Virus record (IMG/VR): IMGVR_UViG_3300035703_004076
Coordinates: 4,181 to 68,180 of that record
From: a virus
Length of the DNA: 64,000 bases
Strand: one strand, 5' to 3'
Shown here: piece by piece, positions 1 to 64,000 of the stretch
How positions within the stretch are numbered: the first letter of the stretch is position 1
How the letters are laid out: each line of letters begins with the position of its first letter
Notes under the pieces: model-generated
Database searches by the model: none
Seen by the model: the letters and a program-made list of their open reading frames with translations, nothing else
What the model was told of the DNA's origin: nothing
Made by a program: the position numbers and the translations under genes

Positions 1-311
1 GCTATCTGCACTAAGTTATTGAGAGCTTCAACACTACGCTCTGTAATCGTGTAGAGATTTGTGCGAATGTACTGATAGTCTGTGTTCAAGTCTTGCTCAG
101 TCTGTGGCGCAGTGACTGGCGCTTTTTCATCGAGCTTAATCGGGGCTTGAGCTTTGTACTCACCATTAGAAACTGGCTGAACTGGAATAGCAGCGACTTG
201 CTCTGGCGTCGGCACAAAAGCGTTTGTGTGAATCGCTTTTAAGTCATCTTCAGTAGCAACAAGTGTGTCACTATCATCATTTTCGTATTGAGCAATAATG
301 TTCTTTGTCAT
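1..311 (-). CDS. gp16: Terminase small subunit (T4 gp16-like), 5' part, runs off the window edge
   Basis: Manual translation MTKNIIAQ...DLNTDYQYIRTNLYTITERSVEALNNLVQIA matches the gp16 DYxYxRxNL...EAL pattern; follows gp15 as in T4. Confidence 0.8.
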   Translation of the reverse strand, partial: MTKNIIAQYENDDSDTLVATEDDLKAIHTNAFVPTPEQVAAIPVQPVSNGEYKAQAPIKLDEKAPVTAPQTEQDLNTDYQYIRTNLYTITERSVEALNNLVQI

Positions 312-319
312 TCACTAAT

Positions 320-1219
320 TTATGCCAACTTTGGTCGTCCTACTTTTCCAAGATCCTTAACGCTCTTTGGTTTGAGTGATATTGCAGCGTCTACGTCAGT
401 GCCAGAGTGTGGATCGTAAATCTTTCCATCGACAAACGATTCAAGATCAATAGTGTATCCAAAATCATCGTCTTGATAGTTATCTTTTGGTGACTCAGGT
501 GTTGCTGTAATTCTCGTAATGCGGGGTATGCTTGACAGCACTTCGTCTTTTTCTAAGTCTTGTGTCAAGTATGCAGCATGAATGTCTGTTTGTACTTTTG
601 TGACAACTTTCTTCTCAACAACAGGTCCGTAGAAGATAGCGTTAATGTCAAAGTTGATTGTCCAGACGATGTTTCGGCGTTGCTTCCAGTCATCTTCGTA
701 GTTGTCTGCCATTGATACTGACACGAGTGTGATTGCTACGTCATCTGTATAATTCATGCCAGGAATTGAGTCCATCGTGATGGTGTATGCTGGCGTAAAG
801 TACGGTAGTATTTGCTCGACTATTTGATTTGCATCATCAACATACTTTGACAGTATTGAGAGTTGCATGGTTATCTTGTACGGCACGCCTTGATATTGAC
901 GTATGACGTAGTTTTGATTGCCATCAATTGGTTGTACGTTGCGTTTGATTGTGTTGAGCTTGCGTGTTGAGTCATACTGAAGTGCGCTGATTTCAAATGA
1001 AATGGCAGGAAACTTAAATGCGAATCCTCGTGCTAAATCTGGATCTTCTGCGAGTCGCACAAGAAACTTTTCTGCCGGCCCATAAACAAGCGGCACTTTG
1101 ATGCGCTCTTTCTCAGTGCCAGATGGATGTGTTCGTATCACATAGATGCTCGAAAAGATTTTGCCAAATCCAGCAACGATCTTTTTTAGTGTTGAGTGAT
1201 AGAACGTGTGTCTGAACAT
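320..1219 (-). CDS. gp15: Tail sheath stabilizer/completion protein (T4 gp15-like)
   Basis: FYHSTLKK..GFGKIF, KVPLVYGPAEKF, QIVEQILPYFTP motifs; gp13-14-15 synteny. Confidence 0.93.
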   Translation of the reverse strand: MFRHTFYHSTLKKIVAGFGKIFSSIYVIRTHPSGTEKERIKVPLVYGPAEKFLVRLAEDPDLARGFAFKFPAISFEISALQYDSTRKLNTIKRNVQPIDGNQNYVIRQYQGVPYKITMQLSILSKYVDDANQIVEQILPYFTPAYTITMDSIPGMNYTDDVAITLVSVSMADNYEDDWKQRRNIVWTINFDINAIFYGPVVEKKVVTKVQTDIHAAYLTQDLEKDEVLSSIPRITRITATPESPKDNYQDDDFGYTIDLESFVDGKIYDPHSGTDVDAAISLKPKSVKDLGKVGRPKLA

Positions 1220-2058
1220 TAGAAGTCTTCCTCAGAAAACGGATTGTGTTCAGTGAAGTAAATGACAGAGTTTTCATCAAACTCTTTGTTTTGCCCTTCG
1301 TGTGCATCTTCTTCAACGTTTGCTGTAAGAGCATACTCAGCGTTTTGACCTTTAATTGTTCCGTGCTGAATGTCAAAGTCTCCAAAAACATCTTTTAGAG
1401 TGAGATGTCCATCGTGATACGAGACAACAATTCCTTTTGCGTGTGCTCCAATAATTGACTCACCTTGATATGCAACTTCGCCAATCTCAAACTCACCTTC
1501 ACCTTCACTAAGGTCTATTGCCAGGTGTTGTTCACCTCGTGTGCCAACATCATCAACTTCATCGATGCCAGTCTTAATATCTTCATTAGCAGGCGCAAAC
1601 AACTCGCACTGTAGATCGTATATGTAGAACTCACCAAGATTAAAGAATACGCTATCTTCTTTCACAAACTTGATTTCATAGAGACCAGTCGCAGTGCTCA
1701 TTGGTAAGTATATGAGATCACCCTCTCGTGGTCGAATGAACTCTTTGCCAAGTATTTTGTGAAAGCTCGACCGTGATACAGAGAATGTGATTTGATTGTT
1801 AATCTCAAGACCAAACTTTTTGAAGATGTCTTGATCGCCATCAAACGAGTCGATGTTTTTCACATACACTTCGAGAATGTGATAGTCATTGAAGTGTGCA
1901 AGCACATCTTCTCGAAACACAGCGTCTATCTTCTCTTGTTTTCTTGGAATGTACACAGCATTGATGCCGTGTATCTTTACGGCTTCTTCTACTAGCTGTT
2001 GAACGAGCTGTTGTTCGTTTTTTTGGTGATAGAGATTGAAATACTTGTTTGTTGCCAC
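1219..2058 (-). CDS. gp14: Neck protein (T4 gp14-like)
   Basis: EQQLVQQLVEEAVKIHG..YIPR, KFGLEI, RPREGDLIY motifs. Confidence 0.93.
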   Translation of the reverse strand: MATNKYFNLYHQKNEQQLVQQLVEEAVKIHGINAVYIPRKQEKIDAVFREDVLAHFNDYHILEVYVKNIDSFDGDQDIFKKFGLEINNQITFSVSRSSFHKILGKEFIRPREGDLIYLPMSTATGLYEIKFVKEDSVFFNLGEFYIYDLQCELFAPANEDIKTGIDEVDDVGTRGEQHLAIDLSEGEGEFEIGEVAYQGESIIGAHAKGIVVSYHDGHLTLKDVFGDFDIQHGTIKGQNAEYALTANVEEDAHEGQNKEFDENSVIYFTEHNPFSEEDF

Positions 2059-2061
2059 ATT

Positions 2062-3300
2062 CTATCCTACAATAAAATCTGGAGGTAACTGAAACTCTTT
2101 CTTGATGCGTTCTTTAAGAACATCAAGCTCTGCTTTAGCTTCATCGTAGAGTTGTTGTCCGTTTAGTGTTACGCCACCGGGCAGCCCAATACCACTAAAC
2201 TTCTTCATGTTTGTGCCCCACTGAAGTTTAATGAGCGCACACGCATACTCACGAACGAATTCGTCCATGTAAATTTCTTTGTATGTTGATGGATCGAGCG
2301 CAACCCACGCTTCAAATATGACGTACTGATCTACAGTCCAGTCTTGCAAGTCAAGAAACACTTTGTCAGTTTTGCGATTGAAGCGAATGCCTTTTGTTCC
2401 ACGAAACATGAACTCCCATGTGGAGATGTATCGCTTGTATATGTCATACGTCACAAGATCCGTCGATGCAAGATTGAACATATTGTGAAGTGCAAACTGA
2501 TACTGAAAGTCAAACATTCCACCTAAGTTTCCGCCGATTGTCGATGACTGTTGAGGAATGACGTTTGTAACGCTGATGACTTTTTGATCTAGTGTGACAT
2601 ACTTGTTGTCAACATCACCAAACGTTGATTTAAGAACTTTTGCTTTTTCCGTTTGACCAGAAACAGAGACGGTTTCTCCTTCTTTGAACGCTACGCCGTT
2701 GGTTGATTTGAAACGTATGATTCGATTATCAACGGTTTTGTCGTATGCTGTTCCTGTTGCGCCACTCTCATCACCTACTAATACAACACCACGAATAACA
2801 TCTGCTGTATAGTCTGTTTCTAGCTTGAGGGTCGATGCAGTAATTCTGTGTTTAAGATAGCACCGTTCAACACCATCAAAGTGATAGTCTCGAAAGTACA
2901 TAAGTGCTTCATCAATACGATCTTCTACTTGATCGTCGTCTACGTTAATTTCTATAACTGGTGCACCAAGTCTGCGTAAACACCAATGAATGAGTTCTGT
3001 TCGCCCTAAGTTTGATGTGATTCCATCAGAGTCTACTGAGTTGTCTGTAGAATCAAAAACATCAAGAAGGTAACTGACAAGAATAACATCTCCAGTCTGT
3101 GGAGGAACAGTAAATGTTATCACTGCGCCTGCAAGAACGTAGTCATTTGTTTCTTGTTGTGATGATGCGTTTTGCAGAACACCGTTCAAAAACACTTGCT
3201 CAGTGTTTGGGTTTGGTATATTTGCCAAAGTGAATGTAGTGTTTGTTGAGTCTATTGGCCCCGTAGGTTTTTCTCTACAAACGAATGACTGTGTTGGCAT
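2062..3300 (-). CDS. gp13: Neck protein (T4 gp13-like) with an extra ~77-aa N-terminal beta domain
   Basis: CLRRLGAPVIEINVDDDQVEDRIDEAL..YHFDG and QWGTNMKKFSGIGLPGGVTLNG; N-terminal RExPxG..NTTFTL..EQVFLNG..DY..ITF..P..GD.ILVSY module. Confidence 0.93.
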   Translation of the reverse strand: MPTQSFVCREKPTGPIDSTNTTFTLANIPNPNTEQVFLNGVLQNASSQQETNDYVLAGAVITFTVPPQTGDVILVSYLLDVFDSTDNSVDSDGITSNLGRTELIHWCLRRLGAPVIEINVDDDQVEDRIDEALMYFRDYHFDGVERCYLKHRITASTLKLETDYTADVIRGVVLVGDESGATGTAYDKTVDNRIIRFKSTNGVAFKEGETVSVSGQTEKAKVLKSTFGDVDNKYVTLDQKVISVTNVIPQQSSTIGGNLGGMFDFQYQFALHNMFNLASTDLVTYDIYKRYISTWEFMFRGTKGIRFNRKTDKVFLDLQDWTVDQYVIFEAWVALDPSTYKEIYMDEFVREYACALIKLQWGTNMKKFSGIGLPGGVTLNGQQLYDEAKAELDVLKERIKKEFQLPPDFIVG

Positions 3301-3302
3301 AA

Positions 3303-5984
3303 CTAAGAGCCTCTATTTTCTAACGCAGCTATTTTTTGTTGCAGAGTTTTTATCTGCTCTTGTTGCTCTTTGATTGCTGTTATCAAGTATGGAACAAGCC
3401 CTGAATAATTTACTGACTGATATATTTTTTGCCCATCTTTCTCTTCATCCTTGTTGCCATCAACCACAGAAGGAATAACTTCTGCCACTTCATGTGCAAT
3501 AAGTCCGCAAATTTTTTCATCTCGGACTGTACCATCAAAGTCTTTAGGATTGTACATGACTGGTCTTAATTGACTTATGAGTGCTAGGCTTGCATCAACC
3601 GACTCTACGTTTGCTTTTAGTCTATAGTCTGATGCTGTTCCTAAAACAACTTTATTAACATTGTCTACATGGCCATAAATGTATGGAGATGCCCAAGTCA
3701 GAGCAATCCAGTTACCGGCGGTACCGTGCGATGTTGCTACGGTAGGATATGCAATTCCTTCACCTCTTACTATACTTCTCCATGAACCTATAGTATTGTC
3801 TATATCCGCATTTCCGAATGACCTAAGGTATGAGGCATACAGCGAACCGCCCACAGTAAATTCGTTTGTCTCTAAATTTATTTGCACTGGATATGGGGGA
3901 CCAAGCCAAGATGTTGTGTTACTGCCAGTACCTCTGAGAATGTATAGTATATTACTATTGCAGTGTATCATAGCACTGCGATTGTCTGTGTCTTTGAAGT
4001 GAATGGTAGGTGCCGAGTTGTTGATGGTAAAATTTCCAGCAATATCTAAATTGCCTGTATCGGCCAAGAACATACGTTGATATGCACCGCCAGAGGCCGG
4101 ATAGCTCCAGAACCCTAGCCCATTTCCGTACTGCCCTGTCATGTTATAAATTGTCCAGTTAATTGCAGCAGCACCAGTTTTAGCAGGATTGTATATAATA
4201 ATTCTGCCACCCTCGGCACTATTCACAGATGATGTAATTGAGCCATACACCGTCGAGTCGCCAGATGTTACTGTATGAGCACTAAAATTGATTTGACCTG
4301 TATTGCCTATGGTCATTCGAGTCAAATTGTTTGTGCCAAAAACAATTGGAGTGTTTGCTCTATTCCACATATAGGCTTGATTGTCAGTTCCTTGACCAAT
4401 ATACAATTCCGCAGATGCTGCGTTATTGTTTGCTCGAAATGTTATTGCAGCCGCAGAATTTGTAGGCGATTGAATTGTTATTCGTTCATTCGGTGTCGTT
4501 GTTCCTAAACCAAGTTTTGCTGACGATAAAGGTATATTGAGATTGCCGCCCAGTTGTATGCTGTTTGAGTTTAGGTCAACTTGCAGTGGATGATAGCCGT
4601 TGACTTGTGTCCAGCTTGTTGACCCTTTTGCACCTCTGAGTAAGTAAAACGTACCTGCGGTGTTTAAGAAAAATGCGCTATTAGTTGCTGCGGCAGTATT
4701 TCTATCCAAAAAGCTAATGAGAGGATCTGACGAAGAAATTGACTGATTTCCTTCAAACAAGGCAGATCCCGATACATGAAGTCTTGCTGTAGGAGTTGCA
4801 ACACCAATTCCTACATTTCCTGAGTTTGTAATTTTAATGCCGCTTGCTGACGCTGAGTGAGGTGCCAACACGAGATTTCCTGTGTCTCGACTACCCGCAG
4901 TAAATATCAATCCCTGATCACCCGCAACTGATATAGGATTATAGCTGCCGTTGCCAAGTAATGGCGTAAACCATAGTGCTCTACCGGTAGTGTCTTTGGC
5001 AGTAAACGCTGTTGTAATAATCTGATCTGGTATAGTCGATGTAATACCAGTTGTTCCTAAAACTGACAGTCCTGTGTCTGTAATAATAGCTCTTTGTGTT
5101 CCATCAACATCAAAACCAATATACGAATTTGCTGCAACGTTATCTGGATCTGCTTGTAGTACAACAGCACCTACTGCACCATTACTGCTTATTTGCCCAT
5201 ATACTGTAGAAGCGCCGTCACTATCCTCAAGCCTAATTCTTGGCTGTGCGCTCTTTATATGTAATGTTTGTTGGGGTGATGTGGTTCCTATTCCTACTTT
5301 ACCGTCACTTGTGATTGAAACACGTTCTGTGTTTAGTGTTCCAGAATTCTCATTTGATATGTGAAGTTTTCCATCGTTTGCTTCTGATGTAATGTGCCAG
5401 TTGTTTGTTGTAGTGGCATGAGTTCCTATCTGCACTTTGCTGGCAGAAAACTTTTTAAGACCAGCAAAAGTTTGTTCTTCTATAGTAACAACACCTCTTG
5501 CGGTAGAACTAGCATCAGGAAGATTGATTGTTTTTACTATAGTATTTGCTCCAAGTTCGCCTGAAGCTCCAGCAGCACCTACAGATATGTTAAAGTCTGT
5601 TCCCGAATTGCCCACAACAATATCAATCGCAGTGTTTTTAACAAACTCAACATCATTCTTGAGTGCTCTGTATGATGTTGCGGTGATGACTTGATTATCT
5701 GACGTTGGATTTGCAACAAGTGTAAGTGTGCTAAGATTGAGTGCACCTAAAGTGAGAGTGCTATCGGAGCCAAGAGAGAGTTGTACTGTGGACCAAGTGT
5801 CTGTGCCAGTCTTGCGCTTAAATTGATTTGTTTCTGGATCAAATGCAACGGTGCCTAATGGAACGTTTGTCCACGTACCGTCATTCAAAGATAGCTTTGC
5901 AAGAGCCGCAATCTTGTTGTTGATGAGTGTTACAATTTCGTCCGAAGACTGTGTTTGGAGAGGCTTTGTAAAATCTGCTACCAT
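3303..5984 (-). CDS. Tail fibre protein with C-terminal intramolecular chaperone (peptidase S74)
   Basis: GxVGIGTTxP..LHI repeats; SDYRLKANV...GLIAHEV..V...VNYSGLVPYL + coiled-coil C-terminus. Confidence 0.85.
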   Translation of the reverse strand: MVADFTKPLQTQSSDEIVTLINNKIAALAKLSLNDGTWTNVPLGTVAFDPETNQFKRKTGTDTWSTVQLSLGSDSTLTLGALNLSTLTLVANPTSDNQVITATSYRALKNDVEFVKNTAIDIVVGNSGTDFNISVGAAGASGELGANTIVKTINLPDASSTARGVVTIEEQTFAGLKKFSASKVQIGTHATTTNNWHITSEANDGKLHISNENSGTLNTERVSITSDGKVGIGTTSPQQTLHIKSAQPRIRLEDSDGASTVYGQISSNGAVGAVVLQADPDNVAANSYIGFDVDGTQRAIITDTGLSVLGTTGITSTIPDQIITTAFTAKDTTGRALWFTPLLGNGSYNPISVAGDQGLIFTAGSRDTGNLVLAPHSASASGIKITNSGNVGIGVATPTARLHVSGSALFEGNQSISSSDPLISFLDRNTAAATNSAFFLNTAGTFYLLRGAKGSTSWTQVNGYHPLQVDLNSNSIQLGGNLNIPLSSAKLGLGTTTPNERITIQSPTNSAAAITFRANNNAASAELYIGQGTDNQAYMWNRANTPIVFGTNNLTRMTIGNTGQINFSAHTVTSGDSTVYGSITSSVNSAEGGRIIIYNPAKTGAAAINWTIYNMTGQYGNGLGFWSYPASGGAYQRMFLADTGNLDIAGNFTINNSAPTIHFKDTDNRSAMIHCNSNILYILRGTGSNTTSWLGPPYPVQINLETNEFTVGGSLYASYLRSFGNADIDNTIGSWRSIVRGEGIAYPTVATSHGTAGNWIALTWASPYIYGHVDNVNKVVLGTASDYRLKANVESVDASLALISQLRPVMYNPKDFDGTVRDEKICGLIAHEVAEVIPSVVDGNKDEEKDGQKIYQSVNYSGLVPYLITAIKEQQEQIKTLQQKIAALENRGS

Positions 5985-5995
5985 AGGTTATACAC

Positions 5996-6478
5996 CTAGT
6001 CCTTGTCTTTTTTGACTTTCTTTGGCGGCAGTCGTCTCTCCCTCTCGTTAGAAAAAATGAGTATCAAGTCTTTCAGCACCGAATGGTTGCTGATTCTGTC
6101 CATGTTTTCCAAAATCGATTTCATCTCAGTTAGAGCGATGAAACCACTAACAATACTTTCTACCGGAAAGTCGAAGCCTACCAGTAAGTATTTATGTACA
6201 ACGTAAGTTACAATGATTGTGGTGCAGTAAACGAACGTTTTTGCTATTGTTCGTGACAGCGCCGAGCTAGTGATGCGTTCTTTTTCTTTGAGTGAAGCAA
6301 GTATACCAGTCACTAAATCCACAAATATCAAGAACATAACAGCAAAAATCACAGTAGCAATAGGAGCTAAAAATGCTGCTATAAGAAGCATAGCACTCTT
6401 AAACAGACCAGTAGCAGAAAAGTTATCTGCTACTGATTGAGCATACTCTTTTAGTATGTCGTAAAAGTGATGTTTCAT
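5996..6478 (-). CDS. Holin, Phage_holin_4_1-like
   Basis: 3-4 hydrophobic helices, DLVTGI..A....I.S..L.RT..K, E.KSILEN motif, basic C-tail. Confidence 0.75.
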   Translation of the reverse strand: MKHHFYDILKEYAQSVADNFSATGLFKSAMLLIAAFLAPIATVIFAVMFLIFVDLVTGILASLKEKERITSSALSRTIAKTFVYCTTIIVTYVVHKYLLVGFDFPVESIVSGFIALTEMKSILENMDRISNHSVLKDLILIFSNERERRLPPKKVKKDKD

Positions 6479-6511
6479 CGTAGAGACTCCTAAGAGACTG
6501 TGTGTTATATT

Positions 6512-9289
6512 TTATGATAATCCAAATTGTGTTTTATAGTAGGCGTGTATGCTTTGAATTTCAGCATCAGATAAGCATCTTGGGAAAATTAACACAACGT
6601 AGATTTCTCCATTTGTAGACCAGTTTTCTGATGGGCCTGTTATTCGAGATCCTATTCTTAATTCGTTTGATCCTGTATAAAGCACCGAAGGTGTCTGAGA
6701 TCCAATATATTCACCATTTCTATAAAAATTCTCTTGGCCTGTTGTGTTATTATACGATACTGCCAACCCATATGTTGTGTTTGTTGCAAGGTTTGCCGTT
6801 GCTGATGCTCCTCCAGAACCCCATCTATGTGCTCCTAAATTATTAGCGTTTGTTGCAAGTCCCCAAGACTGTGCTGTTGAATTAACGCCCCAATGAACAA
6901 TATGTTTCAAAAATGCACTGAGATCTGTAGGTGTTTTACAATATGCTATTACCGTTCTGTTTGTATTTCCTGTAGGTATATTTGCGAGAGACGTAGCACT
7001 ACCCATAGCATCTCCTCCGACAAATTTAATGCCCGATGTGATTGCGTTGTATGAATAGTTTCCGCTCAAAGTGACGTGATTTGCTGATGATGAAATATCA
7101 AACCATGTTGCGCCAGATCCTGGATAGCTATCATTTTTTGTAGAGTTGATATGAAATACAGCTTCATTTAACAAGTCTGCAATAACAGGATTGTAGGCAT
7201 TCCATCGTGCATTGAGATATGATTCTACTTGCTTTATTTCTTTTGTGTTTAGTGTCTTACTAAAGTATAAGTGCTCGCATATTTTTCCAGCAAATGGTCC
7301 TGATGTTCCATTAGTTTGAGTTCCAAAACTAAACCAAGTGTCTGCAACACTTGCCGATCTGGTGAGTGATGCCTGATAAATTTGCAGCCCGTTGTTTCGT
7401 ATTGTGAATGTTCCTGCCGACCCTGCAACTCCGTTGTGTTGAAACGTAAGAATTAATGTGCCCGACGGCGGCATAAAATTGGTTGTGTCTACAATAGCAT
7501 TTGAACATATTCTCAGCTTTCTTCCTGAGCTATTCAAAAACCTAACAGCATCACCCTGAGCCCCAGTTGCGTTGTTGAGTCCGTAAGTGTAGATAGTCCC
7601 ATCTCCAAAAGTCGAGTAATTCACGACATGGAATATTGTAAATGGTTTGTTGGTATTGTAATTAGACCATGAGTTGTATATTACATCGTCAACACCATCG
7701 AATGATACAGCAGCACGACCATTAACTCCGTTAACTCCGGTTCTCACTAATGGACGTTTTGTCGAATCTGTCTGTGCTATATTTCGTCGATTAACCGATT
7801 GATCTTGCCATACAGCAAGTCCAGTGCTATCGGCGGTGATTGCGTTGTTATTTATATCAAAAATCCCTGCATCTGCTTTAAGCCAAAGCTCAAGTCCAGA
7901 TATGTTTGCTGGAAATTGTTCTGTGTAAAACTGTGATTTTCCTGCATTATAGTTTTGAGTAACTTCTGATGCAGTAAGTTCTTTGTTGTATACGAAAGCG
8001 GACGCCAACTGTCCGTTGAATCCGTTTGATCCCAAAGCATATGATCCTATAAATAAAGGACCTCCGCTATGATTGAAATTTGTTTTGTATGAGCTGTTAG
8101 TGGCTTCTAGTTGACCATTAACATACAAGTTAAACCCATTTGTTGTGCTAAATGTTACAGTAACGTTGTACCATTTGTGAGTTTCTATTGTTGTGGTGCT
8201 TGCAATATGTGTCCAAGTGCTATTGTGTCCTGCCAGAAATTTGTTACTATAAATTTCCCATCCTGAAGGTCCCCAAAATGCGTGTGGCGAAGAGTCGTTT
8301 CCGCTTATCAAGTTCTTAAACCCATTCAAGTTATTGAACTTTACCCACACAGATTTTGTATATGGTGAGTTTGCTATGATTGAAGAGCCATTAGCTACTG
8401 TGCCATATGTAGATTCTGCAAACGTCAATTTGCCATCTGAGTATGTGGGTGTGGTATTTAATGTAACGTTGTTGTTACTGCCACTAATATCAGACCACGT
8501 GGTTCCAGACCCAGAATAGCTAACAGAATCTCCAGCATCAATGTGAAGTTTCAGATTAGTTCCTGCAACAATATACCGAGTCTTGAAGTAGTCATACATT
8601 GAACTAACTTCAGCAGCACTTAATGACTTGTTGTAGAGTAATGCGGCTCCGTATTTTCCTTGAAATACTCTCGCAGCGCCGTTGTCCCACCCGAGACGAA
8701 GCGTGGCTAGGGGAACTGTTCCAATAGCGGCGGTGTATACGTTTCCTGCCGTTCCGTTTATGTATGGCGTAATGTTAGATGCAGTAACGACAAGCGTAAC
8801 TAATGACCATTGATTTGCAGGAACAATTATGCCTGTGTTAAATGTATATTGTGTGCCATTGTAAATGAATCGTAAAGTTGTGTTTCCGTCTCCAGAAAAT
8901 TGAAGTCCTGTTCCGTTATTTCCTACGGATCTATCAATTACAATACCTGCATATGCAGATTGCGTTGATCTAGGGTTTATCCATGCCATTATGGTGAACG
9001 TGTTTGTTGTCAGGGCAGACGATAATGTGGTTTGTGCCGGAGTATTGGTGGCATCCGCAGACATCACTAAATGACCTCCATATCGGTTAGCATAGCCAAC
9101 AATAGTGGAATTCAAAGTAGCGGCGTTTTTGTTTGATGACAAGTCTTGCCAAACAGCCCCTGCTCCAGGATAGCTGTTTGGATCATTTGCATCAAAGTAT
9201 GCAACTAGACTGTCAGTAACAGGAATCGATAGGCGATTTTTTTTCTTTGCGGCAGTTTTGCCAACTGTGGCCCCAAACGATAATGGCAT
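6512..9289 (-). CDS. Multi-LamG/concanavalin-like lectin domain virion protein (putative adhesin), 4 domains
   Basis: Repeated L..xDA....SYxGxGxxWxDLS and YN+xLxxxEVxxxY units; one LELWLKADAG-type unit; N-terminus MPLSF. Confidence 0.8.
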   Translation of the reverse strand: MPLSFGATVGKTAAKKKNRLSIPVTDSLVAYFDANDPNSYPGAGAVWQDLSSNKNAATLNSTIVGYANRYGGHLVMSADATNTPAQTTLSSALTTNTFTIMAWINPRSTQSAYAGIVIDRSVGNNGTGLQFSGDGNTTLRFIYNGTQYTFNTGIIVPANQWSLVTLVVTASNITPYINGTAGNVYTAAIGTVPLATLRLGWDNGAARVFQGKYGAALLYNKSLSAAEVSSMYDYFKTRYIVAGTNLKLHIDAGDSVSYSGSGTTWSDISGSNNNVTLNTTPTYSDGKLTFAESTYGTVANGSSIIANSPYTKSVWVKFNNLNGFKNLISGNDSSPHAFWGPSGWEIYSNKFLAGHNSTWTHIASTTTIETHKWYNVTVTFSTTNGFNLYVNGQLEATNSSYKTNFNHSGGPLFIGSYALGSNGFNGQLASAFVYNKELTASEVTQNYNAGKSQFYTEQFPANISGLELWLKADAGIFDINNNAITADSTGLAVWQDQSVNRRNIAQTDSTKRPLVRTGVNGVNGRAAVSFDGVDDVIYNSWSNYNTNKPFTIFHVVNYSTFGDGTIYTYGLNNATGAQGDAVRFLNSSGRKLRICSNAIVDTTNFMPPSGTLILTFQHNGVAGSAGTFTIRNNGLQIYQASLTRSASVADTWFSFGTQTNGTSGPFAGKICEHLYFSKTLNTKEIKQVESYLNARWNAYNPVIADLLNEAVFHINSTKNDSYPGSGATWFDISSSANHVTLSGNYSYNAITSGIKFVGGDAMGSATSLANIPTGNTNRTVIAYCKTPTDLSAFLKHIVHWGVNSTAQSWGLATNANNLGAHRWGSGGASATANLATNTTYGLAVSYNNTTGQENFYRNGEYIGSQTPSVLYTGSNELRIGSRITGPSENWSTNGEIYVVLIFPRCLSDAEIQSIHAYYKTQFGLS

Positions 9290-9310
9290 AGTGTCACCTA
9301 GTTCCTAAAA

Positions 9311-12300
9311 TTAGTTGTTCTCAAGAGCAGCGAGTCGAGCTTCAAGAGCTTCTTTCTCTGCTTGTAGTGCATCCACTTTTGCATTGAGTTCTTGTATTGC
9401 TTTGAACGCAAGCGATACCATGTTTCCGTATGCAAGAGCGTCTGGTGTTCCATCGGCTGCATACTGCACAAACTCAGTCAGGCCAGCATCATGTACTTCT
9501 TCTGCAATAAGTCCACCAAATACTTTGTCACCATCATTGTTTCCTTTGTAGGTAACAGGACGCAACTCAAGAACTTCGTTAAGTCCGTGTGTTGCATTTT
9601 GAACATCAGTCTTATACTTCAACGAAGATGTCGATCTCAATAAACTTCCGTTTGCATCAACAACAAGGTTTGCTGCACTAGCTGTCGTTGCATTATATGG
9701 AGATTGAGCTTGCAATCCAGTGTTTATCAACCCATCATTTCTTGCATAAAACAAGATCCCAGGCGTCGAGTTTCGCACCGTTAAAGCATAAGTCGAGTTG
9801 CTTGTGCTAGTTCCATTGATTAATAAGCGAGTATCTGTAGAACTTGCAGTACCTATTCCTACACATCCGGAACTGTCAATTCTCATTCTTTCTGTAGATG
9901 ATGTTCCAAATACTATAGGTGTAGATCCATTGGTGTAAATTAATGCGTTTGCGGTGTTTTGAAAACACAATAGTCCTAAGTTGGCATTACTTATTCCTAC
10001 TGTAGTTCCTGTCGCTGAACCTCCATGAGTGGCAATTTGAGTTCCTTTGTATGTAGAGGCACTCCAATAATCATTTACTTGAGCTTCTACAATCGAAATC
10101 GCATCGGCGCTTGAACCACGGGATACAAGTCTTCCTCCAACAACATCAAGCCGATTTGCTGGACTTGTAGTATTAATACCTACGTTACCTCCAGTCTCGT
10201 ATATTGCACTGTTAGCAATCGTGTTAGCATCAGTCCACTTAGACAAGTAGTTTGCACTACCAGCTCCGTCGATTCCTGCACTAGCAGAACCAACAACAGA
10301 GTCTACAGTTTGAGAAGAACCAAGAACTCTAATTGTTCCTGCACTATCTTTAACAATAACAAATGTCAAAACATCAGTTGAAGAGCTGGCCGTTGGTGCA
10401 GTTCCTCCGAACCATTGAACTCCAGTAGCTACTGCACTACCGTTTACACTACAAGCACTTCCGTAAGTGTATGTAGTATTTCCTGCTACGATAGCACTAA
10501 CAGTAGTTACTTTGCCATTTTCTGTTGGTACATTTGTAAACGCCCAAGTTGTTACACTAGCATTAAGAGCACCCAATACAGCATTACCTACTGATGTATC
10601 AACAGTTAATGTTCCAGAACTTGGAGCAAGTGATGTGTTGAACGCATTGGCTACAGCCTCGGTGTATCGTGTTGCATGAACAGTTCCTGCAGAACTAATA
10701 GATACAAGAGCTGTACCAGAACTGTTTTGTGCTTCAAACAAGTTTGCACTTTGAGATGCAGCACCTTTGACAACAAGACCTTTTGCAGCAGCATTGAGAG
10801 TGACAAGAGACAATGATGGATACGTTGCGTCCCATCCTCCAAACCAAGCTGGGTATCCTCTGCTACCTCCACTGGATGTTCCAAGAGTAATTATTCCACC
10901 ACCACCAAGTATTCTACTATTCCAACTTCCACCAGCAGAATTTGAGGTTTCAAAGTCTATAATACCAGTGTTAGCTCCCATGATTCGTAACAAACCATAG
11001 TTACCAGAACCACCAGCTACGACACCACGTATGTTAAAGGCTGGATTGTTTCCAATTTCTCCACTAACTATTAAAGGTGCACTGTTCCATCCCCCACCAC
11101 TAAAAGTTACTGAAGAGGTAGTAAATGTTGTAGCACCAGAACTAGAAACAGTAACTAAATTTGTTGCAGAACTGTTTTGAATTTGAAACAAGTTACCACT
11201 CTGAGATGCAGCACCTTTTACTGTTAAAGGGACTGTCGCTGCAACATCAGCTTCAATAGTTCTTGTGTTTACAAATGATGTTCCGTTGTGTGCTAAAAAA
11301 TGTCCTTTAGCAGCAGATGTGATTACAACATCAGAAAGACCATCAAGATCACTTGCACCGCCAGAAGCAGCAGCAGAGTTGACCCATGCAGTTCCGTTAT
11401 ACTTGAGAACTTGATCTGTGCTTGGTGAACTGATAGTAACATCAGACAAATCATCAAGAGCAGATGGTATTGTTGGTTTGTTGCTAAGATCAGCATACGA
11501 ACCACTGGTTGCTACAGTCGCAAGAGAAGGTGCGCCAGTCAAGCTGGAGTATGCACCATCAAATAATGTGGGTTTATCTGTAAGGTCTGTATACGAGCCA
11601 CTAAACAAAGTTGGCTTATCAGTAAGATCGGTATACGAGCCACTGAACGTACTATCAGCCGCATTTGCCCAACCAGTTCCGTTGTACTTCAGAACTTGTC
11701 CAGATGACGGAGAAGTAATTGAAACTTCACCCAAATCACTAAGATTTGGTGCAGAAGCACTTTGAAGAGATGCAACGTCAGCTTCAACAGCAGTAACACG
11801 AGTGTCAAGTGAGCTAATATCACTTTCAACTTGTGTCAAAGATGGAATTGTAGGCTTGTCACTCAAGTCGTTGTATGAACCACTTGTTGCTACTGTTGCA
11901 AGACCTGTAACCCGAGCTACTGGAACTGTTCCAGCAGAAACGCTACCATCTTTGTCAACAGAGAACAATGCAGTTCCAGATGAGTTTTGCACTTCAAGCA
12001 AGTTTGCGGTTTGAGATGCAGCACCTTTAACAACAAGACCTTTAGTTGCGGCAGCACCAGACTCAACAAAAGCTCCATATAACGCAGAAAACAAACCTGC
12101 GGTATTGATTGTCGCTCTAGCGACAATTCCACCATAAATGCTGGCTTTAGTACCAAACGACATAGATCCGTCGTTAGTATTTCCTGTAATAGTTATTGAA
12201 GCACCTGTAGTAGTACCACCCGTAACTCCAGCAAGAGATAAAGTTGCACCAGCACCAATAATTGAAGCCCCGACTTGAATATTGCTGGCAAATCGTTTTT

Positions 12301-13231
12301 CTCCAGCAAAAATTTGAAATCCTGTATCAACAACTCCTGATGTCGTTGTGCTGGCTACAGGCAACGCAGAGTTTACCCAAGCACTGCCATTAAATTTCAA
12401 AAATTGATTGTTTGCAGCAGATGTAATTGTTACATCACTAAGATCGTCAATCGCCGATGGTATTGTTGGCTTGTTAGTAAGGTCTGTGTACGAGCCACTG
12501 AACGTACTATCAGCAGCATTTACCCAACCAGTTCCGTTGTATTTAAGAACTTGTCCATTAGATGGCGTTGTGATACTAACATCACCCAAATCTCCAAGAT
12601 CAGGAGCAGTTGCACTCTGAAGAGCAGCAACATCAGATTCAACGGCAGTCACACGAGTGTCAATAGCAGATACATCAGAAGCAACATCACCAATCTGTCC
12701 AGCAACGGTTGTTGCAAAATTTTCGTCGTTGCCTAATGCTGCCGCAAGTTCGTTGAGTGTATCAAGAACCGCAGGAGCACTATTAACAACACCAGCTACA
12801 GCAGTGTCAACATATGTTTCTGTAGCAAGACCACTAATGCTAGGAATAGTTGGCTTGTCGGTGAGGTCTGTGTATGATCCACTAAACAGAGAAGGTTTGT
12901 TAGTAAGATCAGTATACGAACCACTAAATGCACTCGCTTCAAGAGCAGCAACATCACCTTCAACAGCAGTAACACGAGTGTCAAGTGAGCTAATGTCACC
13001 TTCAACTTGTGTCAAAGATGGAATAGTTGGTTTATCAGACAGATCATTGTATGATCCGGATGTTGCAACGGCAGCAAGATTTCCAGCATCTGCTTTTGCA
13101 GCAACATCTGTTTGAAGAGTTGCAACATCACTCTGAAGTGTATCGAGCACACCAGATACTTCTGGTGCTAAGTCTACAAGCTCAACCGATCCGTCTTTTA
13201 ATTGTTTTCCTGAAACTTCTGTCTTTGACAT
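9311..13231 (-). CDS. Long fibre protein: SGSYxDL repeats, internal WxGGxAPT domain, C-terminal S74 chaperone
   Basis: SGSYNDLSDKPT and LxDLxDVxIxSPxxGQVLKYNGTxW repeats, LDTLNELAAALG motif, SSLKYKTDV...GLIAEEV C-terminus. Confidence 0.82.
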   Translation of the reverse strand: MSKTEVSGKQLKDGSVELVDLAPEVSGVLDTLQSDVATLQTDVAAKADAGNLAAVATSGSYNDLSDKPTIPSLTQVEGDISSLDTRVTAVEGDVAALEASAFSGSYTDLTNKPSLFSGSYTDLTDKPTIPSISGLATETYVDTAVAGVVNSAPAVLDTLNELAAALGNDENFATTVAGQIGDVASDVSAIDTRVTAVESDVAALQSATAPDLGDLGDVSITTPSNGQVLKYNGTGWVNAADSTFSGSYTDLTNKPTIPSAIDDLSDVTITSAANNQFLKFNGSAWVNSALPVASTTTSGVVDTGFQIFAGEKRFASNIQVGASIIGAGATLSLAGVTGGTTTGASITITGNTNDGSMSFGTKASIYGGIVARATINTAGLFSALYGAFVESGAAATKGLVVKGAASQTANLLEVQNSSGTALFSVDKDGSVSAGTVPVARVTGLATVATSGSYNDLSDKPTIPSLTQVESDISSLDTRVTAVEADVASLQSASAPNLSDLGEVSITSPSSGQVLKYNGTGWANAADSTFSGSYTDLTDKPTLFSGSYTDLTDKPTLFDGAYSSLTGAPSLATVATSGSYADLSNKPTIPSALDDLSDVTISSPSTDQVLKYNGTAWVNSAAASGGASDLDGLSDVVITSAAKGHFLAHNGTSFVNTRTIEADVAATVPLTVKGAASQSGNLFQIQNSSATNLVTVSSSGATTFTTSSVTFSGGGWNSAPLIVSGEIGNNPAFNIRGVVAGGSGNYGLLRIMGANTGIIDFETSNSAGGSWNSRILGGGGIITLGTSSGGSRGYPAWFGGWDATYPSLSLVTLNAAAKGLVVKGAASQSANLFEAQNSSGTALVSISSAGTVHATRYTEAVANAFNTSLAPSSGTLTVDTSVGNAVLGALNASVTTWAFTNVPTENGKVTTVSAIVAGNTTYTYGSACSVNGSAVATGVQWFGGTAPTASSSTDVLTFVIVKDSAGTIRVLGSSQTVDSVVGSASAGIDGAGSANYLSKWTDANTIANSAIYETGGNVGINTTSPANRLDVVGGRLVSRGSSADAISIVEAQVNDYWSASTYKGTQIATHGGSATGTTVGISNANLGLLCFQNTANALIYTNGSTPIVFGTSSTERMRIDSSGCVGIGTASSTDTRLLINGTSTSNSTYALTVRNSTPGILFYARNDGLINTGLQAQSPYNATTASAANLVVDANGSLLRSTSSLKYKTDVQNATHGLNEVLELRPVTYKGNNDGDKVFGGLIAEEVHDAGLTEFVQYAADGTPDALAYGNMVSLAFKAIQELNAKVDALQAEKEALEARLAALENN

Positions 13232-13271
13232 TTTAGTTACCTTTAATATGCCCTATAAGTTAAACTATTTA

Positions 13272-15500
13272 TTACTCAGTTACCCAACCAGCACTTGCAG
13301 TAGCAACGTCTGTATTACTGAACCAATATAAACGAATTCTTGTGGGAAGAGGTGTAGACCCAAATTCATGATGAAATAGACGAACTTTATGTGCGTTTAC
13401 TGTAGATTGATTGCTACCTTCATCCCATCCGTAATTTGCTCCCCCAGCAAACATATTATCGTGGTATCGAACCCATCCTTCACCATACTTTGTAAATACA
13501 ACTACCATATCAGGGAATCTCCCTTTGTTGTGAGTGAGTGTGCGAGTAGTAAAAAAGCCACTTACCCAGTTAAATTCAGAGTCTTGATATATCTCTACAC
13601 TTGATCCCGAAGCAACCGCAGGCCCTCCAGGTGAAACCACATAATTTCCTGTGGCATAATTCACAAACAGCTTCCATCCAGAATCTGGTGCAGTTGTAAA
13701 TGTGATTGTGTCTCCAGAGATAGTATAATCGTTTCCAACACCTTCTTGTTGTAACAGACCGTTCAAGAATACTTGCTCAGTTCCAGCTACTGGTGTGTTT
13801 GCAAGAGTAAATACTGCGTTCGATCCGTTTACAGAACCACTTGGTACTTCTCGTGTGACAAATGCGGTTGACTCAATATCAACAATACGAGTTTCATGAT
13901 CAGCAATATCAGCTTCAACTTCAGTTAAAGAAGGTATTGTCGGCTTATTAGTAAGGTCATTGTATGAACCACTTGTTGCAACTGTAGCAAGTCCACTAAC
14001 ACGAGCAACTGGAACAGTTCCAGCAGCCACACTGCCGTCTTTATCAATAGAGAATAGTTCTGTTCCAGAGCTATTTTGTACTTGAAATAATTTTGCAGTT
14101 TGTGTTGAGTTTCCTTTAACAACCAACGCTATTGCATCAAGATCGGTCTTTACAAATAAAGTTCCTCCGTCAAATCCGTTGATGTACTCTCTAAAATGAG
14201 ATTTCTTATAAAAGAATTTTTCACCATCAATAGTTTGTGGGGCAAATGTAACCAATCCTGTTACTCCCATTCCTGCATTTGGTATGGTATAATTCTTCCA
14301 TGCAGTTCCATCCCATCGAACAAACTGCCCTGATGCTAATGAAGTAATGGTGACATCAGACAAATCGTCCAATACGGAAGGAATTGTTGGCTTGTTAGTA
14401 AGATCGTTGTATGATCCACTGAACGTAGAAGGCGCAGCGCCGTTTACCCAGCCAGTTCCATTATACTTTAATATCTGATCTGCACTTGGCGATGTTATAG
14501 TAACATCAGACAACGCACTCAAAGACGTTACTGGATCTGGAGCGTTCTCAAGAGCAGTAACACGAGAGCTAAGAGCACTGTCGGCACTTGTTCGTGCATT
14601 TGTTTCTGCTTGAAGTCCATCTTCAATTACACCAGCACGAAGATCAAACGCAGCGTCAGCAGCTTCAAGAGCTGTAATGTCACTTTCAGCAGCAGTCATT
14701 CTGTTGCCGAGAGATGTGACTGATGTTTGTACTGAAGATACTGTGGTGTCTAAAGCATCGTCAGCAGCAATTCGTGCCGCTTGTTCGTCAGACAAATCTG
14801 AAGTCAAAGACGAAACGCTCGATTGAACTGATGATAGTGAAGATTGCAACGTTGCTACGTCACCTTCAACCGCAACAATATCAGCTTCGGCAGATGTCAA
14901 TCGTGAATCAACACCAGACAAATCACTATCCAAAGATGTGATGTCGTTTTGTGCGGTGAACAACTCACCCTCGGCTGTGGTTAATCGAGAGTTTAATTGA
15001 TTGATGGATGTGTTAATGTCCAAGCTCACTACAATCATGTCAGAAATGTAGTTGACAAGAATTGCATCACCAGCCTGTGGAGGAATTGTGAATGTTATTG
15101 TGTCATTTTCAATTACATAGTCTGAGTTGGCGCCGGCGTTGAGAAGAGCACCGTTTAAGAACACTTGCTCAGTTCCTATGTTTGGAACATTTGCAAGAGT
15201 GAATTGTGTGTTGCTTCCGTTGGTTGCACCAACTGGAATTTCTCGTGTTACAATCGAGCCGCCGATGACTGCATCAAGATCGGCTTTACGCACTGCATCA
15301 TTATCGTCTACTGGTGCAGCAAGATTCTTAATTTGATGAGAGCCAAAATCAAAATCTCCCGTTACAGCTACCGAGCCGTCACGTTTGATAAGTTCTGATC
15401 CGTCTTTGAGTTTGTCGAGTTCGATTGTACCATCCGCAATTTGACTGTTTTGGATGGTGATATTTTTGATCTGTTTATTACCACGAATCTGTGTTGACAT
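13272..15500 (-). CDS. Fibre/adaptor protein with coiled coil and two copies of the RExPxG..VFLNG..DY domain
   Basis: Domain copies at ~15048-15251 and ~13657-13863; heptad segment; unique C-terminal tip. Confidence 0.75.
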   Translation of the reverse strand: MSTQIRGNKQIKNITIQNSQIADGTIELDKLKDGSELIKRDGSVAVTGDFDFGSHQIKNLAAPVDDNDAVRKADLDAVIGGSIVTREIPVGATNGSNTQFTLANVPNIGTEQVFLNGALLNAGANSDYVIENDTITFTIPPQAGDAILVNYISDMIVVSLDINTSINQLNSRLTTAEGELFTAQNDITSLDSDLSGVDSRLTSAEADIVAVEGDVATLQSSLSSVQSSVSSLTSDLSDEQAARIAADDALDTTVSSVQTSVTSLGNRMTAAESDITALEAADAAFDLRAGVIEDGLQAETNARTSADSALSSRVTALENAPDPVTSLSALSDVTITSPSADQILKYNGTGWVNGAAPSTFSGSYNDLTNKPTIPSVLDDLSDVTITSLASGQFVRWDGTAWKNYTIPNAGMGVTGLVTFAPQTIDGEKFFYKKSHFREYINGFDGGTLFVKTDLDAIALVVKGNSTQTAKLFQVQNSSGTELFSIDKDGSVAAGTVPVARVSGLATVATSGSYNDLTNKPTIPSLTEVEADIADHETRIVDIESTAFVTREVPSGSVNGSNAVFTLANTPVAGTEQVFLNGLLQQEGVGNDYTISGDTITFTTAPDSGWKLFVNYATGNYVVSPGGPAVASGSSVEIYQDSEFNWVSGFFTTRTLTHNKGRFPDMVVVFTKYGEGWVRYHDNMFAGGANYGWDEGSNQSTVNAHKVRLFHHEFGSTPLPTRIRLYWFSNTDVATASAGWVTE

Positions 15501-15570
15501 TTTTGTTTCCGTAAGTAAAATTCTTTGTTCTAAATCTGTATGGTAATACTATAGTCCACTATGAGAGTGG

Positions 15571-15597
15571 GTGGTGCCCCACTAGGTAGGGCACCAC
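15571..15597 (-). terminator. Strong hairpin just downstream of the 856-aa gene (terminator or mRNA-stabilizing stem)
   Basis: GTGGTGCCC...GGGCACCAC inverted repeat; no clear U-tract on the minus strand. Confidence 0.55.
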
Positions 15598-15620
15598 TTT
15601 AATTGTCTCTAAGACTTAAA

Positions 15621-18191
15621 TTAAGCCTTGAGGTAGCTAACGCGGATGCGATCACCACTAACAGGGGCAGTCGAGAACGTAATAGTTCCGCCCGAGATAG
15701 AGTAGTCGTTTCCAACTCCAGGCTCTTGTAAGAGTCCGTTGAGGTAAACGTGCTCGCTGTTCAATACAGGACTGTGTGCTAACGAGAAGTCAGCATTAGT
15801 TCCGTTGATTGTTCCACTTGGAGACTCACGAGTGATAACGTTTGCAACGTAGAGTACAGTAGACTCAAGCGCAGCAATATCAGACTCAGCAGTGTCCATG
15901 CGACCTTCAAGGGCAACAATGTCAGCTTCAGCAGTGTCCATGCGACCTTCAAGGGCAACAATGTCAGCTTCAGCAGTGTCCATGCGGCCTTCAACAGCAT
16001 CAACTTCACCTTGAAGGGAAGTATCAGCAGCAGCACGAGCAACTTCTTCTGCGTCAATCTCAGCTTGAAGAGCACTGTCAGCAGCAATACGAGCGGCTTC
16101 TTCGTCAGACAAGTCTGATGCGAGCGAAGCATCGGCAGCAGCACGAGCAACTTCTTCTGCGTCAATCTCAGCTTGAAGAGCAGCTTCAGCAGCCATAGCT
16201 CTTACTTCTTCTGCATCAACGTCAGCAGCACGGTCAAGAACTTCTTGAGCGAGATCGGCTTCAACAGCATCAACCTCAGCTTGAAGTGCAGCATCGCCAG
16301 CAATACGAGCAGTCTCTTCGTCTGAAATGTCAGAAGCGAGTCCAGCTTCAGCAGCCATAGCACGAGCCTCTTCTGCATCAATGTTACCTTGAAGGGTAAT
16401 ATCAGCAGCGGCACGAGCAGCTTCCTCAGCATCAATCTCAGACTGAAGGGCAGCTTCTGCGCCAAGAGCACGAGTCTCTTCTGCATCAATTTCGCCCTGA
16501 AGCAAAGTATCAGCAGCAGCTCTTGCAACTTCTTCAGCATCAACTTCTGCTTGAATAGCAGCTTCAGCAGCAGCAGCACGAACTTCTTCAGCATCAATTT
16601 CAGCTTGAAGTGCGCCAATTTGTCCAGCTACAGTTGTAGCAAAGTTCTCGTCGCCACCAAGAGCATCGGAGAGTTCTTTGAGTGTATCAAGTACAGCAGG
16701 AGCACTGTTCACAAGAGCAGCGATCTCTGTATCTGTGTAGCTATTAGCACTTGCAAGTACAACAGCATCAGCAGCGATGTAATCAGCTTCTACAGCATCG
16801 ATGTTTCCTTGAAGAACAAGGTCAGCAGCGGCACGAGCAGCTTCTTCTGCATCAACTTCAGCTTGTACTCCAGCAACTGCACTGATACGAGCAGACTCTT
16901 CAGCAGCAATATCAGAAGCCAAATCAGCCTCAGCAGCCATAGCACGAGTCTCTTCTGCGTCTACATCAGCAGCGCGGTCAAGAACTTCTTGGGCAAGGTC
17001 AGCTTCAACAGCATCAACCTCGGCTTGGAGAGCAGCTTCAGCAGCCTCAGCACGAGCTTCCTCAGCATCGATGTTTCCTTGGAGAGTTACATCAGCCGCA
17101 GCTCTTGCAACTTCTTCAGCATCAATCTCAGCTTGGAGAGCAGCTTCAGCAGCCATAGCACGAGTTTCCTCGGCGGTTACGTCAGCAGCACGGTCAAGAA
17201 CTTCTTGTGCAAGGTCAGCTTCAACTGCATCAACCTCGGCTTGAAGAGCTGCATCAGCAGCGGCGCGAGCTACTTCTTCTGCATCAACTTCTGCCTGAAT
17301 AGCAGCTTCAGCAGCCATAGCACGAGTCTCTTCATCAGAGATGTCAGAAGCCAATCCAGCTTCAGCCGCAGTTGCACGAGCAATCTCATCAGCAAGATCC
17401 GACTCAAGAGTAGAAATATCCGACTCAGCAGTGTCCATACGACCTTCAAGAGCAACAATGTCACCCTCGCCGGTTGTCAGACGAGAATCCAAAGCAGAAT
17501 CAGCATTTGTTCGAGCAAGAGTCTCAGCAGCAAGTCCGTTCTCAAGATCGGTTACACGACCATCCATAACAACATCGGCAGCTTCGAGAGCAGCGATGTC
17601 AGACTCAGCAGTGTCTAAACGAACGTCAAGTGCAGCTTCAGCAGCTTCAGCACGAGCAGTTTCGTCAGCAAGGTCAGATGCTACAGCATCAATGTTGCTT
17701 TGAAGGGTTGAATCGGCAGCAGCACGAGCAAGCTCTTCGGCAGCAAGATCAGCAGCGATAGCAGCCTCGGCAGCTTCAGCACGAGCAACTTCAGCAGCAA
17801 GATCGGACTCAAGAGCAACAATGTCACCCTCGGCAGTTGACATACGTCCTTCGAGAGAATCAATATCTCCCTCGGCAGTTGTCATGCGACCTTCGATTGC
17901 GTCAAGTCTTGGATCTAAGTCGTCTTGAACTTGAGCACGAAGAGTCTCCAATCCAGCATCAACGTATGCTTTATTAGCAGCATCGCCTGAAGCAGTTGGT
18001 GTAGCTACGTTTACAACTTTGTTAGAACCAGCGTCTACGTTTCCGGCGAAAGCAACAGATCCATCACGGAGAATGACATCTGCGCCCTGTGCAAGTTTAC
18101 TAAGCTCGATGCCTGCATTAGCAGCAATCTCAACGTTAGTAATCGTTGCGGATTTAATTTGTGTATTACCACGAATTTTGGTTAAAGCCAT
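15621..18191 (-). CDS. Long acidic Ala/Glu-rich coiled-coil fibre (fibritin/whisker-like) with C-terminal RExPxG domain
   Basis: ~650 aa of AEExARAAAD..LQxEIDA repeats; N-terminal TKIRGNTQIK...DAANKAYVD; strongly biased codons. Confidence 0.75.
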   Translation of the reverse strand: MALTKIRGNTQIKSATITNVEIAANAGIELSKLAQGADVILRDGSVAFAGNVDAGSNKVVNVATPTASGDAANKAYVDAGLETLRAQVQDDLDPRLDAIEGRMTTAEGDIDSLEGRMSTAEGDIVALESDLAAEVARAEAAEAAIAADLAAEELARAAADSTLQSNIDAVASDLADETARAEAAEAALDVRLDTAESDIAALEAADVVMDGRVTDLENGLAAETLARTNADSALDSRLTTGEGDIVALEGRMDTAESDISTLESDLADEIARATAAEAGLASDISDEETRAMAAEAAIQAEVDAEEVARAAADAALQAEVDAVEADLAQEVLDRAADVTAEETRAMAAEAALQAEIDAEEVARAAADVTLQGNIDAEEARAEAAEAALQAEVDAVEADLAQEVLDRAADVDAEETRAMAAEADLASDIAAEESARISAVAGVQAEVDAEEAARAAADLVLQGNIDAVEADYIAADAVVLASANSYTDTEIAALVNSAPAVLDTLKELSDALGGDENFATTVAGQIGALQAEIDAEEVRAAAAEAAIQAEVDAEEVARAAADTLLQGEIDAEETRALGAEAALQSEIDAEEAARAAADITLQGNIDAEEARAMAAEAGLASDISDEETARIAGDAALQAEVDAVEADLAQEVLDRAADVDAEEVRAMAAEAALQAEIDAEEVARAAADASLASDLSDEEAARIAADSALQAEIDAEEVARAAADTSLQGEVDAVEGRMDTAEADIVALEGRMDTAEADIVALEGRMDTAESDIAALESTVLYVANVITRESPSGTINGTNADFSLAHSPVLNSEHVYLNGLLQEPGVGNDYSISGGTITFSTAPVSGDRIRVSYLKA
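15886..15994. repeat. 42-bp tandem repeat x2.5 (EGRMDTAEADIVAL, two heptads)
   Basis: cagcagtgtccatgcgaccttcaagggcaacaatgtcagctt repeated at 42-bp period. Confidence 0.9.
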
Positions 18192-18354
18192 TTTACTATT
18201 CCTTAAAGAATTATGGTTTTGTTATGTGTTGTGAAATAACGAGTCTCAGCGTCAGTCAAGAGCATGACAGAAAGCAGTCGAGGTCAATAGAGAGACCCGC
18301 AGAATAATGACTCAATTTGTGTGTATGATGTAGTAGTTATAGCCTGTATGCAGT

Positions 18355-18362
18355 TATTTATA
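18355..18362 (-). promoter_or_regulatory. T4-type late promoter TATAAATA
   Basis: Perfect consensus ~165 nt upstream of the 856-aa gene. Confidence 0.8.
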
Positions 18363-18421
18363 CACGGAAGGAGCTAGTTTCCAAAATTATTTTGGAAAAG
18401 TGTAAACTTTTTGTAAGTGTG

Positions 18422-19861
18422 CTATGCCACTGAACTCATTCCACCGTCGGTGATAGTCCAACCCCCACCGCCGTTGGCTATAGTATTAGTCAAGTAATTT
18501 CGTGCAGACTGTCCTGAGGTGAAACCAATGCTGATAATTGAATAGTTTTTGCTATACTTGACTGTTCCTGCTCCAAAAGTTCTGCTCTTAGGATAGACAC
18601 CTTGAAATACTTTGTCTGCCCAACTCATGAGGGTTCTTGAATAGTTCTCTGGACTAATCGCCGTTCCAGCAATCATATTGGTCATGTTTGTCACACTATT
18701 AAGCTCTAGCTCACCTACAGTCTGATTAAATGATGTTGCATTATTCAGCATACTTGACATAGTAGTAACATTACTTGTGTTCCATGTGCCTATCGGTTGA
18801 TTAAATGATACTGCACCGTCGAACATATAACTCATATTTGTCACACCGCCAGTGTTCCATGAACTCAAAGGCTGATTAAATGCTCTCGCATCTTCAAACA
18901 TACCACTCATATTTGTCACACCGCTAGTGTTCCATGAATTCAAAGGTTGATTAAATGATTCTGCACCAGCAAACATATAAGAAAGATTTGAAGCACTACT
19001 AAGATTCCAATTTGCTAGCGGCTGATTAAACATAAAAGCAAACTCAAACATGGAATATATGGTAGTGACTTTACTAACATCCCAAGAATTTATGTTCTGA
19101 TTGAACGCCTCAGTGTAATTAAACATCCAACTCATGTCGGTGACGTTTCCTGTATTCCATGTGCCTATAGGCTGATTAAACGCAGGTGTACTTTCAAACA
19201 TACCGCTCATGTTTACAACTTTGCTTGTATCCCACGATCCTATAGGCTGATTGAAAGATTCTGCTGCCAAAAACATATAACTCATGTTAGTGACGTTTCC
19301 TGTATTCCATGTGCCTATAGGCTGATTAAACAAATATGCGTAACTAAACATCTGTGACATATCAGTGACGTTACTTGTGTCCCATGAACTGATATTTTGA
19401 TTGAATGATGAGCATCGACCAAACAATCCCGATAAGTTTGTAAATTGAGATGGTAGTGAACCGGGCACTGAAGATATGGATGAGTTGTAGCAAAACCCCT
19501 TTAGACTTGTCCATCCAGGAATACTACCCCAACTAATTACACTTCTCAACTTTTTATGAATTGAACTTGATGAGAATGTTTGATTTGGACTTATACACGC
19601 ACCTGTGCTGAATTTTCCTCTGACTTTTATTCGATAGATGCCACCAGCGGAGTAAGTTTTTGTCTTTACGCCGAATGTCGTGAATTGTTGTGCTGTGCCG
19701 TCACCCCATTCGATACTAAAACTTGGTGTTCCAGTTCCTGTAAAGTTTATCTCGTATGTAAGACCAGAACTAAGCGATGTGTCTATCTCTATGATGAGTG
19801 CCGGGGTAGAATTGACTTCATGAAAAAATTGCGTTCCTCCAGGCGTAAAAGATAGAGGCAT
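18422..19861 (-). CDS. BspA-like/DUF285 (PARCEL, 25-aa repeat) surface protein, putative adhesin
   Basis: ~10 repeats of FNQPIGxWNTSNVTNMSxMF; N-terminal PKD-like IEWGDGT..KTY..GIY; N-terminus MPLSF. Confidence 0.88.
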   Translation of the reverse strand: MPLSFTPGGTQFFHEVNSTPALIIEIDTSLSSGLTYEINFTGTGTPSFSIEWGDGTAQQFTTFGVKTKTYSAGGIYRIKVRGKFSTGACISPNQTFSSSSIHKKLRSVISWGSIPGWTSLKGFCYNSSISSVPGSLPSQFTNLSGLFGRCSSFNQNISSWDTSNVTDMSQMFSYAYLFNQPIGTWNTGNVTNMSYMFLAAESFNQPIGSWDTSKVVNMSGMFESTPAFNQPIGTWNTGNVTDMSWMFNYTEAFNQNINSWDVSKVTTIYSMFEFAFMFNQPLANWNLSSASNLSYMFAGAESFNQPLNSWNTSGVTNMSGMFEDARAFNQPLSSWNTGGVTNMSYMFDGAVSFNQPIGTWNTSNVTTMSSMLNNATSFNQTVGELELNSVTNMTNMIAGTAISPENYSRTLMSWADKVFQGVYPKSRTFGAGTVKYSKNYSIISIGFTSGQSARNYLTNTIANGGGGWTITDGGMSSVA

Positions 19862-19876
19862 ACAATACTCTCAACT

Positions 19877-21634
19877 CTAGCTAAAATTGGTTGTTGCCGA
19901 GCCGAACACTTGCACGGTTCCAGACTGATCTCGTATGATTAAGAAGCTAATAATATCAGTTCCGCTTGTTGCTGTAGGAACAATACCAGCACACCACTTG
20001 ATGCCACCAGAAACAGACGCACCATTAACTGTACAAGCATCTCCATATGTGTATGCAGTATTGCCAGACAACACAACAGAAACCATAGTGGATTTTCCAC
20101 TGTCAGTAGGAACATTAGTAAAGTCCCATAAAGTGACACTAGAATTCAGTGTGCCCAAAACGCACGTTCCCAAAAGTGTGTTAATAGTTAATGTACCAGA
20201 TGTCGGCGCAAGTGTAGTATTAAAACTGTTTGCAACATTTTCAACAAAGCGTCTTGTGCTTATTGTTCCGTCGGGCTTAATGTATGTAACGACACTATCT
20301 GTGCTGTCTCTAAGCTCTAGTAAGTTTGCAGATTGTAGAGTAGCACCTTTAATAATGAGTGGTTGATTTGCGGGATCTGAAACTTCAAGTGTATTTGTAC
20401 TAACGAATTCTGTTCCATTATGAGCAAGAAATTGTCCTTGTGTTGCATTGAGTCCGGGCACTACTGCAATAGGCTTATCGACAAGATCGTTGTATGAACC
20501 AGATATAGAAACATCAGCTAAAGTTGGTGTGTCACTAAGATTCAGATATGAGCCCGAGAGAGCAACATCGGCTAATGTGGGTGTGTTTGTAAGATCGTTG
20601 TAGTCTCCACTGAATAGTGTGGGTGTGTTTGTAAGATCGTTGTAGTCTCCACTGAACAGCACCGGCGTATCAACTAAATCTTCGTATGAACCACTGGTAG
20701 CAACTGAAGCAAGATCAGGTGTATTGATCAAGTCGTCGTATGAACCACTGGTAGCAACTGAAGCAAGATCAGGTGTATTGATCAAGTCGTCGTATGAACC
20801 ACTGGTTGCGACACTAGCTAGACTTGACGAATCTGCTTTTGTTGTTAAAATTTGATCAATCTCAGCAACATCACTTTCTAATACAGAAACTCTATTTGTT
20901 ATTGAAGATATACTAGAGTCAATCGCAACAACATTCGACTCTAACGTAGACACTCTAATGTCAAGAGCAGAAACATCAGACTCTACAGCACCAATTTGTC
21001 CAGCAACTGTTGTTGCAAAGTTTGCATCATCTCCTAACGCAGCGGCAAGCTCATTCAGCGTGTCAAGAACTCCAGGTGGGCTATCAAGTATTTCATTTTT
21101 AAGATTGCTTAATTGGGTTTGAACCCAAGTTCTGGGAGCACTTGTGTTCTTTAAGAATTCTACTTCATCAAACAGACTTGGATATGATCCGCCTAAAGAC
21201 AAAATATCACCAACGTCTCTGTTTTTCCACCCCTCAGATGTATACGCCAATACTTGCCCAGCAGCAAGAGTTTCATTGTTTATGGTCACATCTTGAATGT
21301 TTGCCACACTCGGAACAGACGAGTTGAGAAGCTCTTTGCCCAAATACACAACGTATATTTCTACGTTGCCTATGGTCTGATCGGAGTCTTCTATTGCATC
21401 AAGATCAATTTTGAATCTGATTTTTTGTGAAAATCCTTCTTTGACAATCACATAATCTTTTACTGGTTGTAAAAGAATCTTATCGCACACAACAAAGATG
21501 GAAGATTCGTTCGATACTCTCTGAGTGAGTGTGTATGTATTTACTACACTCTCTGTAATAGGATCATACTCAAGAGTAATTTTCTGGCGTTCAAACGAGC
21601 CGTATTGTATGTTTTCTCCAATATACTTGCCCAT
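19877..21634 (-). CDS. Fibre protein ending in a WxxGxxPT domain
   Basis: MGKYIG N-terminus, LDTLNELAAALG, SGSYDDL repeats; C-terminal ~125 aa homologous to the internal domain of the 1306-aa fibre. Confidence 0.78.
   Translation of the reverse strand: MGKYIGENIQYGSFERQKITLEYDPITESVVNTYTLTQRVSNESSIFVVCDKILLQPVKDYVIVKEGFSQKIRFKIDLDAIEDSDQTIGNVEIYVVYLGKELLNSSVPSVANIQDVTINNETLAAGQVLAYTSEGWKNRDVGDILSLGGSYPSLFDEVEFLKNTSAPRTWVQTQLSNLKNEILDSPPGVLDTLNELAAALGDDANFATTVAGQIGAVESDVSALDIRVSTLESNVVAIDSSISSITNRVSVLESDVAEIDQILTTKADSSSLASVATSGSYDDLINTPDLASVATSGSYDDLINTPDLASVATSGSYEDLVDTPVLFSGDYNDLTNTPTLFSGDYNDLTNTPTLADVALSGSYLNLSDTPTLADVSISGSYNDLVDKPIAVVPGLNATQGQFLAHNGTEFVSTNTLEVSDPANQPLIIKGATLQSANLLELRDSTDSVVTYIKPDGTISTRRFVENVANSFNTTLAPTSGTLTINTLLGTCVLGTLNSSVTLWDFTNVPTDSGKSTMVSVVLSGNTAYTYGDACTVNGASVSGGIKWCAGIVPTATSGTDIISFLIIRDQSGTVQVFGSATTNFS
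20576..20806. repeat. Near-perfect coding tandem repeats: 42 bp x~2 (20576-20656) and 54 bp x2.3 (20682-20806)
   Basis: Encode TPTLFSGDYNDLTN and DDLINTPDLASVATSGSY. Confidence 0.9.
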
Positions 21635-21637
21635 ATC

Positions 21638-24238
21638 TTATGCAGCCCTTATCATGTAATTTACAACTAAGTATGGCACTGTAGCAGAGCCTGTTCTGTT
21701 TGAGCCATACGATGCGCCGCCAGTGACATCCGTCGATTGTGCTGTTGTTGTAAGATTTGAGTTACCTTCAGGTGATGATGTTGCCGTGCCTATAAAGCCA
21801 GAAAATGATGATGCTGCGTGGTCGTGCGCTCCAGAAGATAACGAATTGACTCGATCTAAAGATGTGCTGGGAATACTAAACGTATGTTTGTGTGACAGAT
21901 TGTTATATGCTCCAGAAACTATAGCTGTTGTTGAAGCGTCTGTCTGTGTTGGAATAAAAAATGTATGTCCGTGTGCTACCGCGGATGCACCTTGAGTGCT
22001 CCCCCAACAAGAACCAGAAACAGAAACACTAAACGTATGTTGATGACCATTTCCTGTTGTTCCACTATCAAACGCCGATACTCCGATTCCTCCGGATGCA
22101 GCACCAACCCGCCGAGCCGGCGAAGAGTTGGTGTCTGTTGTTCCAGATCCAGAAGCACTAGCTGAACCATAGAACGCATGAGAATGATCTACACCACCAT
22201 TGTCTGTGGTATATTTTGAAGATGCGTTGCCGTGTCCGTGCGTCAAATAGTGCTGATGATCTATTGGCGTATCATTTGTTTGAAGTGTGCCTTGATTGTG
22301 TGCGTGAGTAATGTCTGTTGAGTGTGCGCCAGATGAAGAGATACTAAGACTGCCGGCAGCAGTAGGATTGATGGTGTGTTTGTGGCCAGGTATTGTGTGT
22401 GTATGACTGATGGTGTGAGTGTGCTCTGCGCCAGTGTGAGTGTGCTCAAATAATCTTTGTGTGGGAGTTGCTTGCCCTTCGCTTGCACCCAGCAAATCGC
22501 CAGATGATTTTCCAACGGCTGCTCGCCGTCGTAAATCTGGAATTGAGAACGACGTGTCAGTACATGAGCCCCAAGGCCAGCCAGCAGCTCTTTGTGTTTC
22601 TCCACCCAAAGCAGTATACAAATCAGGATAACGAGAGCGTTCAAGTGTTCTGCCGTCGCATAAGATCCACTCGCCATATGTCGTTGAAACTGGTGGCGTA
22701 GGGCCGGCAGTAGGTACTATAGTTCCAATAGGGATCAAAAATTTAACAATCTCATTTACTTTTGTTTCAAGATCATCAACATCCTTTCTGAGATCAGATA
22801 CGTCTGTGTTATCGATTGTTCCCGTGATCTTGATGTTACCTGTAACTTCGATGCTCTCTACTTCAATATCTTTTAGATAGCCAGTACCTTTTATGTGCAA
22901 GTCTTGATACTTGTTACTTGCGGTACCTAACGAAACATTAGTTGACGTATTGCTAGGTGATATGTCCGTAGCCGTGAATTTATGTACTTGTGTTCCAGAT
23001 ACAATCTCTATGCTTCCGGATGACTTGAGTTGAGTGTCGTTTGTGGTTTGATTGAGACTAAGAACTTGTATCTCCTCCGTCTCTGTAGTTGAAAAGCGAA
23101 GTGCTTGAGTTTTTGGTATAAGAATCTTAGAACCAGTTACTGAGTTGTCTTTTATTTTTACAGTAGTGACTGCATCTTGAGAGAGTTTGTCTGCCGTTAC
23201 TGATCCCGATCTAATAAACTTTTCATCTTGTCCGGGAGCAAATGAAGCTCTTCTCGCTATTGTACTGAATGTTAAGTGTAACACTCGCACTGTAACTGGC
23301 ACAGAAGCTGCATTAGTAAACAGAGAAGATTTTAGTGTTATTGTCTGTGTTGTGCCATTTGCGGAGTTGAGCGTCCACGTTCCTGGATTTGTCTGATCAG
23401 TCAAATTTGGATCTTTCTGCTTCATCTCATTAGTGCTAGTTTGAATAGCACCATCAATAGTGACTAACAGAGTTGAGGCTACTGGCGCAACCTGACTTAA
23501 CGTAAGAGTTTTTTCGCCGGTAGTATTGTATGTCTCAACATCAACCGCAAAGTTTCTTAAATTTGGAGACAGCTGTTCTGGACCAACAGAGAATGGAGAC
23601 GGAACAAAGTTGTATGTACCTTCGCCTCGATGTAGAACGTACAGAACATCATTTATGGTAGGAACAAGGTCTTTGATTTCTATCTTTCTGTTTGTGAAAC
23701 CTAGTGTTGATATGATTTCATACTGACTTTCTGGATCCAGAATTTCCCAAGGACCATAGTGCTGGCGCTCAAGTTTCTTTATTGTGGTTCCCACTTCGAT
23801 GTACTTAATATCGTCAACAGTGCCAAAAATTGTGATAGTGATCGAATCTCGGGTGTATACAACACTTTCTACGGGAAAAACATCCGTTGTAGAATTATCA
23901 GCATATGTTAGCTTTAGTGAATCGCCATCTTGTGTATCTTCAGCACTGTTGGGTGTTATGATAGAAAGTGCCGCAGCTAAGTGATTGTCATACACAATAA
24001 TTTGAGATTGTGTTTCACTCTTCAAAGGGTCTGGATGTTTTATAAATTGAATGAGATCGGTATTCTCAACTAGAGAATCTGTCAAAAATCTGCGACGAAC
24101 TACACAAACGTTTATGCCTTCTCCACCAGGCACTTCTTGTGAAAGTTCAAACACCGTCTTGATGCCATCAGGTATTAAGTCGTCTCGGACATTAGACGCA
24201 AGAAGAAGAGGTGTTTTTGCATTTCCAATATATGACAT
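21638..24238 (-). CDS. Tail-collar-domain fibre (gp12-like short tail fibre analogue)
   Basis: IPIGTIVP..W.LCDGR...YPDLY..LG..F.IPDLR collar domain; HxH repeats; PYLVVNYMIRA end. Confidence 0.85.
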   Translation of the reverse strand: MSYIGNAKTPLLLASNVRDDLIPDGIKTVFELSQEVPGGEGINVCVVRRRFLTDSLVENTDLIQFIKHPDPLKSETQSQIIVYDNHLAAALSIITPNSAEDTQDGDSLKLTYADNSTTDVFPVESVVYTRDSITITIFGTVDDIKYIEVGTTIKKLERQHYGPWEILDPESQYEIISTLGFTNRKIEIKDLVPTINDVLYVLHRGEGTYNFVPSPFSVGPEQLSPNLRNFAVDVETYNTTGEKTLTLSQVAPVASTLLVTIDGAIQTSTNEMKQKDPNLTDQTNPGTWTLNSANGTTQTITLKSSLFTNAASVPVTVRVLHLTFSTIARRASFAPGQDEKFIRSGSVTADKLSQDAVTTVKIKDNSVTGSKILIPKTQALRFSTTETEEIQVLSLNQTTNDTQLKSSGSIEIVSGTQVHKFTATDISPSNTSTNVSLGTASNKYQDLHIKGTGYLKDIEVESIEVTGNIKITGTIDNTDVSDLRKDVDDLETKVNEIVKFLIPIGTIVPTAGPTPPVSTTYGEWILCDGRTLERSRYPDLYTALGGETQRAAGWPWGSCTDTSFSIPDLRRRAAVGKSSGDLLGASEGQATPTQRLFEHTHTGAEHTHTISHTHTIPGHKHTINPTAAGSLSISSSGAHSTDITHAHNQGTLQTNDTPIDHQHYLTHGHGNASSKYTTDNGGVDHSHAFYGSASASGSGTTDTNSSPARRVGAASGGIGVSAFDSGTTGNGHQHTFSVSVSGSCWGSTQGASAVAHGHTFFIPTQTDASTTAIVSGAYNNLSHKHTFSIPSTSLDRVNSLSSGAHDHAASSFSGFIGTATSSPEGNSNLTTTAQSTDVTGGASYGSNRTGSATVPYLVVNYMIRAA

Positions 24239-24244
24239 GGTTTA

Positions 24245-24619
24245 CTATTCTTCTAAATTGACATGATCAACATGAGATACAATGACATCAACAGTCTGTC
24301 CTTCAGTTTCACACGCCACTTGAAGCACATCATTCTCTTGAAGAACTAATTTTTGTCCATCAATAATCTGTAATGTGGAGCCTTGAGGTACTGGAGCTTT
24401 CTTTACTAAGTATGCTGATGTTAAACCTCTTGTTATTTTCACAGACACCTGAACGCCAGTGTCGCTCGTGTTTGCAATATCGCACTGCAACAAGTATGAA
24501 TTTTGTGCGGCGCCCGTAACGACATTCTCAAATTGAACTTGAACTTCATTACCTATAGTTACCGTTGCGTGTGTGACGGTGTTTAGTGTGCTCTTAAATG
24601 TTCCTGCCAAGTTTGACAT
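24245..24619 (-). CDS. Small beta-rich virion adaptor-like protein
   Basis: MSN..TFKS..IAN..YLVKKAPVP.GSTL....KLVL...D.L.V pattern; lies in the fibre operon. Confidence 0.65.
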   Translation of the reverse strand: MSNLAGTFKSTLNTVTHATVTIGNEVQVQFENVVTGAAQNSYLLQCDIANTSDTGVQVSVKITRGLTSAYLVKKAPVPQGSTLQIIDGQKLVLQENDVLQVACETEGQTVDVIVSHVDHVNLEE

Positions 24620-24623
24620 AATA

Positions 24624-24887
24624 CTAACTCATTCCTATAGACTTCACTAAAAGGTGTCGTAATCTTTTTTGTGTACTGTTGTAAGTCTCTTTGATTGCGG
24701 TTGTTAGGTCTTCGATGTGTTCTGTAGGATCTGTTATTTGTTCAGCCGCTCTATACGTCTCATTCAACTCTTCAGGAAGATTATTAAGGTCACCTACTTC
24801 AGTTGAAATGACGTTTGTGATTTGACGCCAAATATCAAAGTTGTGATACTCATCGACTATCTTTTCAGGTAATGTTTTATGACCCAT
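24624..24887 (-). CDS. Short helical virion protein (FDxWRxxTN motif)
   Basis: FDIWRQITN motif typical of baseplate-attached fibre N-termini; hydrophobic C-terminal LLVKSIGMS. Confidence 0.6.
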   Translation of the reverse strand: MGHKTLPEKIVDEYHNFDIWRQITNVISTEVGDLNNLPEELNETYRAAEQITDPTEHIEDLTTAIKETYNSTQKRLRHLLVKSIGMS

Positions 24888-25119
24888 GCTTTAGCAACTC
24901 CAAAATTTGATTGATGCCTTCTTTAAGAGTCTTGACATCTTGCTCCAAATTATTTAGTCGAGATTCCTTTCTGCGCTCTTCTTCAGCTTTTTTCTTTGCA
25001 AATTCTTTGGATTGCTTATGCTTGATGTATGCTGAATTATCCAAATTGACAACGGCGCCAGTTTCAGAATCTCTGAACAACCCATCAGCTTCTTGTACTC
25101 GAAGATACTTTGGTTTCAT
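24877..25119 (-). CDS. Conserved small T4-like protein (LxRDxxTGAVVNxD + coiled coil)
   Basis: GLFRDSETGAVVNLDNSAY motif; abuts the 2962-aa gene; start moved to MKPK. Confidence 0.75.
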   Translation of the reverse strand: MKPKYLRVQEADGLFRDSETGAVVNLDNSAYIKHKQSKEFAKKKAEEERRKESRLNNLEQDVKTLKEGINQILELLKHGS

Positions 25120-25120
25120 A

Positions 25121-28100
25121 CTATTCCTCAACAGCAATAATACTCAGATTCTTGATTTTTGGATACAAAGGAGTATGACCTCCTCGCAACACAATCTTAA
25201 CTTGTGCCATCGTGAATGGCTGAATACGAAGTGCGTTTGCTTCGTAAGCACTAAACGACGACGATGTTGAGTTCTCTGTAGGCGTTGTGTACTCTAACAC
25301 ACCATTGGTTTCAATGCTGTATTCCATTTTTGTCCAATTCTTTTTGGCAAATGTTACATCATCCGTTTGTGATCCAATCTTATAGTACACATCAATGTTT
25401 GCGTGAGGTGGTCTGCATCCATCGAACTTAACTTTTAAGCAGTTTGCTGCCTGTGTTATGTTCATAACTCTCGACACATACTTCGATGCACACGACCCGC
25501 CTTCTGGTGCAATCTCATCAATGAAGTTATTGAGCTGAGTGATCTTGAATGTACTAGCAGAGAGCGCATTACATTCTAGTCTTTGTGCTGGTGTCAATTC
25601 CGCAGCAGATTCTGGCAATCGATGCTCAACAATAATTTCGCACAAACATATTGTAGGTGTGCCATACGCTTGAGATAAGTCGGTGTCTATCAAAGTTGAT
25701 GTTGGTGTGTAATTAACCCCCAATATCTTCTTGTTCACGAAATTTCTATTATTCGTGGACGCACCTTCAACAGTCAAATACTTACCGACATCAAGCGATG
25801 ACAAATGGGCCGCAACGCTTGCGTCACCAGTCTTTAATCTCAAGAATGGTGGGTTGTAGAATAATGTGGATGTTCCTCCAGCATTAGAGCTGTTGGCTAT
25901 CTGCGACAGAGGAAACTCTTCATCAATATACATTTCTGTATCAGACACAATATCAACAATCGTTCTGCTTGAGTCTAATATAGGATGACGAATCGTATCT
26001 CCAATCTTCAGCTCTGATGTGAATAAAGAACCTACTCCAGTTACTTTCTTACCAAGATAATTGAAATCACTTCCAGTCAGTTTGTTGTCTGTGTCTGAGA
26101 AGTATATCTTGTTCACTAAAGTGCTAACAAGTGGTGTATTTGTTGTTGGCAAAATTTGAAGTGTATCAAATTTGCTGTTGTTGATGTTGTTTGATTCTGT
26201 TCCTGTTCCTACAGGATTGTCAAGTCTAACACCCTTTGTGTCGATTCCTATTCTCTCGCTATCAAGAACTGGCGATATAAAGTCGCTCTTAGAACTCATA
26301 TATGCAGTAATCTTAACCGAGTTTCTAGCTCCAGGAGAACGAGAAGCGTCGGTAAGTTTTAGCTCTTCATTGATTACAGAACAAAACATTGCCGACTTTG
26401 GCATAATCACATCCACGTTGTCTGTGAATGGCAAATCAGATATGGTCTCCCATGGAACAGACTCTGGATCATAAGCAGCTTTTGATGTTGTTCCATCAAA
26501 TGTCCACGTCAGAGTTGTGTCTGGTAATACGATAGGATTTGTTCTCAGCAAGAACTCTTCAAAACGAATGTTGCCTGAGGCAAGAACACTTCTTCCTCCT
26601 ACTTTACCAGATTCGGTTGCAGCAACACCAACATTAATTATGTAAGAATCTAGTGTTGGATTTTGAATTACATGACCTTCGGTTCTCATCAAGACTTGAT
26701 ATGGTATTCCATTGATTTCGCCACCAGTTGGCAATCCAACAAATCTCACATAACCACCGGCTGGTATGTTATGATTTCTGTGATACACTCGTATCTCAGT
26801 TTCGCCGGCTGCGGTTTCAAATGGATCAGAAATAAGAGCACTCAATGTCAACTTTTCGTTTATGAACTGTATTTCTGCATTTTGATTTGTGTTGAAACTT
26901 GCACGATATAGTTTGTATTTGAGATCGGCCTTTTGATCAGACTCCCAACTAATTCCGTTAATAGACTTGAATAGAACTCCGTCAGATCCTGGAATCGTAT
27001 TAAGTCGTGTCTGTGTGCCCAGAATGTAGTTGTAATCATCTTCGCCTTGTTCAAGTGGCTTTAACAGATGCACTGGCGTTGCATTTGGAGCATTGTTAAA
27101 TTGTGTTATAGGTGCCGCGCCAGTTTGTGCCATGTACACTTGATATGTTTGCTCAAGAGTTTCAATTCCTGTTCCAGGCGCTTGAATAGAGTCAGTCAAC
27201 AACACAAAACAGTAGTTAGAGTTGTTACCGGGCAGGTATACAGGATGATCCAACACAAATCGAGTAGGAATCATATCATCACAAGGAGCTGCAACACCAT
27301 TCACAGTCGTAAAAGGAAATGCTACGCCATGTTGAATTGTGTTTGTGTTTTTGCCAGATAGCTGATTTGCCGACATAACACGATATATGTCTGTCTTAGT
27401 GGTATCATAAGGCGCCGCGGGTCCCCATGCACCCTTGTTGAATCCTAAAATTCCTCCAGAATCTGATGCTGAACGTCCAAGAACGGTGACCGTTTGTGCT
27501 TTCAGATCAATCTTATTGACAATAACATCAGCAGAATCCAACACAACTTCGTGCATGAGCTTGATGCTTGGATTTCCACCATCATCAACTGGTCGAATCT
27601 GTAAAATTACAGGAAGTGTAGGATCTTTAGAGTAGAAGAATACGTCAACAGCAGTCAAAAATATTCCTGTAGGTTCACTAACAGTCCAGCTTTGTGCTAA
27701 CGGATCTCTAGGTGCTACGTTTCCAGCACTATTGAATGTGTCTTGTAATGTTACTGGCGTTCTTTCACCTTCTACATACTCTTCACTAACTTTGAATTGT
27801 TTTGTTGAGTATTGTTGCTCTTGTTTTGTGTCAATCCAACCCGTAGCAGAGTATTTTGCGTCGGCCCTGGATACTGTAGGCAACTCTTCGTTTGTTGATG
27901 AGTTGGTTAGTCTGAATACTCTGTCGCCGGTTCTGAATTTAGGATTTCCATCTACTTTAGGATCAGGAATAATAAACTTACCTTTAATAGTTCCTGTAGA
28001 ATCACACTTCAATGTTAGTGCAGGTTGCGTCAAGTCTTTGTCTGTCGCAGCCTTTTTAATCTTCAACTCAAACGTAGCGTCTATTGGTGTATCGCCAAAC

Positions 28101-31100
28101 TTAACAGAATCTTCAAACTCCAGTAAGAGACTTGCTGTTGTTGTGGTAGGATTTGCAGGCACAAATCCAATACCTTTGATAGACTTATTTGTAATGTTGA
28201 GTGGCTTATATTTTGTGTTGTAGACTTCTACTTTGGATTGATTTCCAGCTACAGTAGCATACGGAGCCAAGTCTAGTATTGTAGTTGGAATTGCAACATC
28301 AACAAATTTGGAGATATACAATTTCTGCAAAACTTCTAACAAGTCTGCTGCCGAACGCCAGTCGTTATCATCCGTTGCTGTAGAAACAGCATAACTGATT
28401 TTGACCAGAGTGTTTGCTGCTGGAGCTTGCGCCAAAGTAATTGTGTTTCCTGAGAGCTTGTAGATAGGATATGTTGTAGTGCCATTTATAGGAGTGACTG
28501 ACGCATGAACATAAGACACCTTCACTTTAGTGCCGGTCGCAGGTGCATCAAAAAACGTTATTGTTTTTCCTGTTGCGTCAAGAGTGTAGTGTGTTGTGAG
28601 TGTCTTTAGTGTGTTGTCAATATAAACTTCGTGCGTTCCTGATATTGGCGCTTTTGCTATTGTAAACGTCTTGTTTGTTCCATTAACAGTACCAGCAGCT
28701 TCTTCGAGCGTGATGAAAGATGAGGGGCTGTTTGCATATAGATTGCCAGACACAACAACAAATTCACTTCCAGAAACTGGAGTTTCATTTGTGCTATTGT
28801 GAACAATAGTAAAGACTTTATTTGATCCGTCTATATTTCCCGTAGGTGTTATGTCAATTCTGAACGTTGATGGTGAGTTGACATATTGTGTCTTTTGACC
28901 TGTGCGAACAAACGCTGGTGTCAGAAGAGCTACATTATCACTCAACACGCCAGCTTTTGATACTTGATACTGACCCTTCAATCCAGCAACCACTAATACA
29001 GAATTACGGCCTGTTGCCGATTCTGCATCGTCTATAAGCTCTCGTTCAAACTTACTTCCTATACCTACAAGGTAGTAGCTGTTTGTAGGAACTCTTTTTC
29101 CATAAACGTAAATGTCGGTTGACTCTTCGTTCTGTAAGACTTTTACTTTTCCTGTTAATTTTGTTCCTACAAAATCAAGCTCAGTTAAAGTGTTTGTGGA
29201 CAGAAGCTCGTATGTAATATCAGCAATAGTTGTTCCTCTATCTTGCTGTCCGTTTGATGTGTTTTGAGTTCCATCTTGCTTCTTGTGTTGATCGAGATCG
29301 TCAGATGTCTTATCACCTTTAATCTCAAGAACGTTTGTCTTGAACGTTCCGGTGATTGATGAGTAAGGTCCTCGAACCATAGAGCCAGGACTCTCAAGCC
29401 TCTCTCCATAATTAACATCAGGGACACAATACTTAGACACATCAACATCATCAAAGTAAGCAAACAGTCTGCTATTAGGCAAGAAACACTTACCTTCAAA
29501 TGTGACTTCATTAGTACGAATGTACTCTGCCGATCTTGTGTCAATGATTCGAGACCCCATAGACACTGGCGCAGAGAATCCAGCATCTTGAATTGTGCTT
29601 TTAATTCCAGTCTGGAACTTTTCTCCGGTTTGTGTTATGGTGTTATTGAAACCCTCTTGTGCTTGACCAATACCACCTAAGTATCGAACAAGCTGTCCTG
29701 AGTTTGCAAATCCAGGAGGAACTAATATGAATTGATTCTTTTTGGGAACACCAGTTCCGTTAATCAGATTTCCATTCTTATCGAGGAACTGCCCCTTAGG
29801 GTAAGGCCACGCATGACCAGCACTAATAACAGTTTCAAGCCCAGCTTGTTGATCAACACTCAAACCTTGCCAGTCGGTCTGTGTTCCTCTCCAATCAATT
29901 CTCTCGCCATTTTCATTATAGCTCTGTCGAGCAAAGTCGTATGCAGACGTATCATATACAATCAGAGGATCTGAAACTGCTGTGTCTCTCCATGTATCTG
30001 TCCATGGCGTTATCTTTAACGTACCCATGAACGTCTGTACTTGATATGGATTGATATTAATCAGCCTGCTTGCAAGAGATTGCTCCATGTACGAAACGTT
30101 TGAGTATGCAAGAGTGTACAAACCTCCTGTCTGTTCATAGTTAAACGCTTCTCGTGCTGCTGCCACTGTAGGTAGAGCCGGCAGGGTTGATAATTGATTT
30201 GGCATCAACCATCGCTCAACAACTTTTATGTGGTTGTCAAATACACGAGGCTTTAATTCGCCTAAAACTTTGTCAAGGGCTGCTGTAAAGTCTGGATGAC
30301 TGATTGCCGATACAGACTCGTTAGCGAAATTATCAACCAAGAAACCATGCTTAAACTTATCTTGCCCTAAAGAGTCTTTGATGATCAAATCTTTGGTGTC
30401 TTTCTCAAGCAGAGAGAGTGTTGTGTAGTATTCAAGATTCTTAACTCTCTTCTCTAGCTTGCCAATATCACGCATTGTGTATCTTCGATTGTCTCGCATC
30501 TTCAAGATACACTTTCTGTGGTCTTCTGTGTATGGCATCATTTCCACATCGTAGAGAACCATACCGTCTACTGGGTCAGCAGGAATATCTGCTATAATTC
30601 CTGGCACTCCATACTTAACTTTGATATTTCCGTCTTTGTCGATGAATATCTTATCTCGGCGCTCTTCATATACATGATATGAGCAAGTAACGGTGTCGAT
30701 TGGTAAATCTTTATATCGAACAAATGCGTATTTGCCGTCTTGTGTTGCGTTGCTACCGGTACGACATACAGGACGAAAATCAAGGCATGCCTTGAGATCG
30801 TACTTTCCGAATTTAGTCGAAAAGTATTCAGGAATCTCATCATACGTCATTTGAGGGACACTGTTAGGTGACGTATTTGAATTCCATGGATATGAATCAA
30901 CACTAAAATAGTCGCCAGTTCCATTGTGTGTGAAGTAGTCAAACTCAATTCGCAGCTTGCCCTTGGGCTTATCAAAACCGGGTCGCAGCTCTACGTTTGC
31001 TATTCCATAGTAGTAATCTCGCTGTCCGTTGTCTAAGTCATATTTGAATGATATGTCTTGATGTCCGTTTGGCAAAACTTCTAAGTCTGAAGGATCAGTC

Positions 31101-34009
31101 TGAATGTTAGGTGACTCAACAATTCGTGTGATTCTTAGCACATCAGGAACGTCGAGAGAAATCTTTTTGTTGTCTGTTGTGCTTATCTCTTTGACGCCGC
31201 CGCCGATGCGCTTTGATGGAGTTCCCGAAAAAGAACCTTTAACAAGAGTCTTAGTGTCTGGTGTTGCCGTATTCAAACTCTTTTCTACGGCTACAATTAC
31301 ACCAAATGTTTTTCCAACACCACCCGAGAAGTTGAACAAAATTTGTCTATCAACAAAATCAACTTCTGCTGTGTATGTGCCGGTTGCGATATTTCCTTCG
31401 TTTCCTGTGCCTTTCCTGAACAACTGAAACCATTGTCCAGTGGACAAATCAATAAGTCCATAGTTAGAAATGCCTCTCTCAAAATCCAGACTTTGATCGT
31501 TAAGAGCGTACTGAACTCCAGTTGCAGAGACGGTCGGCCCGGCATTTGTTCCACTCACTAAGTATCTTGTAGCTACATAGGTTGTGGTAAGAGACGCATA
31601 GTTGGGAGAATTTTTTACACCGCCTCTAATAGCTCTAATCTCAGTATGAGGAAGTCTATATACGAGACCTGCATTACCTTCACTAGAGTCTTGTAGTGAC
31701 TCGGATACCAAGTAAGTAATTGTCGCATTATCATCCCAAGGTGCTGCATTAGGATTGCTAGAGTCTGTTGGGTCTGGGTCAAGACTTAACTCATTATCGT
31801 TTGATGGATTTGAGTATACAGTATAGATCTTTTTCTTATCACCAGTACCTATTGTGACTTGATCGCCTTTTTCTAGCTTCTCTCCCAGATTTGTTTTCCA
31901 AAGAGTGCCAAGACCCTTTACTTTTCGTACAGTTTTTACAACCTTTAAAGGACTAACGAACGTATCTGGTAATGCTTCGTTCAGGCCTATGGCGATAAAA
32001 AATTCGTTTGATACATCACTCTTAGAAACAGAAGTAATTGTTCTTTCTACAGTAACATCTTGAGTCGTACCGCCCGAAGTTACTGAGTCTGTGATGGACA
32101 AAATTGTGCCTACAGTATAATGTTGAATAAAGTCGGCATCTCGTGTGGTGCCATCTGCATTATAATCAAGCGTGATGACAGCTCCAGCAAATGTTGCAGC
32201 ACCCGATACTGTTTTTGGTGTATACTTAGATATTGTTCCAGTAAACTTCAAAGAAGGATTTGTTGTCACATCCTTGAACACCATATTTGCAGAGAATGTT
32301 CCTGTTGCAGAACTCGATCCTACACGACCATAGTAAATAGACGCAATATCAGTTGCATCAAAACCAGAATCAAATTTTACATCAAACACACCAAGAGCAT
32401 AACTGGCGTTTGCAGTTCCAGTAGTACCTGAGTATAGCTCTATAGAATAGACTCTAGCTGTTCCTATTTTTGTCGTCACTGCTGGAACATCAGTGTTTCC
32501 ACTAAGAACTCTTGAGTGTAGCTCTACTTGATCGTATGATAGATTGGAGTTGCCCACATCAGCAATAGGTGGCATACCAGAAACGCTATCAATTAAGAAA
32601 TATGTGCCCTTAGGTGCTCTTACTGTCTTGTTTTGTAAGAAGTCTGATGTTCTCGATTTGCGAATTGATACTTGTGTGATTACTGGCTTTTCTTGATAGT
32701 ATCCTTCAACATAAGCAGAACCTGGCTGAAACCTAAGACCCAAACGGTCATCACATAGCTTTACAAAAGATTCTGCATCATTAGTGGCATCATATGAAGT
32801 TCCTGGATAGTATCGCTGATTTCTGGCAAATATCTTTGCTTCGTCAGTTGGCTCCCAATTCAACTCAAACACATTTTTTGCAATCTCTATGGCTTTCTCT
32901 TTTGCGAGTATGACGCTCAATTCATCTGGAACACCCTCGCTATCGACATCATAAGGAACAGACAACAACTCTTCTGTGAACAATCCCTTATTGTCGGTGC
33001 CTAAGAATGGTCGTGTCTCGACCATAAACGGCTTTACTGTGTAGTTGCCAGACTCATCATACGTTCTCTTAGCCAAAATTGCTTTGTATGGATCTTGATA
33101 TGGATCCGTTTCGAGCTGCCAGGCCTTTGTGATGATGCCCTTAGATATTGTGAGGAGTCTAATGAAGTTCTGATCTGTTGCATTGATTGATTTGACGACG
33201 AGTTTACCTTCAATCTTTAATCTGTCTGCGCCTGCTGCGGAGTAGTTTGAAGTGCCTGATGCGTTGTCGAGCAGACTCTCATCTTCTTCAAATGTCACTA
33301 CAGATTCAATCATCTCAATACCAACCTCACACGTCGGCATTGCATTCCAAGCCAAATCATTTTCTACATCTTCTGGCGTAATGAATAGCCATTGAGTATC
33401 GACCAAGACAAAATAATCTTCGTAAAAATAGATGCTGTCTGGTATTTCTACAGAGGCAATTCGTCCGACTGCATTTGTAGTAGACTCTATCTTTGCGGTT
33501 AATGTTGTTGTTATGTTTTGCTGACCGCCAGGAAGTGTATCCACAACATTTACGGATACTGTGTCTCCCTTTTGAAAATTATTAGCTAATGTTCCGTCAG
33601 TTCCAGTACCTGCCGTTTCAAGAGATATGAAAAGTCGAACAAAAGAATCCGTCTTGTGATATCCAATGACGAGCCCTTCTACATTATTTTGACTTTTGAT
33701 TTTCTTGTTGACCCAGTAATTATTAAGATTGCTTTCTGTTTGAGTTCTTGATTCAGAAGAAACCGGTATCTTAACAAACACGGTGCTTGGATCATACTTA
33801 CATCCCAACGATGGTCGAGGACTAACTAGGGCCAGTTTCTTAAAGAAATGACGTCCAAATCGTCCAATTTGATTTTGAATGATCGACTGTATTTGTGTCA
33901 GCTCTCTTGCCTGTAAAGCTCTGCCTGGCCTAAAGAGAATTTTATAGAACTTCTTTGACTCGTTGTAATCATCGAAGTATGGTGATGTGTTCAGATCTAT
34001 TTTTGTCAT
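25121..34009 (-). CDS. Large virion structural protein, VrlC/DUF4815-like
   Basis: PYFDDY...ILFRPG..LQARELTQIQS, LAKRTYDESGNY.V.PF, RYTMRDIGKLEKR..NLEYYT.LSLLE, DPLAQS motifs. Confidence 0.88.
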   Translation of the reverse strand: MTKIDLNTSPYFDDYNESKKFYKILFRPGRALQARELTQIQSIIQNQIGRFGRHFFKKLALVSPRPSLGCKYDPSTVFVKIPVSSESRTQTESNLNNYWVNKKIKSQNNVEGLVIGYHKTDSFVRLFISLETAGTGTDGTLANNFQKGDTVSVNVVDTLPGGQQNITTTLTAKIESTTNAVGRIASVEIPDSIYFYEDYFVLVDTQWLFITPEDVENDLAWNAMPTCEVGIEMIESVVTFEEDESLLDNASGTSNYSAAGADRLKIEGKLVVKSINATDQNFIRLLTISKGIITKAWQLETDPYQDPYKAILAKRTYDESGNYTVKPFMVETRPFLGTDNKGLFTEELLSVPYDVDSEGVPDELSVILAKEKAIEIAKNVFELNWEPTDEAKIFARNQRYYPGTSYDATNDAESFVKLCDDRLGLRFQPGSAYVEGYYQEKPVITQVSIRKSRTSDFLQNKTVRAPKGTYFLIDSVSGMPPIADVGNSNLSYDQVELHSRVLSGNTDVPAVTTKIGTARVYSIELYSGTTGTANASYALGVFDVKFDSGFDATDIASIYYGRVGSSSATGTFSANMVFKDVTTNPSLKFTGTISKYTPKTVSGAATFAGAVITLDYNADGTTRDADFIQHYTVGTILSITDSVTSGGTTQDVTVERTITSVSKSDVSNEFFIAIGLNEALPDTFVSPLKVVKTVRKVKGLGTLWKTNLGEKLEKGDQVTIGTGDKKKIYTVYSNPSNDNELSLDPDPTDSSNPNAAPWDDNATITYLVSESLQDSSEGNAGLVYRLPHTEIRAIRGGVKNSPNYASLTTTYVATRYLVSGTNAGPTVSATGVQYALNDQSLDFERGISNYGLIDLSTGQWFQLFRKGTGNEGNIATGTYTAEVDFVDRQILFNFSGGVGKTFGVIVAVEKSLNTATPDTKTLVKGSFSGTPSKRIGGGVKEISTTDNKKISLDVPDVLRITRIVESPNIQTDPSDLEVLPNGHQDISFKYDLDNGQRDYYYGIANVELRPGFDKPKGKLRIEFDYFTHNGTGDYFSVDSYPWNSNTSPNSVPQMTYDEIPEYFSTKFGKYDLKACLDFRPVCRTGSNATQDGKYAFVRYKDLPIDTVTCSYHVYEERRDKIFIDKDGNIKVKYGVPGIIADIPADPVDGMVLYDVEMMPYTEDHRKCILKMRDNRRYTMRDIGKLEKRVKNLEYYTTLSLLEKDTKDLIIKDSLGQDKFKHGFLVDNFANESVSAISHPDFTAALDKVLGELKPRVFDNHIKVVERWLMPNQLSTLPALPTVAAAREAFNYEQTGGLYTLAYSNVSYMEQSLASRLININPYQVQTFMGTLKITPWTDTWRDTAVSDPLIVYDTSAYDFARQSYNENGERIDWRGTQTDWQGLSVDQQAGLETVISAGHAWPYPKGQFLDKNGNLINGTGVPKKNQFILVPPGFANSGQLVRYLGGIGQAQEGFNNTITQTGEKFQTGIKSTIQDAGFSAPVSMGSRIIDTRSAEYIRTNEVTFEGKCFLPNSRLFAYFDDVDVSKYCVPDVNYGERLESPGSMVRGPYSSITGTFKTNVLEIKGDKTSDDLDQHKKQDGTQNTSNGQQDRGTTIADITYELLSTNTLTELDFVGTKLTGKVKVLQNEESTDIYVYGKRVPTNSYYLVGIGSKFERELIDDAESATGRNSVLVVAGLKGQYQVSKAGVLSDNVALLTPAFVRTGQKTQYVNSPSTFRIDITPTGNIDGSNKVFTIVHNSTNETPVSGSEFVVVSGNLYANSPSSFITLEEAAGTVNGTNKTFTIAKAPISGTHEVYIDNTLKTLTTHYTLDATGKTITFFDAPATGTKVKVSYVHASVTPINGTTTYPIYKLSGNTITLAQAPAANTLVKISYAVSTATDDNDWRSAADLLEVLQKLYISKFVDVAIPTTILDLAPYATVAGNQSKVEVYNTKYKPLNITNKSIKGIGFVPANPTTTTASLLLEFEDSVKFGDTPIDATFELKIKKAATDKDLTQPALTLKCDSTGTIKGKFIIPDPKVDGNPKFRTGDRVFRLTNSSTNEELPTVSRADAKYSATGWIDTKQEQQYSTKQFKVSEEYVEGERTPVTLQDTFNSAGNVAPRDPLAQSWTVSEPTGIFLTAVDVFFYSKDPTLPVILQIRPVDDGGNPSIKLMHEVVLDSADVIVNKIDLKAQTVTVLGRSASDSGGILGFNKGAWGPAAPYDTTKTDIYRVMSANQLSGKNTNTIQHGVAFPFTTVNGVAAPCDDMIPTRFVLDHPVYLPGNNSNYCFVLLTDSIQAPGTGIETLEQTYQVYMAQTGAAPITQFNNAPNATPVHLLKPLEQGEDDYNYILGTQTRLNTIPGSDGVLFKSINGISWESDQKADLKYKLYRASFNTNQNAEIQFINEKLTLSALISDPFETAAGETEIRVYHRNHNIPAGGYVRFVGLPTGGEINGIPYQVLMRTEGHVIQNPTLDSYIINVGVAATESGKVGGRSVLASGNIRFEEFLLRTNPIVLPDTTLTWTFDGTTSKAAYDPESVPWETISDLPFTDNVDVIMPKSAMFCSVINEELKLTDASRSPGARNSVKITAYMSSKSDFISPVLDSERIGIDTKGVRLDNPVGTGTESNNINNSKFDTLQILPTTNTPLVSTLVNKIYFSDTDNKLTGSDFNYLGKKVTGVGSLFTSELKIGDTIRHPILDSSRTIVDIVSDTEMYIDEEFPLSQIANSSNAGGTSTLFYNPPFLRLKTGDASVAAHLSSLDVGKYLTVEGASTNNRNFVNKKILGVNYTPTSTLIDTDLSQAYGTPTICLCEIIVEHRLPESAAELTPAQRLECNALSASTFKITQLNNFIDEIAPEGGSCASKYVSRVMNITQAANCLKVKFDGCRPPHANIDVYYKIGSQTDDVTFAKKNWTKMEYSIETNGVLEYTTPTENSTSSSFSAYEANALRIQPFTMAQVKIVLRGGHTPLYPKIKNLSIIAVEE

Positions 34010-34019
34010 ACTGTAGTAT

Positions 34020-34027
34020 TATTTATG
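34020..34027 (-). promoter_or_regulatory. Late promoter CATAAATA
   Basis: 10 nt upstream of the 2962-aa ATG. Confidence 0.7.
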
Positions 34028-34028
34028 A

Positions 34029-35891
34029 TTAAAATTCGATGATCGTTTTGATATCCTCTATCTGATCAACTGAACGAATCACGGGCCTACGATTTTCGAT
34101 GTATAAAATGTCGCCATTAAATTTCTTCACCTCTTCCGGATGAACCTCCCTAACAGTCGCTTGTGCATTTGATGTTTGACCTATCAACGTTTGGTTTACC
34201 GCAACAGGTGTATATCGGGTTTCTGGTGTTTGAACAAATGTTATTTCACCCTGATATGTTGTTAATTCAGCATCTCTATCAAAAAACTTAAAGTCGATTG
34301 CCCGTATTTGTCCTACGAGAGTGTTGCCTTCATAGACAGAAATTTCTTCATCTGATTTGAATCCAGGATCTCCTTGAATCTGCCCTAACGTAGACTCACT
34401 TGCAAACTCAACCCTAATTCTTTTTGTTGCTCGAAGTGTGTTTGCTGTTGCAAGAACTAATGGATTGCTATTGTCATTGATATACGCATTTTGAAGAATT
34501 CCTATTTGTCGATAATCATTCTTCACAGGAAAATCTGCTAGGTGTGCTTGTGCCGTTTCGCTCTCAACATCTTGGCCATCTTCATACTTCAACTGAGTGC
34601 TTATCATAACATAAAATGCCCCAAGATCTTTCTCTGGATCTTTTCCTAATCCATTTGTAGGGGAGAGAACTGGTCTAAGTGTAGGCAAGATAGAAGATGC
34701 GGGTGTTCCAACAAAAGGTCTAGGAACAGTGATGGAGACAAATGTTGCTTTCTGCCCTCTATTACTAATTGTGGCGCCTACAATTTGTTTTGAGCCAGAG
34801 TCTACCACAGGAACAAAAACCGGCGCAACTGTTCCATTTGAGTATACATCCAGTCTAGGCAAAATTTTACAAGTATATGTCTGTTCCGAAACAAATTGTG
34901 AGAGTGGGTTTGTACCTTCTATAACCAATCGGTTTGTTCCGGTTACTTCATCGTACCCATACGACGATATATTCATTATCTGTTCCACACCCGTAGTTGG
35001 GTTTGTGATGTGTAATTGATATCCTGTGTAAGCATCATCAACTTGAGAAGGACTCGACACAACAGATGCTTCGTTATTTAAGGCTGTTGTTAAAATCTTT
35101 ATCTGACCATTCTCTTGAGTGTTGGGGAAGCTGGCCGGAATTTCTCCGTTTTTTGCTGTATTTTTTACAACAACAGTCAGAACTTCACCTGGTGTGGCAG
35201 AAGTCTGCACTGCCAGTTGTCCTGTACCAAAGTCTGCATCATCAGTTATGGTCTTTATTGGCATCCAAGCATCAGTAAGAAACTTGACGGCATCACCCGA
35301 TGTGATTGAGGTTATGTATTTCCAGACATACTTGTCTGATGTTGATTCAACAAGGTTTGTTGAGTTGCCCGATCTCATAGGCTCTTCTGTGCTTGGCCCT
35401 CCGCTGTTATTTGACAGACAAACAAAGAGTTCATTCAAGCTATTGAGAACATAAAACGTTCCTGCTTTTAAGTATCCTTGCGATGCAATTTCGTCGCCAG
35501 GTGTAACATTTCTTGCATTTTGAACATCTTCTAGTGTTGGTCTATTGTGCAGGTTCGGGTCGCCATCATCATACACGGCATATATTGTTCTTGGGTGATA
35601 GTTGCTGCGAGGCACAACCAGCGACACATCGTTACGTCTGATCTTTTTTAGCCCCAACATCTCATCCCAAATGCGATTTTGGCTCTCTAATGTGTCGTTA
35701 GGTAAAGGTGGATGTAAATCTGCGTTTGTTGATGATATTGTTAAGGCATCTTGTTGTCCATCAGATGAACGCCAAGGAATTGGCTTGCCCACAAACAAGT
35801 AGTGATTCTTGTCAGTCACGGTGCTTTCAAAGTTTTTGATAAACTCTTTAGCACTCTTCAATCGAAAATTATTTTTGATGATTGCTACCAT
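34029..35891 (-). CDS. gp8: Baseplate wedge subunit (T4 gp8-like)
   Basis: YLFVGKP.PW, YVLNS...F.CL.N..G.PST.EP, YVWKY, C-terminal GDILYIENR.P..R..DQ.EDIK.IIEF. Confidence 0.88.
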   Translation of the reverse strand: MVAIIKNNFRLKSAKEFIKNFESTVTDKNHYLFVGKPIPWRSSDGQQDALTISSTNADLHPPLPNDTLESQNRIWDEMLGLKKIRRNDVSLVVPRSNYHPRTIYAVYDDGDPNLHNRPTLEDVQNARNVTPGDEIASQGYLKAGTFYVLNSLNELFVCLSNNSGGPSTEEPMRSGNSTNLVESTSDKYVWKYITSITSGDAVKFLTDAWMPIKTITDDADFGTGQLAVQTSATPGEVLTVVVKNTAKNGEIPASFPNTQENGQIKILTTALNNEASVVSSPSQVDDAYTGYQLHITNPTTGVEQIMNISSYGYDEVTGTNRLVIEGTNPLSQFVSEQTYTCKILPRLDVYSNGTVAPVFVPVVDSGSKQIVGATISNRGQKATFVSITVPRPFVGTPASSILPTLRPVLSPTNGLGKDPEKDLGAFYVMISTQLKYEDGQDVESETAQAHLADFPVKNDYRQIGILQNAYINDNSNPLVLATANTLRATKRIRVEFASESTLGQIQGDPGFKSDEEISVYEGNTLVGQIRAIDFKFFDRDAELTTYQGEITFVQTPETRYTPVAVNQTLIGQTSNAQATVREVHPEEVKKFNGDILYIENRRPVIRSVDQIEDIKTIIEF

Positions 35892-35913
35892 ATCGTATCA
35901 TATCCTATCGAAT

Positions 35914-35920
35914 TATTTAG
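35914..35920 (-). promoter_or_regulatory. Late promoter CTAAATA
   Basis: Intergenic, upstream of gp8. Confidence 0.65.
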
Positions 35921-35946
35921 TCACAAAATGGCATTGTGTCCTGTCA

Positions 35947-38694
35947 TTACTCAATCCCTATTCCACGACTCACAATCACATCCGGCATTATATTTATTCT
36001 GTTATTTGGGCTTTGTATGGACACAGAATGTGGAATTTCTATGATAGCTCGATTGTCATCTCCCACGTCGCTACTGTGCAACAAAGTCTTAGTCAATATA
36101 CGCTTCGAGTTTGCATGGCGAAAAATGACTTCATACTTGTCTGTGTTGGTTGGCAGTGTTTGCTCGTCTAGTAGTTTGATGCAGTAGTGAGACCGTGACC
36201 ATGGATTGTTATTCTTGCCTATGATTAAGTAGTCATAGTTGTCTCTGAGTATGATTCCATTTTTGACTATCAACATATCAGGAACATCACCAAGCTCAAG
36301 TGATTTTGGAATGACATACTTAAAGTGTCGTATCTGTGTGTTTGCAATTTGCTTTAGTTGATTGTTGGGGTCATTCCAATACTTTGCATTGTCAAGATTT
36401 CTGGTCTTTTCTGAATCTGGATGAAATGTATTGTACGTTGTTGGAATCGATTGATCGCCATCAACAAATGAGTCGAGCCAACTTCCTGGATTTTGATCCA
36501 ACGAAGCGTCATATGCCGGGGTGTACGTCACAAATGTTGGAGAATAATCCGAATACTTGTCTGCACGGTCCTGCTCGATTTGATTTAGTGCCTCTACAAA
36601 ACCATCTTTCGTGTTCAACATATTTTCGGTGGGCAAATATCTGAATCGATCTCGATATATTGATCGGCGCGACGCACCTAGTTGTTTTGCATCATCAAGA
36701 AAGACATTTGATATGCGAACAGTCTGTGTGTTTCTTACAGCTTTGACTCCATCAAGTGCCGGGCATTTGTCTGTAGTTTTTGGTTTGCCTAAAGCAGGTG
36801 CCTTTAAGTCTATTGCATAAGGCAAGATTTGACTTTCATATCGCCTTAAAGGAATATCAAATGGCAAAACAACAACCGATTCATTTTCGGGTGTGTTCAA
36901 TTCTTTTACTAGAATTGTTCCTGTCCCGTTTCTAAAAATGATGTGATATGTATCGGTCGATGTTGGTTTGATGCCAAAAAGTCTTACAGAAAAATACAAA
37001 AGATTGTAAGGCGACTCAGCACCTTTAGGCAACACTGTATAGTCTTTGTTCTCAATCTGAATTATACCATTCTTAATGAGTCTGAAATCCGGAACAGGAA
37101 TATTATGGAAAAGACTCTTTCTTGGATGTTGCTGAAACTTTCTGACTACAGGTGAGTTGCGTACAGTGTCAACTTTTTGTGTTATCTTTTGAGCATCACG
37201 AAATCCCCCATAGAATTTTAACCCAAGGGGATGAATCAAGTCTTTCAAATAAGTTCGGTATGTGTCAGTGCTTTCTCTGTTATACACAACATAGGAAAAC
37301 TGTTGATAGAATTCTCCATCGTGCAAATACTTTGTCTCACTGAGTTGACCATTGTTTGATATGTAATAGCCCTGATAATCACAAAACACAGATGTTGACA
37401 CTCGAACGACCGCACCGGAACCAACAACAGATTCAATAGAGCGTATGTCAACATCAAAATTGTCAGGTATTTGAGAGTTGTTGATTGGCTTGATGAAAAG
37501 TATGATACGATTTTGAAGAAGATTGAGTACTTTTGTAATCAAGAATCTGTGTGAGCCAGCGCCAGATGTTATGTTAATTGTAGAATTGGAAATTAAGTGT
37601 TTCTCGATGTTACTCTTATCACCATCGTCTTTGATGTTTGATATGGTAAAAACGGAATCTCCAGTCTGCGACTGCTTCTCAAACGAAAAGTCATACACGT
37701 TTGATGATAGTGAAAGTTTTACATCTTTGTGTGCTATAGGATATTCAAGAGCAATATCAAATGAACTTCGAGGATAATTTACGCCAAAGTCGCTAATAGC
37801 AACCTTTTTTATAGACCCGGAAGAGTCGATTGATGAAACTCGTATTGTACCAAGACGCCCTTTTTGTGTCTCTGCATAAAACGTATCGTTCAGTTTGTAT
37901 CCTGCACCCGACTGAGGTCTATCTGTATCAGGATTATTAACAATCTCAACACTAGACAACACAGGCAAAAGTTTTGCTGTTGCTAAAACGTTTTGGTTTG
38001 AATCTCTACACTCTAAAATTTCGTTTGCAGAGAATGTGCCAGTTATGCTAGATATGTTTAGAAACAGTTCATAGTATGTGCCATAAATTGTGGGTATGGT
38101 CATACATCGATCTACATACGCAGAAATTTTGCTTGTTTGTCCAACTATACGAGTGCCCTTTAACAGGTCGGAACTTCCCGTAAGTAAAGACACTCTGACA
38201 GAACGCTGCCTAATGTATTTTCCATCAGACAGTCTGAGAATGTCTTGTCGCGGATAGTAAAACTCAGTTGGAGAGTCATATAGTGCCCTAAAAAAGAACT
38301 TGAATGATTTTTCAGTACCTTTTGCTCTATAGAACTGTTTGATGTTTTTAAGTATCTGAGGTTTTTCTGCGGCCAGAGTTCTGGGCATATTAACCAAAAA
38401 CTGCTTGTGTAGCGCCTCATCAAACTGATCTATCGCACTGTCTATATCAGCATACTGCGTTATTCGTTTGATGTTGTGGGATGTGTTGTCTTTGATTTCT
38501 AGCCAATCATAATACGACTTCAAAAATGTTACAAACTTGGGATGATCTTGTCGTACAAACTCAGGCAACTGTGTGTCGATGGACGCTGATGTTGAAGGTA
38601 TGGAAAACACCGACGAAACAATAATTTTTGAAGGATCGCCTTGTGCCTCTTCCGAATTGATTCCACCGGCGTGTATGACAACATCAATGTTCAT
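35947..38694 (-). CDS. Baseplate wedge initiator (gp7-like)
   Basis: QLPEFV..DHPKFV.FL..YY.WLE, KNIKQFY.AKGT.KS..FFFR.LY, YQQFSYV, HPLGLKF; between gp6 and gp8. Confidence 0.78.
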   Translation of the reverse strand: MNIDVVIHAGGINSEEAQGDPSKIIVSSVFSIPSTSASIDTQLPEFVRQDHPKFVTFLKSYYDWLEIKDNTSHNIKRITQYADIDSAIDQFDEALHKQFLVNMPRTLAAEKPQILKNIKQFYRAKGTEKSFKFFFRALYDSPTEFYYPRQDILRLSDGKYIRQRSVRVSLLTGSSDLLKGTRIVGQTSKISAYVDRCMTIPTIYGTYYELFLNISSITGTFSANEILECRDSNQNVLATAKLLPVLSSVEIVNNPDTDRPQSGAGYKLNDTFYAETQKGRLGTIRVSSIDSSGSIKKVAISDFGVNYPRSSFDIALEYPIAHKDVKLSLSSNVYDFSFEKQSQTGDSVFTISNIKDDGDKSNIEKHLISNSTINITSGAGSHRFLITKVLNLLQNRIILFIKPINNSQIPDNFDVDIRSIESVVGSGAVVRVSTSVFCDYQGYYISNNGQLSETKYLHDGEFYQQFSYVVYNRESTDTYRTYLKDLIHPLGLKFYGGFRDAQKITQKVDTVRNSPVVRKFQQHPRKSLFHNIPVPDFRLIKNGIIQIENKDYTVLPKGAESPYNLLYFSVRLFGIKPTSTDTYHIIFRNGTGTILVKELNTPENESVVVLPFDIPLRRYESQILPYAIDLKAPALGKPKTTDKCPALDGVKAVRNTQTVRISNVFLDDAKQLGASRRSIYRDRFRYLPTENMLNTKDGFVEALNQIEQDRADKYSDYSPTFVTYTPAYDASLDQNPGSWLDSFVDGDQSIPTTYNTFHPDSEKTRNLDNAKYWNDPNNQLKQIANTQIRHFKYVIPKSLELGDVPDMLIVKNGIILRDNYDYLIIGKNNNPWSRSHYCIKLLDEQTLPTNTDKYEVIFRHANSKRILTKTLLHSSDVGDDNRAIIEIPHSVSIQSPNNRINIMPDVIVSRGIGIE

Positions 38695-38696
38695 GA

Positions 38697-40547
38697 TTAT
38701 GACAATTTAATATAGTCCAAGTTTACAGACGACACTTTTATGTCCTCATCAGCAAGAAGCAAAATTTGATTTTTGTATGCAATCACATCATTGTATTTTG
38801 GTGTAATATACAGATCGATGTTATTCTCGGCCGAAGGAATTTGATCAACAATCAGTCGGTTTATGTTGATTACACCCGAGTCGTAGTTTACGGTTCCTAT
38901 TGTTGCTATAGGAACTTTTATGTTACTACCAGCTCTATACAACACAAGATTGCCTTTTCCATCATCGCCAATAGTAACCAAGATGTTGGCATAGTAAAAC
39001 GGCACACTCGTTATCGATGATATGTTATTTAAGATGTCACCTTTTGATATTGGGTTTGTCAGCGAGATTTCTTTTGTGAACACTTCACCCAACGCAGGCA
39101 ACAACTCATACTTTAATGTTACTGTGGTTATGTTACTCTCAATCGCCGGGTTGGTAGAGTCTATTTCGGCAACCAACTTTGAGTATCTTAAATCAGAGTC
39201 AAATCCTTGAATGTTCTCTTCTCGAAATTGCTGTATCTTCTTCCTAACCAAGTCTTTCAGACCAGCGTCGTCTATTTTGGTCTTTTTGCCAAAGTAGTTA
39301 ATTGTACAATCAATCTTTAATCCTATGTAGTCGGGCTCTACAACTTCGACTTCAACAGAAATCATATTTTTAGGTTTGATAAACTCGTCTATGATTCTCA
39401 GCTTTTCTTGCTCATTCAGTCGAAGACCATAAGCAGGCTTGATTGCAAAAAATACCTTTCCATACTGAGGTGGATTATTCTCTTCACCTCCCCACACTCT
39501 AAGATATTGAATCTTAGGCTCAATGATGCTAATATCCTTCTTCAATAAAATCTCATAATCATTTTTTGTCACTGCTCTGTTTTGAGCATCGTACATTCTA
39601 GGTGCTCTATACTTTATGGCATCTGACGACTCTTTTTCTGCAAAGTCTCTTGCTGCTATAGTGTTTGTGACCCGAGTTATTTGCTTTGGCACCAACTTGG
39701 TGTCATATCTGACGGAAAATGGTCCGATGTTTGATTCTGTTATGTAAAATTTATTTGCGCCTACTGCCGCTCCTGTTCCAGGAACGATATACTCTATCTC
39801 TATGACATTTCCTTGTTTGAGTTTCTTACCCAATACTCCATCACCAAACAAAATCTCAAACTTTGATCCAGAAACTTCTTGAATGAAGTATATCTCATCA
39901 TCTGGACCTAATGCAGTAAGATCCTTAAATTCGGAGTATCGAATTCTATTGGATGAAGTTGCAGACTCGCTAATGTACACATTTAGCGTAGCAAGATCGA
40001 TATTTGGATTAGGAATAATAAACTGTTGCTTTGCGGTTGTGTCTACTGTCCAGCTATATGTCAGTCTTTTTCCTTGTACGAGTTGAATGTTTTTTGCTAT
40101 GTACTTTGTGGGACTGACAGGAACCGCGGCGACAGGAAATTTAGGATAAAACGAAAACTTAGCTTGCTCAATAAAGCAGTGAAACGCATCGTCTGTTTGT
40201 ATTAAAAACTCTCCGCCAGGATTTCTGTCGGCATATTCTCCTACGAAATTTATTTCAACATCAACAAATGCACTCAACGCTCTTCGAGAAGATGGTGTGT
40301 ATCCTAAATGTTTTGCTATGGATACAATACTGTCACGCATATATGCGCTGTCTAAGAACATCTCACTCGCAAGCATATTCAAGTAAAATCCGTTGTATGC
40401 CGTATTGTATGCAAGAACGTCTAGCAAAACAGAAAACCCGGAGCCGTCAAAGTTGTAGTCCTTAAACTTACTCTGACTCTTTAGGTAATTCTTCAGATTT
40501 TCTTTAATCTTTGCAAAATCAAGCTCTGTAAATTTGATTTCACTCAT
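38697..40547 (-). CDS. gp6: Baseplate wedge subunit (T4 gp6-like)
   Basis: LDF..IK.NL..YL..Q..F.DYNFDGS..SVLLDVLAYNT, QNRAVT..DY, VWGGE.N.PP.YGKVF. Confidence 0.93.
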   Translation of the reverse strand: MSEIKFTELDFAKIKENLKNYLKSQSKFKDYNFDGSGFSVLLDVLAYNTAYNGFYLNMLASEMFLDSAYMRDSIVSIAKHLGYTPSSRRALSAFVDVEINFVGEYADRNPGGEFLIQTDDAFHCFIEQAKFSFYPKFPVAAVPVSPTKYIAKNIQLVQGKRLTYSWTVDTTAKQQFIIPNPNIDLATLNVYISESATSSNRIRYSEFKDLTALGPDDEIYFIQEVSGSKFEILFGDGVLGKKLKQGNVIEIEYIVPGTGAAVGANKFYITESNIGPFSVRYDTKLVPKQITRVTNTIAARDFAEKESSDAIKYRAPRMYDAQNRAVTKNDYEILLKKDISIIEPKIQYLRVWGGEENNPPQYGKVFFAIKPAYGLRLNEQEKLRIIDEFIKPKNMISVEVEVVEPDYIGLKIDCTINYFGKKTKIDDAGLKDLVRKKIQQFREENIQGFDSDLRYSKLVAEIDSTNPAIESNITTVTLKYELLPALGEVFTKEISLTNPISKGDILNNISSITSVPFYYANILVTIGDDGKGNLVLYRAGSNIKVPIATIGTVNYDSGVININRLIVDQIPSAENNIDLYITPKYNDVIAYKNQILLLADEDIKVSSVNLDYIKLS

Positions 40548-40548
40548 A

Positions 40549-41031
40549 CTATCTCAACCTCTCTAATGCCATGTCATACTCTACCTGTTGTGATAGTCCG
40601 TCGATAGAGAACACGAACGAAACATCATATTGATATTCATCCGGAGATGCTTTAACTTGAATTGAAACGATCTTCACTCTAGGCTCAAAAAACTTGATTG
40701 CATCACTGATGTATAGCTTTAATTGAAGTTCAGTTGCCGGTGTTATTGGTTGAAACAACATTTGTCGTAAATTTGCTCCAAACTTCGGATTGAATACTCG
40801 CTCATTATGGCCTGTAAACAGGATATTTCTCACAGCACGTTTTACTGCATCTGCGTTTGTGAGAGGTACAAGATCTCCTGAAACGGGGTGTGCATGAAAG
40901 TCTAAATTGAGATCAGAAAACTCAACAGTCACTCTATCTTGTATACCTTCTTTTATGGTGCCAAGAAGAGTGTCGACCGTTGGGTTTGTTGGGTCATCTA
41001 GGTTTGTTAGTGTTCCTACTATGTTCGCCAT
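40549..41031 (-). CDS. gp25: Baseplate wedge/sheath initiator (T4 gp25-like)
   Basis: FSDLNLDF..HP...D......AVKRAVRNI..T...ER.F.P.FG..L, FEPRV, LERLR end. Confidence 0.92.
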   Translation of the reverse strand: MANIVGTLTNLDDPTNPTVDTLLGTIKEGIQDRVTVEFSDLNLDFHAHPVSGDLVPLTNADAVKRAVRNILFTGHNERVFNPKFGANLRQMLFQPITPATELQLKLYISDAIKFFEPRVKIVSIQVKASPDEYQYDVSFVFSIDGLSQQVEYDMALERLR

Positions 41032-41069
41032 TAGAAGTAGCCGCAAAGGTAAGTATTCAAATACCTAGT

Positions 41070-41077
41070 TATTTATG
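41070..41077 (-). promoter_or_regulatory. Late promoter CATAAATA
   Basis: Upstream of gp25. Confidence 0.65.
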
Positions 41078-41095
41078 CGACTATCCATATGAACT

Positions 41096-41386
41096 TTAAG
41101 ACACTAATCCAAATAGTATGAAAATCCAAGCAACTGACGTAACGCTGTATATTCCACAAACGAACGACAACACTACAGGGCTAGTAACGGCATTGTAAAT
41201 CTGCATAACAGCGAATATGCCCAATATCTTAAATGCTGTGAGTGCCGGTACAACACCAAACAGTCTCATACACTCTTTCACAAGAGGGTTGCCCTCGGCA
41301 TTAAGTCCTAGCATATTGACACCAAGAGCAGTGAGAATTCCGTCCAAGACTTGAAGAACAATACAGAAAATGGCAAGATATTTCAT
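41096..41386 (-). CDS. Small membrane protein, DUF5658-like
   Basis: LQVLDGILT..G.......EGNPLV motif, 3 hydrophobic helices; start moved to MKYL. Confidence 0.65.
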   Translation of the reverse strand: MKYLAIFCIVLQVLDGILTALGVNMLGLNAEGNPLVKECMRLFGVVPALTAFKILGIFAVMQIYNAVTSPVVLSFVCGIYSVTSVAWIFILFGLVS

Positions 41387-41387
41387 A

Positions 41388-43442
41388 TTATGGAGTAATT
41401 GGAATACTGGCAGCAAACGGCTGTCCCATGTGATGTCTAATTGAGCTGTCTAATATCAGTTTAAGGCCACCGCCTGTTTGAAGAAACATGACTTTTGGAT
41501 AACTGGCGCCTGGCTTATTCCATCTTTGTAGCCATCTAACACCATCTTCAAACTGTTTGATTACCCGCGGCGTGTCTATTTGCTTTCCTGGCATATGAAT
41601 TGGTCTAACAACTTTCCATGTTGTTATTGTCTTGTCGGCATTTTCATACTTGATGTATGCACCTTCTAATCCACCAGCAGGAATGGCTTCAAATAATATG
41701 TGGGGCTGAGGATTTGGACTCAGAGTAACTAATTTACCGTCGCTGTCTGATACTGGTTTATAGACTTCACCCGCAAGTCCTTCGGGCCATAAGAATCCAG
41801 GCTTAGGTGAAGAGTCCGTAGTCTCAGTCTTTTTGTCGGCATCATTCTCTACTGCGGGAGATTCTGGTGATGTATATGGAGGATTTGGAGCATGAACAGT
41901 TCCATCAAGATGAATTTGTGGTGCTTTAAGATGAATTGCTTTGCCAGAAATTAAATCCAAATCACCTTCAGCCTGAATACTAATCGTCTTAGCACCCTTG
42001 ATAAAAATGTCGCCACCCTTTGCATATATGTAGACGCCATCGCCAGTTGCAAGATGAAAGTTTTCTGCAACCTCTTGATTGAGGTTTCCTCCAACTTGAA
42101 GATTCATGTCTTTGCCAGATTTGATGCGAACTGCATCGACAGCATCAACATTTATGCTTTTTCCTACACCCAAAAAATAGTCGCTAATTACAAAGTTGTA
42201 TTGCTCATTAACGACTTTATTGACTTCTTTTCCGTCTGGGTGAATTTCTGTAAAAGTCCCTGATCGATGATACCAATGCAATCGTTCTGCTCCTGGCGTA
42301 TCATCAACTTCAATTACATGACCAGACTCACTCTCTTGAACATGATTGTACGGATATTTTGCATTATATGGCGTCATCGGCTCTTGAAATGCAAATGCCG
42401 CTGACTGTGCTGTTGGGTCTTGAGCATCATGTCCAGCACCCATGCCAGAAGATAGGTTTTCTTTTTTCAAACCAACTACAGTCTTTTCTGGACTTTCACC
42501 ACGAGCAAGTCTTGACACTGACGGCTCGCCCAACTTATCTGCATTAGGATAACTTGATGGCGGAACTCTACCAGCAACACTTGAAGAGCCTCCGGTATAA
42601 AATCCAGCACCATTAAGGGCTTCTGCAATCATTATCTCAATATCTTCGAGTGTGAATTCTCCATCTTTATTTCTATCAAACTTGGATGTTGCTATGCTCC
42701 ATCCTTCCATCAACTCACCAAATGCTGATGTAGAGCCCGGAAGAGTAGCTTTCTGAGAAAATCTGTCTAAGAACTCCGATGCTTCGCCGAAGAGTTTATC
42801 AAGAGAGAACATACTCATGATCTCTGACACCTGGCTTAGCAACCACGCCGCGGCTTGTTTTATTGCTTCCTGCACTTCTGCTGCCAGATTTGCTATAGCA
42901 TCTGGAATTCGTGAAAGAGCATCAGGCAACTCTTCAAGAGGAATGCTATTCTTTCCTTCAAAGACAATATCAATCGACTGATTAACAGCGTCAAGCAAGT
43001 CGTCGGGTGGACCTAAATTTGCTATTGTTTTTCGTAATTCAGTTACATTGATGCTAGGTGTAATACCGCCGGCAGGCATCATTACTGGTGGTGTTGGTCT
43101 ACTTGCAGGAGATAAGTCTGTCGTAGGGTCATTAAATCCTCTTTCTGGGTCTGCGACATCTTTTGGTATTCCAGGAAGGGCGCCGACCACAACAGGCTTT
43201 TGGGCATCATGATCCATGAAGAATCCCCAAACCCAATCGCCTTCTTTTAGAGTGATATTTTGATGTACTGAATTGACACCCATGCTCGGGAGAGCCCAGA
43301 GCAGATCGTTTGTGGGCAGCTCGCTTTTATCTTCTGTGTGTAAGCCGAAGATACGAATACGAACCCTACCCAACTTCACGGGGTCATTTCGGTCTTCAAC
43401 AACACCTACGAACCAATGAAATCCATCTCGACCAATGAACAT
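41388..43442 (-). CDS. gp5: Baseplate hub/central spike (T4 gp5-like) without a recognisable lysozyme domain
   Basis: WFVGVVEDRNDP.KLGRVR.R.FG.H OB-fold; YPYNHV.ESESGH..E.DDTPGAER....H.SGTF.E..PDG; beta-helix repeats. Confidence 0.92.
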   Translation of the reverse strand: MFIGRDGFHWFVGVVEDRNDPVKLGRVRIRIFGLHTEDKSELPTNDLLWALPSMGVNSVHQNITLKEGDWVWGFFMDHDAQKPVVVGALPGIPKDVADPERGFNDPTTDLSPASRPTPPVMMPAGGITPSINVTELRKTIANLGPPDDLLDAVNQSIDIVFEGKNSIPLEELPDALSRIPDAIANLAAEVQEAIKQAAAWLLSQVSEIMSMFSLDKLFGEASEFLDRFSQKATLPGSTSAFGELMEGWSIATSKFDRNKDGEFTLEDIEIMIAEALNGAGFYTGGSSSVAGRVPPSSYPNADKLGEPSVSRLARGESPEKTVVGLKKENLSSGMGAGHDAQDPTAQSAAFAFQEPMTPYNAKYPYNHVQESESGHVIEVDDTPGAERLHWYHRSGTFTEIHPDGKEVNKVVNEQYNFVISDYFLGVGKSINVDAVDAVRIKSGKDMNLQVGGNLNQEVAENFHLATGDGVYIYAKGGDIFIKGAKTISIQAEGDLDLISGKAIHLKAPQIHLDGTVHAPNPPYTSPESPAVENDADKKTETTDSSPKPGFLWPEGLAGEVYKPVSDSDGKLVTLSPNPQPHILFEAIPAGGLEGAYIKYENADKTITTWKVVRPIHMPGKQIDTPRVIKQFEDGVRWLQRWNKPGASYPKVMFLQTGGGLKLILDSSIRHHMGQPFAASIPITP

Positions 43443-43471
43443 TGTCTAATTCCAAAAAATGATGACACACC

Positions 43472-43478
43472 TATTTAG
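43472..43478 (-). promoter_or_regulatory. Late promoter CTAAATA
   Basis: Overlaps the upstream stop codon, 30 nt before gp5. Confidence 0.65.
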
Positions 43479-43900
43479 GGTGTTTTCTGAGACGATTCAT
43501 TAGACGGCAAATCTTCTTGATGTGTGTGTTCATCACACGCTGTATAAAGCCAAAAGTCACCTCTCATTCTGCCGGGTTTGCCACAAGTCTCGCAAGTATC
43601 TGCGGACCTTTTCTCAGCATGGCTAATAAACTTTTCGATAGTCTCATCAAAACTTGAGATGTAGAACCTAAGAGTTCCATACTTCTCTTTTACTTGAAGA
43701 GCGACTATTTCCTCTGATATATGTTTTGGCAAAGTCTTCAAATGGTTGTTTATATTAGTACACAACTCAACCAGCAAATCTGCCCAGCCATCACCACATT
43801 CAAAACCAAACCTGATGGGTAGTATTACATCTCCGTCATATCGAGTTTCAAATAGACTCGGACAAGCATCAATAATTCTCTGTGTGTTTTGTTCGTTCAT
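43475..43900 (-). CDS. Conserved phage protein (CGDGW...QVKEKYG.LRFY...CExCG)
   Basis: Widespread motif; start at MNEQ avoids overlap with the upstream ORF. Confidence 0.8.
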   Translation of the reverse strand: MNEQNTQRIIDACPSLFETRYDGDVILPIRFGFECGDGWADLLVELCTNINNHLKTLPKHISEEIVALQVKEKYGTLRFYISSFDETIEKFISHAEKRSADTCETCGKPGRMRGDFWLYTACDEHTHQEDLPSNESSQKTP

Positions 43901-43904
43901 GTGA

Positions 43905-44219
43905 TTAGATACAATCTGAGTAGCCGTTCTTTTCTGCCATCGTGCTTTCTGATTTATCAACGTGTGCCAACACTTGCTGATACAACTCACGAATGGCTTT
44001 GACTCGCTTTGCCATGTCAAGTATTCGCATCTCTTTCTTATTACGGAATGCCTTGATGATGTCATCTTCATCAAAATAGAATCCAAGCCGTGAGTAGAGC
44101 ATATCAACAACTTTAGGATCTCCCATCTTCATAGCTTCATGGAGCTGCATATTGTCAGGGAACAACGCTCGTGCCTTTTTCATCATTTCTTCAGTATACT
44201 TCATCATATTATTCTCCAT
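43905..44219 (-). CDS. Hypothetical protein
   Basis: Tightly packed ORF. Confidence 0.7.
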   Translation of the reverse strand: MENNMMKYTEEMMKKARALFPDNMQLHEAMKMGDPKVVDMLYSRLGFYFDEDDIIKAFRNKKEMRILDMAKRVKAIRELYQQVLAHVDKSESTMAEKNGYSDCI

Positions 44220-44221
44220 TT

Positions 44222-44842
44222 TTACGAATCAAACCAAAAGACAAGTCTCGATTTGTACGGTCCACTATTTTCGATAGCTATCATACTCGCTATCGTCGCA
44301 TTAAGTGGCGCACACTCAATTTCAGGAAACGACAATTTCATCAACTCATATTCATTACTATTCTCAAGTTTACTCAACACCTCTTTTCTTTTTTTGCCCT
44401 TGTATGTGCAGTCATAATCAAGAGCATCAATTAAATACTTCCTACGCACTGTGATAAGCTCGCCGAGTCCCAAATGACTTGCGGAGTGCCATGATGGGTT
44501 TCTAATATACTTAGAACCATTGTAGTCTTCCTCTATGATGTTGTATTGATCCATCGCTTGCTGTGCTTCTTCTTTTGTTATTGTGTTGTTAATGAAATAC
44601 TCAGCTTGCGATTTAGAATCGACAATTTTTAAGTAGTATTCATTGAACACAAACATTCCTATTTTAGGATTGTGTGGCAGTCCTCTAGGGTCAAATGGTC
44701 CTCCGAAACCTCTCACTCCTGCCATCGCATTAAAGAGATTGTAGTTCCTGTGAAACCCTATAGAAGATGCAAACGAGTCCACCCAAGGCTCTTTATCTTC
44801 TGTGTTGAAGTATTCTAAGAACGCATGAATGTCGCATCCCAT
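44222..44842 (-). CDS. Conserved phage protein, MGCDIH family
   Basis: MGCDIH..E, RNY.LF..MAGVR, RGLP, H.ASHL...EL, RLVFWFD. Confidence 0.82.
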   Translation of the reverse strand: MGCDIHAFLEYFNTEDKEPWVDSFASSIGFHRNYNLFNAMAGVRGFGGPFDPRGLPHNPKIGMFVFNEYYLKIVDSKSQAEYFINNTITKEEAQQAMDQYNIIEEDYNGSKYIRNPSWHSASHLGLGELITVRRKYLIDALDYDCTYKGKKRKEVLSKLENSNEYELMKLSFPEIECAPLNATIASMIAIENSGPYKSRLVFWFDS

Positions 44843-44844
44843 AA

Positions 44845-45075
44845 CTACTCTCCGCTAGAGAGCGATAGAGAGTCTGACGACGGCGTTACTAAATCAGAAT
44901 TTGATGATGTGGATTCTTGGTCGTGAATCTCTTGTAAGAGTCCTTTGAAAAACTCAAGACGAGCTTTTAGGTTTTGCTTTCGTGATAGCTTTGTTGTCTG
45001 TCGTCTGTGAAGTCGAACGTACAACTCAGTTATCTTCTTCTCGATATTCTTTTTGGAACGGGTTTCTCTTGTCAT
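44845..45075 (-). CDS. Small basic hypothetical protein
   Basis: Operon packing. Confidence 0.6.
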   Translation of the reverse strand: MTRETRSKKNIEKKITELYVRLHRRQTTKLSRKQNLKARLEFFKGLLQEIHDQESTSSNSDLVTPSSDSLSLSSGE

Positions 45076-45087
45076 AGAATTATTATC

Positions 45088-45321
45088 TCATTCTCGATAC
45101 TCAAAGTCAACCTTCAAAGAGCAAATCTTGTCCTTTTTTTCAGTTTCCAATTTTTCGTATTCCATTCCCAATTTGGAAATGACTATAATCACTAGGTTGG
45201 AGAAGTCTTTTGGAAGTAGCTTCATTCCAAGCCACAAACGGAAACTTGTCCACAATGTGGACGGATCTTCACGGAATAATATGCGACTTGAACGCTTTAA
45301 GTCTCGTAGAAAGTTATTCAC
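45088..45321 (-). CDS. Hypothetical protein
   Basis: GTGA overlap with the upstream ORF. Confidence 0.55.
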   Translation of the reverse strand: MNNFLRDLKRSSRILFREDPSTLWTSFRLWLGMKLLPKDFSNLVIIVISKLGMEYEKLETEKKDKICSLKVDFEYRE

Positions 45322-45545
45322 TGATACCCCTGAGACACCATTCGCATCTCTTTCTCTTCTTTGGCAACGCTCAAGAATCTCTTGAATTGAGAGCTATCGC
45401 ACTGCTCGTGTGTAAGATACTTGATATGCTCTTCAAGCATCCATATCTCTTTGTGCAACTCTTCGTTCGTCAACCCTTTAATGGTTTGAGCATAGTCACG
45501 AAGAGTGCTGCGGTTGACCTCATACATACGAACAGTGTAGCACAC
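45318..45545 (-). CDS. Small helical hypothetical protein
   Basis: ORF track, packing. Confidence 0.6.
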   Translation of the reverse strand: MCYTVRMYEVNRSTLRDYAQTIKGLTNEELHKEIWMLEEHIKYLTHEQCDSSQFKRFLSVAKEEKEMRMVSQGYQ

Positions 45546-45561
45546 CGATTCTTGTTGTCTA

Positions 45562-47358
45562 TTATTTTATTTGTTTTGTTAGCAATCCACACAGCTCGCT
45601 TATTTGTTGTGTGGTTGGGGTTCCTCTAAAGTCTGTGTTTATTGACACACCCGATATGACGGTCTTTTCGCTCGTCTTTGCTAACGCCTGTATTTGTGAA
45701 AAATACTTCGACAACTCAGGCAACACAATGTTGAGCGATTTGCTTCCATTCTGTAATGATGTCGTAGCGTAGTTAGAACATCCATACAGTCTGTTGCCTG
45801 GTGTTCTCAGCACGAACTGAACTCGTGATGATGTAATGTTCGATGAGAAGCCAGAGACGGCAAGAGTTGTTGTCTGTTGTGGCGATGCTACGCTAGGACT
45901 AAACACCACCTTGGGGTTTGGCGTAGGCGTCATCGTAGCTGTTGGTGTTGATGTGCTCGTACTTGTCGGCGTCATCGTAGCTGTTGGTGTTGGGGTTGCA
46001 GTCGCCGTAGGTTGTGGAGTGAATGTCACACCAGGTTCAGGTGTATTTGTAGGTGTTGATGGCACTGCTGTAGGTGTAGGACTTACACAAACATCCCTTG
46101 CTGCATACACAGACCCTACTGCATTTGCCAGAGACGCTGTTGATACTTTATTCTGAAGTGTGGGTAATTTTAGACCGTTGTTAAGTATAGCGCCACGCAA
46201 GTCTGACAACGAAAGATCGCACACTGATTCTGTGAGCACTGCAAGCCCCGTTACATGAGGTGCTGCCATTGACGTGCCGCTCTTGTAACCATATTTGTGG
46301 TTTAGTATTGCACTCAAAATGCCAGATCCTGGTGCTGCAATATGTACAGTCGAGCCGTAGTTTGAGAATGATGATAGTGAGCCGGTCGATGTTGATGATG
46401 CTACCGATATGACGTTACTGGCTTGATAGTTTGCTGGATATGATGGGTACACATCATTATTACGAGCACTGTTGCCTGCTGATGCAACAAACAAAATACC
46501 TTCGCTCTCTGCGAGCTTGATTGCATCGAGAAATGGTTTTGAGAACGCACTAGATCCATACGAATTGTTCATCACGACAACTTTATGGCCAGCACGTTTG
46601 AGTGCAACGCCATAGTTGATTGCACGAATAGCATTAGCTGAACTTCCGGTACCAGATGATGATAAGAACTTCATGCTAACCAATTTTACTTTGTGTGTTA
46701 CGCCTGCAATACCGATGGTGTTGTTTGCTGCTGCCCCAATAATTCCCGCAACATGAGTGCCATGTCCATTGTCGTCTACGCCAGAGCCAATCCGTGTAAT
46801 AGCATTAATGCCATGAACATCGTCGATGTAGCCGTTGTAATCATCATCAATCCCATTGTTTGGCACTTCTCTCGTATTTACCCAGATGTTTTGTGCTAAG
46901 TCTGGATGATGAACTTCAATTCCCGTATCAATAACGAGAGCTAACAAATCCTCTTTACCTGTTGTAACATCCCACGCACTAGGAGCTGCCATTAATTGAG
47001 GACCATACTGATAGCTGTAGTATACATCATTCGGCGTTTCGGTAATTGCAAACACATCGTTAGCTACACAGAGTATTCTGCCTTTTGATGCTTTTTGTAT
47101 TCTGCGTATGCTTGCTTTTCTGCACAGAGACGACGAGCGACTGTATATCCGAGGAACGACACTAGACTCTCGCTTGTCTTTTATAAACACTGACTTGTCA
47201 GACAAACTTTCGTATGTCAAATTGCCAAACTTGTGAGATGCAACGTTCACGCCACGAGTTGATGTTAGAATAACACCAGAATAGACACTCTTCTGCTCTG
47301 CGCTTGCTGTTGATATGACAAGAAGGCTTGCTGCAATAATCTTCACGAACTTTTTCAT
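45562..47358 (-). CDS. Secreted subtilisin-like serine protease (S8) with Pro/Thr linker and C-terminal domain
   Basis: Signal peptide MKKFVKIIAASLLVISTASA; catalytic VIDTG, NGHGTHVAG, GTSMAAPHV; oxyanion ASAGN; PTATATPTPT linker. Confidence 0.92.
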   Translation of the reverse strand: MKKFVKIIAASLLVISTASAEQKSVYSGVILTSTRGVNVASHKFGNLTYESLSDKSVFIKDKRESSVVPRIYSRSSSLCRKASIRRIQKASKGRILCVANDVFAITETPNDVYYSYQYGPQLMAAPSAWDVTTGKEDLLALVIDTGIEVHHPDLAQNIWVNTREVPNNGIDDDYNGYIDDVHGINAITRIGSGVDDNGHGTHVAGIIGAAANNTIGIAGVTHKVKLVSMKFLSSSGTGSSANAIRAINYGVALKRAGHKVVVMNNSYGSSAFSKPFLDAIKLAESEGILFVASAGNSARNNDVYPSYPANYQASNVISVASSTSTGSLSSFSNYGSTVHIAAPGSGILSAILNHKYGYKSGTSMAAPHVTGLAVLTESVCDLSLSDLRGAILNNGLKLPTLQNKVSTASLANAVGSVYAARDVCVSPTPTAVPSTPTNTPEPGVTFTPQPTATATPTPTATMTPTSTSTSTPTATMTPTPNPKVVFSPSVASPQQTTTLAVSGFSSNITSSRVQFVLRTPGNRLYGCSNYATTSLQNGSKSLNIVLPELSKYFSQIQALAKTSEKTVISGVSINTDFRGTPTTQQISELCGLLTKQIK

Positions 47359-47458
47359 AACCATAATCTCCATTGTAGTAATCGCACCTACATTGGAGTA
47401 TAGCACGAAACGTGGTTCCGCAAAGAAAAAACCATATACGAGTTTTTCGTATTTTTGA

Positions 47459-47677
47459 TTATGCGTCTATATCGTCTATAACCATTTTGGACAGCTCATC
47501 CACTTTTGCTGATATTGCACGAGATATTGTGCTTTCTGCACTTTTACGCACGCCAGTACCAGTTCCATAGTTGAGTGTGGAGCGTACTGCGACTAATCCT
47601 CGAATCTCTTCTACGAGCTTTTGCATCTCTTCTGTGGCTTGATTGTTCTTTGCTTCGCCGTTCTTGGATTTTGCCAT
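47459..47677 (-). CDS. Hypothetical protein
   Basis: ORF track. Confidence 0.65.
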   Translation of the reverse strand: MAKSKNGEAKNNQATEEMQKLVEEIRGLVAVRSTLNYGTGTGVRKSAESTISRAISAKVDELSKMVIDDIDA

Positions 47678-47688
47678 ATTGCTCTCTA

Positions 47689-47973
47689 TTAGCTTCTAGT
47701 CAACTTCAACACTTTTTCAATCTGCTTCTCGATCATTGGCTTTCTGTTGGGCCAGTAAATGTACTCTTTGTCTGCTGTCTTGAGTAGCTTCACCAAGAAT
47801 GGCACAATCAGCTTCTCAACTTCTGCAAGTTTCTCTTTGTAGTTCTCAACTGTCTGCTCAGAGTCACTAACAATTTTGTTATACTCTTCTTCACTAACTG
47901 CTGAAAAACCGAAGTCATCTTCTTCTACAAGATATTCACTAAGGATTGATTTGATGTCTATTGTGTCTGCCAT
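47689..47973 (-). CDS. Conserved T4-like hypothetical protein (DDFGFSA...YIYWPNR)
   Basis: Motif recognised from T4-like phages. Confidence 0.75.
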   Translation of the reverse strand: MADTIDIKSILSEYLVEEDDFGFSAVSEEEYNKIVSDSEQTVENYKEKLAEVEKLIVPFLVKLLKTADKEYIYWPNRKPMIEKQIEKVLKLTRS

Positions 47974-47974
47974 A

Positions 47975-48151
47975 TTACATCTCTATGGTAAATAATACGA
48001 TGCCGTGTTGCGAAATGATAGGAACTTCTTTAGGCTTTTTCTCAGAAAATCCAACGATTATAAGTCCGCCATCTAACGGAGCCTCAGGCAACGAACCCAA
48101 TCCAAACGTGATGAACATAAACGTCGATACGATAGCCTTTTTTATGTCCAT
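47975..48151 (-). CDS. 58-aa hypothetical protein, hydrophobic N-terminus (not in the ORF track)
   Basis: MDIKKAIVSTFMFITFGLGSLP...FTIEM fills the gap exactly. Confidence 0.55.
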   Translation of the reverse strand: MDIKKAIVSTFMFITFGLGSLPEAPLDGGLIIVGFSEKKPKEVPIISQHGIVLFTIEM

Positions 48152-48684
48152 AAGAATCCTCGAACTTCAACAACCTTCTTCAACATCTTTGTGTCTTGCT
48201 TTTCAATATCAGATTCTAGTTTATCGATTGTGTCGATGGCATACTTAGTGCGTGACTCGTCACTTTCTAGTTCTAGTTTTTTGTATAATTCTTCAACAGA
48301 CTTTATTTTTTGTGGTCTAATGTCTTTCCAATACAAGTACACATCTTTGACAATCTTGGGTGCATCGGTCGCATCTTTCAACTTATCTGTGTAAAAACTC
48401 GCAAGCATATCAAGGTGCTTTAATCCAAGCTCTCGATTTCGTATCAACTCATCTTTATGAAGAAACCATGGCAACTTAAAATACAGCCACTGTCGCCATG
48501 TATACGGTGCATCAAGCTCCATCCATGAACACTCAATCTCGACAAAATCAACAACAAGCTGCATGGCTGCGTGAAGAAAAAGTGTGTCTTTGTCGTAGTA
48601 GCCGGGGACAAGCGAACGAATTTTTATAGTGTTGTACTTCTTAGTAGTACGAAACGCTATAAAGTCCACGAAATGTCGAAGCAT
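48142..48684 (-). CDS. Conserved phage hypothetical protein
   Basis: YYDKD...LHA.MQL.VDFVE.E...LYW...R...D..ML......R..LWT. Confidence 0.75.
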   Translation of the reverse strand: MLRHFVDFIAFRTTKKYNTIKIRSLVPGYYDKDTLFLHAAMQLVVDFVEIECSWMELDAPYTWRQWLYFKLPWFLHKDELIRNRELGLKHLDMLASFYTDKLKDATDAPKIVKDVYLYWKDIRPQKIKSVEELYKKLELESDESRTKYAIDTIDKLESDIEKQDTKMLKKVVEVRGFLWT

Positions 48685-48685
48685 A

Positions 48686-49090
48686 CTAAACCCCTTTCTT
48701 CATGAGTGTTGTAAGCTCATTGAGAAACCACCAGTGCCAAGTATCAAGATCGTGCTCGTCATAGTTGTGGCGAATGCCATCATCTACAAACATTTGAATA
48801 TGTCGTTCAGGAAATTGTTTCCACGGCTTAATAGTCCAATTCACACCATCTTTTGATGTGATTCCCAGAGATATTTGCGGTTGCTGAAATCTCTGTAGAA
48901 ACTCATACACTCGTCGTGCCGCTTGCTTTGCTGTATCATGCGGATACTCATCTCGATTGAATACAATCGTAGACGACTTAAATTGCATGAGCATCTTACC
49001 GTCGTTGAATGATAGCACAGGCTCTTCTTCTCGCATCTTATCGTACTCATCTCTAAAGATGAGCTTTTCGCCCGCTTGATTACTCCACAT
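48686..49090 (-). CDS. Hypothetical protein
   Basis: ORF track, packing. Confidence 0.65.
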   Translation of the reverse strand: MWSNQAGEKLIFRDEYDKMREEEPVLSFNDGKMLMQFKSSTIVFNRDEYPHDTAKQAARRVYEFLQRFQQPQISLGITSKDGVNWTIKPWKQFPERHIQMFVDDGIRHNYDEHDLDTWHWWFLNELTTLMKKGV

Positions 49091-49253
49091 ACTTACACCG
49101 CTTAGTCCTACGACTCCTCATTCCACGCTTGGGTAGTTTCACTCTCTCTTCCACAATCAACTATCGTATGCTGAGAGCGCCTATGACAATTACGATCATC
49201 GTCAATACAAACGAGACAAACATATCTGTCAAAACCATCATTGTACTAATCTC

Positions 49254-49613
49254 CTAGATGTCTTGCTCGCCAAGTGAGCTTGACATAACGTGCACACAGT
49301 GTGTGTGTTTGCCGTTACTCTTTTGCCAACAATTCATACAAATTGTGGATGGCACAGAAGAGGGTGTGTTTGTGTTTGAGTAAGTCCCTATCGTACTCGT
49401 CACATACATCGGCGTTTGAGAAACAAGTGAGCCGTACTGCGCTGAATACTGGTTCAAGTTTTCAATCGCAAGCTGCTTATCTGCAAGATATTTCACAAAC
49501 ATGAGAATTGAGTGTGTGAGATGCGTGTCAACATCTTTACTCTTTGAATTCTCAATGTCTACGAGCTTTCTATCAAGCAGATGTAGCAGGCTCTGTAATT
49601 CTACAATCGTCAT
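49254..49613 (-). CDS. Hypothetical protein with C-terminal CxxC..HxHC
   Basis: ORF track. Confidence 0.6.
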   Translation of the reverse strand: MTIVELQSLLHLLDRKLVDIENSKSKDVDTHLTHSILMFVKYLADKQLAIENLNQYSAQYGSLVSQTPMYVTSTIGTYSNTNTPSSVPSTICMNCWQKSNGKHTHCVHVMSSSLGEQDI

Positions 49614-49628
49614 AGCGATACGTTTGTG

Positions 49629-49880
49629 TTACTTTCGTGCTTTTGTCGCTTTGCGAAACGGCACAACCTTTGCACTCTTCTTCGCTGCTTTCTTTGTCGT
49701 CTTTGCAGTATGTTTTGTGCATGATGTCGTAGCGTTACGTCGAGTTACAGCACTTACTGCCTTTGCTGCTGCGTGTGCTACTGCTCGTACTGTAGTGGTT
49801 ACTGCGCCAGTTACTGCGTGTACTGTAGCTGCGACGGCTCGTGTTACTGCGTTTGTTGCCATATTACTTATCTTCTCCAA
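49629..49880 (-). CDS. Ala/Thr/Lys-rich basic, histone-like-tail protein
   Basis: TAKTTKKAAKKSAKVVPFRKATKARK; true start probably MATN. Confidence 0.6.
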   Translation of the reverse strand: MEKISNMATNAVTRAVAATVHAVTGAVTTTVRAVAHAAAKAVSAVTRRNATTSCTKHTAKTTKKAAKKSAKVVPFRKATKARK

Positions 49881-50094
49881 ATGTTTTAGCTGCGTTGAGA
49901 ATGCCTTCAGTAACGAGTGCTACGTCATTCAAAAAATGGTGGCACACTACAGGACCGTCGGCAGAACCTCGAACGACGGCTGCGGCTCGTGTCTGTAACT
50001 GTATCAGGGCTACTTGCTTAAACAGCTCTGTACGTTCAGTACGCTCTCTTACGTCTCGTGGTTTCTTTTTCTCTTTTGACATATCACTAAGCAT
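49864..50094 (-). CDS. Hypothetical protein
   Basis: ORF track. Confidence 0.55.
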   Translation of the reverse strand: MLSDMSKEKKKPRDVRERTERTELFKQVALIQLQTRAAAVVRGSADGPVVCHHFLNDVALVTEGILNAAKTFGEDK

Positions 50095-50325
50095 ACTCGA
50101 TTGTGTGTTAATGAGTCAATTCAAAAAGGCTCAGAACAGAAAAAAGTTCTGTGAGAAAATTTTGGTTATGGTTTTCAATAAGGACTTTGGAGCTAAAAAG
50201 GAGGATCGTCTTTGGAAGTTACTTCTATTAAACTTTGTTCGGTCCTCCTCCACACTTAAAACGCATTTTACGACACAAGTGCCCTTTTCTCGGCTACTAA
50301 ACTTTTCTCGTCGATTTGGTTTTCC

Positions 50326-50646
50326 TTACTTGCGGAGGTTCTGAACGGCGTTCTGTAATGCCTTCATCGCTGCGTCGAACGTGCTGAACTCACCTACTGT
50401 ACGGCTTACTGGGCGCCGAATTTTCAAACGGCTGTCTCTGTAGCTACAGTTGAGGTAGGCGATGTAACGGTCTCGTGAATTGGGAATTATGTCTGGCATT
50501 CCTTCATGGAAGTCAATGTGACCTACCATCTCACTGCCTGCGAATACTAGCTTTCTATTGCCGGCTGAATTGAGTGTGTGGAATGGTTGCTCTGCGTGGT
50601 CTTTACGGGCGATACCTTCTTGTAGGTAGGTCTTGAAGGACTTCAT
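50326..50646 (-). CDS. Putative internal head protein (capsid-targeting N-terminus MKSFKTYLQE)
   Basis: Resembles the T4 internal-protein CTS MKTYQEFIAE; in an operon behind a late promoter. Confidence 0.65.
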   Translation of the reverse strand: MKSFKTYLQEGIARKDHAEQPFHTLNSAGNRKLVFAGSEMVGHIDFHEGMPDIIPNSRDRYIAYLNCSYRDSRLKIRRPVSRTVGEFSTFDAAMKALQNAVQNLRK

Positions 50647-51272
50647 GCACTGAGTAGGTCTTTGATGATGGTGTTTATCAGTATCTCGGCATCACTGTGC
50701 TGGCTGGTTTTCACGGCGTCGGTAAGCTCGTCTACGTTGTCTAGTATGCGGCGCTTCTTGATGGAAGAAATGTCTGATAGGTAGTCTATGTCACTCCATA
50801 TCTGGTCGATTTCGTCGAGTATTTTGGCTTTGTTTGGGGAAAGGTTACCAAGCTCGGCCAGTCTGTATGCGAGGTCTTGGCGCTTCTGATGGCTTTCTGT
50901 GATATTGACACTCTCTTCTACGCCACTGAGATTGTGGAGAATGTCGAGGATATCTTCTATCTGGTACTTGATGTCCAGTAGGTCGTCGTGGCCATCATTC
51001 TCGGCAAAATCGAGGTCTGTCAATACACTGTGTAATAGGAATTCGAGTGAAACCTTACTTGGTGGTACGGGCCGTTTGTATGACGGATCGGTCTTGAGTA
51101 AGTTCTGTGCTGCTACAAGGCTCTGTGCTGCGAAGTGTGGGTTCGAGTCAGTGATTTTGTCGTGTGCTTTTCGGACGAGGGCAAGGGCCTTTGGTGCGAC
51201 GGACGATTGCTCATTAAGCTGTCGTTTCGGACTCTTGTTGGCGATATACTGTCTAAACTGCTTGATGTCCAT
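50643..51272 (-). CDS. Putative internal head protein
   Basis: MDIKQFRQYI...QLNE; internal ITE; CTAAATA 8 nt upstream. Confidence 0.6.
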   Translation of the reverse strand: MDIKQFRQYIANKSPKRQLNEQSSVAPKALALVRKAHDKITDSNPHFAAQSLVAAQNLLKTDPSYKRPVPPSKVSLEFLLHSVLTDLDFAENDGHDDLLDIKYQIEDILDILHNLSGVEESVNITESHQKRQDLAYRLAELGNLSPNKAKILDEIDQIWSDIDYLSDISSIKKRRILDNVDELTDAVKTSQHSDAEILINTIIKDLLSA

Positions 51273-51279
51273 AATGTTC

Positions 51280-51561
51280 CTATTTAGTGGTAAACTCTAC
51301 TCGTACCAGGTGGTAGTTGATTGTTGGATACTTGACGGTGCCATGTGCTGACTTGATGCTTGTGATTCTGACGGCTTCTGGAATCTTTAGTCTGAGGGCT
51401 CTCAAGCAAGCTCGTCTGGCGTAGCGGTTATAGGCAGCTTCTGGTACAAGTAGCGTGGCGTCGCCTTTTGGATCTCCCTTCTTGTACACTATCTGACACA
51501 CTTTGCCTGGATCTGTGGTTTCGGCAAAAAGAGTGCTTTTGATGGCGTCGAGGATGGCCAT
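51280..51561 (-). CDS. Hypothetical late protein
   Basis: In the late operon; N-terminal LFAE. Confidence 0.6.
   Translation of the reverse strand: MAILDAIKSTLFAETTDPGKVCQIVYKKGDPKGDATLLVPEAAYNRYARRACLRALRLKIPEAVRITSIKSAHGTVKYPTINYHLVRVEFTTK
51281..51287 (-). promoter_or_regulatory. Late promoter CTAAATA
   Basis: Same motif as before gp5 and gp8. Confidence 0.6.
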
Positions 51562-51565
51562 GGGA

Positions 51566-51892
51566 CTACTGTATGTAGAAGTTCAGCTCGTAGCGGCCAT
51601 TGTCCATTCGGTAAATCTGAATGTGCAGTAGCTTGCGTTGTGGCTTTCCACCTTTGGTAAGTTCCAGATGGTAGTCTTTGGTCTCACCAGCGTATGGCTT
51701 ATCACCAGTAGTAATCTTGTTGAACTCCTCGTCTTCTGATACTTCGTAGCCCTGCTTTCTTGTGGCGGCGAGAGCCGTCTGTATAGCTGAGTGAAGCGTA
51801 TCGTGGAGAACGGTATAGCTCGCTTCTGCTATAGGTCGTTTGGTTGCTTTGAGCAAGTGGCGCCGAAATTGATTCATGTCCATAGTAAACAC
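51566..51892 (-). CDS. Putative internal head protein (HIQIYRM..G.YELNFY domain)
   Basis: MDMNQFRRHL...PIAE; late promoter upstream. Confidence 0.6.
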   Translation of the reverse strand: MFTMDMNQFRRHLLKATKRPIAEASYTVLHDTLHSAIQTALAATRKQGYEVSEDEEFNKITTGDKPYAGETKDYHLELTKGGKPQRKLLHIQIYRMDNGRYELNFYIQ

Positions 51893-51907
51893 TCCCTTGG
51901 GTATTGG

Positions 51908-51915
51908 TATTTATG
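51908..51915 (-). promoter_or_regulatory. Late promoter CATAAATA
   Basis: Intergenic, same motif as in the structural region. Confidence 0.65.
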
Positions 51916-51926
51916 AAACTGCTAGG

Positions 51927-52118
51927 CTACTCTCGCGGCTCTTCTCGTGACTTGATAAGGCCCTGCTTTATCAACTCGGCACAGGTTCTTCCAAAAAAGC
52001 CCTGTAGCTGCCATGCGAGTCCTGTATCCACGAGCGTCTGCGCTGCTTCTAGGTACTCTTCGATGGTTTCTGCGTCTTGGTTGCCCTCGATGATCATCAC
52101 TGCTGTATATGCATCCAT
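51927..52118 (-). CDS. Conserved small phage protein (Q.LVDTG.AW.LQG.FGR.A..LI)
   Basis: Recognisable widespread motif; SD GGAG. Confidence 0.75.
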   Translation of the reverse strand: MDAYTAVMIIEGNQDAETIEEYLEAAQTLVDTGLAWQLQGFFGRTCAELIKQGLIKSREEPRE

Positions 52119-52119
52119 A

Positions 52120-52356
52120 TTAACTCCTTTGGATCTTTTCTAGGATGTTTTGTATTGCAACTTCTACACTTGGTCGCTGCACAACTTCACTAAAGGACTT
52201 GTTTGTCTGTATTAACCGGAGCTCTTCCTTAATTAAGCTCACGATCCTTGCTTCTGCATCCTCATAACCAGCGAGATAGTCGCCACAGGTTCGCCTGCTT
52301 ACAAAACCGTCTGTATTGATACAATATTCCTCTGCTAATTCTAATGCGTTTTTCAT
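52120..52356 (-). CDS. Hypothetical protein (LAEEY...YLAGY)
   Basis: Start at MKNA with SD. Confidence 0.65.
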   Translation of the reverse strand: MKNALELAEEYCINTDGFVSRRTCGDYLAGYEDAEARIVSLIKEELRLIQTNKSFSEVVQRPSVEVAIQNILEKIQRS

Positions 52357-52358
52357 AC

Positions 52359-52535
52359 CTATTCTCCAATGTCTGCTTGTGTGCGAAGCCACAACTCGGC
52401 CTCTACCTGCTCAGGGGCGCTCTGGTCGAAGATTGAGTATGCCAACTGCCTAGCTGTCGGCACGAATTCTGGATCCACAGGCTTGATGGTCGGCTCTGGC
52501 AGCTTGTCGAATATATCAGGGAACTTGATTTTCAT
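52359..52535 (-). CDS. Hypothetical protein
   Basis: SD AGGAG, packing. Confidence 0.6.
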   Translation of the reverse strand: MKIKFPDIFDKLPEPTIKPVDPEFVPTARQLAYSIFDQSAPEQVEAELWLRTQADIGE

Positions 52536-52543
52536 ACACACTC

Positions 52544-52741
52544 CTATTTGATTAAACTGATGACGTACTCGACCATATAGGCGAGGTACATGGGGTCGTT
52601 TTCTTGCCCAAGGGCTCTGTTGATGCGACCGATGCTAGGCTTGATAATCTCTTCACAGATGCGTCTGGCATCTTTTAGCTCTTGAGCACGGCGAATCTCT
52701 CGCTCTGTCAGAAAGTCGGTAATGGCAATTCGCTTACTCAT
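52544..52741 (-). CDS. Conserved small phage protein (GQEND..YLAY..EY)
   Basis: SD AGGAGG. Confidence 0.7.
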   Translation of the reverse strand: MSKRIAITDFLTEREIRRAQELKDARRICEEIIKPSIGRINRALGQENDPMYLAYMVEYVISLIK

Positions 52742-52750
52742 AGCATCCTC

Positions 52751-52930
52751 CTACTCGTCAACTAAACCAGCATCTTCCAGTCCACGAACGTATGCGACGA
52801 CGACGGCAAGATAGGACTGGTCGGCGTAAAACAGACGGCGTGATTTGCCAAGGACAGGGCGATACCCCTCTCGTCGTGCGTATCGTGTGGCTAATCGTAG
52901 GGCTCTGTATTTTGAAATAAGGCGTCTCAT
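52751..52930 (-). CDS. Hypothetical basic protein
   Basis: Start MRRL with SD AGGAG. Confidence 0.6.
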   Translation of the reverse strand: MRRLISKYRALRLATRYARREGYRPVLGKSRRLFYADQSYLAVVVAYVRGLEDAGLVDE

Positions 52931-52938
52931 GGTTTCTC

Positions 52939-53103
52939 CTATTTGATTGCGTGGCGCAACTCGGTTTCGAGCAAACACACCTTTGTGTAAAAGTATTCAG
53001 CACGGTCGAAGTCGCCGGCTTTGAGGGCTTCGTTACATTTTGCACGAGCCTCCACTAACAGCTCGGTTACTATGTCTGCTACGGTTTTTACTTGGTTTGT
53101 CAT
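52939..53103 (-). CDS. 54-aa hypothetical protein (not in the ORF track)
   Basis: MTNQVKTVADIVTELLVEARAK...RHAIK; SD AAGGAG. Confidence 0.65.
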   Translation of the reverse strand: MTNQVKTVADIVTELLVEARAKCNEALKAGDFDRAEYFYTKVCLLETELRHAIK

Positions 53104-53105
53104 AA

Positions 53106-53303
53106 CTACTCCTTATTATTCTGAAAAGCTAAAGATGATTCCGAAGCTACCGTCTCGCCGACGATGCGGGTTCCGTCCCACAATCGAACCGTGACCCAAG
53201 TGATGTCGTCGCCGTAGTCTTCCAAATACTCGGTTTTGAGGGCTATCACTCGCCCGTCAGGGTTTCCATTGCAAGCAACTTTGTCGCCAATCTTGAATTT
53301 CAT
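53106..53303 (-). CDS. Small SH3/KOW-like beta-barrel protein
   Basis: MKFKIGDKV...G.V.....W.TV. Confidence 0.65.
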   Translation of the reverse strand: MKFKIGDKVACNGNPDGRVIALKTEYLEDYGDDITWVTVRLWDGTRIVGETVASESSLAFQNNKE

Positions 53304-53311
53304 GCAATCTC

Positions 53312-53614
53312 CTACGAATATATGTAAATCGCTACGTCACGTCCTCGAATCATGCTCGTAGAGACAAGCACGGTATCTGGAGGAAGCACGTCGGTCTTGA
53401 GGTTCAGCCCGTCGAACGGCGTACCATTCTGAGGGACGACCTTCACGCCGAAGGTCTTGAGGTTCACGAAGTAGTAATAGTCTCGGCAGCCACTGTCCCA
53501 GTACGAATTGAGTGACATACCAGGTCGGAACTCCATGAACTTAGGGGCGCGGCGCATCTTGCATCCGATGGCTTTTTTGATGGCTCGTACTTGGTTGTCG
53601 CTCAGTGTTATCAT
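53312..53614 (-). CDS. Conserved phage protein (L.SYWD.G.RD.Y)
   Basis: Start MITL with SD GAGG. Confidence 0.7.
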   Translation of the reverse strand: MITLSDNQVRAIKKAIGCKMRRAPKFMEFRPGMSLNSYWDSGCRDYYYFVNLKTFGVKVVPQNGTPFDGLNLKTDVLPPDTVLVSTSMIRGRDVAIYIYS

Positions 53615-53615
53615 A

Positions 53616-53831
53616 CTAATTCCTCTCAAAGATGTTCTGGTTGTCCCATGCGGCTTGAGCCTGGGACTCAAGGATGAGTGCGTCGATGTTGGCGTTAATG
53701 TCATCGATGTCCCAGGAGATAACCGAATACTCGACCTCATCTCGTGAGAAGGCGGTTCGTTCTCGTCTCAGCTCATCCCGGCGGGCCTGGAGTGCTTTAA
53801 TTTCGTTCTGAATGTCTGTTACTGTTCTCAT
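53616..53831 (-). CDS. Small coiled-coil protein
   Basis: SD GAGG. Confidence 0.7.
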   Translation of the reverse strand: MRTVTDIQNEIKALQARRDELRRERTAFSRDEVEYSVISWDIDDINANIDALILESQAQAAWDNQNIFERN

Positions 53832-53839
53832 AAGTCCTC

Positions 53840-54043
53840 TTACCGTGTAGCCCGCTCAAGCTCGTCAGCCCAAACCTTGCCTTCAGGGAACAGCAGGAGA
53901 GTCTGATTCATCACATCGAATTCGAGCGCATCGCCGAAGTCGCCGTAGCAATTACCCTCAGGGTCTGCGGAAACGAGAACGTTCAGGTTGCCTTTTTTTC
54001 GTTTAAGGGCTTCGAGTGCGATAATCAGGTCATTCAGTTTCAT
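53840..54043 (-). CDS. Conserved small phage protein (MK..DLI..L...D.EGN)
   Basis: First gene after the early promoter; SD AGGAG. Confidence 0.72.
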   Translation of the reverse strand: MKLNDLIIALEALKRKKGNLNVLVSADPEGNCYGDFGDALEFDVMNQTLLLFPEGKVWADELERATR

Positions 54044-54130
54044 ACTATCTCCTATTGATACTCAGTGAGAGAAGCCGTTACGGTAGAGGTGACATCGACA
54101 ACTGAGGTCTCAAGCGTCATTCCTCGGCCC

Positions 54131-54171
54131 TCTCTCAATTATAGTATCTCAAAAATCCACACTGGCGTCAA
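54131..54171 (-). promoter_or_regulatory. Early sigma70-like promoter TTGACG-N17-GATACT(ATAAT)
   Basis: 25-bp core TTTTTGAGATACTATAATTGAGAGA identical to the copy at 57869-57893. Confidence 0.75.
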
Positions 54172-54258
54172 ACTGTATTCCACACAGAAACCATAAAAAA
54201 GAGCCAAGCAGATTAACTACTTAGCTCTGGTAGATTCTAGTGATTTCAGCTACTTATG

Positions 54259-54402
54259 TTACCAGTGTGCTGCTCTGCGTCGATTGCCGTTCCACACTTC
54301 GATTGAATGGTACTTGTTTCTCGTAATGTACTCCAAGAGCGTATTAAGCTCATGGCTCACAAAACCTATCACACCCTCAGTGACGTACACGACGAATATC
54401 AT
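54259..54402 (-). CDS. 47-aa hypothetical protein (not in the ORF track)
   Basis: MIFVVYVTEGVIGFVSHELNTLLEYITRNKYHSIEVWNGNRRRAAHW; SD GGAG. Confidence 0.5.
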   Translation of the reverse strand: MIFVVYVTEGVIGFVSHELNTLLEYITRNKYHSIEVWNGNRRRAAHW

Positions 54403-54679
54403 AACGGCTCCATAACGTAACCAGCACTATTGCTGTATTGATGGCTTCACGTTACAACAGGTAGAGTCAAGTTACAACAGCTAATGTTGAGCGTTATATA
54501 AGAAGCCATTAGATGCGCCTGCTGCGGTGAGTGATTCGCACATATTGCCGAAAATGCAAAAAAACCGTGGTTAAGGCTTGAGTAATAACCAAAACCATAC
54601 GAACATAGTTCTATGAGATGAAACAAGCTCAAGAGCAATTCAGCTAGTGAGTGTGTTTCTGAAAATGAATGGAGAATGT

Positions 54680-55105
54680 ATGAGCGAAATAAACATCAAC
54701 GGCGAAACCCGAGACGTATCTGAACAACACGATGATCAGCGAGAACAGCGACGCCCTCGCGGTCGCCCTCGCGGTCGTAAGCCACGCGGTTTCGGTAATT
54801 ATCAGGGAGCACAGACAAGCACTCACGCAACTCTGAAAATTACAGGTCGCCCAAAGAGTCTAGCTGCACATCGCAAATGGCAGAGAGATTGGGTGATGCC
54901 GCAATTCGTGTTGAGCAGACGACAAGCACAGGATATGCTACTAAAGTACCTGCGTAGCAAGCCAGGAAAGTCCGCGTTGCTATCTGTGATTGAAGATGGT
55001 TTCGTCGGCTTGTCGAAACTACCCGATAACAAACTTGGCGAGTTTCTTGTTAGCACAAACCTGCTGTCAAGATACCCACACGAGATTGTTATTAGAGGTG
55101 CTTAG
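54680..55105 (+). CDS. AT-hook-containing putative DNA-binding protein
   Basis: RRPRGRPRGRKPRG; SD GGAG before MSEI. Confidence 0.7.
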   Translation: MSEININGETRDVSEQHDDQREQRRPRGRPRGRKPRGFGNYQGAQTSTHATLKITGRPKSLAAHRKWQRDWVMPQFVLSRRQAQDMLLKYLRSKPGKSALLSVIEDGFVGLSKLPDNKLGEFLVSTNLLSRYPHEIVIRGA

Positions 55106-55168
55106 TGTGTAATTGAAGGATCACTTTGCTGGCATCAGCAGGGTGATCCATTTTAGAATGGAGGTTTT

Positions 55169-55447
55169 ATGAAGCGTCGTGACCAAGCCACAGTGGAACA
55201 ATTAGCAATCGAATTCCGTCAACTCGATGAAGAGAGACTAGAGCTGGACAGAAGGTGTAGATTTCTCAAGAAACGTATGCACCTGCTGCAAGCGGATATA
55301 CAAGAGTATATTGGAGTCGCAGACAAACTAGACGTGCCACTGGTCACTCGCATTGGCAAGTTCTTCATCACACAGATTAAAAAGCACAGATTTGTGGAGG
55401 CGTATGAGTGTAACTTCGTAGAGTTTAAGATCGTAGAAGAGGGCTAG
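55169..55447 (+). CDS. Coiled-coil + beta-hairpin small protein
   Basis: SD GGAGG; preceded by a 14-bp hairpin at 55118-55149 whose G-U pairs favour the plus strand. Confidence 0.72.
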   Translation: MKRRDQATVEQLAIEFRQLDEERLELDRRCRFLKKRMHLLQADIQEYIGVADKLDVPLVTRIGKFFITQIKKHRFVEAYECNFVEFKIVEEG

Positions 55448-55662
55448 CACATACAGATTTTATTACCCCAACGGCGATGCGTATGAAATACCAATTCAAC
55501 AACAGCTTCTTCAAGTGTCAGAAACTTGCAACTGTACTCAGCACCATTTGGGTACGCAACGAAGAAACTCTCAACATCATCGAATTCAATTTGCCCGATA
55601 CACTCTTGGTTGAGATTGATGTACCAGACACTCTCTTCGATTTCTATTTGGAAATTCTGCAT
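55444..55662 (-). CDS. Small acidic beta protein
   Basis: Start MQNF, 8 nt after GAGGGGGC. Confidence 0.65.
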   Translation of the reverse strand: MQNFQIEIEESVWYINLNQECIGQIEFDDVESFFVAYPNGAEYSCKFLTLEEAVVELVFHTHRRWGNKICMC

Positions 55663-55665
55663 AGT

Positions 55666-55807
55666 AAAAAGCCCCCTCGACCTTCGTGCTCGGAGTGTTG
55701 TGGGAGGGGGCGACCACAACTAGGAGTTTCATCTGAAAAGAAAATGCCCCCTCAGAGGTTTGACCCTCTTGTTTTACTTCTCACCAGCAGGAGGGGGCGG
55801 CTACTGG
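55666..55807 (-). ncRNA. Candidate tandem pseudoknot cis-regulatory RNA
   Basis: Two units, each a 7-bp hairpin with loop YCGCCCCCUC and a downstream GAGGGGGC followed by a U-run. Confidence 0.5.
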
Positions 55808-55853
55808 CGCGGTTTCTTAGTAAAGGTGCGGCTTTACTACATCAAGGAGTGTA

Positions 55854-56120
55854 TTACGATAGAGATGCACCCTGTGAAACCGTCGTACTGTCTGCGATTA
55901 ATGGCTGGAGCGTATATGCACCGCGTCCTGAACGGAAGACCTTGTTGTTAAACAGCCATGTTGCTTCAGCTTGGGTACGGCCCGTAGACTGAAGGAATGC
56001 GATTACTTGTTTTCGTGTTACAATAACGCCTAACTTCTCAACAAACTCAAGAACAAGAGCTTGGCGTTGGCCTGGGTTACGTCCCCAGAGTGAAGCGTCA
56101 GTAGTATTAAGGCTAACCAT
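55854..56120 (-). CDS. Winged-helix-like small protein (..GRG.Y.L)
   Basis: VTRKQV...WL....R.GRGAY.L pattern; SD GGAG. Confidence 0.6.
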   Translation of the reverse strand: MVSLNTTDASLWGRNPGQRQALVLEFVEKLGVIVTRKQVIAFLQSTGRTQAEATWLFNNKVFRSGRGAYTLQPLIADSTTVSQGASLS

Positions 56121-56142
56121 TTTATGTTTCTCCAATTATAGG

Positions 56143-56541
56143 TTACACGTTAATAGGCAAATCATCATCCGATTTGGTTGCGTCAACAGGAAAGTCAACG
56201 ACCAGTGGATCTCCCTTCTTCAGGTGGGGTTTTGCAAATAGCATCGGCTCCGGATACTTCTCGTTCGGGTCGCCTACACCAGTTACAGTTACCTTCAAAG
56301 AGACTTGTGCGTTTACACCATCTTTAGTAAACATATCGAATAGCTTCTCTGAAAAGCCAGAAAAGTAGACGGTGCCAAAATTAGAGTCTTTAACGATGAG
56401 CTTGGCGAGCATCGCAGAACGCATCTGCCCTCTTATTAGCATCGGTGTGCTCTTACACATCACGACATCGGCGCGGTCGAGCATAATCACGACTCGCTTG
56501 CCTTCTTTTACCAATTTCATCACTTCGTCACGATTCATCAT
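56143..56541 (-). CDS. Possible OB-fold protein with acidic C-tail (DDDLPINV)
   Basis: Beta-rich core; own promoter. Confidence 0.6.
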   Translation of the reverse strand: MMNRDEVMKLVKEGKRVVIMLDRADVVMCKSTPMLIRGQMRSAMLAKLIVKDSNFGTVYFSGFSEKLFDMFTKDGVNAQVSLKVTVTGVGDPNEKYPEPMLFAKPHLKKGDPLVVDFPVDATKSDDDLPINV

Positions 56542-56560
56542 AAAATCATCAGCTCGTAAA

Positions 56561-56592
56561 ATTATACTAACAGGGAATGGTTGTGGTTGCAA
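56561..56592 (-). promoter_or_regulatory. sigma70-like promoter TTGCAA-N17-TAGTAT(AAT) with extended TG
   Basis: Seen in sequence. Confidence 0.6.
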
Positions 56593-56597
56593 AGACA

Positions 56598-56620
56598 AAA
56601 TGCCTTTGGGCACCTTTTTT
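56598..56620. terminator. Intrinsic terminator-like hairpin
   Basis: AATGCC-TTTG-GGCACC flanked by A- and T-runs. Confidence 0.55.
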
Positions 56621-56634
56621 GCAATCCACGTGGA

Positions 56635-56844
56635 TTAGCGAGTACGCCTCGAATGTGGATTCAAACGAAACTCCTCCGCAAGAACAGCACACAACTCTTT
56701 GCTGACGCGGAATGCGCCGTCTTGCCAACCAAACAGGTTGTACAGAGACAACAAGGACTGTAGCGAGGCCTTGTAGACTGCAAGAATCCGAAGCTGGTCT
56801 TCGGTGTTGTGGAAGTATGGTTTTGTCTCGGTTTCAGTATTCAT
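56635..56844 (-). CDS. Hypothetical protein
   Basis: Start MNTE with SD GGAG. Confidence 0.65.
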   Translation of the reverse strand: MNTETETKPYFHNTEDQLRILAVYKASLQSLLSLYNLFGWQDGAFRVSKELCAVLAEEFRLNPHSRRTR

Positions 56845-56857
56845 AGTCACTCCAAAA

Positions 56858-57187
56858 TTAAGCGGCATACTCAGTGTTACGTTTTCCAAAGATGACGGTC
56901 GAACACTCGACACGGATCTGTGGGGTCACTTGCTTGACTGTAGACACGAAGATTCCTGGTTCAAACGCACGAGCCTTGAGCAACTCGATACGGTCAGCCT
57001 CGGGAATACGAAACTCCGCGATAATGCTTCCGTAGTTCAACTCAGCGACAACTCGGCCAGGCCGGTCGTCGATAATCTTGGTGATCATTCCATAAAGTGG
57101 ATACGAATGTCCCACTTCCACGTCGCCGTACTTGATTACAGCGTCACCCTTGGCCAAAGATTCTCTGATGTTTTCCAAATTACTCAT
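56858..57187 (-). CDS. Hypothetical beta-rich protein
   Basis: SD AGGAG. Confidence 0.7.
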   Translation of the reverse strand: MSNLENIRESLAKGDAVIKYGDVEVGHSYPLYGMITKIIDDRPGRVVAELNYGSIIAEFRIPEADRIELLKARAFEPGIFVSTVKQVTPQIRVECSTVIFGKRNTEYAA

Positions 57188-57198
57188 ACACACTCCTA

Positions 57199-57486
57199 TT
57201 ACGATTCGATTAATTCTACTACATGACGGCCAGGCTCACCCAAGTGGGCACTCTCTGTGTTGTGATTCAAGTGAGTGTAAACCCAAGGCTTGTATCGCTT
57301 GTACTGCTCACCATATCCAAGTTGCTTCCACGTTAGGGTCATGGTTCTGTCGAGCTTGATGATGTGGTTGAAGTCCTCACCATTCTTGTCGGGGATACTC
57401 TCGACTATTGTCCCTGTGTAAGGGAACTTGCTAGCCCAGATTCCACTAACTCGTTTTCCAACTAGGTTCTGCTTGAATACGCTCAT
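57199..57486 (-). CDS. Hypothetical protein
   Basis: SD AGGAG. Confidence 0.7.
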   Translation of the reverse strand: MSVFKQNLVGKRVSGIWASKFPYTGTIVESIPDKNGEDFNHIIKLDRTMTLTWKQLGYGEQYKRYKPWVYTHLNHNTESAHLGEPGRHVVELIES

Positions 57487-57487
57487 A

Positions 57488-57679
57488 CTATTCTCCTATA
57501 GACTCCAAAATCTCGATACGGGCTAACAACTCGATAATCGCTGCGGCATGCTCCGCTACTGGACGCAACACCTCCTTGTTCTTGATGCCCTCGTTAGTCA
57601 ACTCGATGAAGCGAGCATAGTGGCGGTTTCGCTCAGTGACGTGAAACTCCAACTTTTCTCGCATCTCAGTTACGTTCAT
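57488..57679 (-). CDS. Small helical protein, first gene of the early operon
   Basis: ORF track. Confidence 0.65.
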   Translation of the reverse strand: MNVTEMREKLEFHVTERNRHYARFIELTNEGIKNKEVLRPVAEHAAAIIELLARIEILESIGE

Positions 57680-57704
57680 AATTCAGCTACTTACTCAAAA
57701 TTCG

Positions 57705-57874
57705 GAAGATAGGAGGGGCACGATCCCTCAACTCTTTTGATCAACGATGGATCAGATCGTTGAAGAGTCCAACCTAGCCTTGCTCAGTCTGCTTACGCAT
57801 GATTTGGAAGGATCAGTTCCATTTCAACTGAGGGTTGCAATCCTCATAAGTGACGCTCGTTAGAGCCATCTCTC
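57705..57874 (-). ncRNA. Candidate structured leader/ncRNA with two CUGAUCC-loop hairpins
   Basis: UGGAA-CUGAUCC-UUCCA and CAACGAU-CUGAUCC-AUCGUUG; GUAA tetraloop; further stems. Confidence 0.55.
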
Positions 57875-57909
57875 AATTATAGTATCTCAAAAAACCACAT
57901 GGATTGCAA
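57869..57909 (-). promoter_or_regulatory. Early sigma70-like promoter TTGCAA-N17-GATACT(ATAAT)
   Basis: Twin of 54131-54171. Confidence 0.75.
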
Positions 57910-58715
57910 GAACTATTTTCCATGCTAAGTTGGTCTGGACTACGAAAAACTCGTAGTTTTTTCTATAGCGGTTTCAGTAGCTTACAACACGCATATTCAA
58001 TAGAACCACCGTGTCTGTGTCTATGCTCAGAATCGAGCTACCAATTTAATGGATTGGTTTCATGCAAGCGAGTGAAGACCACCCTAATGTTAAGGAACGC
58101 AGGCACCACCTTTGGCGGACAACCCGCAACGCCACCCAAAAGTGTCAATATGAAAACGAACTGAAGACGCGGCACCTCCTATCACACTGGTGGACTCCGC
58201 AGCCCTCGGTGCCTTGCACCTTATAATTAAATTCTAAATTTTAATTTCGTTATATTATTTTTTGGATTCACCCGAGGCACCGCCCACATCGGACTCCACC
58301 TGTAGCACCTTCAACTGATCTACGGTAGGTTTCTCAATGAGCTTAGTAGAGACAAAGGTCATAGTCTCACGAAACGATTCAAGACCCGCCTCAGTAGGCA
58401 CAAAATCTCGAAAGAACTGCTCTTTAGTGGCCTTCGGAAAAAGGTTTCTGTAGTTCAGAAAGAGGAGAGACCATGTAACGGTTTGACACCGTTCAAAAAA
58501 CAGCGGAAGATTTTTTTCGAGAGTAGAAGGAAGGAGCCGAAGCGAGCGAAGGTTTTCTGGAACCTCAAGGCGAATTTCCACGGTGCGATGGTCGAAAATT
58601 GTTACCAGATCCTTGATATTTTTATTCAGGTTCACGCTTAGTCACCCTCGGAATCCATATTTTTACGACTTTTTTAATAGGCTCAAAAATGGCACGGTTT
58701 TCAACTTTTCTCTAT

Positions 58716-59015
58716 TTAGGATCTATCTCTCTTTTCCTTCTGTGTCCGCTGGTGCGTGAACCCCTTCACTTCAACTCTCAGTATCGTATAGCATGGATAC
58801 TTAATATCACTCGCTTTCATGTTATGTACTGTCTTAAAGTAGTCTACTACTCGTACTACTTCACCTACTGGCGTGTTCTCATAGAACTTTATGTAGAGGT
58901 GTTCACGTCCTGTTGGCGTGTGGAACATGACATCACGCTCTTCTATGAATGAATACTCACGGATGTGGTTTTTGATAGCCGGCTCGTTTAACTTTGCTGT
59001 GATGATGTCTTTCAT
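58716..59015 (-). CDS. Paralog-array member (divergent)
   Basis: IKFYENTP....RV.DYF pattern; CATACATA 7 nt upstream. Confidence 0.65.
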   Translation of the reverse strand: MKDIITAKLNEPAIKNHIREYSFIEERDVMFHTPTGREHLYIKFYENTPVGEVVRVVDYFKTVHNMKASDIKYPCYTILRVEVKGFTHQRTQKEKRDRS

Positions 59016-59048
59016 ATAACTCTATGTATGCGTCCCACTAGCTATGGA

Positions 59049-59462
59049 CTACACACCTTTTAAGTCTGGATACAACACGTCAATCAAGCTACTTACGCTA
59101 TCTTCTGTGTCGGTGTTTGTCTTGTTGAGCGTTCGTGCTATCTGGTTATGAGTAAGTTGTGGATACTGTTTGCGTACTGCATCTGATACGTTCTTCATAG
59201 CGATGGCATAGTTTGATCCAGATGTGATGTTGAGCTGTGATGTGTGTGATAAGTGTGTTGTAATCAGTGTTTTTATCAGTTGACGTAAAGTTTGATAATC
59301 GTGTGTTCTGGCTTTGAACTGTTGTAGAAACTCTTGTGCTGCTTGTGGATTGGACTGTTCGAGTTGCTTGTATCTGTTCTTGGCTGCGAGGTTACGGCCT
59401 AGTATCTCTCCTGGCTCAAGAGCTTCTGCGAGTGTGGAAATGTACTGCGTAAAGCGTTTCAT
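59049..59462 (-). CDS. Putative internal head protein (MKRFTQYISTLAE)
   Basis: CTS-like N-terminus; late-like CATACATA at 59470-59477. Confidence 0.6.
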   Translation of the reverse strand: MKRFTQYISTLAEALEPGEILGRNLAAKNRYKQLEQSNPQAAQEFLQQFKARTHDYQTLRQLIKTLITTHLSHTSQLNITSGSNYAIAMKNVSDAVRKQYPQLTHNQIARTLNKTNTDTEDSVSSLIDVLYPDLKGV

Positions 59463-59497
59463 ATAGCTTTATGTATGCTACTCTGTACTGTGTATGG

Positions 59498-59680
59498 TTA
59501 CTCGTCTCGTTGCTGCGTTTGCTCTTGGTTTCGTGCTATCTGTAGTTGTTGCTGTAGCTGCTCAAGCTGTGCGTTGAGGAACATGACTCTGTGTGGATCT
59601 GTAGGTGCGTGAGCAAGCTGTAGTCTCACTCGTGCTATCTCTTCTTCAAGTGCTTTCACTGTGGATTTGGTTCGTATCAT
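59498..59680 (-). CDS. Small coiled-coil protein
   Basis: ATGA overlap. Confidence 0.65.
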   Translation of the reverse strand: MIRTKSTVKALEEEIARVRLQLAHAPTDPHRVMFLNAQLEQLQQQLQIARNQEQTQQRDE

Positions 59681-59919
59681 AGGTGTGTTACCTTTATGGC
59701 TATGTCGTAGACTATGAGGCCTATATCGTACCCGACGATGTGTGTCTCGTAGTTGTATGTGGATTGGATATACTGCTGTACTTTGACTGCTCTTGCTCGT
59801 GATGCTACATCTTCATACAAGGCTATGGAGATGGTCGTTCTCTGTGGATTGATCTCATACGTCAAGAGCTTCATACGTTGCGCTTCATCGAGTTCTGCTG
59901 TGAGTGATGCAGTTATCAT
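59677..59919 (-). CDS. Paralog-array member
   Basis: LTAELDEAQRMKLLTY...QYIQSTYNYET. Confidence 0.7.
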   Translation of the reverse strand: MITASLTAELDEAQRMKLLTYEINPQRTTISIALYEDVASRARAVKVQQYIQSTYNYETHIVGYDIGLIVYDIAIKVTHL

Positions 59920-60170
59920 GGTCTGTTGAGTGTGTAAAGAATGAGTACATCAAATGTGGAAACTGTTGTGTCTTTGATAGACTCACACTGTGTCTCTAAG
60001 TATGTTGTGAGTGTCTGTGCTATCTGTGGACTTAACGGTCTGTTTGGCGTAAAGCGAACGTACTGTGTGTTGAGTCCTGCTGAGAGATGGCGAACGTCTC
60101 GTATGATGCCAGCTTTCTCTGCTGCGTAAATGTCGTCGATGAGTCTCAAGAGTGATGTTTTCTTAGTCAT
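59916..60170 (-). CDS. Paralog-array member
   Basis: Start MTKK; LIDDI.AAE..GII...L.TYLETQC. Confidence 0.7.
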   Translation of the reverse strand: MTKKTSLLRLIDDIYAAEKAGIIRDVRHLSAGLNTQYVRFTPNRPLSPQIAQTLTTYLETQCESIKDTTVSTFDVLILYTLNRP

Positions 60171-60426
60171 GGTTCGTCGGCCACTGCCAGTGTACTTGTG
60201 GCTGTAACGTATAAAAGATACACATCTTCTTTTTGCGTGGACTGAGGCTCGTTTTGTAGCCGTAGCACTGTTCAAGGTGCTGACAGAGAGCGTGTTTGTT
60301 CTCGTCAGGAATGGATCCATGAAAGATGAGAAGCGTCATCGTACTGAAGTGGTGAACGTGTGTGATAAGGCGGCGTCTCAGTGCAAGTCTGAGTGCAGTT
60401 TCAATGTGCTCAGGTATCATAGACAC
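60163..60426 (-). CDS. Paralog-array member
   Basis: L.LA.RRRLIT...L.QHLEQ.YGYKT. Confidence 0.7.
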   Translation of the reverse strand: MSMIPEHIETALRLALRRRLITHVHHFSTMTLLIFHGSIPDENKHALCQHLEQCYGYKTSLSPRKKKMCIFYTLQPQVHWQWPTNHD

Positions 60427-60620
60427 TCATCTTCAATGAACGTTTTAAGATCTCGTTCTAGCTCTTTGATTTCTCGTTTAAGAAACTCTATCTCTTCGTC
60501 TCGTGCGTGGTAGCCTGCGAGGAACCCGATACGCAACCCGTGTTCGTATGTTTCGCTGCCTGTCGTTTCATTGTTGACACACTCTTCTGCCAATTCTTCA
60601 GGTGTTTTTTTCTTGTTCAT
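60417..60620 (-). CDS. KTPEELA...FLAGY family protein
   Basis: Paralog of the adjacent gene. Confidence 0.7.
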   Translation of the reverse strand: MNKKKTPEELAEECVNNETTGSETYEHGLRIGFLAGYHARDEEIEFLKREIKELERDLKTFIEDECL

Positions 60621-60955
60621 ACTTTTCTTACCCACCCTTTGCCATCAATCCATTCTATATTAGCATCAGTGAACGTAGCGATCTCTTGTCGCATCTTCGC
60701 TGTTTTTTCATGAGCAAGCTGTGTCATGTACATCGCATACAAGTGTAGTGCTTGATCACTTGTGTCTGACATCTCTTGGGGTAGAAACTGATTGCTATTG
60801 TTTTGTTGATTTTGATACTTCGCCGAATAGTAGCCAGCCAGAAACATCTTCATTTCTAGTGCGTGCCGATCTTCTGCTGTGCAGATTGGATCTACAGGTT
60901 GCTGCAACTCAATAAACTGGTGTGCTAACTCTTCAGGTGTTTTTGTCTTGTTCAT
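60617..60955 (-). CDS. KTPEELA...FLAGY family protein
   Basis: MNKTKTPEELA...MFLAGY. Confidence 0.7.
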   Translation of the reverse strand: MNKTKTPEELAHQFIELQQPVDPICTAEDRHALEMKMFLAGYYSAKYQNQQNNSNQFLPQEMSDTSDQALHLYAMYMTQLAHEKTAKMRQEIATFTDANIEWIDGKGWVRKV

Positions 60956-61203
60956 ACTTTGTACCGTATACTGACTCCATCAGGGAATACTTCTGCATAC
61001 TCAACATCTTCACACCGTGTTTGAAGGTATGTGCGGAGCTTTGCTACATTGTCTACACTCATTAGTTGGGTGGTGTTGAACGTGGTGATATTAGAACGAC
61101 TCTCATCGCATGGATAAGTTCTGAGGTTGCGAATAAGATCACTGTGTCGTGCAATTCTAATGTCTGCAAGTAAGTGTGTTATTGGTATTTTTGCTTTGTT
61201 CAT
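60952..61203 (-). CDS. Paralog-array member (recent duplicate of 61200-61448)
   Basis: TYPCD, MSVD.V.KLR.YL.T.C, IRYKV shared. Confidence 0.75.
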   Translation of the reverse strand: MNKAKIPITHLLADIRIARHSDLIRNLRTYPCDESRSNITTFNTTQLMSVDNVAKLRTYLQTRCEDVEYAEVFPDGVSIRYKV

Positions 61204-61448
61204 ACTTTGTACCGTATTCTAACTACATCAGGCCATATGGCGACGTGCTCAATATCTTGGCATTGTGTTTCAAGATATATGCGGAGCTTTGTGACTATAT
61301 CTACACTCATTACTTGAGTGTTAAATGCGATAATGTTACAGCGACCATCATCACATGGATAGGTTTTGACGTTGTAAACAATATCACGTTCTTGTGCAAT
61401 CATAATGTCTGCAACCAGGTTGGTTAGTGATATTTTTGGTTTGTTCAT
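61200..61448 (-). CDS. Paralog-array member
   Basis: Same motifs as 60952-61203. Confidence 0.75.
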   Translation of the reverse strand: MNKPKISLTNLVADIMIAQERDIVYNVKTYPCDDGRCNIIAFNTQVMSVDIVTKLRIYLETQCQDIEHVAIWPDVVRIRYKV

Positions 61449-61463
61449 ATGGTAGCTATGTGC

Positions 61464-61652
61464 TTAATCATCTTCATTCTCACACTCTTGATCGAGTATT
61501 ACACAAGGTATGTTTTTGCCAAAAAAGCCGTAAGTATCTTCTTCAATTCGATCAACAGATTTAATGTTTCCAGTTTGGTGATGTGAACGATAGAACACTT
61601 CAACATCTTCAGGTAGCGACTGTAACAATTTAATCAACTCTCTAACTTTCAT
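61464..61652 (-). CDS. Conserved small phage protein (MKVRELI..L..LP.D.EV)
   Basis: Common phage motif. Confidence 0.7.
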   Translation of the reverse strand: MKVRELIKLLQSLPEDVEVFYRSHHQTGNIKSVDRIEEDTYGFFGKNIPCVILDQECENEDD

Positions 61653-61657
61653 AGCAC

Positions 61658-61894
61658 CTACTTTTTAGGAAACGTAATTTTAACCAACCCATTTTCGATG
61701 AGCGCATCAATGATGTAGGCGAGAGTTTCGCCATTGTCGCCGTCACCACCCACTCGTAGTTGCAGTGCATCATCAAAGTGATCAAATGCCATATCAGCAA
61801 TACGCCTCACTAGCTCTTCTGATTCTGGCTCATGGTCTACACCATCACTCCAACGATCATCAATGATGGGGGCTGGCATTTTTGGCTTATTCAT
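61658..61894 (-). CDS. Conserved phage protein (RW..G.DH.P.S....GGDGDNGE.L.Y)
   Basis: Start MNKP directly after a promoter (leaderless). Confidence 0.72.
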   Translation of the reverse strand: MNKPKMPAPIIDDRWSDGVDHEPESEELVRRIADMAFDHFDDALQLRVGGDGDNGETLAYIIDALIENGLVKITFPKK

Positions 61895-61900
61895 AATTCT

Positions 61901-61929
61901 AGTATACTTCAAATATACTGAATTGTCAA
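61901..61929 (-). promoter_or_regulatory. Near-consensus sigma70 promoter TTGACA-N17-TATACT
   Basis: ATG lies 6 nt downstream of the -10 box. Confidence 0.8.
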
Positions 61930-62102
61930 TCATCAAGTGATTCCAATCCAAGAACTTTTGCTGCCTCTGCACATAACTCTCGTCCACGGTCTTGTGTGGA
62001 GTCCGTTTCGTGTGTGGCTTCTGCATATATCTCCGCAATTCGGCGCCACGTGCAGCCAATGTCTCGCAGTGCTTTGATGAGCGTTGCTTCAAGACGTGTC
62101 AT
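61926..62102 (-). CDS. 58-aa protein (TWRRIAE...Q..G.ELC..AA..LG), not in the ORF track
   Basis: ATGA overlap with the upstream gene; replaces the spurious 5' extension of the 144-aa ORF. Confidence 0.7.
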   Translation of the reverse strand: MTRLEATLIKALRDIGCTWRRIAEIYAEATHETDSTQDRGRELCAEAAKVLGLESLDD

Positions 62103-62350
62103 AAGTGTACTAAGATCGTGTTGTCGGTAATGTCTTGCACGAGTATGTTGTTGCGTTGAAAGTATGCTATCAGTCGCTCTTTCTGTGTGTTGTCTCTGTG
62201 TGCGTTGAGCTTGATATACACGGCGAGTTTGTTTGATTGTGGAATGTTGGCAGTGCTAGTCCAGTAGCCGTTCACTTCGACTCGATCAATGAGCTTCTGC
62301 TTCTCTGCATCTTTAAGGTGTTGTAGTATGATGTGTGACTCTGTTCTCAT
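62099..62350 (-). CDS. Paralog-array member
   Basis: L.DAEKQKLI...KERL.AYF. Confidence 0.7.
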   Translation of the reverse strand: MRTESHIILQHLKDAEKQKLIDRVEVNGYWTSTANIPQSNKLAVYIKLNAHRDNTQKERLIAYFQRNNILVQDITDNTILVHL

Positions 62351-62592
62351 GTTGGATTGTGAAGTGGTGTGTAGGCTGCATGAAACACCGTCATTGTGTT
62401 TTCATCATTTGAAAGCCATGTTTGGTAGGCGTAGGCGTTCTCGATATACGATTTTAGTCGGAGCTTTTTCTCAAGCGGAATGTTTGTGTCAAAAAAGTAT
62501 ATCTTTGTCTCGCTCGATGTGAGTGTCTTGTATGTGATGAGCTTCTGCATCTGGGCTCGCTCAAGCTCTTCGGTGAGGGTTTGACAAATCAT
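62347..62592 (-). CDS. Paralog-array member
   Basis: LTEELERAQMQKLITY...L.SYIE.AY.YQT. Confidence 0.7.
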   Translation of the reverse strand: MICQTLTEELERAQMQKLITYKTLTSSETKIYFFDTNIPLEKKLRLKSYIENAYAYQTWLSNDENTMTVFHAAYTPLHNPT

Positions 62593-62981
62593 GAGTTGTT
62601 CTTGCCTATAATACGTCGAATGTAGCTTGGATTATACTCCAGTCCGTGCCATGTTTTGAGGTACACGCAAATCTGATTCCACGTTGCGCCGCGGTCTCTC
62701 TGCTCAAGAAGCTCATTGATTATTTTCTGATCGACATCGGTGCTTCCGAACTTTCGAGGTTTCTGTTGTTTTCGCAGTTTCTTTTGCGACAACACCTGGT
62801 CTCGGAGTTGCACGTTCTTGTGTGTTTGCATTTCTTCTATGCAATATGCAACACACTTTCGTATTAACTGACTCGATGATATGTCATACGTTTCTGCGAT
62901 TGACTGTATGGCATCGTGTTCATCGGGCTGCAATCGTATTGATACTCGTGGCTGTTTACTCATACTTGTTGCTATGCTCAT
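62589..62981 (-). CDS. Putative regulator: N-terminal ribbon-helix-helix + C-terminal HTH
   Basis: RVSIRL..DEH..I..IA....IS.SQLIR; RDRGATWNQI..YL...HG......IRRI. Confidence 0.7.
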   Translation of the reverse strand: MSIATSMSKQPRVSIRLQPDEHDAIQSIAETYDISSSQLIRKCVAYCIEEMQTHKNVQLRDQVLSQKKLRKQQKPRKFGSTDVDQKIINELLEQRDRGATWNQICVYLKTWHGLEYNPSYIRRIIGKNNS

Positions 62982-62992
62982 ATAAGATTATA

Positions 62993-63068
62993 TGGCGGAA
63001 CCGATGGGACTTGAACCCACGACCTCTCCCGTGACAGGGGAGCGTTCTAACCACTGAACTACGATTCC
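62993..63068 (-). tRNA. tRNA-Asp(GTC), CCA encoded
   Basis: GGAATCGTAGTTCAGTGGTTAGAACGCTCCCCT-GTC-ACGGGAGAGGTCGTGGGTTCAAGTCCCATCGGTTCCGCCA folds as a 76-nt cloverleaf. Confidence 0.96.
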
Positions 63069-63080
63069 ATACGCTTGTGC

Positions 63081-63110
63081 AGAATATCATGAAAACTAAG
63101 ATCATGTCAA
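63081..63110 (-). promoter_or_regulatory. sigma70-like promoter TTGACA-N18-TATTCT for the tRNA operon
   Basis: Extended TG; 12 nt upstream of the tRNA. Confidence 0.65.
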
Positions 63111-63145
63111 AAAATGGTTTTCTGCATTATTTGTCGAGTGTGTCG

Positions 63146-63361
63146 TTAGGCTGCTGTAACCTTGCCATCTTTAGGATTCCAAAAGATGTAGGTTGTGTCG
63201 GCCGTCAATCGCAGGAACTCATACTTGTCTGGGTGTTTTTCTGCGATGAATTTGTCCATGCGCCTCTCGTTCCACGACGAATGAAACGGACCTTGTATGA
63301 TAAAACAGAACTTATATTGGTCTGTTAATGTTTCAAGTCTCGCCCGTTGCTCTTTAGTCAT
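63146..63361 (-). CDS. Hypothetical protein
   Basis: Start MTKE. Confidence 0.6.
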   Translation of the reverse strand: MTKEQRARLETLTDQYKFCFIIQGPFHSSWNERRMDKFIAEKHPDKYEFLRLTADTTYIFWNPKDGKVTAA

Positions 63362-63602
63362 GATTGCCAATCTCAAACGATATAGCTCGTGCGTGTTGAC
63401 CACATGGACTTCTGTCTGTAATATCGAAACTGATTGACTTGTTCAAGTTATTACGCAATCGCTTCACAACATCCTCTGTCACACACATCTCAACCGTAGG
63501 GCCACTGTCGAGGAGAATGTCTATCTCTTGATCATGCTCGTTTTCATACTCAGTCACAACCTGCACGTCGATGATTGTACCACTAATTGTCTCTAATACC
63601 AT
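63354..63602 (-). CDS. Hypothetical, possible OB-like protein
   Basis: SD GGAG. Confidence 0.6.
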   Translation of the reverse strand: MVLETISGTIIDVQVVTEYENEHDQEIDILLDSGPTVEMCVTEDVVKRLRNNLNKSISFDITDRSPCGQHARAISFEIGNHD

Positions 63603-63614
63603 GCTGTAGCTCCA

Positions 63615-63827
63615 TTATGCTTTTGGGGTTGTCGGGGTTTCGTGATCTTCTGTCACACTCAAATCTTCGATGTCTTCCAGATTGCCGCCACGTCGAATGT
63701 AGTCTTTGCCACCATCGACAAATATCGACCCACACGAACAGAACTTAAAATCGTGTCGATATACACTTTCGATGATGTCGTTACACTTGCGACACCGAGC
63801 TTTGTTGCTCACCAATTTTGTGCTCAC
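63615..63827 (-). CDS. Conserved zinc-binding phage protein (CxxC.D.IES..RHDF..CxCG...VDGG)
   Basis: Widespread motif. Confidence 0.8.
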   Translation of the reverse strand: MSTKLVSNKARCRKCNDIIESVYRHDFKFCSCGSIFVDGGKDYIRRGGNLEDIEDLSVTEDHETPTTPKA

Positions 63828-64000
63828 TCGCTTCTGTCTCCACTGTCAATTAAGAACTCAAGTTGACTTTCGAGCCCATGCAACTTGGCTTCAAGTGCCG
63901 CAAGCTCCGATAGGTTGATTACTGAAAGGCGCAAGAGGTTGTTGATTTCCTCCGTAAGCGCCTCAATCTGCGTTTGAATGGCAATTACACTTTTCGTCAT
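63824..64000 (-). CDS. Small coiled-coil protein (may extend beyond the window)
   Basis: MTKSVIAIQTQIEALTEEI...; resembles 59498-59680. Confidence 0.55.
   Translation of the reverse strand: MTKSVIAIQTQIEALTEEINNLLRLSVINLSELAALEAKLHGLESQLEFLIDSGDRSE

Follow-up and report, generated by a model that had tools for sequence, protein, structure and literature searches.

Gene content of the locus

We analyzed a 64,000-nucleotide stretch (the window) of a 68-kb viral record, IMGVR_UViG_3300035703_004076. Over 1 to 48 kb it carries genes in T4 order, all on the minus strand (gp5, gp25, gp6, gp7, gp8, the gene of a 2962-aa protein and, further along, gp13, gp14, and gp15), and its source is an uncultured T4-like phage. 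Three consecutive fiber genes, f856, f742, and f1306, lie in this block, downstream of p585 and p866 and separated from gp13 by a cassette whose gene content and length vary among relatives (Table 1). The f856 protein has coiled-coil-type Pfam and PHROG matches, with a coiled coil that we estimate at roughly 100 nm, and its gene contains tandem DNA repeats of 42, 54, 108, and 216 nt. The architecture of f742 is common to six relatives, in four of which domain b forms the extreme C terminus, and the C-terminal end of f1306 matches PF13884 at an E value of 4.2e-4, just under the cutoff.

TABLE 1 Features of the fiber cluster and its surroundings, in window coordinates
Feature	Position	Strand	Basis
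gp13 neck protein, 412 aa: N-terminal socket-type domain, flexible linker, gp13 body	2062..3300	-	PHROG, tblastn
gp13 N-terminal domain, aa 6-80	3061..3285	-	tblastn, AF2
LamG protein (925 aa), holin-like membrane protein (160 aa), and 893-aa S74 fiber	3303..9289	-	Pfam
f1306, 1306-aa fiber: plugB-type N terminus, C-terminal Peptidase_S74 chaperone	9311..13231	-	Pfam, relatives
f1306 plugB module, aa 1-42	13106..13231	-	plugB HMM
f742, 742 aa: NKQ-type plug, plug-adjacent domain a, shaft, domain b, 125-aa tail	13272..15500	-	sequence, tblastn, HMM
f742 domain b, aa 547-617	13650..13862	-	tblastn
f742 domain a, aa 83-154	15039..15254	-	tblastn, tree
f742 plug, aa 1-12, MSTQIRGNKQIK	15465..15500	-	contacts in predicted complex
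f856, 856-aa repetitive coiled-coil fiber: NTQ-type N-end plug, C-end socket domain	15621..18191	-	sequence, Pfam, PHROG
f856 C-terminal socket domain, aa 785-856	15624..15839	-	tblastn, HMM
f856 N-terminal module, aa 1-82; plug proper ~aa 1-36 (MALTKIRGNTQIK...)	17946..18191	-	alignment A5
p585 and p866 (Collar domain), fiber-like, upstream of the fiber cluster	19877..24238	-	relatives with divergent domain copies
Domain copies in the 2962-aa DUF4815 protein: N-half, full copy (28505-28717), C-half	28388..28849	-	tblastn, HMM

Copies and fold of the repeated domain

The original prediction had placed a ~70-aa domain at the N terminus of gp13, twice in f742, at the C-terminal end of f856, and twice in the 2962-aa protein. 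The 72-aa C-terminal end of f856, used as a tblastn query against the whole 68-kb record, matched seven places, itself included: f742 copy b (E = 1.6e-26, 62% identity), f742 copy a (9.2e-18, 46%), the gp13 N terminus (3.4e-16, 49%), and the 2962-aa protein (2.4e-13, 37%), whose copy is flanked by two partial matches (E = 0.015 and 0.09). The copies in gp13, f742, and f856 were borne out by both tblastn and HMM searches, and the predicted domain coordinates agree with ours to within a few bases. The domain is also present in the 2962-aa protein, not as two copies but as one full copy (aa 1765 to 1835) between an N-half (aa ~1721 to 1760) and a C-half (aa ~1850 to 1874), an arrangement that may represent one domain nested within another. 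All 327 stop-to-stop ORFs of 60 aa or more were also scanned with an HMM, and no further copy had an E value better than 0.38.

The domain is a small beta-sandwich, and the AF2 model of the gp13 copy has six strands over aa 3 to 81 (mean pLDDT, 82.8). Foldseek matches in the PDB were all weak (E = 5e-3 or worse), with CBA120 TSP4-N (20 to 23% identity) among the best; others were the T7 gp17 N-domains and, at 27% identity, the R4C distal tail protein. In BFVD, 34 matches reached an E value of 1e-3 or lower, T7-like tail fibers among them. The best hit of a PDB sequence search with the domain profile was a K1 depolymerase chain (9k4a), again weak (E = 6.9e-4). A Pfam search with five of the copies gave weak matches to DUF2460 (5/5) and to the T7 tail-fiber N-domain (1/5) and no match to Ig-type families, and profile comparison with T4 gp10 (hhalign) was not significant (probability, 1.3%).

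Predicted docking of f742 onto f856

The N-terminal sequences of the three fibers are as the original prediction had quoted them. Their claimed relatedness holds for f856 and f742, whose N termini are homologous over about 80 aa (45 to 50% identity); that of f1306 (MSKTEVSGKQLKDGS, kept in relatives) is of a related but distinct type. Residues ~37 to 81 of f856, but not the plug half, match fibers of phiM9 and of a Microcoleus phage, where the matching region is internal. At the other end of f856, the last 97 aa are 87 to 92% identical in 6 relatives, whose gp13 proteins are only 65 to 69% identical.

The original prediction cast the domain as a socket and the fiber N terminus as a plug, and modeling of a socket trimer with a fiber N terminus had been suggested as a check. 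We predicted the complex of three copies of the C-terminal 97 aa of f856 with three copies of the N-terminal 160 aa of f742, each with its own shallow alignment. The ipSAE values were 0.88, 0.89, and 0.89, versus 0.00 for the best of three controls; these scores express model confidence and are not measurements, and the calibration of the tool (mark reached by 58 of 80 solved complexes and by 2 of 110 mismatched pairs) holds only roughly here, a job of 3+3 copies being unlike those used to calibrate it. The predicted interface is threefold symmetric, trimer on trimer, with partner pLDDT of at least 88 and contacts that agree to at least 96% between runs. Residues 1 to 6, 9 to 10, and 12 of f742 touch the f856 C-terminal domains in all three predicted copies, and the f856 side (aa 817 to 823, 827 to 829, 840 to 841, 844, and 847 to 848) corresponds to the LNGLLQE/GND/DR face of the domain. 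The score supports binding rather than showing it, and on this model we consider a joint between f856 and f742 likely.

Genes of the proposed plug and socket are often neighbors in diverse viruses

Genome-level co-occurrence of plug and socket across phages had been suggested as a further check. Our survey comprised 49 non-redundant plugA ORFs from 55 diverse viral loci, and 48 of the ORFs were evaluable for the upstream gene. An ORF ending in the domain lies directly upstream (within 150 nt) of 26 of these 48 plugA genes, compared with 11 of 503 control ORFs, in a set of loci that are not phylogenetically independent, so that the pattern could reflect descent of the cassette as one block. The gaps between socket and plug range from -3 to 142 nt, many being 1 to 13 nt, and the upstream genes include free-standing socket ORFs, 87 to 170 codons from stop to stop, that lie 1 to 13 nt ahead of a plug gene; no socket gene was detectable upstream of the other 22 plug genes. 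The complete plug ORFs themselves mostly end in the domain (36/43), and the next ORF after 23 of the 43 is of the plugA or plugB type, the f1306-type plug included. With a plugB HMM, the N-terminal module of f1306 was found again in many loci, where it begins the gene that comes after a plugA fiber. A triad recurs across loci: a socket gene, a plugA fiber ending in a socket, and a plugB gene. The predicted chain from f856 through f742 to f1306 is consistent with this triad and with the gene order of the window, and on the same two grounds we regard the f742-f1306 joint as slightly favored.

No plug gene follows the remaining 20 of the 43 plug fibers, which have the domain at or near their end, and the terminal copy must therefore often do something else. 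The domain family is very large, counting 12,674 representative clusters (E <= 1e-3), and its copies often form tandem arrays; one protein has as many as 24 matched stretches. Of the top 150 representatives, 139 are without a full-length N-terminal plug, the majority carry 2 to 5 tandem copies, and most copies end at the distal C terminus. Family size and tandem arrays look more like those of a general building block than of a dedicated socket. The domain might serve as a general fiber module or weak adhesin, much as Ig-like decoration domains do, with no dedicated partner, and its gp13 copy would simply decorate the neck. We find this improbable in view of the predicted interface, which employs a conserved N-terminal peptide, the neighbor signal, the very high conservation of both the f856 C-terminal end and the plug, and the Pfam matches to DUF2460 and the T7 tail-fiber N-domain with none to Ig-type families.

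Alternatively, the C-terminal copy could be a foldon-like nucleus for folding or trimerization, with the N terminus binding another virion site and the gene order being that of an inherited cassette. Plug fibers with and without a following plug gene end in the domain, and the layout of f856 (N-terminal module, long coiled coil, small C-terminal domain) resembles that of fibritin; pairwise comparison of f856 with T4 fibritin nevertheless gave nothing significant (best E = 0.077). This explanation, to which we give little weight, accounts neither for the free ORFs that closely precede plug genes nor for the predicted f856-f742 interface. The predicted trimer-on-trimer complex and the gene-neighbor signal independently support the proposed plug-and-socket assembly, with the T-x-I-R-G-N-x-Q-I N terminus as the plug, and we judge this to be, as a whole, the probable reading. 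Other elements of the original prediction, namely, a tree rooted on gp13, f742 as a two-way splitter, and an f856 that chains with itself, are putative.

The extra domain of gp13 and the possible root of the fibers

The body of gp13 (aa 96 to 404) belongs to phrog_211, head-tail adaptor Ad2 (E = 3.4e-38), and residues 82 to 95, which join it to the N-terminal domain, are modeled with low confidence. tblastn alignments with annotated gp13 proteins of cyano- and pelagiphages begin at aa ~93 to 100, as do those of T4 gp13 and of all 40 phage gp13 homologues listed; the domain is therefore an extra on gp13, which T4 gp13 was rightly said to lack. The fusion is kept in 87 protein clusters of 404 to 418 aa among the best 120 listed, and a distant gp13 homologue (L187) carries the domain as an internal, independent insertion. 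In our tree, the gp13 N-domains group with f742 domain a in a single clade (support, 99/94), with up to 59% identity between the two (in G026), and the gp13 copy lies outside the clade of free-standing sockets that precede first-tier plugs elsewhere. The gp13 residues that correspond to the predicted interface vary less than the remaining ones (entropy of 0.93 versus 1.52 bits; one-sided P = 0.017), although the conserved LNG-LQ/DY stretch is also the signature of the family and may be structural.

We tentatively place the root of the fibers on gp13, from the logic of the fusion and its distribution. Conservation of the fusion and the insertion in L187 favor a neck root, as does the location of the cassette in the neck module of a siphovirus: the complete 51.5-kb record behind L182 has its socket and plug genes flanked by Hc1 and Neck1. 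The cassette of L150 directly follows the portal gene. Four T4-like records with a fused gp13 (the window, G026, G031, and G034) have no socket gene directly upstream of the first-tier plug fiber, a position that in two records with a plain gp13 (G039 and G047) holds a free socket ORF of 87 codons from stop to stop. Against a neck root, each of the 12 gp13 copies is a monomer on a flexible linker, unlike the predicted trimeric socket, the gp13 copy groups with the inner copy of f742 and not with free sockets, and proteins encoded in the block from baseplate to fibers have copies of their own.

Fibers usually attach to baseplates, and the chain could be real but rooted on that side, on p585- or p866-like proteins or on the 2962-aa protein, with another role for the gp13 copy. 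All of these domain-bearing proteins are encoded between gp8 and the fibers, and domain copies also occur in giant homologues in two other T4-like records. The relatives' p866-like (798, 845, and 807 aa) and p585-like (502, 311, and 306 aa) homologues carry divergent copies of the domain (matches to A1); in the window, aa 243 to 269 of p866 give a weak, non-significant hhalign match. A tail-fiber-like protein of S-BM3 matches the domain at aa 22 to 82. In L138, L139, L141, and L142, the gene immediately before f856 is p585-like, and in L149 a p585-like ORF of 170 codons ends in a socket 4 nt before the plug fiber, which points to baseplate-side proteins as the root there; phrog_18673 connects the N-terminal end of this p585-like protein with the gp13 N-domain and the f856 C-terminal end. 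Against such a root, no C-terminal socket was detectable on p585-like proteins in the window's clade, and the cassette occurs in head and neck modules of non-T4 records; a baseplate-side location of p585, p866, and the 2962-aa protein in the virion is itself putative, and their PHROGs matches are fiber-like or of unknown function only. We consider a baseplate-side root rather unlikely.

T4 whiskers hold the long tail fibers, and by analogy the gp13 N-domain could touch the fibers transiently, for example, holding folded-back fibers through f742 domain a, its closest relative, instead of serving as a permanent root. Homotypic binding between these two domains is putative, and G034 combines a fused gp13 with an NTQ-plug fiber, while its 53 kb (37% complete) showed no f742-like protein; we hold this possibility to be remote in probability. 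For a root on gp13, the preferred reading, the partner would be f856, because f856 has the N-terminal module without an adjacent domain while f742 carries that domain in cis and because the gp13 copy is the closest relative of that plug-adjacent domain a.

Comparison with known systems and proposed assembly

In the T4 long tail fiber, gp34, gp35, gp36, and gp37 are encoded by consecutive genes in proximal-to-distal order and joined end to end. The fibers described here are likewise consecutive, but a single repeated domain/peptide pair would make their joints, with no gp35-like hinge protein. The original prediction correctly stated that G7C and CBA120 tailspikes dock through gp10-like domains; the XD2/XD3 modules described in PMC8825819 are ~60- to 70-aa beta-sandwiches that pack as a trimer, one face of which binds a partner trimer. 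Our domain resembles those of T4 gp10 (XD2/XD3), CBA120 TSP4-N and TSP2, and G7C gp66 in its small beta-sandwich and in the predicted trimer-on-trimer complex of f856 and f742, and it probably works as a docking module in the way that these do and may itself be gp10-like. The structural similarity is weak, however (Foldseek E = 1e-2 to 5e-2; TM, 0.45 to 0.49), the module occurs here at the extreme C termini of coiled-coil fibers, in free ORFs of 87 to 170 codons, and on a neck protein, and its partner is a short, highly conserved N-terminal peptide rather than a head domain.

Such a peptide has a counterpart in the dual receptor-binding proteins of Klebsiella podophages (KP32, K11, and KP34), in which, as described in PMC13352976, a branching domain of RBP1 receives a conserved docking peptide of RBP2. 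The peptide sequence and the phage groups differ, the root described there is a T7-like tail adaptor, and the joints proposed here are end to end and up to three tiers deep. Adaptor proteins are described as commonly carrying a fiber-connecting beta-dock domain (PMC13730344), and the core of gp13 belongs to an adaptor family; in T7, whose gp17 N-domain gave weak Foldseek and Pfam matches, the fold is on the fiber side of the joint. In T4 itself, the N-domains of 12 trimeric coiled-coil fibritin (wac) fibers dock on an extra domain of gp13, domain III (PMC12929629). The layout of f856 is comparable, and its gene lies upstream of gp13 in the same block, but the extra domain is here N-terminal and unrelated to domain III, and docking of f856 is putative.

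In the assembly that we propose, three domain copies gathered at the trimeric C-terminal end of a fiber would form a docking face for the N-terminal peptide (M-x-x-T-K/Q-I-R-G-N-T/K-Q-I) of the fiber encoded by the next gene. The C-terminal end of f856 would thus join f742, and the distal copy of f742 would join f1306, which would bring the variable distal part and the self-cleaving S74 chaperone. The copy fused to gp13 would most likely tie the first-tier fiber, f856, to the neck, and the outcome would be a multisegment fiber with genes ordered from proximal to distal. The plug and socket cassette, found in T4-like, siphovirus-like, and jumbo-sized viral records, is portable.

Gene content of the window and its relatives

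The 68-kb viral record is estimated by CheckV to be 47% complete. No match was obtained when the region was compared by megablast with 50,697 phage records and, judging from sequence, cultured phages are only distant relatives of the window phage. From 1 to 48 kb of the window, every gene lies on the minus strand in T4 order: gp5, gp25, gp6, gp7, gp8, a 2962-aa DUF4815 protein, two small ORFs, two fibre-like proteins (p866, with a Collar domain, and p585), a DUF285 protein, three consecutive fibres of 856, 742, and 1306 aa (f856, f742, and f1306), a LamG protein, a holin-like membrane protein, an 893-aa S74 fibre (f893), gp13, and, adjoining it, gp14 (PF11649) and gp15 (PF16724). Because a p585-like gene directly precedes f856 in loci L138, L139, L141, and L142, the DUF285 gene looks like an insertion. 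In most relatives, a single fibre gene separates the homologue of the holin-like gene from gp13 (two do so in L118); in L081 and the sister clade (L089, L098), the homologue adjoins gp13 on its upstream side. At the LamG position, relatives encode proteins with the same MP[LF]SFG N terminus and very different lengths (246 to 1161 codons). As for the subtilase of the window, a giant protein annotated as peptidase S8 adjoins the tail-fibre-like gene of S-BM3. The IMG/VR label of the record is "provirus."

Coordinates of features in the window and in two other viral loci
Feature	Location	Positions (strand)	Remarks
Subtilase, 614 aa	window	45562-47406 (-)	Peptidase_S8, E 3.6e-48; upstream of baseplate genes
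Tandem domain stretch of the 2962-aa protein	window	28388-28849 (-)	
DUF285 (BspA-like repeat) protein, 479 aa	window	18422-19861 (-)	Pfam E 1e-106; between p585 and f856
Nested tandem repeats of the f856 gene	window	15865-17896	periods 42, 54, 108, 216 nt; local GC 0.506 vs ~0.41 around
LamG protein, 925 aa	window	6512-9289 (-)	three Laminin_G_3 stretches, E 4e-52
Membrane protein, 160 aa	window	5996-6478 (-)	within fibre cluster; Phage_holin_4_1, E 4.9e-12
GC-richer end region	window	50000-64000	GC up to 0.44-0.49; only short ORFs, both strands
tRNA-Asp	window	62993-63068 (-)	
gp13 homologue	L187	14083-15393	ORF of 437 codons, 29-37% identical
Fibre series	L159 (record G047)	9629-19889	free 87-codon socket ORF, 690-codon NTQ-plug fibre ORF, then five consecutive fibre genes (221, 519, 517, 514, 262 codons)

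In six IMG/VR relatives, an f856-like gene with the domain at its end is followed by an f742-like gene, and an f1306-like N terminus comes next in 6/6. The last 97 aa of f856 are 87 to 92% identical among relatives, versus 65 to 69% for gp13. Since relatives differ in how many and what kinds of genes they have between f1306 and gp13, this interval would fit a variable distal receptor-binding set.

A beta domain shared by fibres and the neck protein

We analyzed the ~70-aa beta domain that had been proposed to act as a socket. A tblastn search of the record with the 72-aa C-terminal end of f856 matched f742 twice (distal copy b, E 1.6e-26; plug-adjacent copy a, 9.2e-18), the N terminus of gp13 (3.4e-16), and the 2962-aa protein (2.4e-13, with two partial matches beside it), and an HMM scan of all 327 ORFs of the record found no further match better than E 0.38. 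The copies noted earlier on gp13, at the end of f856, and twice in f742 were thus all recovered. The 2962-aa protein had been expected to contain two; the domain is present there, as one full copy flanked in tandem by an N-half and a C-half, and one copy may be nested in a loop of another. Fifteen positions are invariant across five domain copies.

An AlphaFold2 model of gp13 aa 1 to 95 is a six-stranded beta sandwich (mean pLDDT 82.8, 59 residues at 90 or above) with a low-confidence linker at residues 82 to 95, and as modeled it has the small jellyroll fold of ~60 to 70 aa seen in XD2/XD3 modules. Foldseek similarity to XD structures 7rfo, 7rej, and 7rfv was weak (E 1.3e-2 to 5.2e-2, TM 0.45 to 0.49, 20 to 23% identity), and no PDB entry matched the domain at E <= 1e-3. 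The weak PDB matches, which are thematically consistent, comprised CBA120 TSP4-N (20 to 23% identity), the R4C distal tail protein (27%), T7 gp17 N-domains, and podophage portal-tail and neck chains. Among predicted viral structures, 34 matched at E <= 1e-3, including the neck protein of a clade member, T7-like tail fibres, and other fibres. A Pfam scan of the five copies (E <= 10) gave sub-threshold DUF2460 matches in 5/5 (best 1.2e-4), Phage_T7_tail in 1/5, single weak matches to Flg_new_2, DUF4430, CBM_X2, and DUF4183, and none to the Ig-type families Big_2, I-set, and FN3. Profile-level homology to T4 gp10 lacked significance: hhalign of the domain alignment (A1) gave a single 17-column match (gp10 aa 305 to 321, probability 1.3%). 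Given this weak fold match and the negative profile result, the domain is not an established member of the gp10/XD family.

At E <= 1e-3 the domain family counts 12,674 representative clusters, of which 3,864 remain at E <= 1e-10; a single protein can contain as many as 24 matched stretches. Most of the top 150 representatives carry 2 to 5 tandem copies, and most copies extend to the extreme C terminus; a full N-terminal plug is found in ~10 of the 150, always as plug plus domain ... domain.

The proposed plug peptide

The original prediction also gave the three consecutive fibres a related N terminus. f856 and f742 have an 80-aa module in common (45 to 50% identity), and f1306 begins with a related but distinct module, M..T.[VI]RG.Q[IV].D..[IV]QR.DLD (plugB). 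Only the first ~36 residues of the module are plug specific; the second half (aa ~37 to 81) was rejected as a plug, as it is a widespread fibre motif that is internal in phiM9 gp131 and in a Microcoleus phage protein. A nearly invariant N terminus, M[AS]xT[KQ]IRGN[TK]QI (plugA, of NTQ or NKQ type), opens 49 non-redundant ORFs. None of the 35 plug-bearing proteins from a protein search is meaningfully named in its source, and the motif was not found in the literature searched, so the family appears to be unannotated. When cultured phages were searched with a 546-aa plug fibre (from L150), 368 records matched. Among the 30 listed, many of which carry head or capsid decoration annotations, all matches but one (which starts at residue 4) begin at query residue 22 or beyond. 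The peptide is thus absent from all but that one, and no cultured phage with the plug was identified among these 30 of the 368 records.

A predicted joint between f856 and f742

We predicted the complex of three copies of the f856 C-terminal 97 aa (alignment A3) with three copies of the f742 N-terminal 160 aa (A4). The ipSAE values were 0.88, 0.89, and 0.89, versus 0.00 for the best of three controls, with partner pLDDT of at least 88 and contact agreement of at least 96%. In calibration, the mark was reached by 58/80 solved complexes and 2/110 mismatched pairs, figures that are only roughly valid for a 3+3 job. The predicted interface is threefold symmetric and involves f742 residues 1 to 6, 9 to 10, and 12 and f856 residues 817 to 823 (LNGLLQE), 827 to 829 (GND), 840 to 841, 844, and 847 to 848. 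The model supports binding of f742 to f856 and agrees with the plug-in-socket geometry proposed earlier, in that a peptide of f742 is placed in a face of f856.

Gene neighborhood of the proposed plugs and sockets

The plug alignment (A5), used to scan viral contigs, yielded 55 loci, with plug identities of 32 to 90%, in very different kinds of records, of which four are complete (42, 45, 51.5, and 95 kb); four plug records are of jumbo size (257 to 350 kb, 71 to 98% complete). An ORF ending in the domain was found directly upstream of the plug ORF in 26 of 48 evaluable cases (from the 49 non-redundant plug ORFs), versus 11/503 for control ORFs (at least 150 aa) taken from these loci, which are related by descent; no socket was detectable upstream of 22/48. 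Complete plug ORFs themselves end in the domain in 36/43 cases, and another plug ORF follows in 23/43. The gap behind the upstream socket ORF is often just 1 to 13 nt, and many of these ORFs are tiny (87 to 170 codons, stop to stop), with little beyond the domain; a possible start codon precedes the domain in 17/17 of those inspected. The gene after a plugA fibre often begins with the f1306-type module. Since upstream sockets, socket-ended plug fibres, and following f1306-type modules are found across loci, socket gene, socket-ended plugA fibre, and plugB gene form a triad that recurs far beyond the window's clade. We propose that f856 and f742 form a plug-and-socket joint; two independent in silico lines, the predicted complex and the gene neighborhood, support it. 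A putative f742-f1306 joint is supported by gene order and recurrence.

The smallest free sockets (L145, L148, L151, and L159) have in common a short peptide, roughly QYIRP..IRHV.NE, just before the domain, which could be their own virion anchor. In L159, each of the five consecutive fibre ORFs carries a short NKQ-type plug with the domain right behind it, and the series resembles a bouquet of alternative receptor-binding fibres. In this record (G047), gp13 is without the extra domain.

gp13 as a possible root of the fibres

The gp13 body is homologous to the head-tail adaptor Ad2 (phrog_211, E 3.4e-38) and 27% identical to T4 gp13. With gp13 as the tblastn query, 1659 phage records matched, those listed being annotated as neck protein or gp13. 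Among the full-length matches listed, cyanophage and pelagiphage gp13 reach at most 37 to 38% identity with the body. The Sinorhizobium matches, in two pieces over 58% of the query, reach 44%. As had been stated for T4 gp13, the ~95 N-terminal residues are absent from it, and they are likewise absent from 40/40 phage homologues listed. Of the 120 best-listed protein clusters, 87 keep the fusion, at identities down to 54%, as do 4/4 relatives of the window clade whose contig includes gp13; the nearest gp13 without the fused domain has ~320 aa. The gp13 homologue of L187, whose likely start is a non-ATG codon, carries a socket-type domain mid-protein (ORF residues 137 to 207) between Ser/Gly-rich linkers, and this insertion is an independent fusion. 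Its position falls within the stretch that aligns to domain II of T4 gp13 (residues 54 to 188), and we rejected the idea that it replaces the fibritin-binding domain III.

Rooting of the fibre assembly on the neck, through gp13, is a tentative reading that we rate somewhat below even. In its favor are the conserved gp13 fusion, the independent fusion in L187, the cassettes adjacent to neck or portal genes, and the precedent of T4, in which gp13 domain III docks 12 fibritin trimers (PMC12929629). In the complete 51.5-kb siphovirus-like record, the head-closure and Neck1 genes flank the socket and plug genes, and the fibre has a match to a "head decoration" PHROG; in L150, the socket and plug genes come after the portal gene. 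The residues of the gp13 N-domain equivalent to the predicted interface are its most conserved (entropy 0.93 versus 1.52 bits, P = 0.017, over 15 positions, one of them a window-only insertion, in a stretch that is also the family signature). Four T4-like records with fused gp13 have no socket gene directly upstream of the first-tier (NTQ-type) fibre, whereas the two with plain gp13 and an NTQ fibre (G039, complete, and G047) have a free 87-codon socket ORF there, in a comparison of small and clustered numbers. f742 has the N-terminal module and the domain in one chain, and f856 has the module alone. Since the gp13 N-domain copies are closest in the tree to f742 domain a (support 99/94), gp13 could, by fusion logic, contribute in trans the domain that is present in cis in f742.

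The same tree, in which 18/20 free sockets form their own clade (98/94), led us to reject the gp13 N-domain as a fused free-standing socket, and this position outside the free-socket clade speaks against a neck root. So do the stoichiometry, a socket predicted to be trimeric versus 12 tethered gp13 monomers, and the candidate roots elsewhere: domain copies occur in the p866-like and p585-like proteins of relatives and in the 2962-aa protein, and in L149 a short p585-like protein with a terminal socket lies just before the plug fibre.

Relation to known fibre-docking systems

The working principle of the proposed joint is, by analogy, already established. In gp10-type docking, described for T4 gp10, CBA120 TSP4/TSP2, and G7C gp66 (PMC8825819), three copies of a small beta module make up the face to which a partner trimer binds, and in Klebsiella podophage dual-RBP systems the following fibre is described as starting with a conserved peptide (PMC13352976). 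The window fibres resemble the latter by the conserved plug peptide on the secondary fibre; a trimer of modules on a partner trimer, as for XD2/XD3, is predicted by the model of f856 with f742. They differ from both in the placement of the domain, which is found on the neck protein, in free mini-proteins, and where coiled-coil fibres end at their extreme C terminus, in the plug peptide itself, which is new relative to the searched literature, and in an apparent multi-tier, end-to-end use. The "chain-like fibres" of phage A1002, described as dimers on a rope protein (PMC13730344), are of a different construction. Among the papers listed in a literature search, none was relevant to neck fibres in T4-like myoviruses. 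Homology of f856 to fibritin is not supported: its best BLASTP match to T4 wac (E 0.077) covers 35 aa of coiled-coil repeat, and it ends in the 72-aa beta domain instead of the C-terminal foldon of T4 fibritin.

A broader scheme, which we consider unlikely as a whole, would have a portable two-letter plug-socket code (NTQ for the first tier, NKQ or plugB for later ones) build multi-segment, branched fibres at the head-tail junction and not at the baseplate. The first socket would be fused to gp13 in this T4-like clade, giving up to twelve long jointed collar fibres, and the cassette would have spread across unrelated phages as a self-contained add-on organelle.

If the joints are true, they offer a concrete and cheap test, since fragments of ~100 and 160 aa would be expected to bind each other. 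A 12-residue peptide together with one small domain would then explain how fibre segments are joined across many uncultured phages, whose records range from 42-kb genomes to jumbo size (350 kb), and fibre architecture would be readable from gene order alone (socket gene, socket-ended plug fibre, next plug). Docking of the gp10/XD kind, which is known from baseplates and branched tailspikes, would thereby also cover the neck protein and joints made end to end.

Follow-up and report, generated by a model that had tools for sequence, protein, structure and literature searches.

A 191-nt gap between a 93-aa gene and a 72-aa gene on the minus strand of an uncultured freshwater phage contained two RNA units, each predicted to fold as a pseudoknot followed by a U-run. 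Such units, present singly or in pairs, probably serve to halt or damp transcription ahead of the following gene, using a shape that is undescribed for stop signals. Comparative analysis indicates that the layout is a genuine product of selection and has no counterpart in Rfam. The intrinsic terminators of textbooks are simple hairpins, which are all that tools for genome annotation seek. If the proposed reading is true, a conserved signal with its helix inside a pseudoknot escapes every standard predictor, and a tertiary fold is able to stop or throttle RNA polymerase. The unit would then also represent a compact, sequence-programmable part in which both helices can be freely changed, with nine and seven natural versions, respectively. 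For phage biology, the locus marks a conserved control point before a small gene in a group of abundant freshwater phages.

Two units between two small phage genes

The window, that is, the whole 64-kb stretch of DNA that was analysed, forms part of a 68-kb IMG/VR virus record and contained a T4-type baseplate hub, many tail-fibre genes, and a long minus-strand run of small genes. The upstream gene (55854..56135, minus strand) encodes 93 aa here and 88–93 aa across lineages, and the downstream gene (55444..55662, minus strand, ATG at 55662-55660) encodes 72 aa and is the last of a minus-strand operon. The 72-aa gene is convergent with 55169-55447 on the plus strand; directly beyond it two opposite-strand genes converge, an arrangement that was kept in all lineages. 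Neither flanking protein belonged to a known family in Pfam, PHROGs, NCBIfam, or PADLOC. Their predicted structures were confident (pLDDT 86.7 and 89.7), and no PDB matches to either model were obtained at E ≤ 0.001. The model of the upstream protein showed a helix-strand-helix-helix-strand-strand order, resembling a winged-helix topology. Protein searches returned 61 clusters of the upstream protein and seven of the downstream protein.

Four DNA runs, each from a different freshwater or lake study, contained a copy at least 99% alike (six differing letters over 751). The sole intergenic change in this copy was 55773 T>C, inside the unpaired loop L3 of unit 1. Such copies show that the element is present in these samples and carry no information on its function. 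No relative was found among GenBank phages by megablast or tblastn, or among prokaryote genome contigs in two scans; because of the latter result, the ‘provirus’ label of the record is unsupported by any host genome.

Both units lie on the minus strand, unit 1 at 55809-55736 and unit 2 at 55720-55663. Each began with a P1 hairpin of 7–9 bp, the 10-nt loop of which consisted of two bases and the C-rich 8-mer GCCCCCTC. This 8-mer pairs with the G-rich GAGGGGGC, located 28 nt past P1 in unit 1 and 18 nt past it in unit 2, to give a second helix, S2, and a U-run followed. In unit 1, P1 comprised 9 bp including two G·U pairs (55809-55801 with 55790-55782; 7-bp core CCAGTAG/CTGCTGG), and its loop (55800-55791) consisted of CC (L1) and the 5′ strand of S2 (S2a, 55798-55791). 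A 5-bp hairpin, H3 (AGAGG-GTCAAA-CCTCT, 55769-55754), was located in loop 3 and abutted the 3′ strand of S2 (S2b, 55753-55746), after which the U-rich tail ATTTTCTTTT extended to 55736. In unit 2, P1 (GTTGTGG/CCACAAC) was formed by 55720-55714 with 55703-55697, its 10-nt loop (55713-55704) held TC (L1) and S2a (55711-55704), and after S2b (55678-55671) came TTTTT, ACT, and then the ATG that opens the 72-aa gene, leaving 8 nt from the 8-mer to the start codon. Apart from the S2 8-mer and the two bases that flank it, the two units had no sequence in common. The first-pass annotation, which had picked out these elements from the letters alone, was correct in its details on the minus strand, including the U-runs at the ends of both units and the two 7-bp stems that differ in sequence and nevertheless both pair.

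Recurrence, covariation, and pseudoknot geometry

Relatives carrying the same gene pair were found by searching with the flanking proteins, and their units were recovered by the same script without prior knowledge. IMG/VR yielded L003, L040, L153, L154, and L159, and metagenome contigs yielded L118 and L120, as well as L119, which stopped short of the gap. Seven lineages were counted, L120 being nearly identical to L040. Ten non-redundant units were thus available from seven phage lineages, all between the same two genes; the lineages all come from one phage group and represent one locus, which makes the sample small and related. Two units were present in the window, L118, and L003, and one was present in L040, L153, L154, and L159. 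The tandem state, which had been put forward as a property of the element, was therefore not conserved, with three lineages carrying two units and four carrying one.

Over the 10 units, P1 ranged from 7 to 9 bp, L1 from 1 to 3 nt, S2 from 7 to 10 bp, L2 from 0 to 1 nt, and L3 from 18 to 44 nt, followed by a T-rich tail. Nine distinct P1 and seven distinct S2 helices were found, all fully paired; S2 examples include GCCCCCTC/GAGGGGGC, GCCCTTC/GAAGGGC, GCCCCTT/AAGGGGC, GGACCCTTG/CAAGGGTCT, and GGCCCCTG/CAGGGGCC. The loop 8-mer, which had been described as invariant, is so only inside the window; in the relatives, the loop and its partner change together. With their own strands, both helices paired at 7/7 positions in 10/10 units, whereas strands swapped between units gave a mean pairing of 3.09/7 for P1 and 5.48/7 for S2. 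S2a was C-rich in every unit and began with G/A-C-C-C. In an alignment of unit 1 (five sequences, 22 pairs), 110/110 cells were paired, and six pairs changed on both sides (four in P1 and two in H3). The covariation score of 0.291, compared to 0.122 in shuffles, was reached by 0/500 of these, and controls with a slid partner strand were 40–54% paired. The H3 of L003 reads ATTGG/CCAAT, with two of its five pairs altered on both sides, and the partner strand of unit 1 in L118 carries a C>T change that yields a G·U pair. The L3 of unit 1 in L003 was unlike the others in both length and sequence. Across units, 21 of 165 pairs were G·U, and no equivalent unit was detected on the antisense strand in L118, L153, L154, or L159; both results indicate that the folding molecule is the gene-sense RNA. 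On the evidence of these alignments, P1, S2, and H3 are demonstrably selected pairings on the minus strand, and the U-run and the position are conserved.

The units were also improbable by chance. The 8-mer and its complement occurred four times in the 64-kb window, always at the units, compared to an expectation of 0.37, and none of 100 shuffles reached four. A script scan for the full layout (P1 of at least 7 bp, S2 of at least 7 bp, and a T-run) returned two matches in the window and one in total over 20 shuffled windows. None of 300 shuffles of the intergenic region matched the observed quality, and in the gaps of the relatives the best unit was equalled by 0–1 of 300 shuffles in each. The nested minimum free energy fold of the window region was unexceptional (z = −1.24, with 23 of 200 shuffles as stable), as were the nested fold energies over the window region and the loci of the relatives (z = −0.8 to −1.4); a plain nested energy is expected for a pseudoknot fold, so that energy alone proves nothing. 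Among other phage loci (989,177 bases), the strong filter was passed by two unrelated elements only. In the whole relatives G001 and G002, nothing passed except this locus, one weaker match, and one antisense match within a 2738-codon ORF; the latter, an extra candidate unit in G002, was rejected owing to its antisense position inside that frame. A scan of IMG/VR for the 8-mer pair found, among the 162 matches listed, only three that were flanked by a stem of 9 bp or more (L003, L040, and L026). L026 proved to be a long terminator of the ordinary kind, preceded by one additional hairpin, and was discarded as a relative.

Each unit has the arrangement of an H-type pseudoknot, i.e., a hairpin loop that pairs with a 3′ single strand, and both helices covary. 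According to the stacking rule of Pleij and colleagues for H-type pseudoknots, a short L1 crosses the deep groove, L2 is 0–1 nt, and L3 is long enough to cross P1; the loop lengths of 10/10 units agree with this rule for coaxial stacking. Because L1 measures 1–3 nt and L2 0–1 nt, stacking of P1 on S2 is possible, and the two would form a quasi-continuous helix of 14–18 bp. As read from the aligned units, the covariation shows that P1 forms and that S2 forms, each taken by itself. The nested folds with P1 only and with S2 only were within 0.7–4.6 kcal/mol of each other (nine units folded), and thus the helices might alternate instead of coexisting. From the geometry, we infer that P1 and S2 probably coexist as a true H-type knot, since merely alternating helices need no such loop proportions and P1 and S2 share no base.

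The same variation bears on whether the units sense a metabolite. The first-pass annotation had not recognized preQ1-II or SAM-II sequences, and Rfam covariance models agreed: at gathering thresholds only tRNA was matched in the window, nothing relevant was matched in a 701-nt region even at E ≤ 10, and nothing was matched in the intergenic regions of five relatives' loci at E ≤ 5. Pseudoknot aptamers that act with a ribosome site or before a terminator are known, and preQ1-II and SAM-II riboswitches resemble the units in joining a loop to a purine-rich 3′ strand close to the start of the gene. Although a riboswitch of an undescribed class could account for an element that no Rfam family explains, this possibility is very improbable. 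No unpaired position was conserved over the 10 units, as would be expected of a ligand pocket: L1 was CC, TC, AC, TAA, C, G, GTT, or T, L3 consisted of 18–44 nt of unrelated sequences, and both helices varied. Furthermore, unlike in preQ1-II and SAM-II, the relation to the Shine-Dalgarno (SD) sequence was not conserved, and the flanking genes are phage ORFans rather than metabolic or transport genes.

Upstream of unit 1, past the stop codon that ends the 93-aa gene, the gap contains a further hairpin (55839-55818, minus strand; 8 bp with a CCGCAC loop), which was part of the centroid fold. It was identical in sequence in L118, L040, and L120 and so offers no sequence change from which to read covariation; a different hairpin occupied this place in the other lineages. 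A 48-codon ORF (55732-55586) starts 13 nt past unit 1 and was rejected as a leader peptide, its start being missing in L118.

Proposed termination before the last gene of the operon

The best reading, to which we give about an even chance on these sequence comparisons, is that the units are pseudoknotted intrinsic terminators and attenuate transcription in front of the gene that closes the leftward operon. An attenuator was among the four options listed by the first-pass annotation; the riboswitch, another of them, is unlikely given the lack of a conserved ligand pocket. Each unit would be a factor-independent terminator built as an H-type pseudoknot. P1 would fold first during RNA synthesis, and its loop would display the 5′, C-rich side of the terminator helix; the emerging G-rich 3′ strand would then pair with this loop to form S2, a G+C-rich helix of 7–10 bp directly before the U-run. 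Bacterial RNA polymerase is released by just such a G+C-rich helix right before a U-run. Part of the polymerases would stop at the units, which would thereby set the level of transcription over the 72-aa gene and into the convergent genes that lie past its end. A knotted 3′ end would be left on the upstream mRNA and may also protect it, as the RydC knot does. In the window only, unit 2 would additionally cover the start region of the 72-aa gene.

In agreement with this reading, a G+C-rich helix followed by a U-tract was found on the transcribed strand, with S2 energies of −10.8 to −20.1 kcal/mol (nine units); apart from the knot, this helix and tract are the only trait common to all 10 units. 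The presence of at least five T within 9 nt after S2b was a filter of the unit search and is thus satisfied by all 10 units. Canonical Rho-independent terminators and leader attenuators likewise consist of a G+C-rich helix of 7–10 bp and a U-run on the sense strand between operon genes. However, their strands are 3–8 nt apart, whereas those of S2 are 25–51 nt apart, and here a second conserved hairpin supplies the 5′ strand from its loop, which makes a pseudoknot. A terminator scan did not call the units, because the S2 strands are separated by 25–51 nt and the loop limit of the scan is 8. Long-loop terminators are held to be inefficient. The same phage carries an ordinary hairpin terminator elsewhere (54228-54200), indicating that host-type termination signals are in use. 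The selection on P1 is unexplained by a plain terminator. Tentatively, the units might constitute a distinct class of pseudoknot terminators, in which a presenting hairpin would let a long-range terminator helix form in time to halt the polymerase and offer a phage factor a handle for switching it off.

The units precede the last operon gene, and no sigma-70-type promoter was called between unit and 72-aa gene in the window, L003, or L040, from which the attenuator role derives. Promoter-like words noticed by eye in L003 and L040 (TTGCTT-17-TATAGC and TTGCGC-17-TATAGG) were dropped, as neither was called by the promoter scan. That a gene should follow a terminator and have no promoter in between suggests regulation rather than a simple stop. 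Regulated antitermination would explain this placement: a phage or host protein, or a small RNA, could bind the C-rich loop of P1 and block S2, giving timed read-through into the 72-aa gene. The display of one strand by P1 suits recognition, S2a has the constant C-rich character and G/A-C-C-C start described above, and the winged-helix-like order of the upstream protein model would fit a regulator. In the window, the 8-mers of the two units are identical, so that the G-rich strand of unit 1, if free, can pair with the C-rich loop of unit 2; the nested centroid of the window region contains this pairing, and the two units could flip together. However, the cross pairing does not occur in the centroids of L118 or L003, and four lineages have a single unit. 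In addition, the loop sequence differs between lineages (seven S2 variants), which speaks against a single binder that reads the sequence, neither flanking protein belongs to a known RNA-binding family or has a structural match at E ≤ 0.001, and the proposed factor is putative. Antitermination is the leading alternative, although it appears rather unlikely.

In the guanidine-IV (mepA) riboswitch, an upstream hairpin uses its loop for a long-range contact involving the terminator; this contact runs from loop to loop, depends on the ligand, and involves conserved aptamer bases. Riboswitches of this class (PMC11611296) offer antitermination a precedent. In the units, by contrast, the loop itself provides a strand for the terminator helix, conservation is absent from the unpaired bases, and Rfam gives no match.

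ToxI RNAs of type III toxin-antitoxin systems also comprise tandem pseudoknot-forming units, with a terminator and a small gene behind them. In ToxI, the units repeat nearly the same sequence in direct orientation, and a ToxN-type nuclease (about 170 aa) cuts them. The units described here differ in sequence, and the downstream protein matched 0 Pfam and 0 PADLOC families, and thus the locus does not qualify as a type III system.

The nearest precedent in build is RydC of enterobacteria, in which a pseudoknot is combined with a U-rich 3′ tail involved in Rho-independent termination and the knot is needed for RNA stability in vivo, with the U-tail binding Hfq (PMC4337610). RydC is a stand-alone, Hfq-bound small RNA with a 5′ seed, whereas the present units are located within an operon, before a gene, and sometimes in tandem. 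No sequence or Rfam match to RydC was found at the units. By sequence and model the units are members of neither group; in presumed function they come closest to intrinsic terminators and attenuators, and in build to RydC. The knot and U-tail might instead serve as a 3′ end of the upstream mRNA that resists 3′-to-5′ exonucleases, or as the end of a RydC-like small RNA, the single-stranded 5′ part of which would be a conserved C/U-rich stretch after the stop codon. This 17-nt stretch was invariant in four of five close sequences, and the only change of the region in the four freshwater DNA runs fell in the unpaired L3, both of which would fit such a role. On the other hand, the 17-mer was missing from L153, L154, and L159, and no promoter was called upstream of the units. 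The stability reading still requires termination at the U-run, and hence adds to the terminator reading more than it competes with it; as an explanation in its own right it is improbable. A scan of IMG/VR for the 17-mer gave 21 stretches, 19 of which were chance matches in unrelated sequence. Pairing of the 17-mer to the G-rich strands was considered and rejected, as it was no better than that of a shuffled motif (9/200 in the window, 36/200 in L118, and 54–128/200 in the others).

In full-text literature, which includes few subscription journals, no description of a pseudoknot-type terminator was found; the tables of PMC10690425, which cover candidate structured RNAs from IMG/VR, might list the region. 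The phrase ‘pseudoknot terminator’ did occur once in connection with the ZTP riboswitch and did not denote such an element.

Distance between the units and the start codon

The first-pass annotation proposed that unit 2 sequesters a ribosome-binding site. This agrees with the window, in which S2b includes GAGG and is separated from the ATG by 8 nt, but not with the relatives, in which the corresponding distances were 14, 17, 21, 26, 54, and 77 nt. The last unit was 14–26 nt from the ATG in L154, L118, L159, and L153, 54 nt in L040, and 77 nt in L003, so that an SD sequence at working distance, as expected of an SD-sequestering switch, was not maintained in the relatives. A 4-nt SD-like word was present upstream of only 19/41 ORFs of this phage and absent for 22/41, which indicates that an SD sequence is not needed here.

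These distances also bear on a translational operator, in which a start-adjacent pseudoknot would block the ribosome at the 72-aa gene, either constitutively or as the site of an autoregulator. A phage precedent for such a leader is the autoregulatory pseudoknot of T4 gene 32, an H-type knot with an A/U-rich stretch lacking structure between it and the start codon (PMC10690425). The phage studied here shares with it an H-type pseudoknot in an mRNA leader and has T4-type hub and tail-fibre families. The T4 knot, however, has no termination role and precedes a gene for a ssDNA-binding protein, whereas a 72-aa ORFan follows here and half of the units are far from start codons. The 8 nt in the window and the 14–26 nt in L154, L118, L159, and L153 would be compatible with an operator, but the 54 nt in L040 and 77 nt in L003 leave the start region free. 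In the tandem lineages, unit 1 was 83–164 nt from the ATG and had the same layout and U-run. Furthermore, an operator assigns no role to the conserved U-run, the SD-like words missing upstream of 22/41 ORFs weaken it, and the downstream protein has neither a known family nor an informative structural match. A translational operator thus has a slim chance of being the principal function, and the pseudoknotted terminator is preferred.

In-frame upstream extensions of the 72-aa gene through the knot (19–50 codons, four lineages) were also considered and rejected, with no common start and no common peptide beyond what the helices dictate. As a separate observation, the distance from S2b to the ATG equalled 2 modulo 3 in 8/10 units.

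Gene module and spacing around the knot units

The knot units, in each of which the loop strand S2a of hairpin P1 is complementary to the downstream S2b and S2b is followed by a U-run, were located within a module of five ORFan genes (window 54647-56613), and the same module was identified in the IMG/VR relatives L003, L040, L153, L154, and L159. It begins with a gene of 126-156 aa and a winged-helix-like gene of 87-96 aa, which are followed by the knot unit(s) and a gene of 71-79 aa; a convergent gene of 92-104 aa and a gene of 128-155 aa complete the order. The product of the last gene contained an N-terminal RGRPKG-type (AT-hook-like) motif.

The spacing between the last paired base of S2b and the downstream ATG was compared in the window (55663-55753) and at the matching places in L118 (a metagenome contig), L003, L153, and L154, and was 2 mod 3 in eight of ten units. 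In units that abut the gene, S2b and the U-run, when read in the frame of the downstream gene, encode (R/K)-G-L-F. A common upstream start or peptide was searched for, and none was found. A 48-codon ORF (55586-55732, minus strand) starts 13 nt past unit 1 and crosses unit 2 in a frame that differs from that of the downstream 72-aa gene; in L118, this ORF has no start codon.

Conserved 17-nt stretch and SD usage

The window also harbored a 17-nt stretch, TAATACACTCCTTGATG (55840-55856, minus strand), which starts with the stop codon of the upstream 93-aa gene, and is C/U-rich in the manner of an anti-SD sequence. It was invariant in four of the five close sequences (window, L003, L040, L118, and L120, the last also a metagenome contig), with a single change in L118, and was missing from the more distant L153, L154, and L159. 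In the window, 41 ORFs on the minus strand encode at least 90 aa, and only 19 of these contained a 4-nt SD-like word within 22 nt upstream of the ATG. The host of the phage probably relies little on SD pairing.

Similar layouts and other window features

A knot-like layout recurs in four related IMG/VR contigs (L031, L049, L070, and L097), consisting of a 7-bp hairpin, an 8-nt loop strand with its complement 34 nt later, and a weak T-run; its sequence was identical in all four, without variation. L026, an unrelated IMG/VR contig, contained a 9-bp hairpin followed by an ordinary long terminator hairpin (near 4880-4960, minus strand), and the loop of the former repeats the 5' strand of the terminator hairpin just downstream. 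This pair may represent a decoy or competitor arrangement.

Elsewhere in the window, a tRNA-Asp (GTC) gene was located among small early genes (62993-63068, minus strand), and the G+C content rose to 0.506 at 16001-18000, compared with approximately 0.41 in other parts, a stretch contained in a tail-fibre-like gene (15621-18191).
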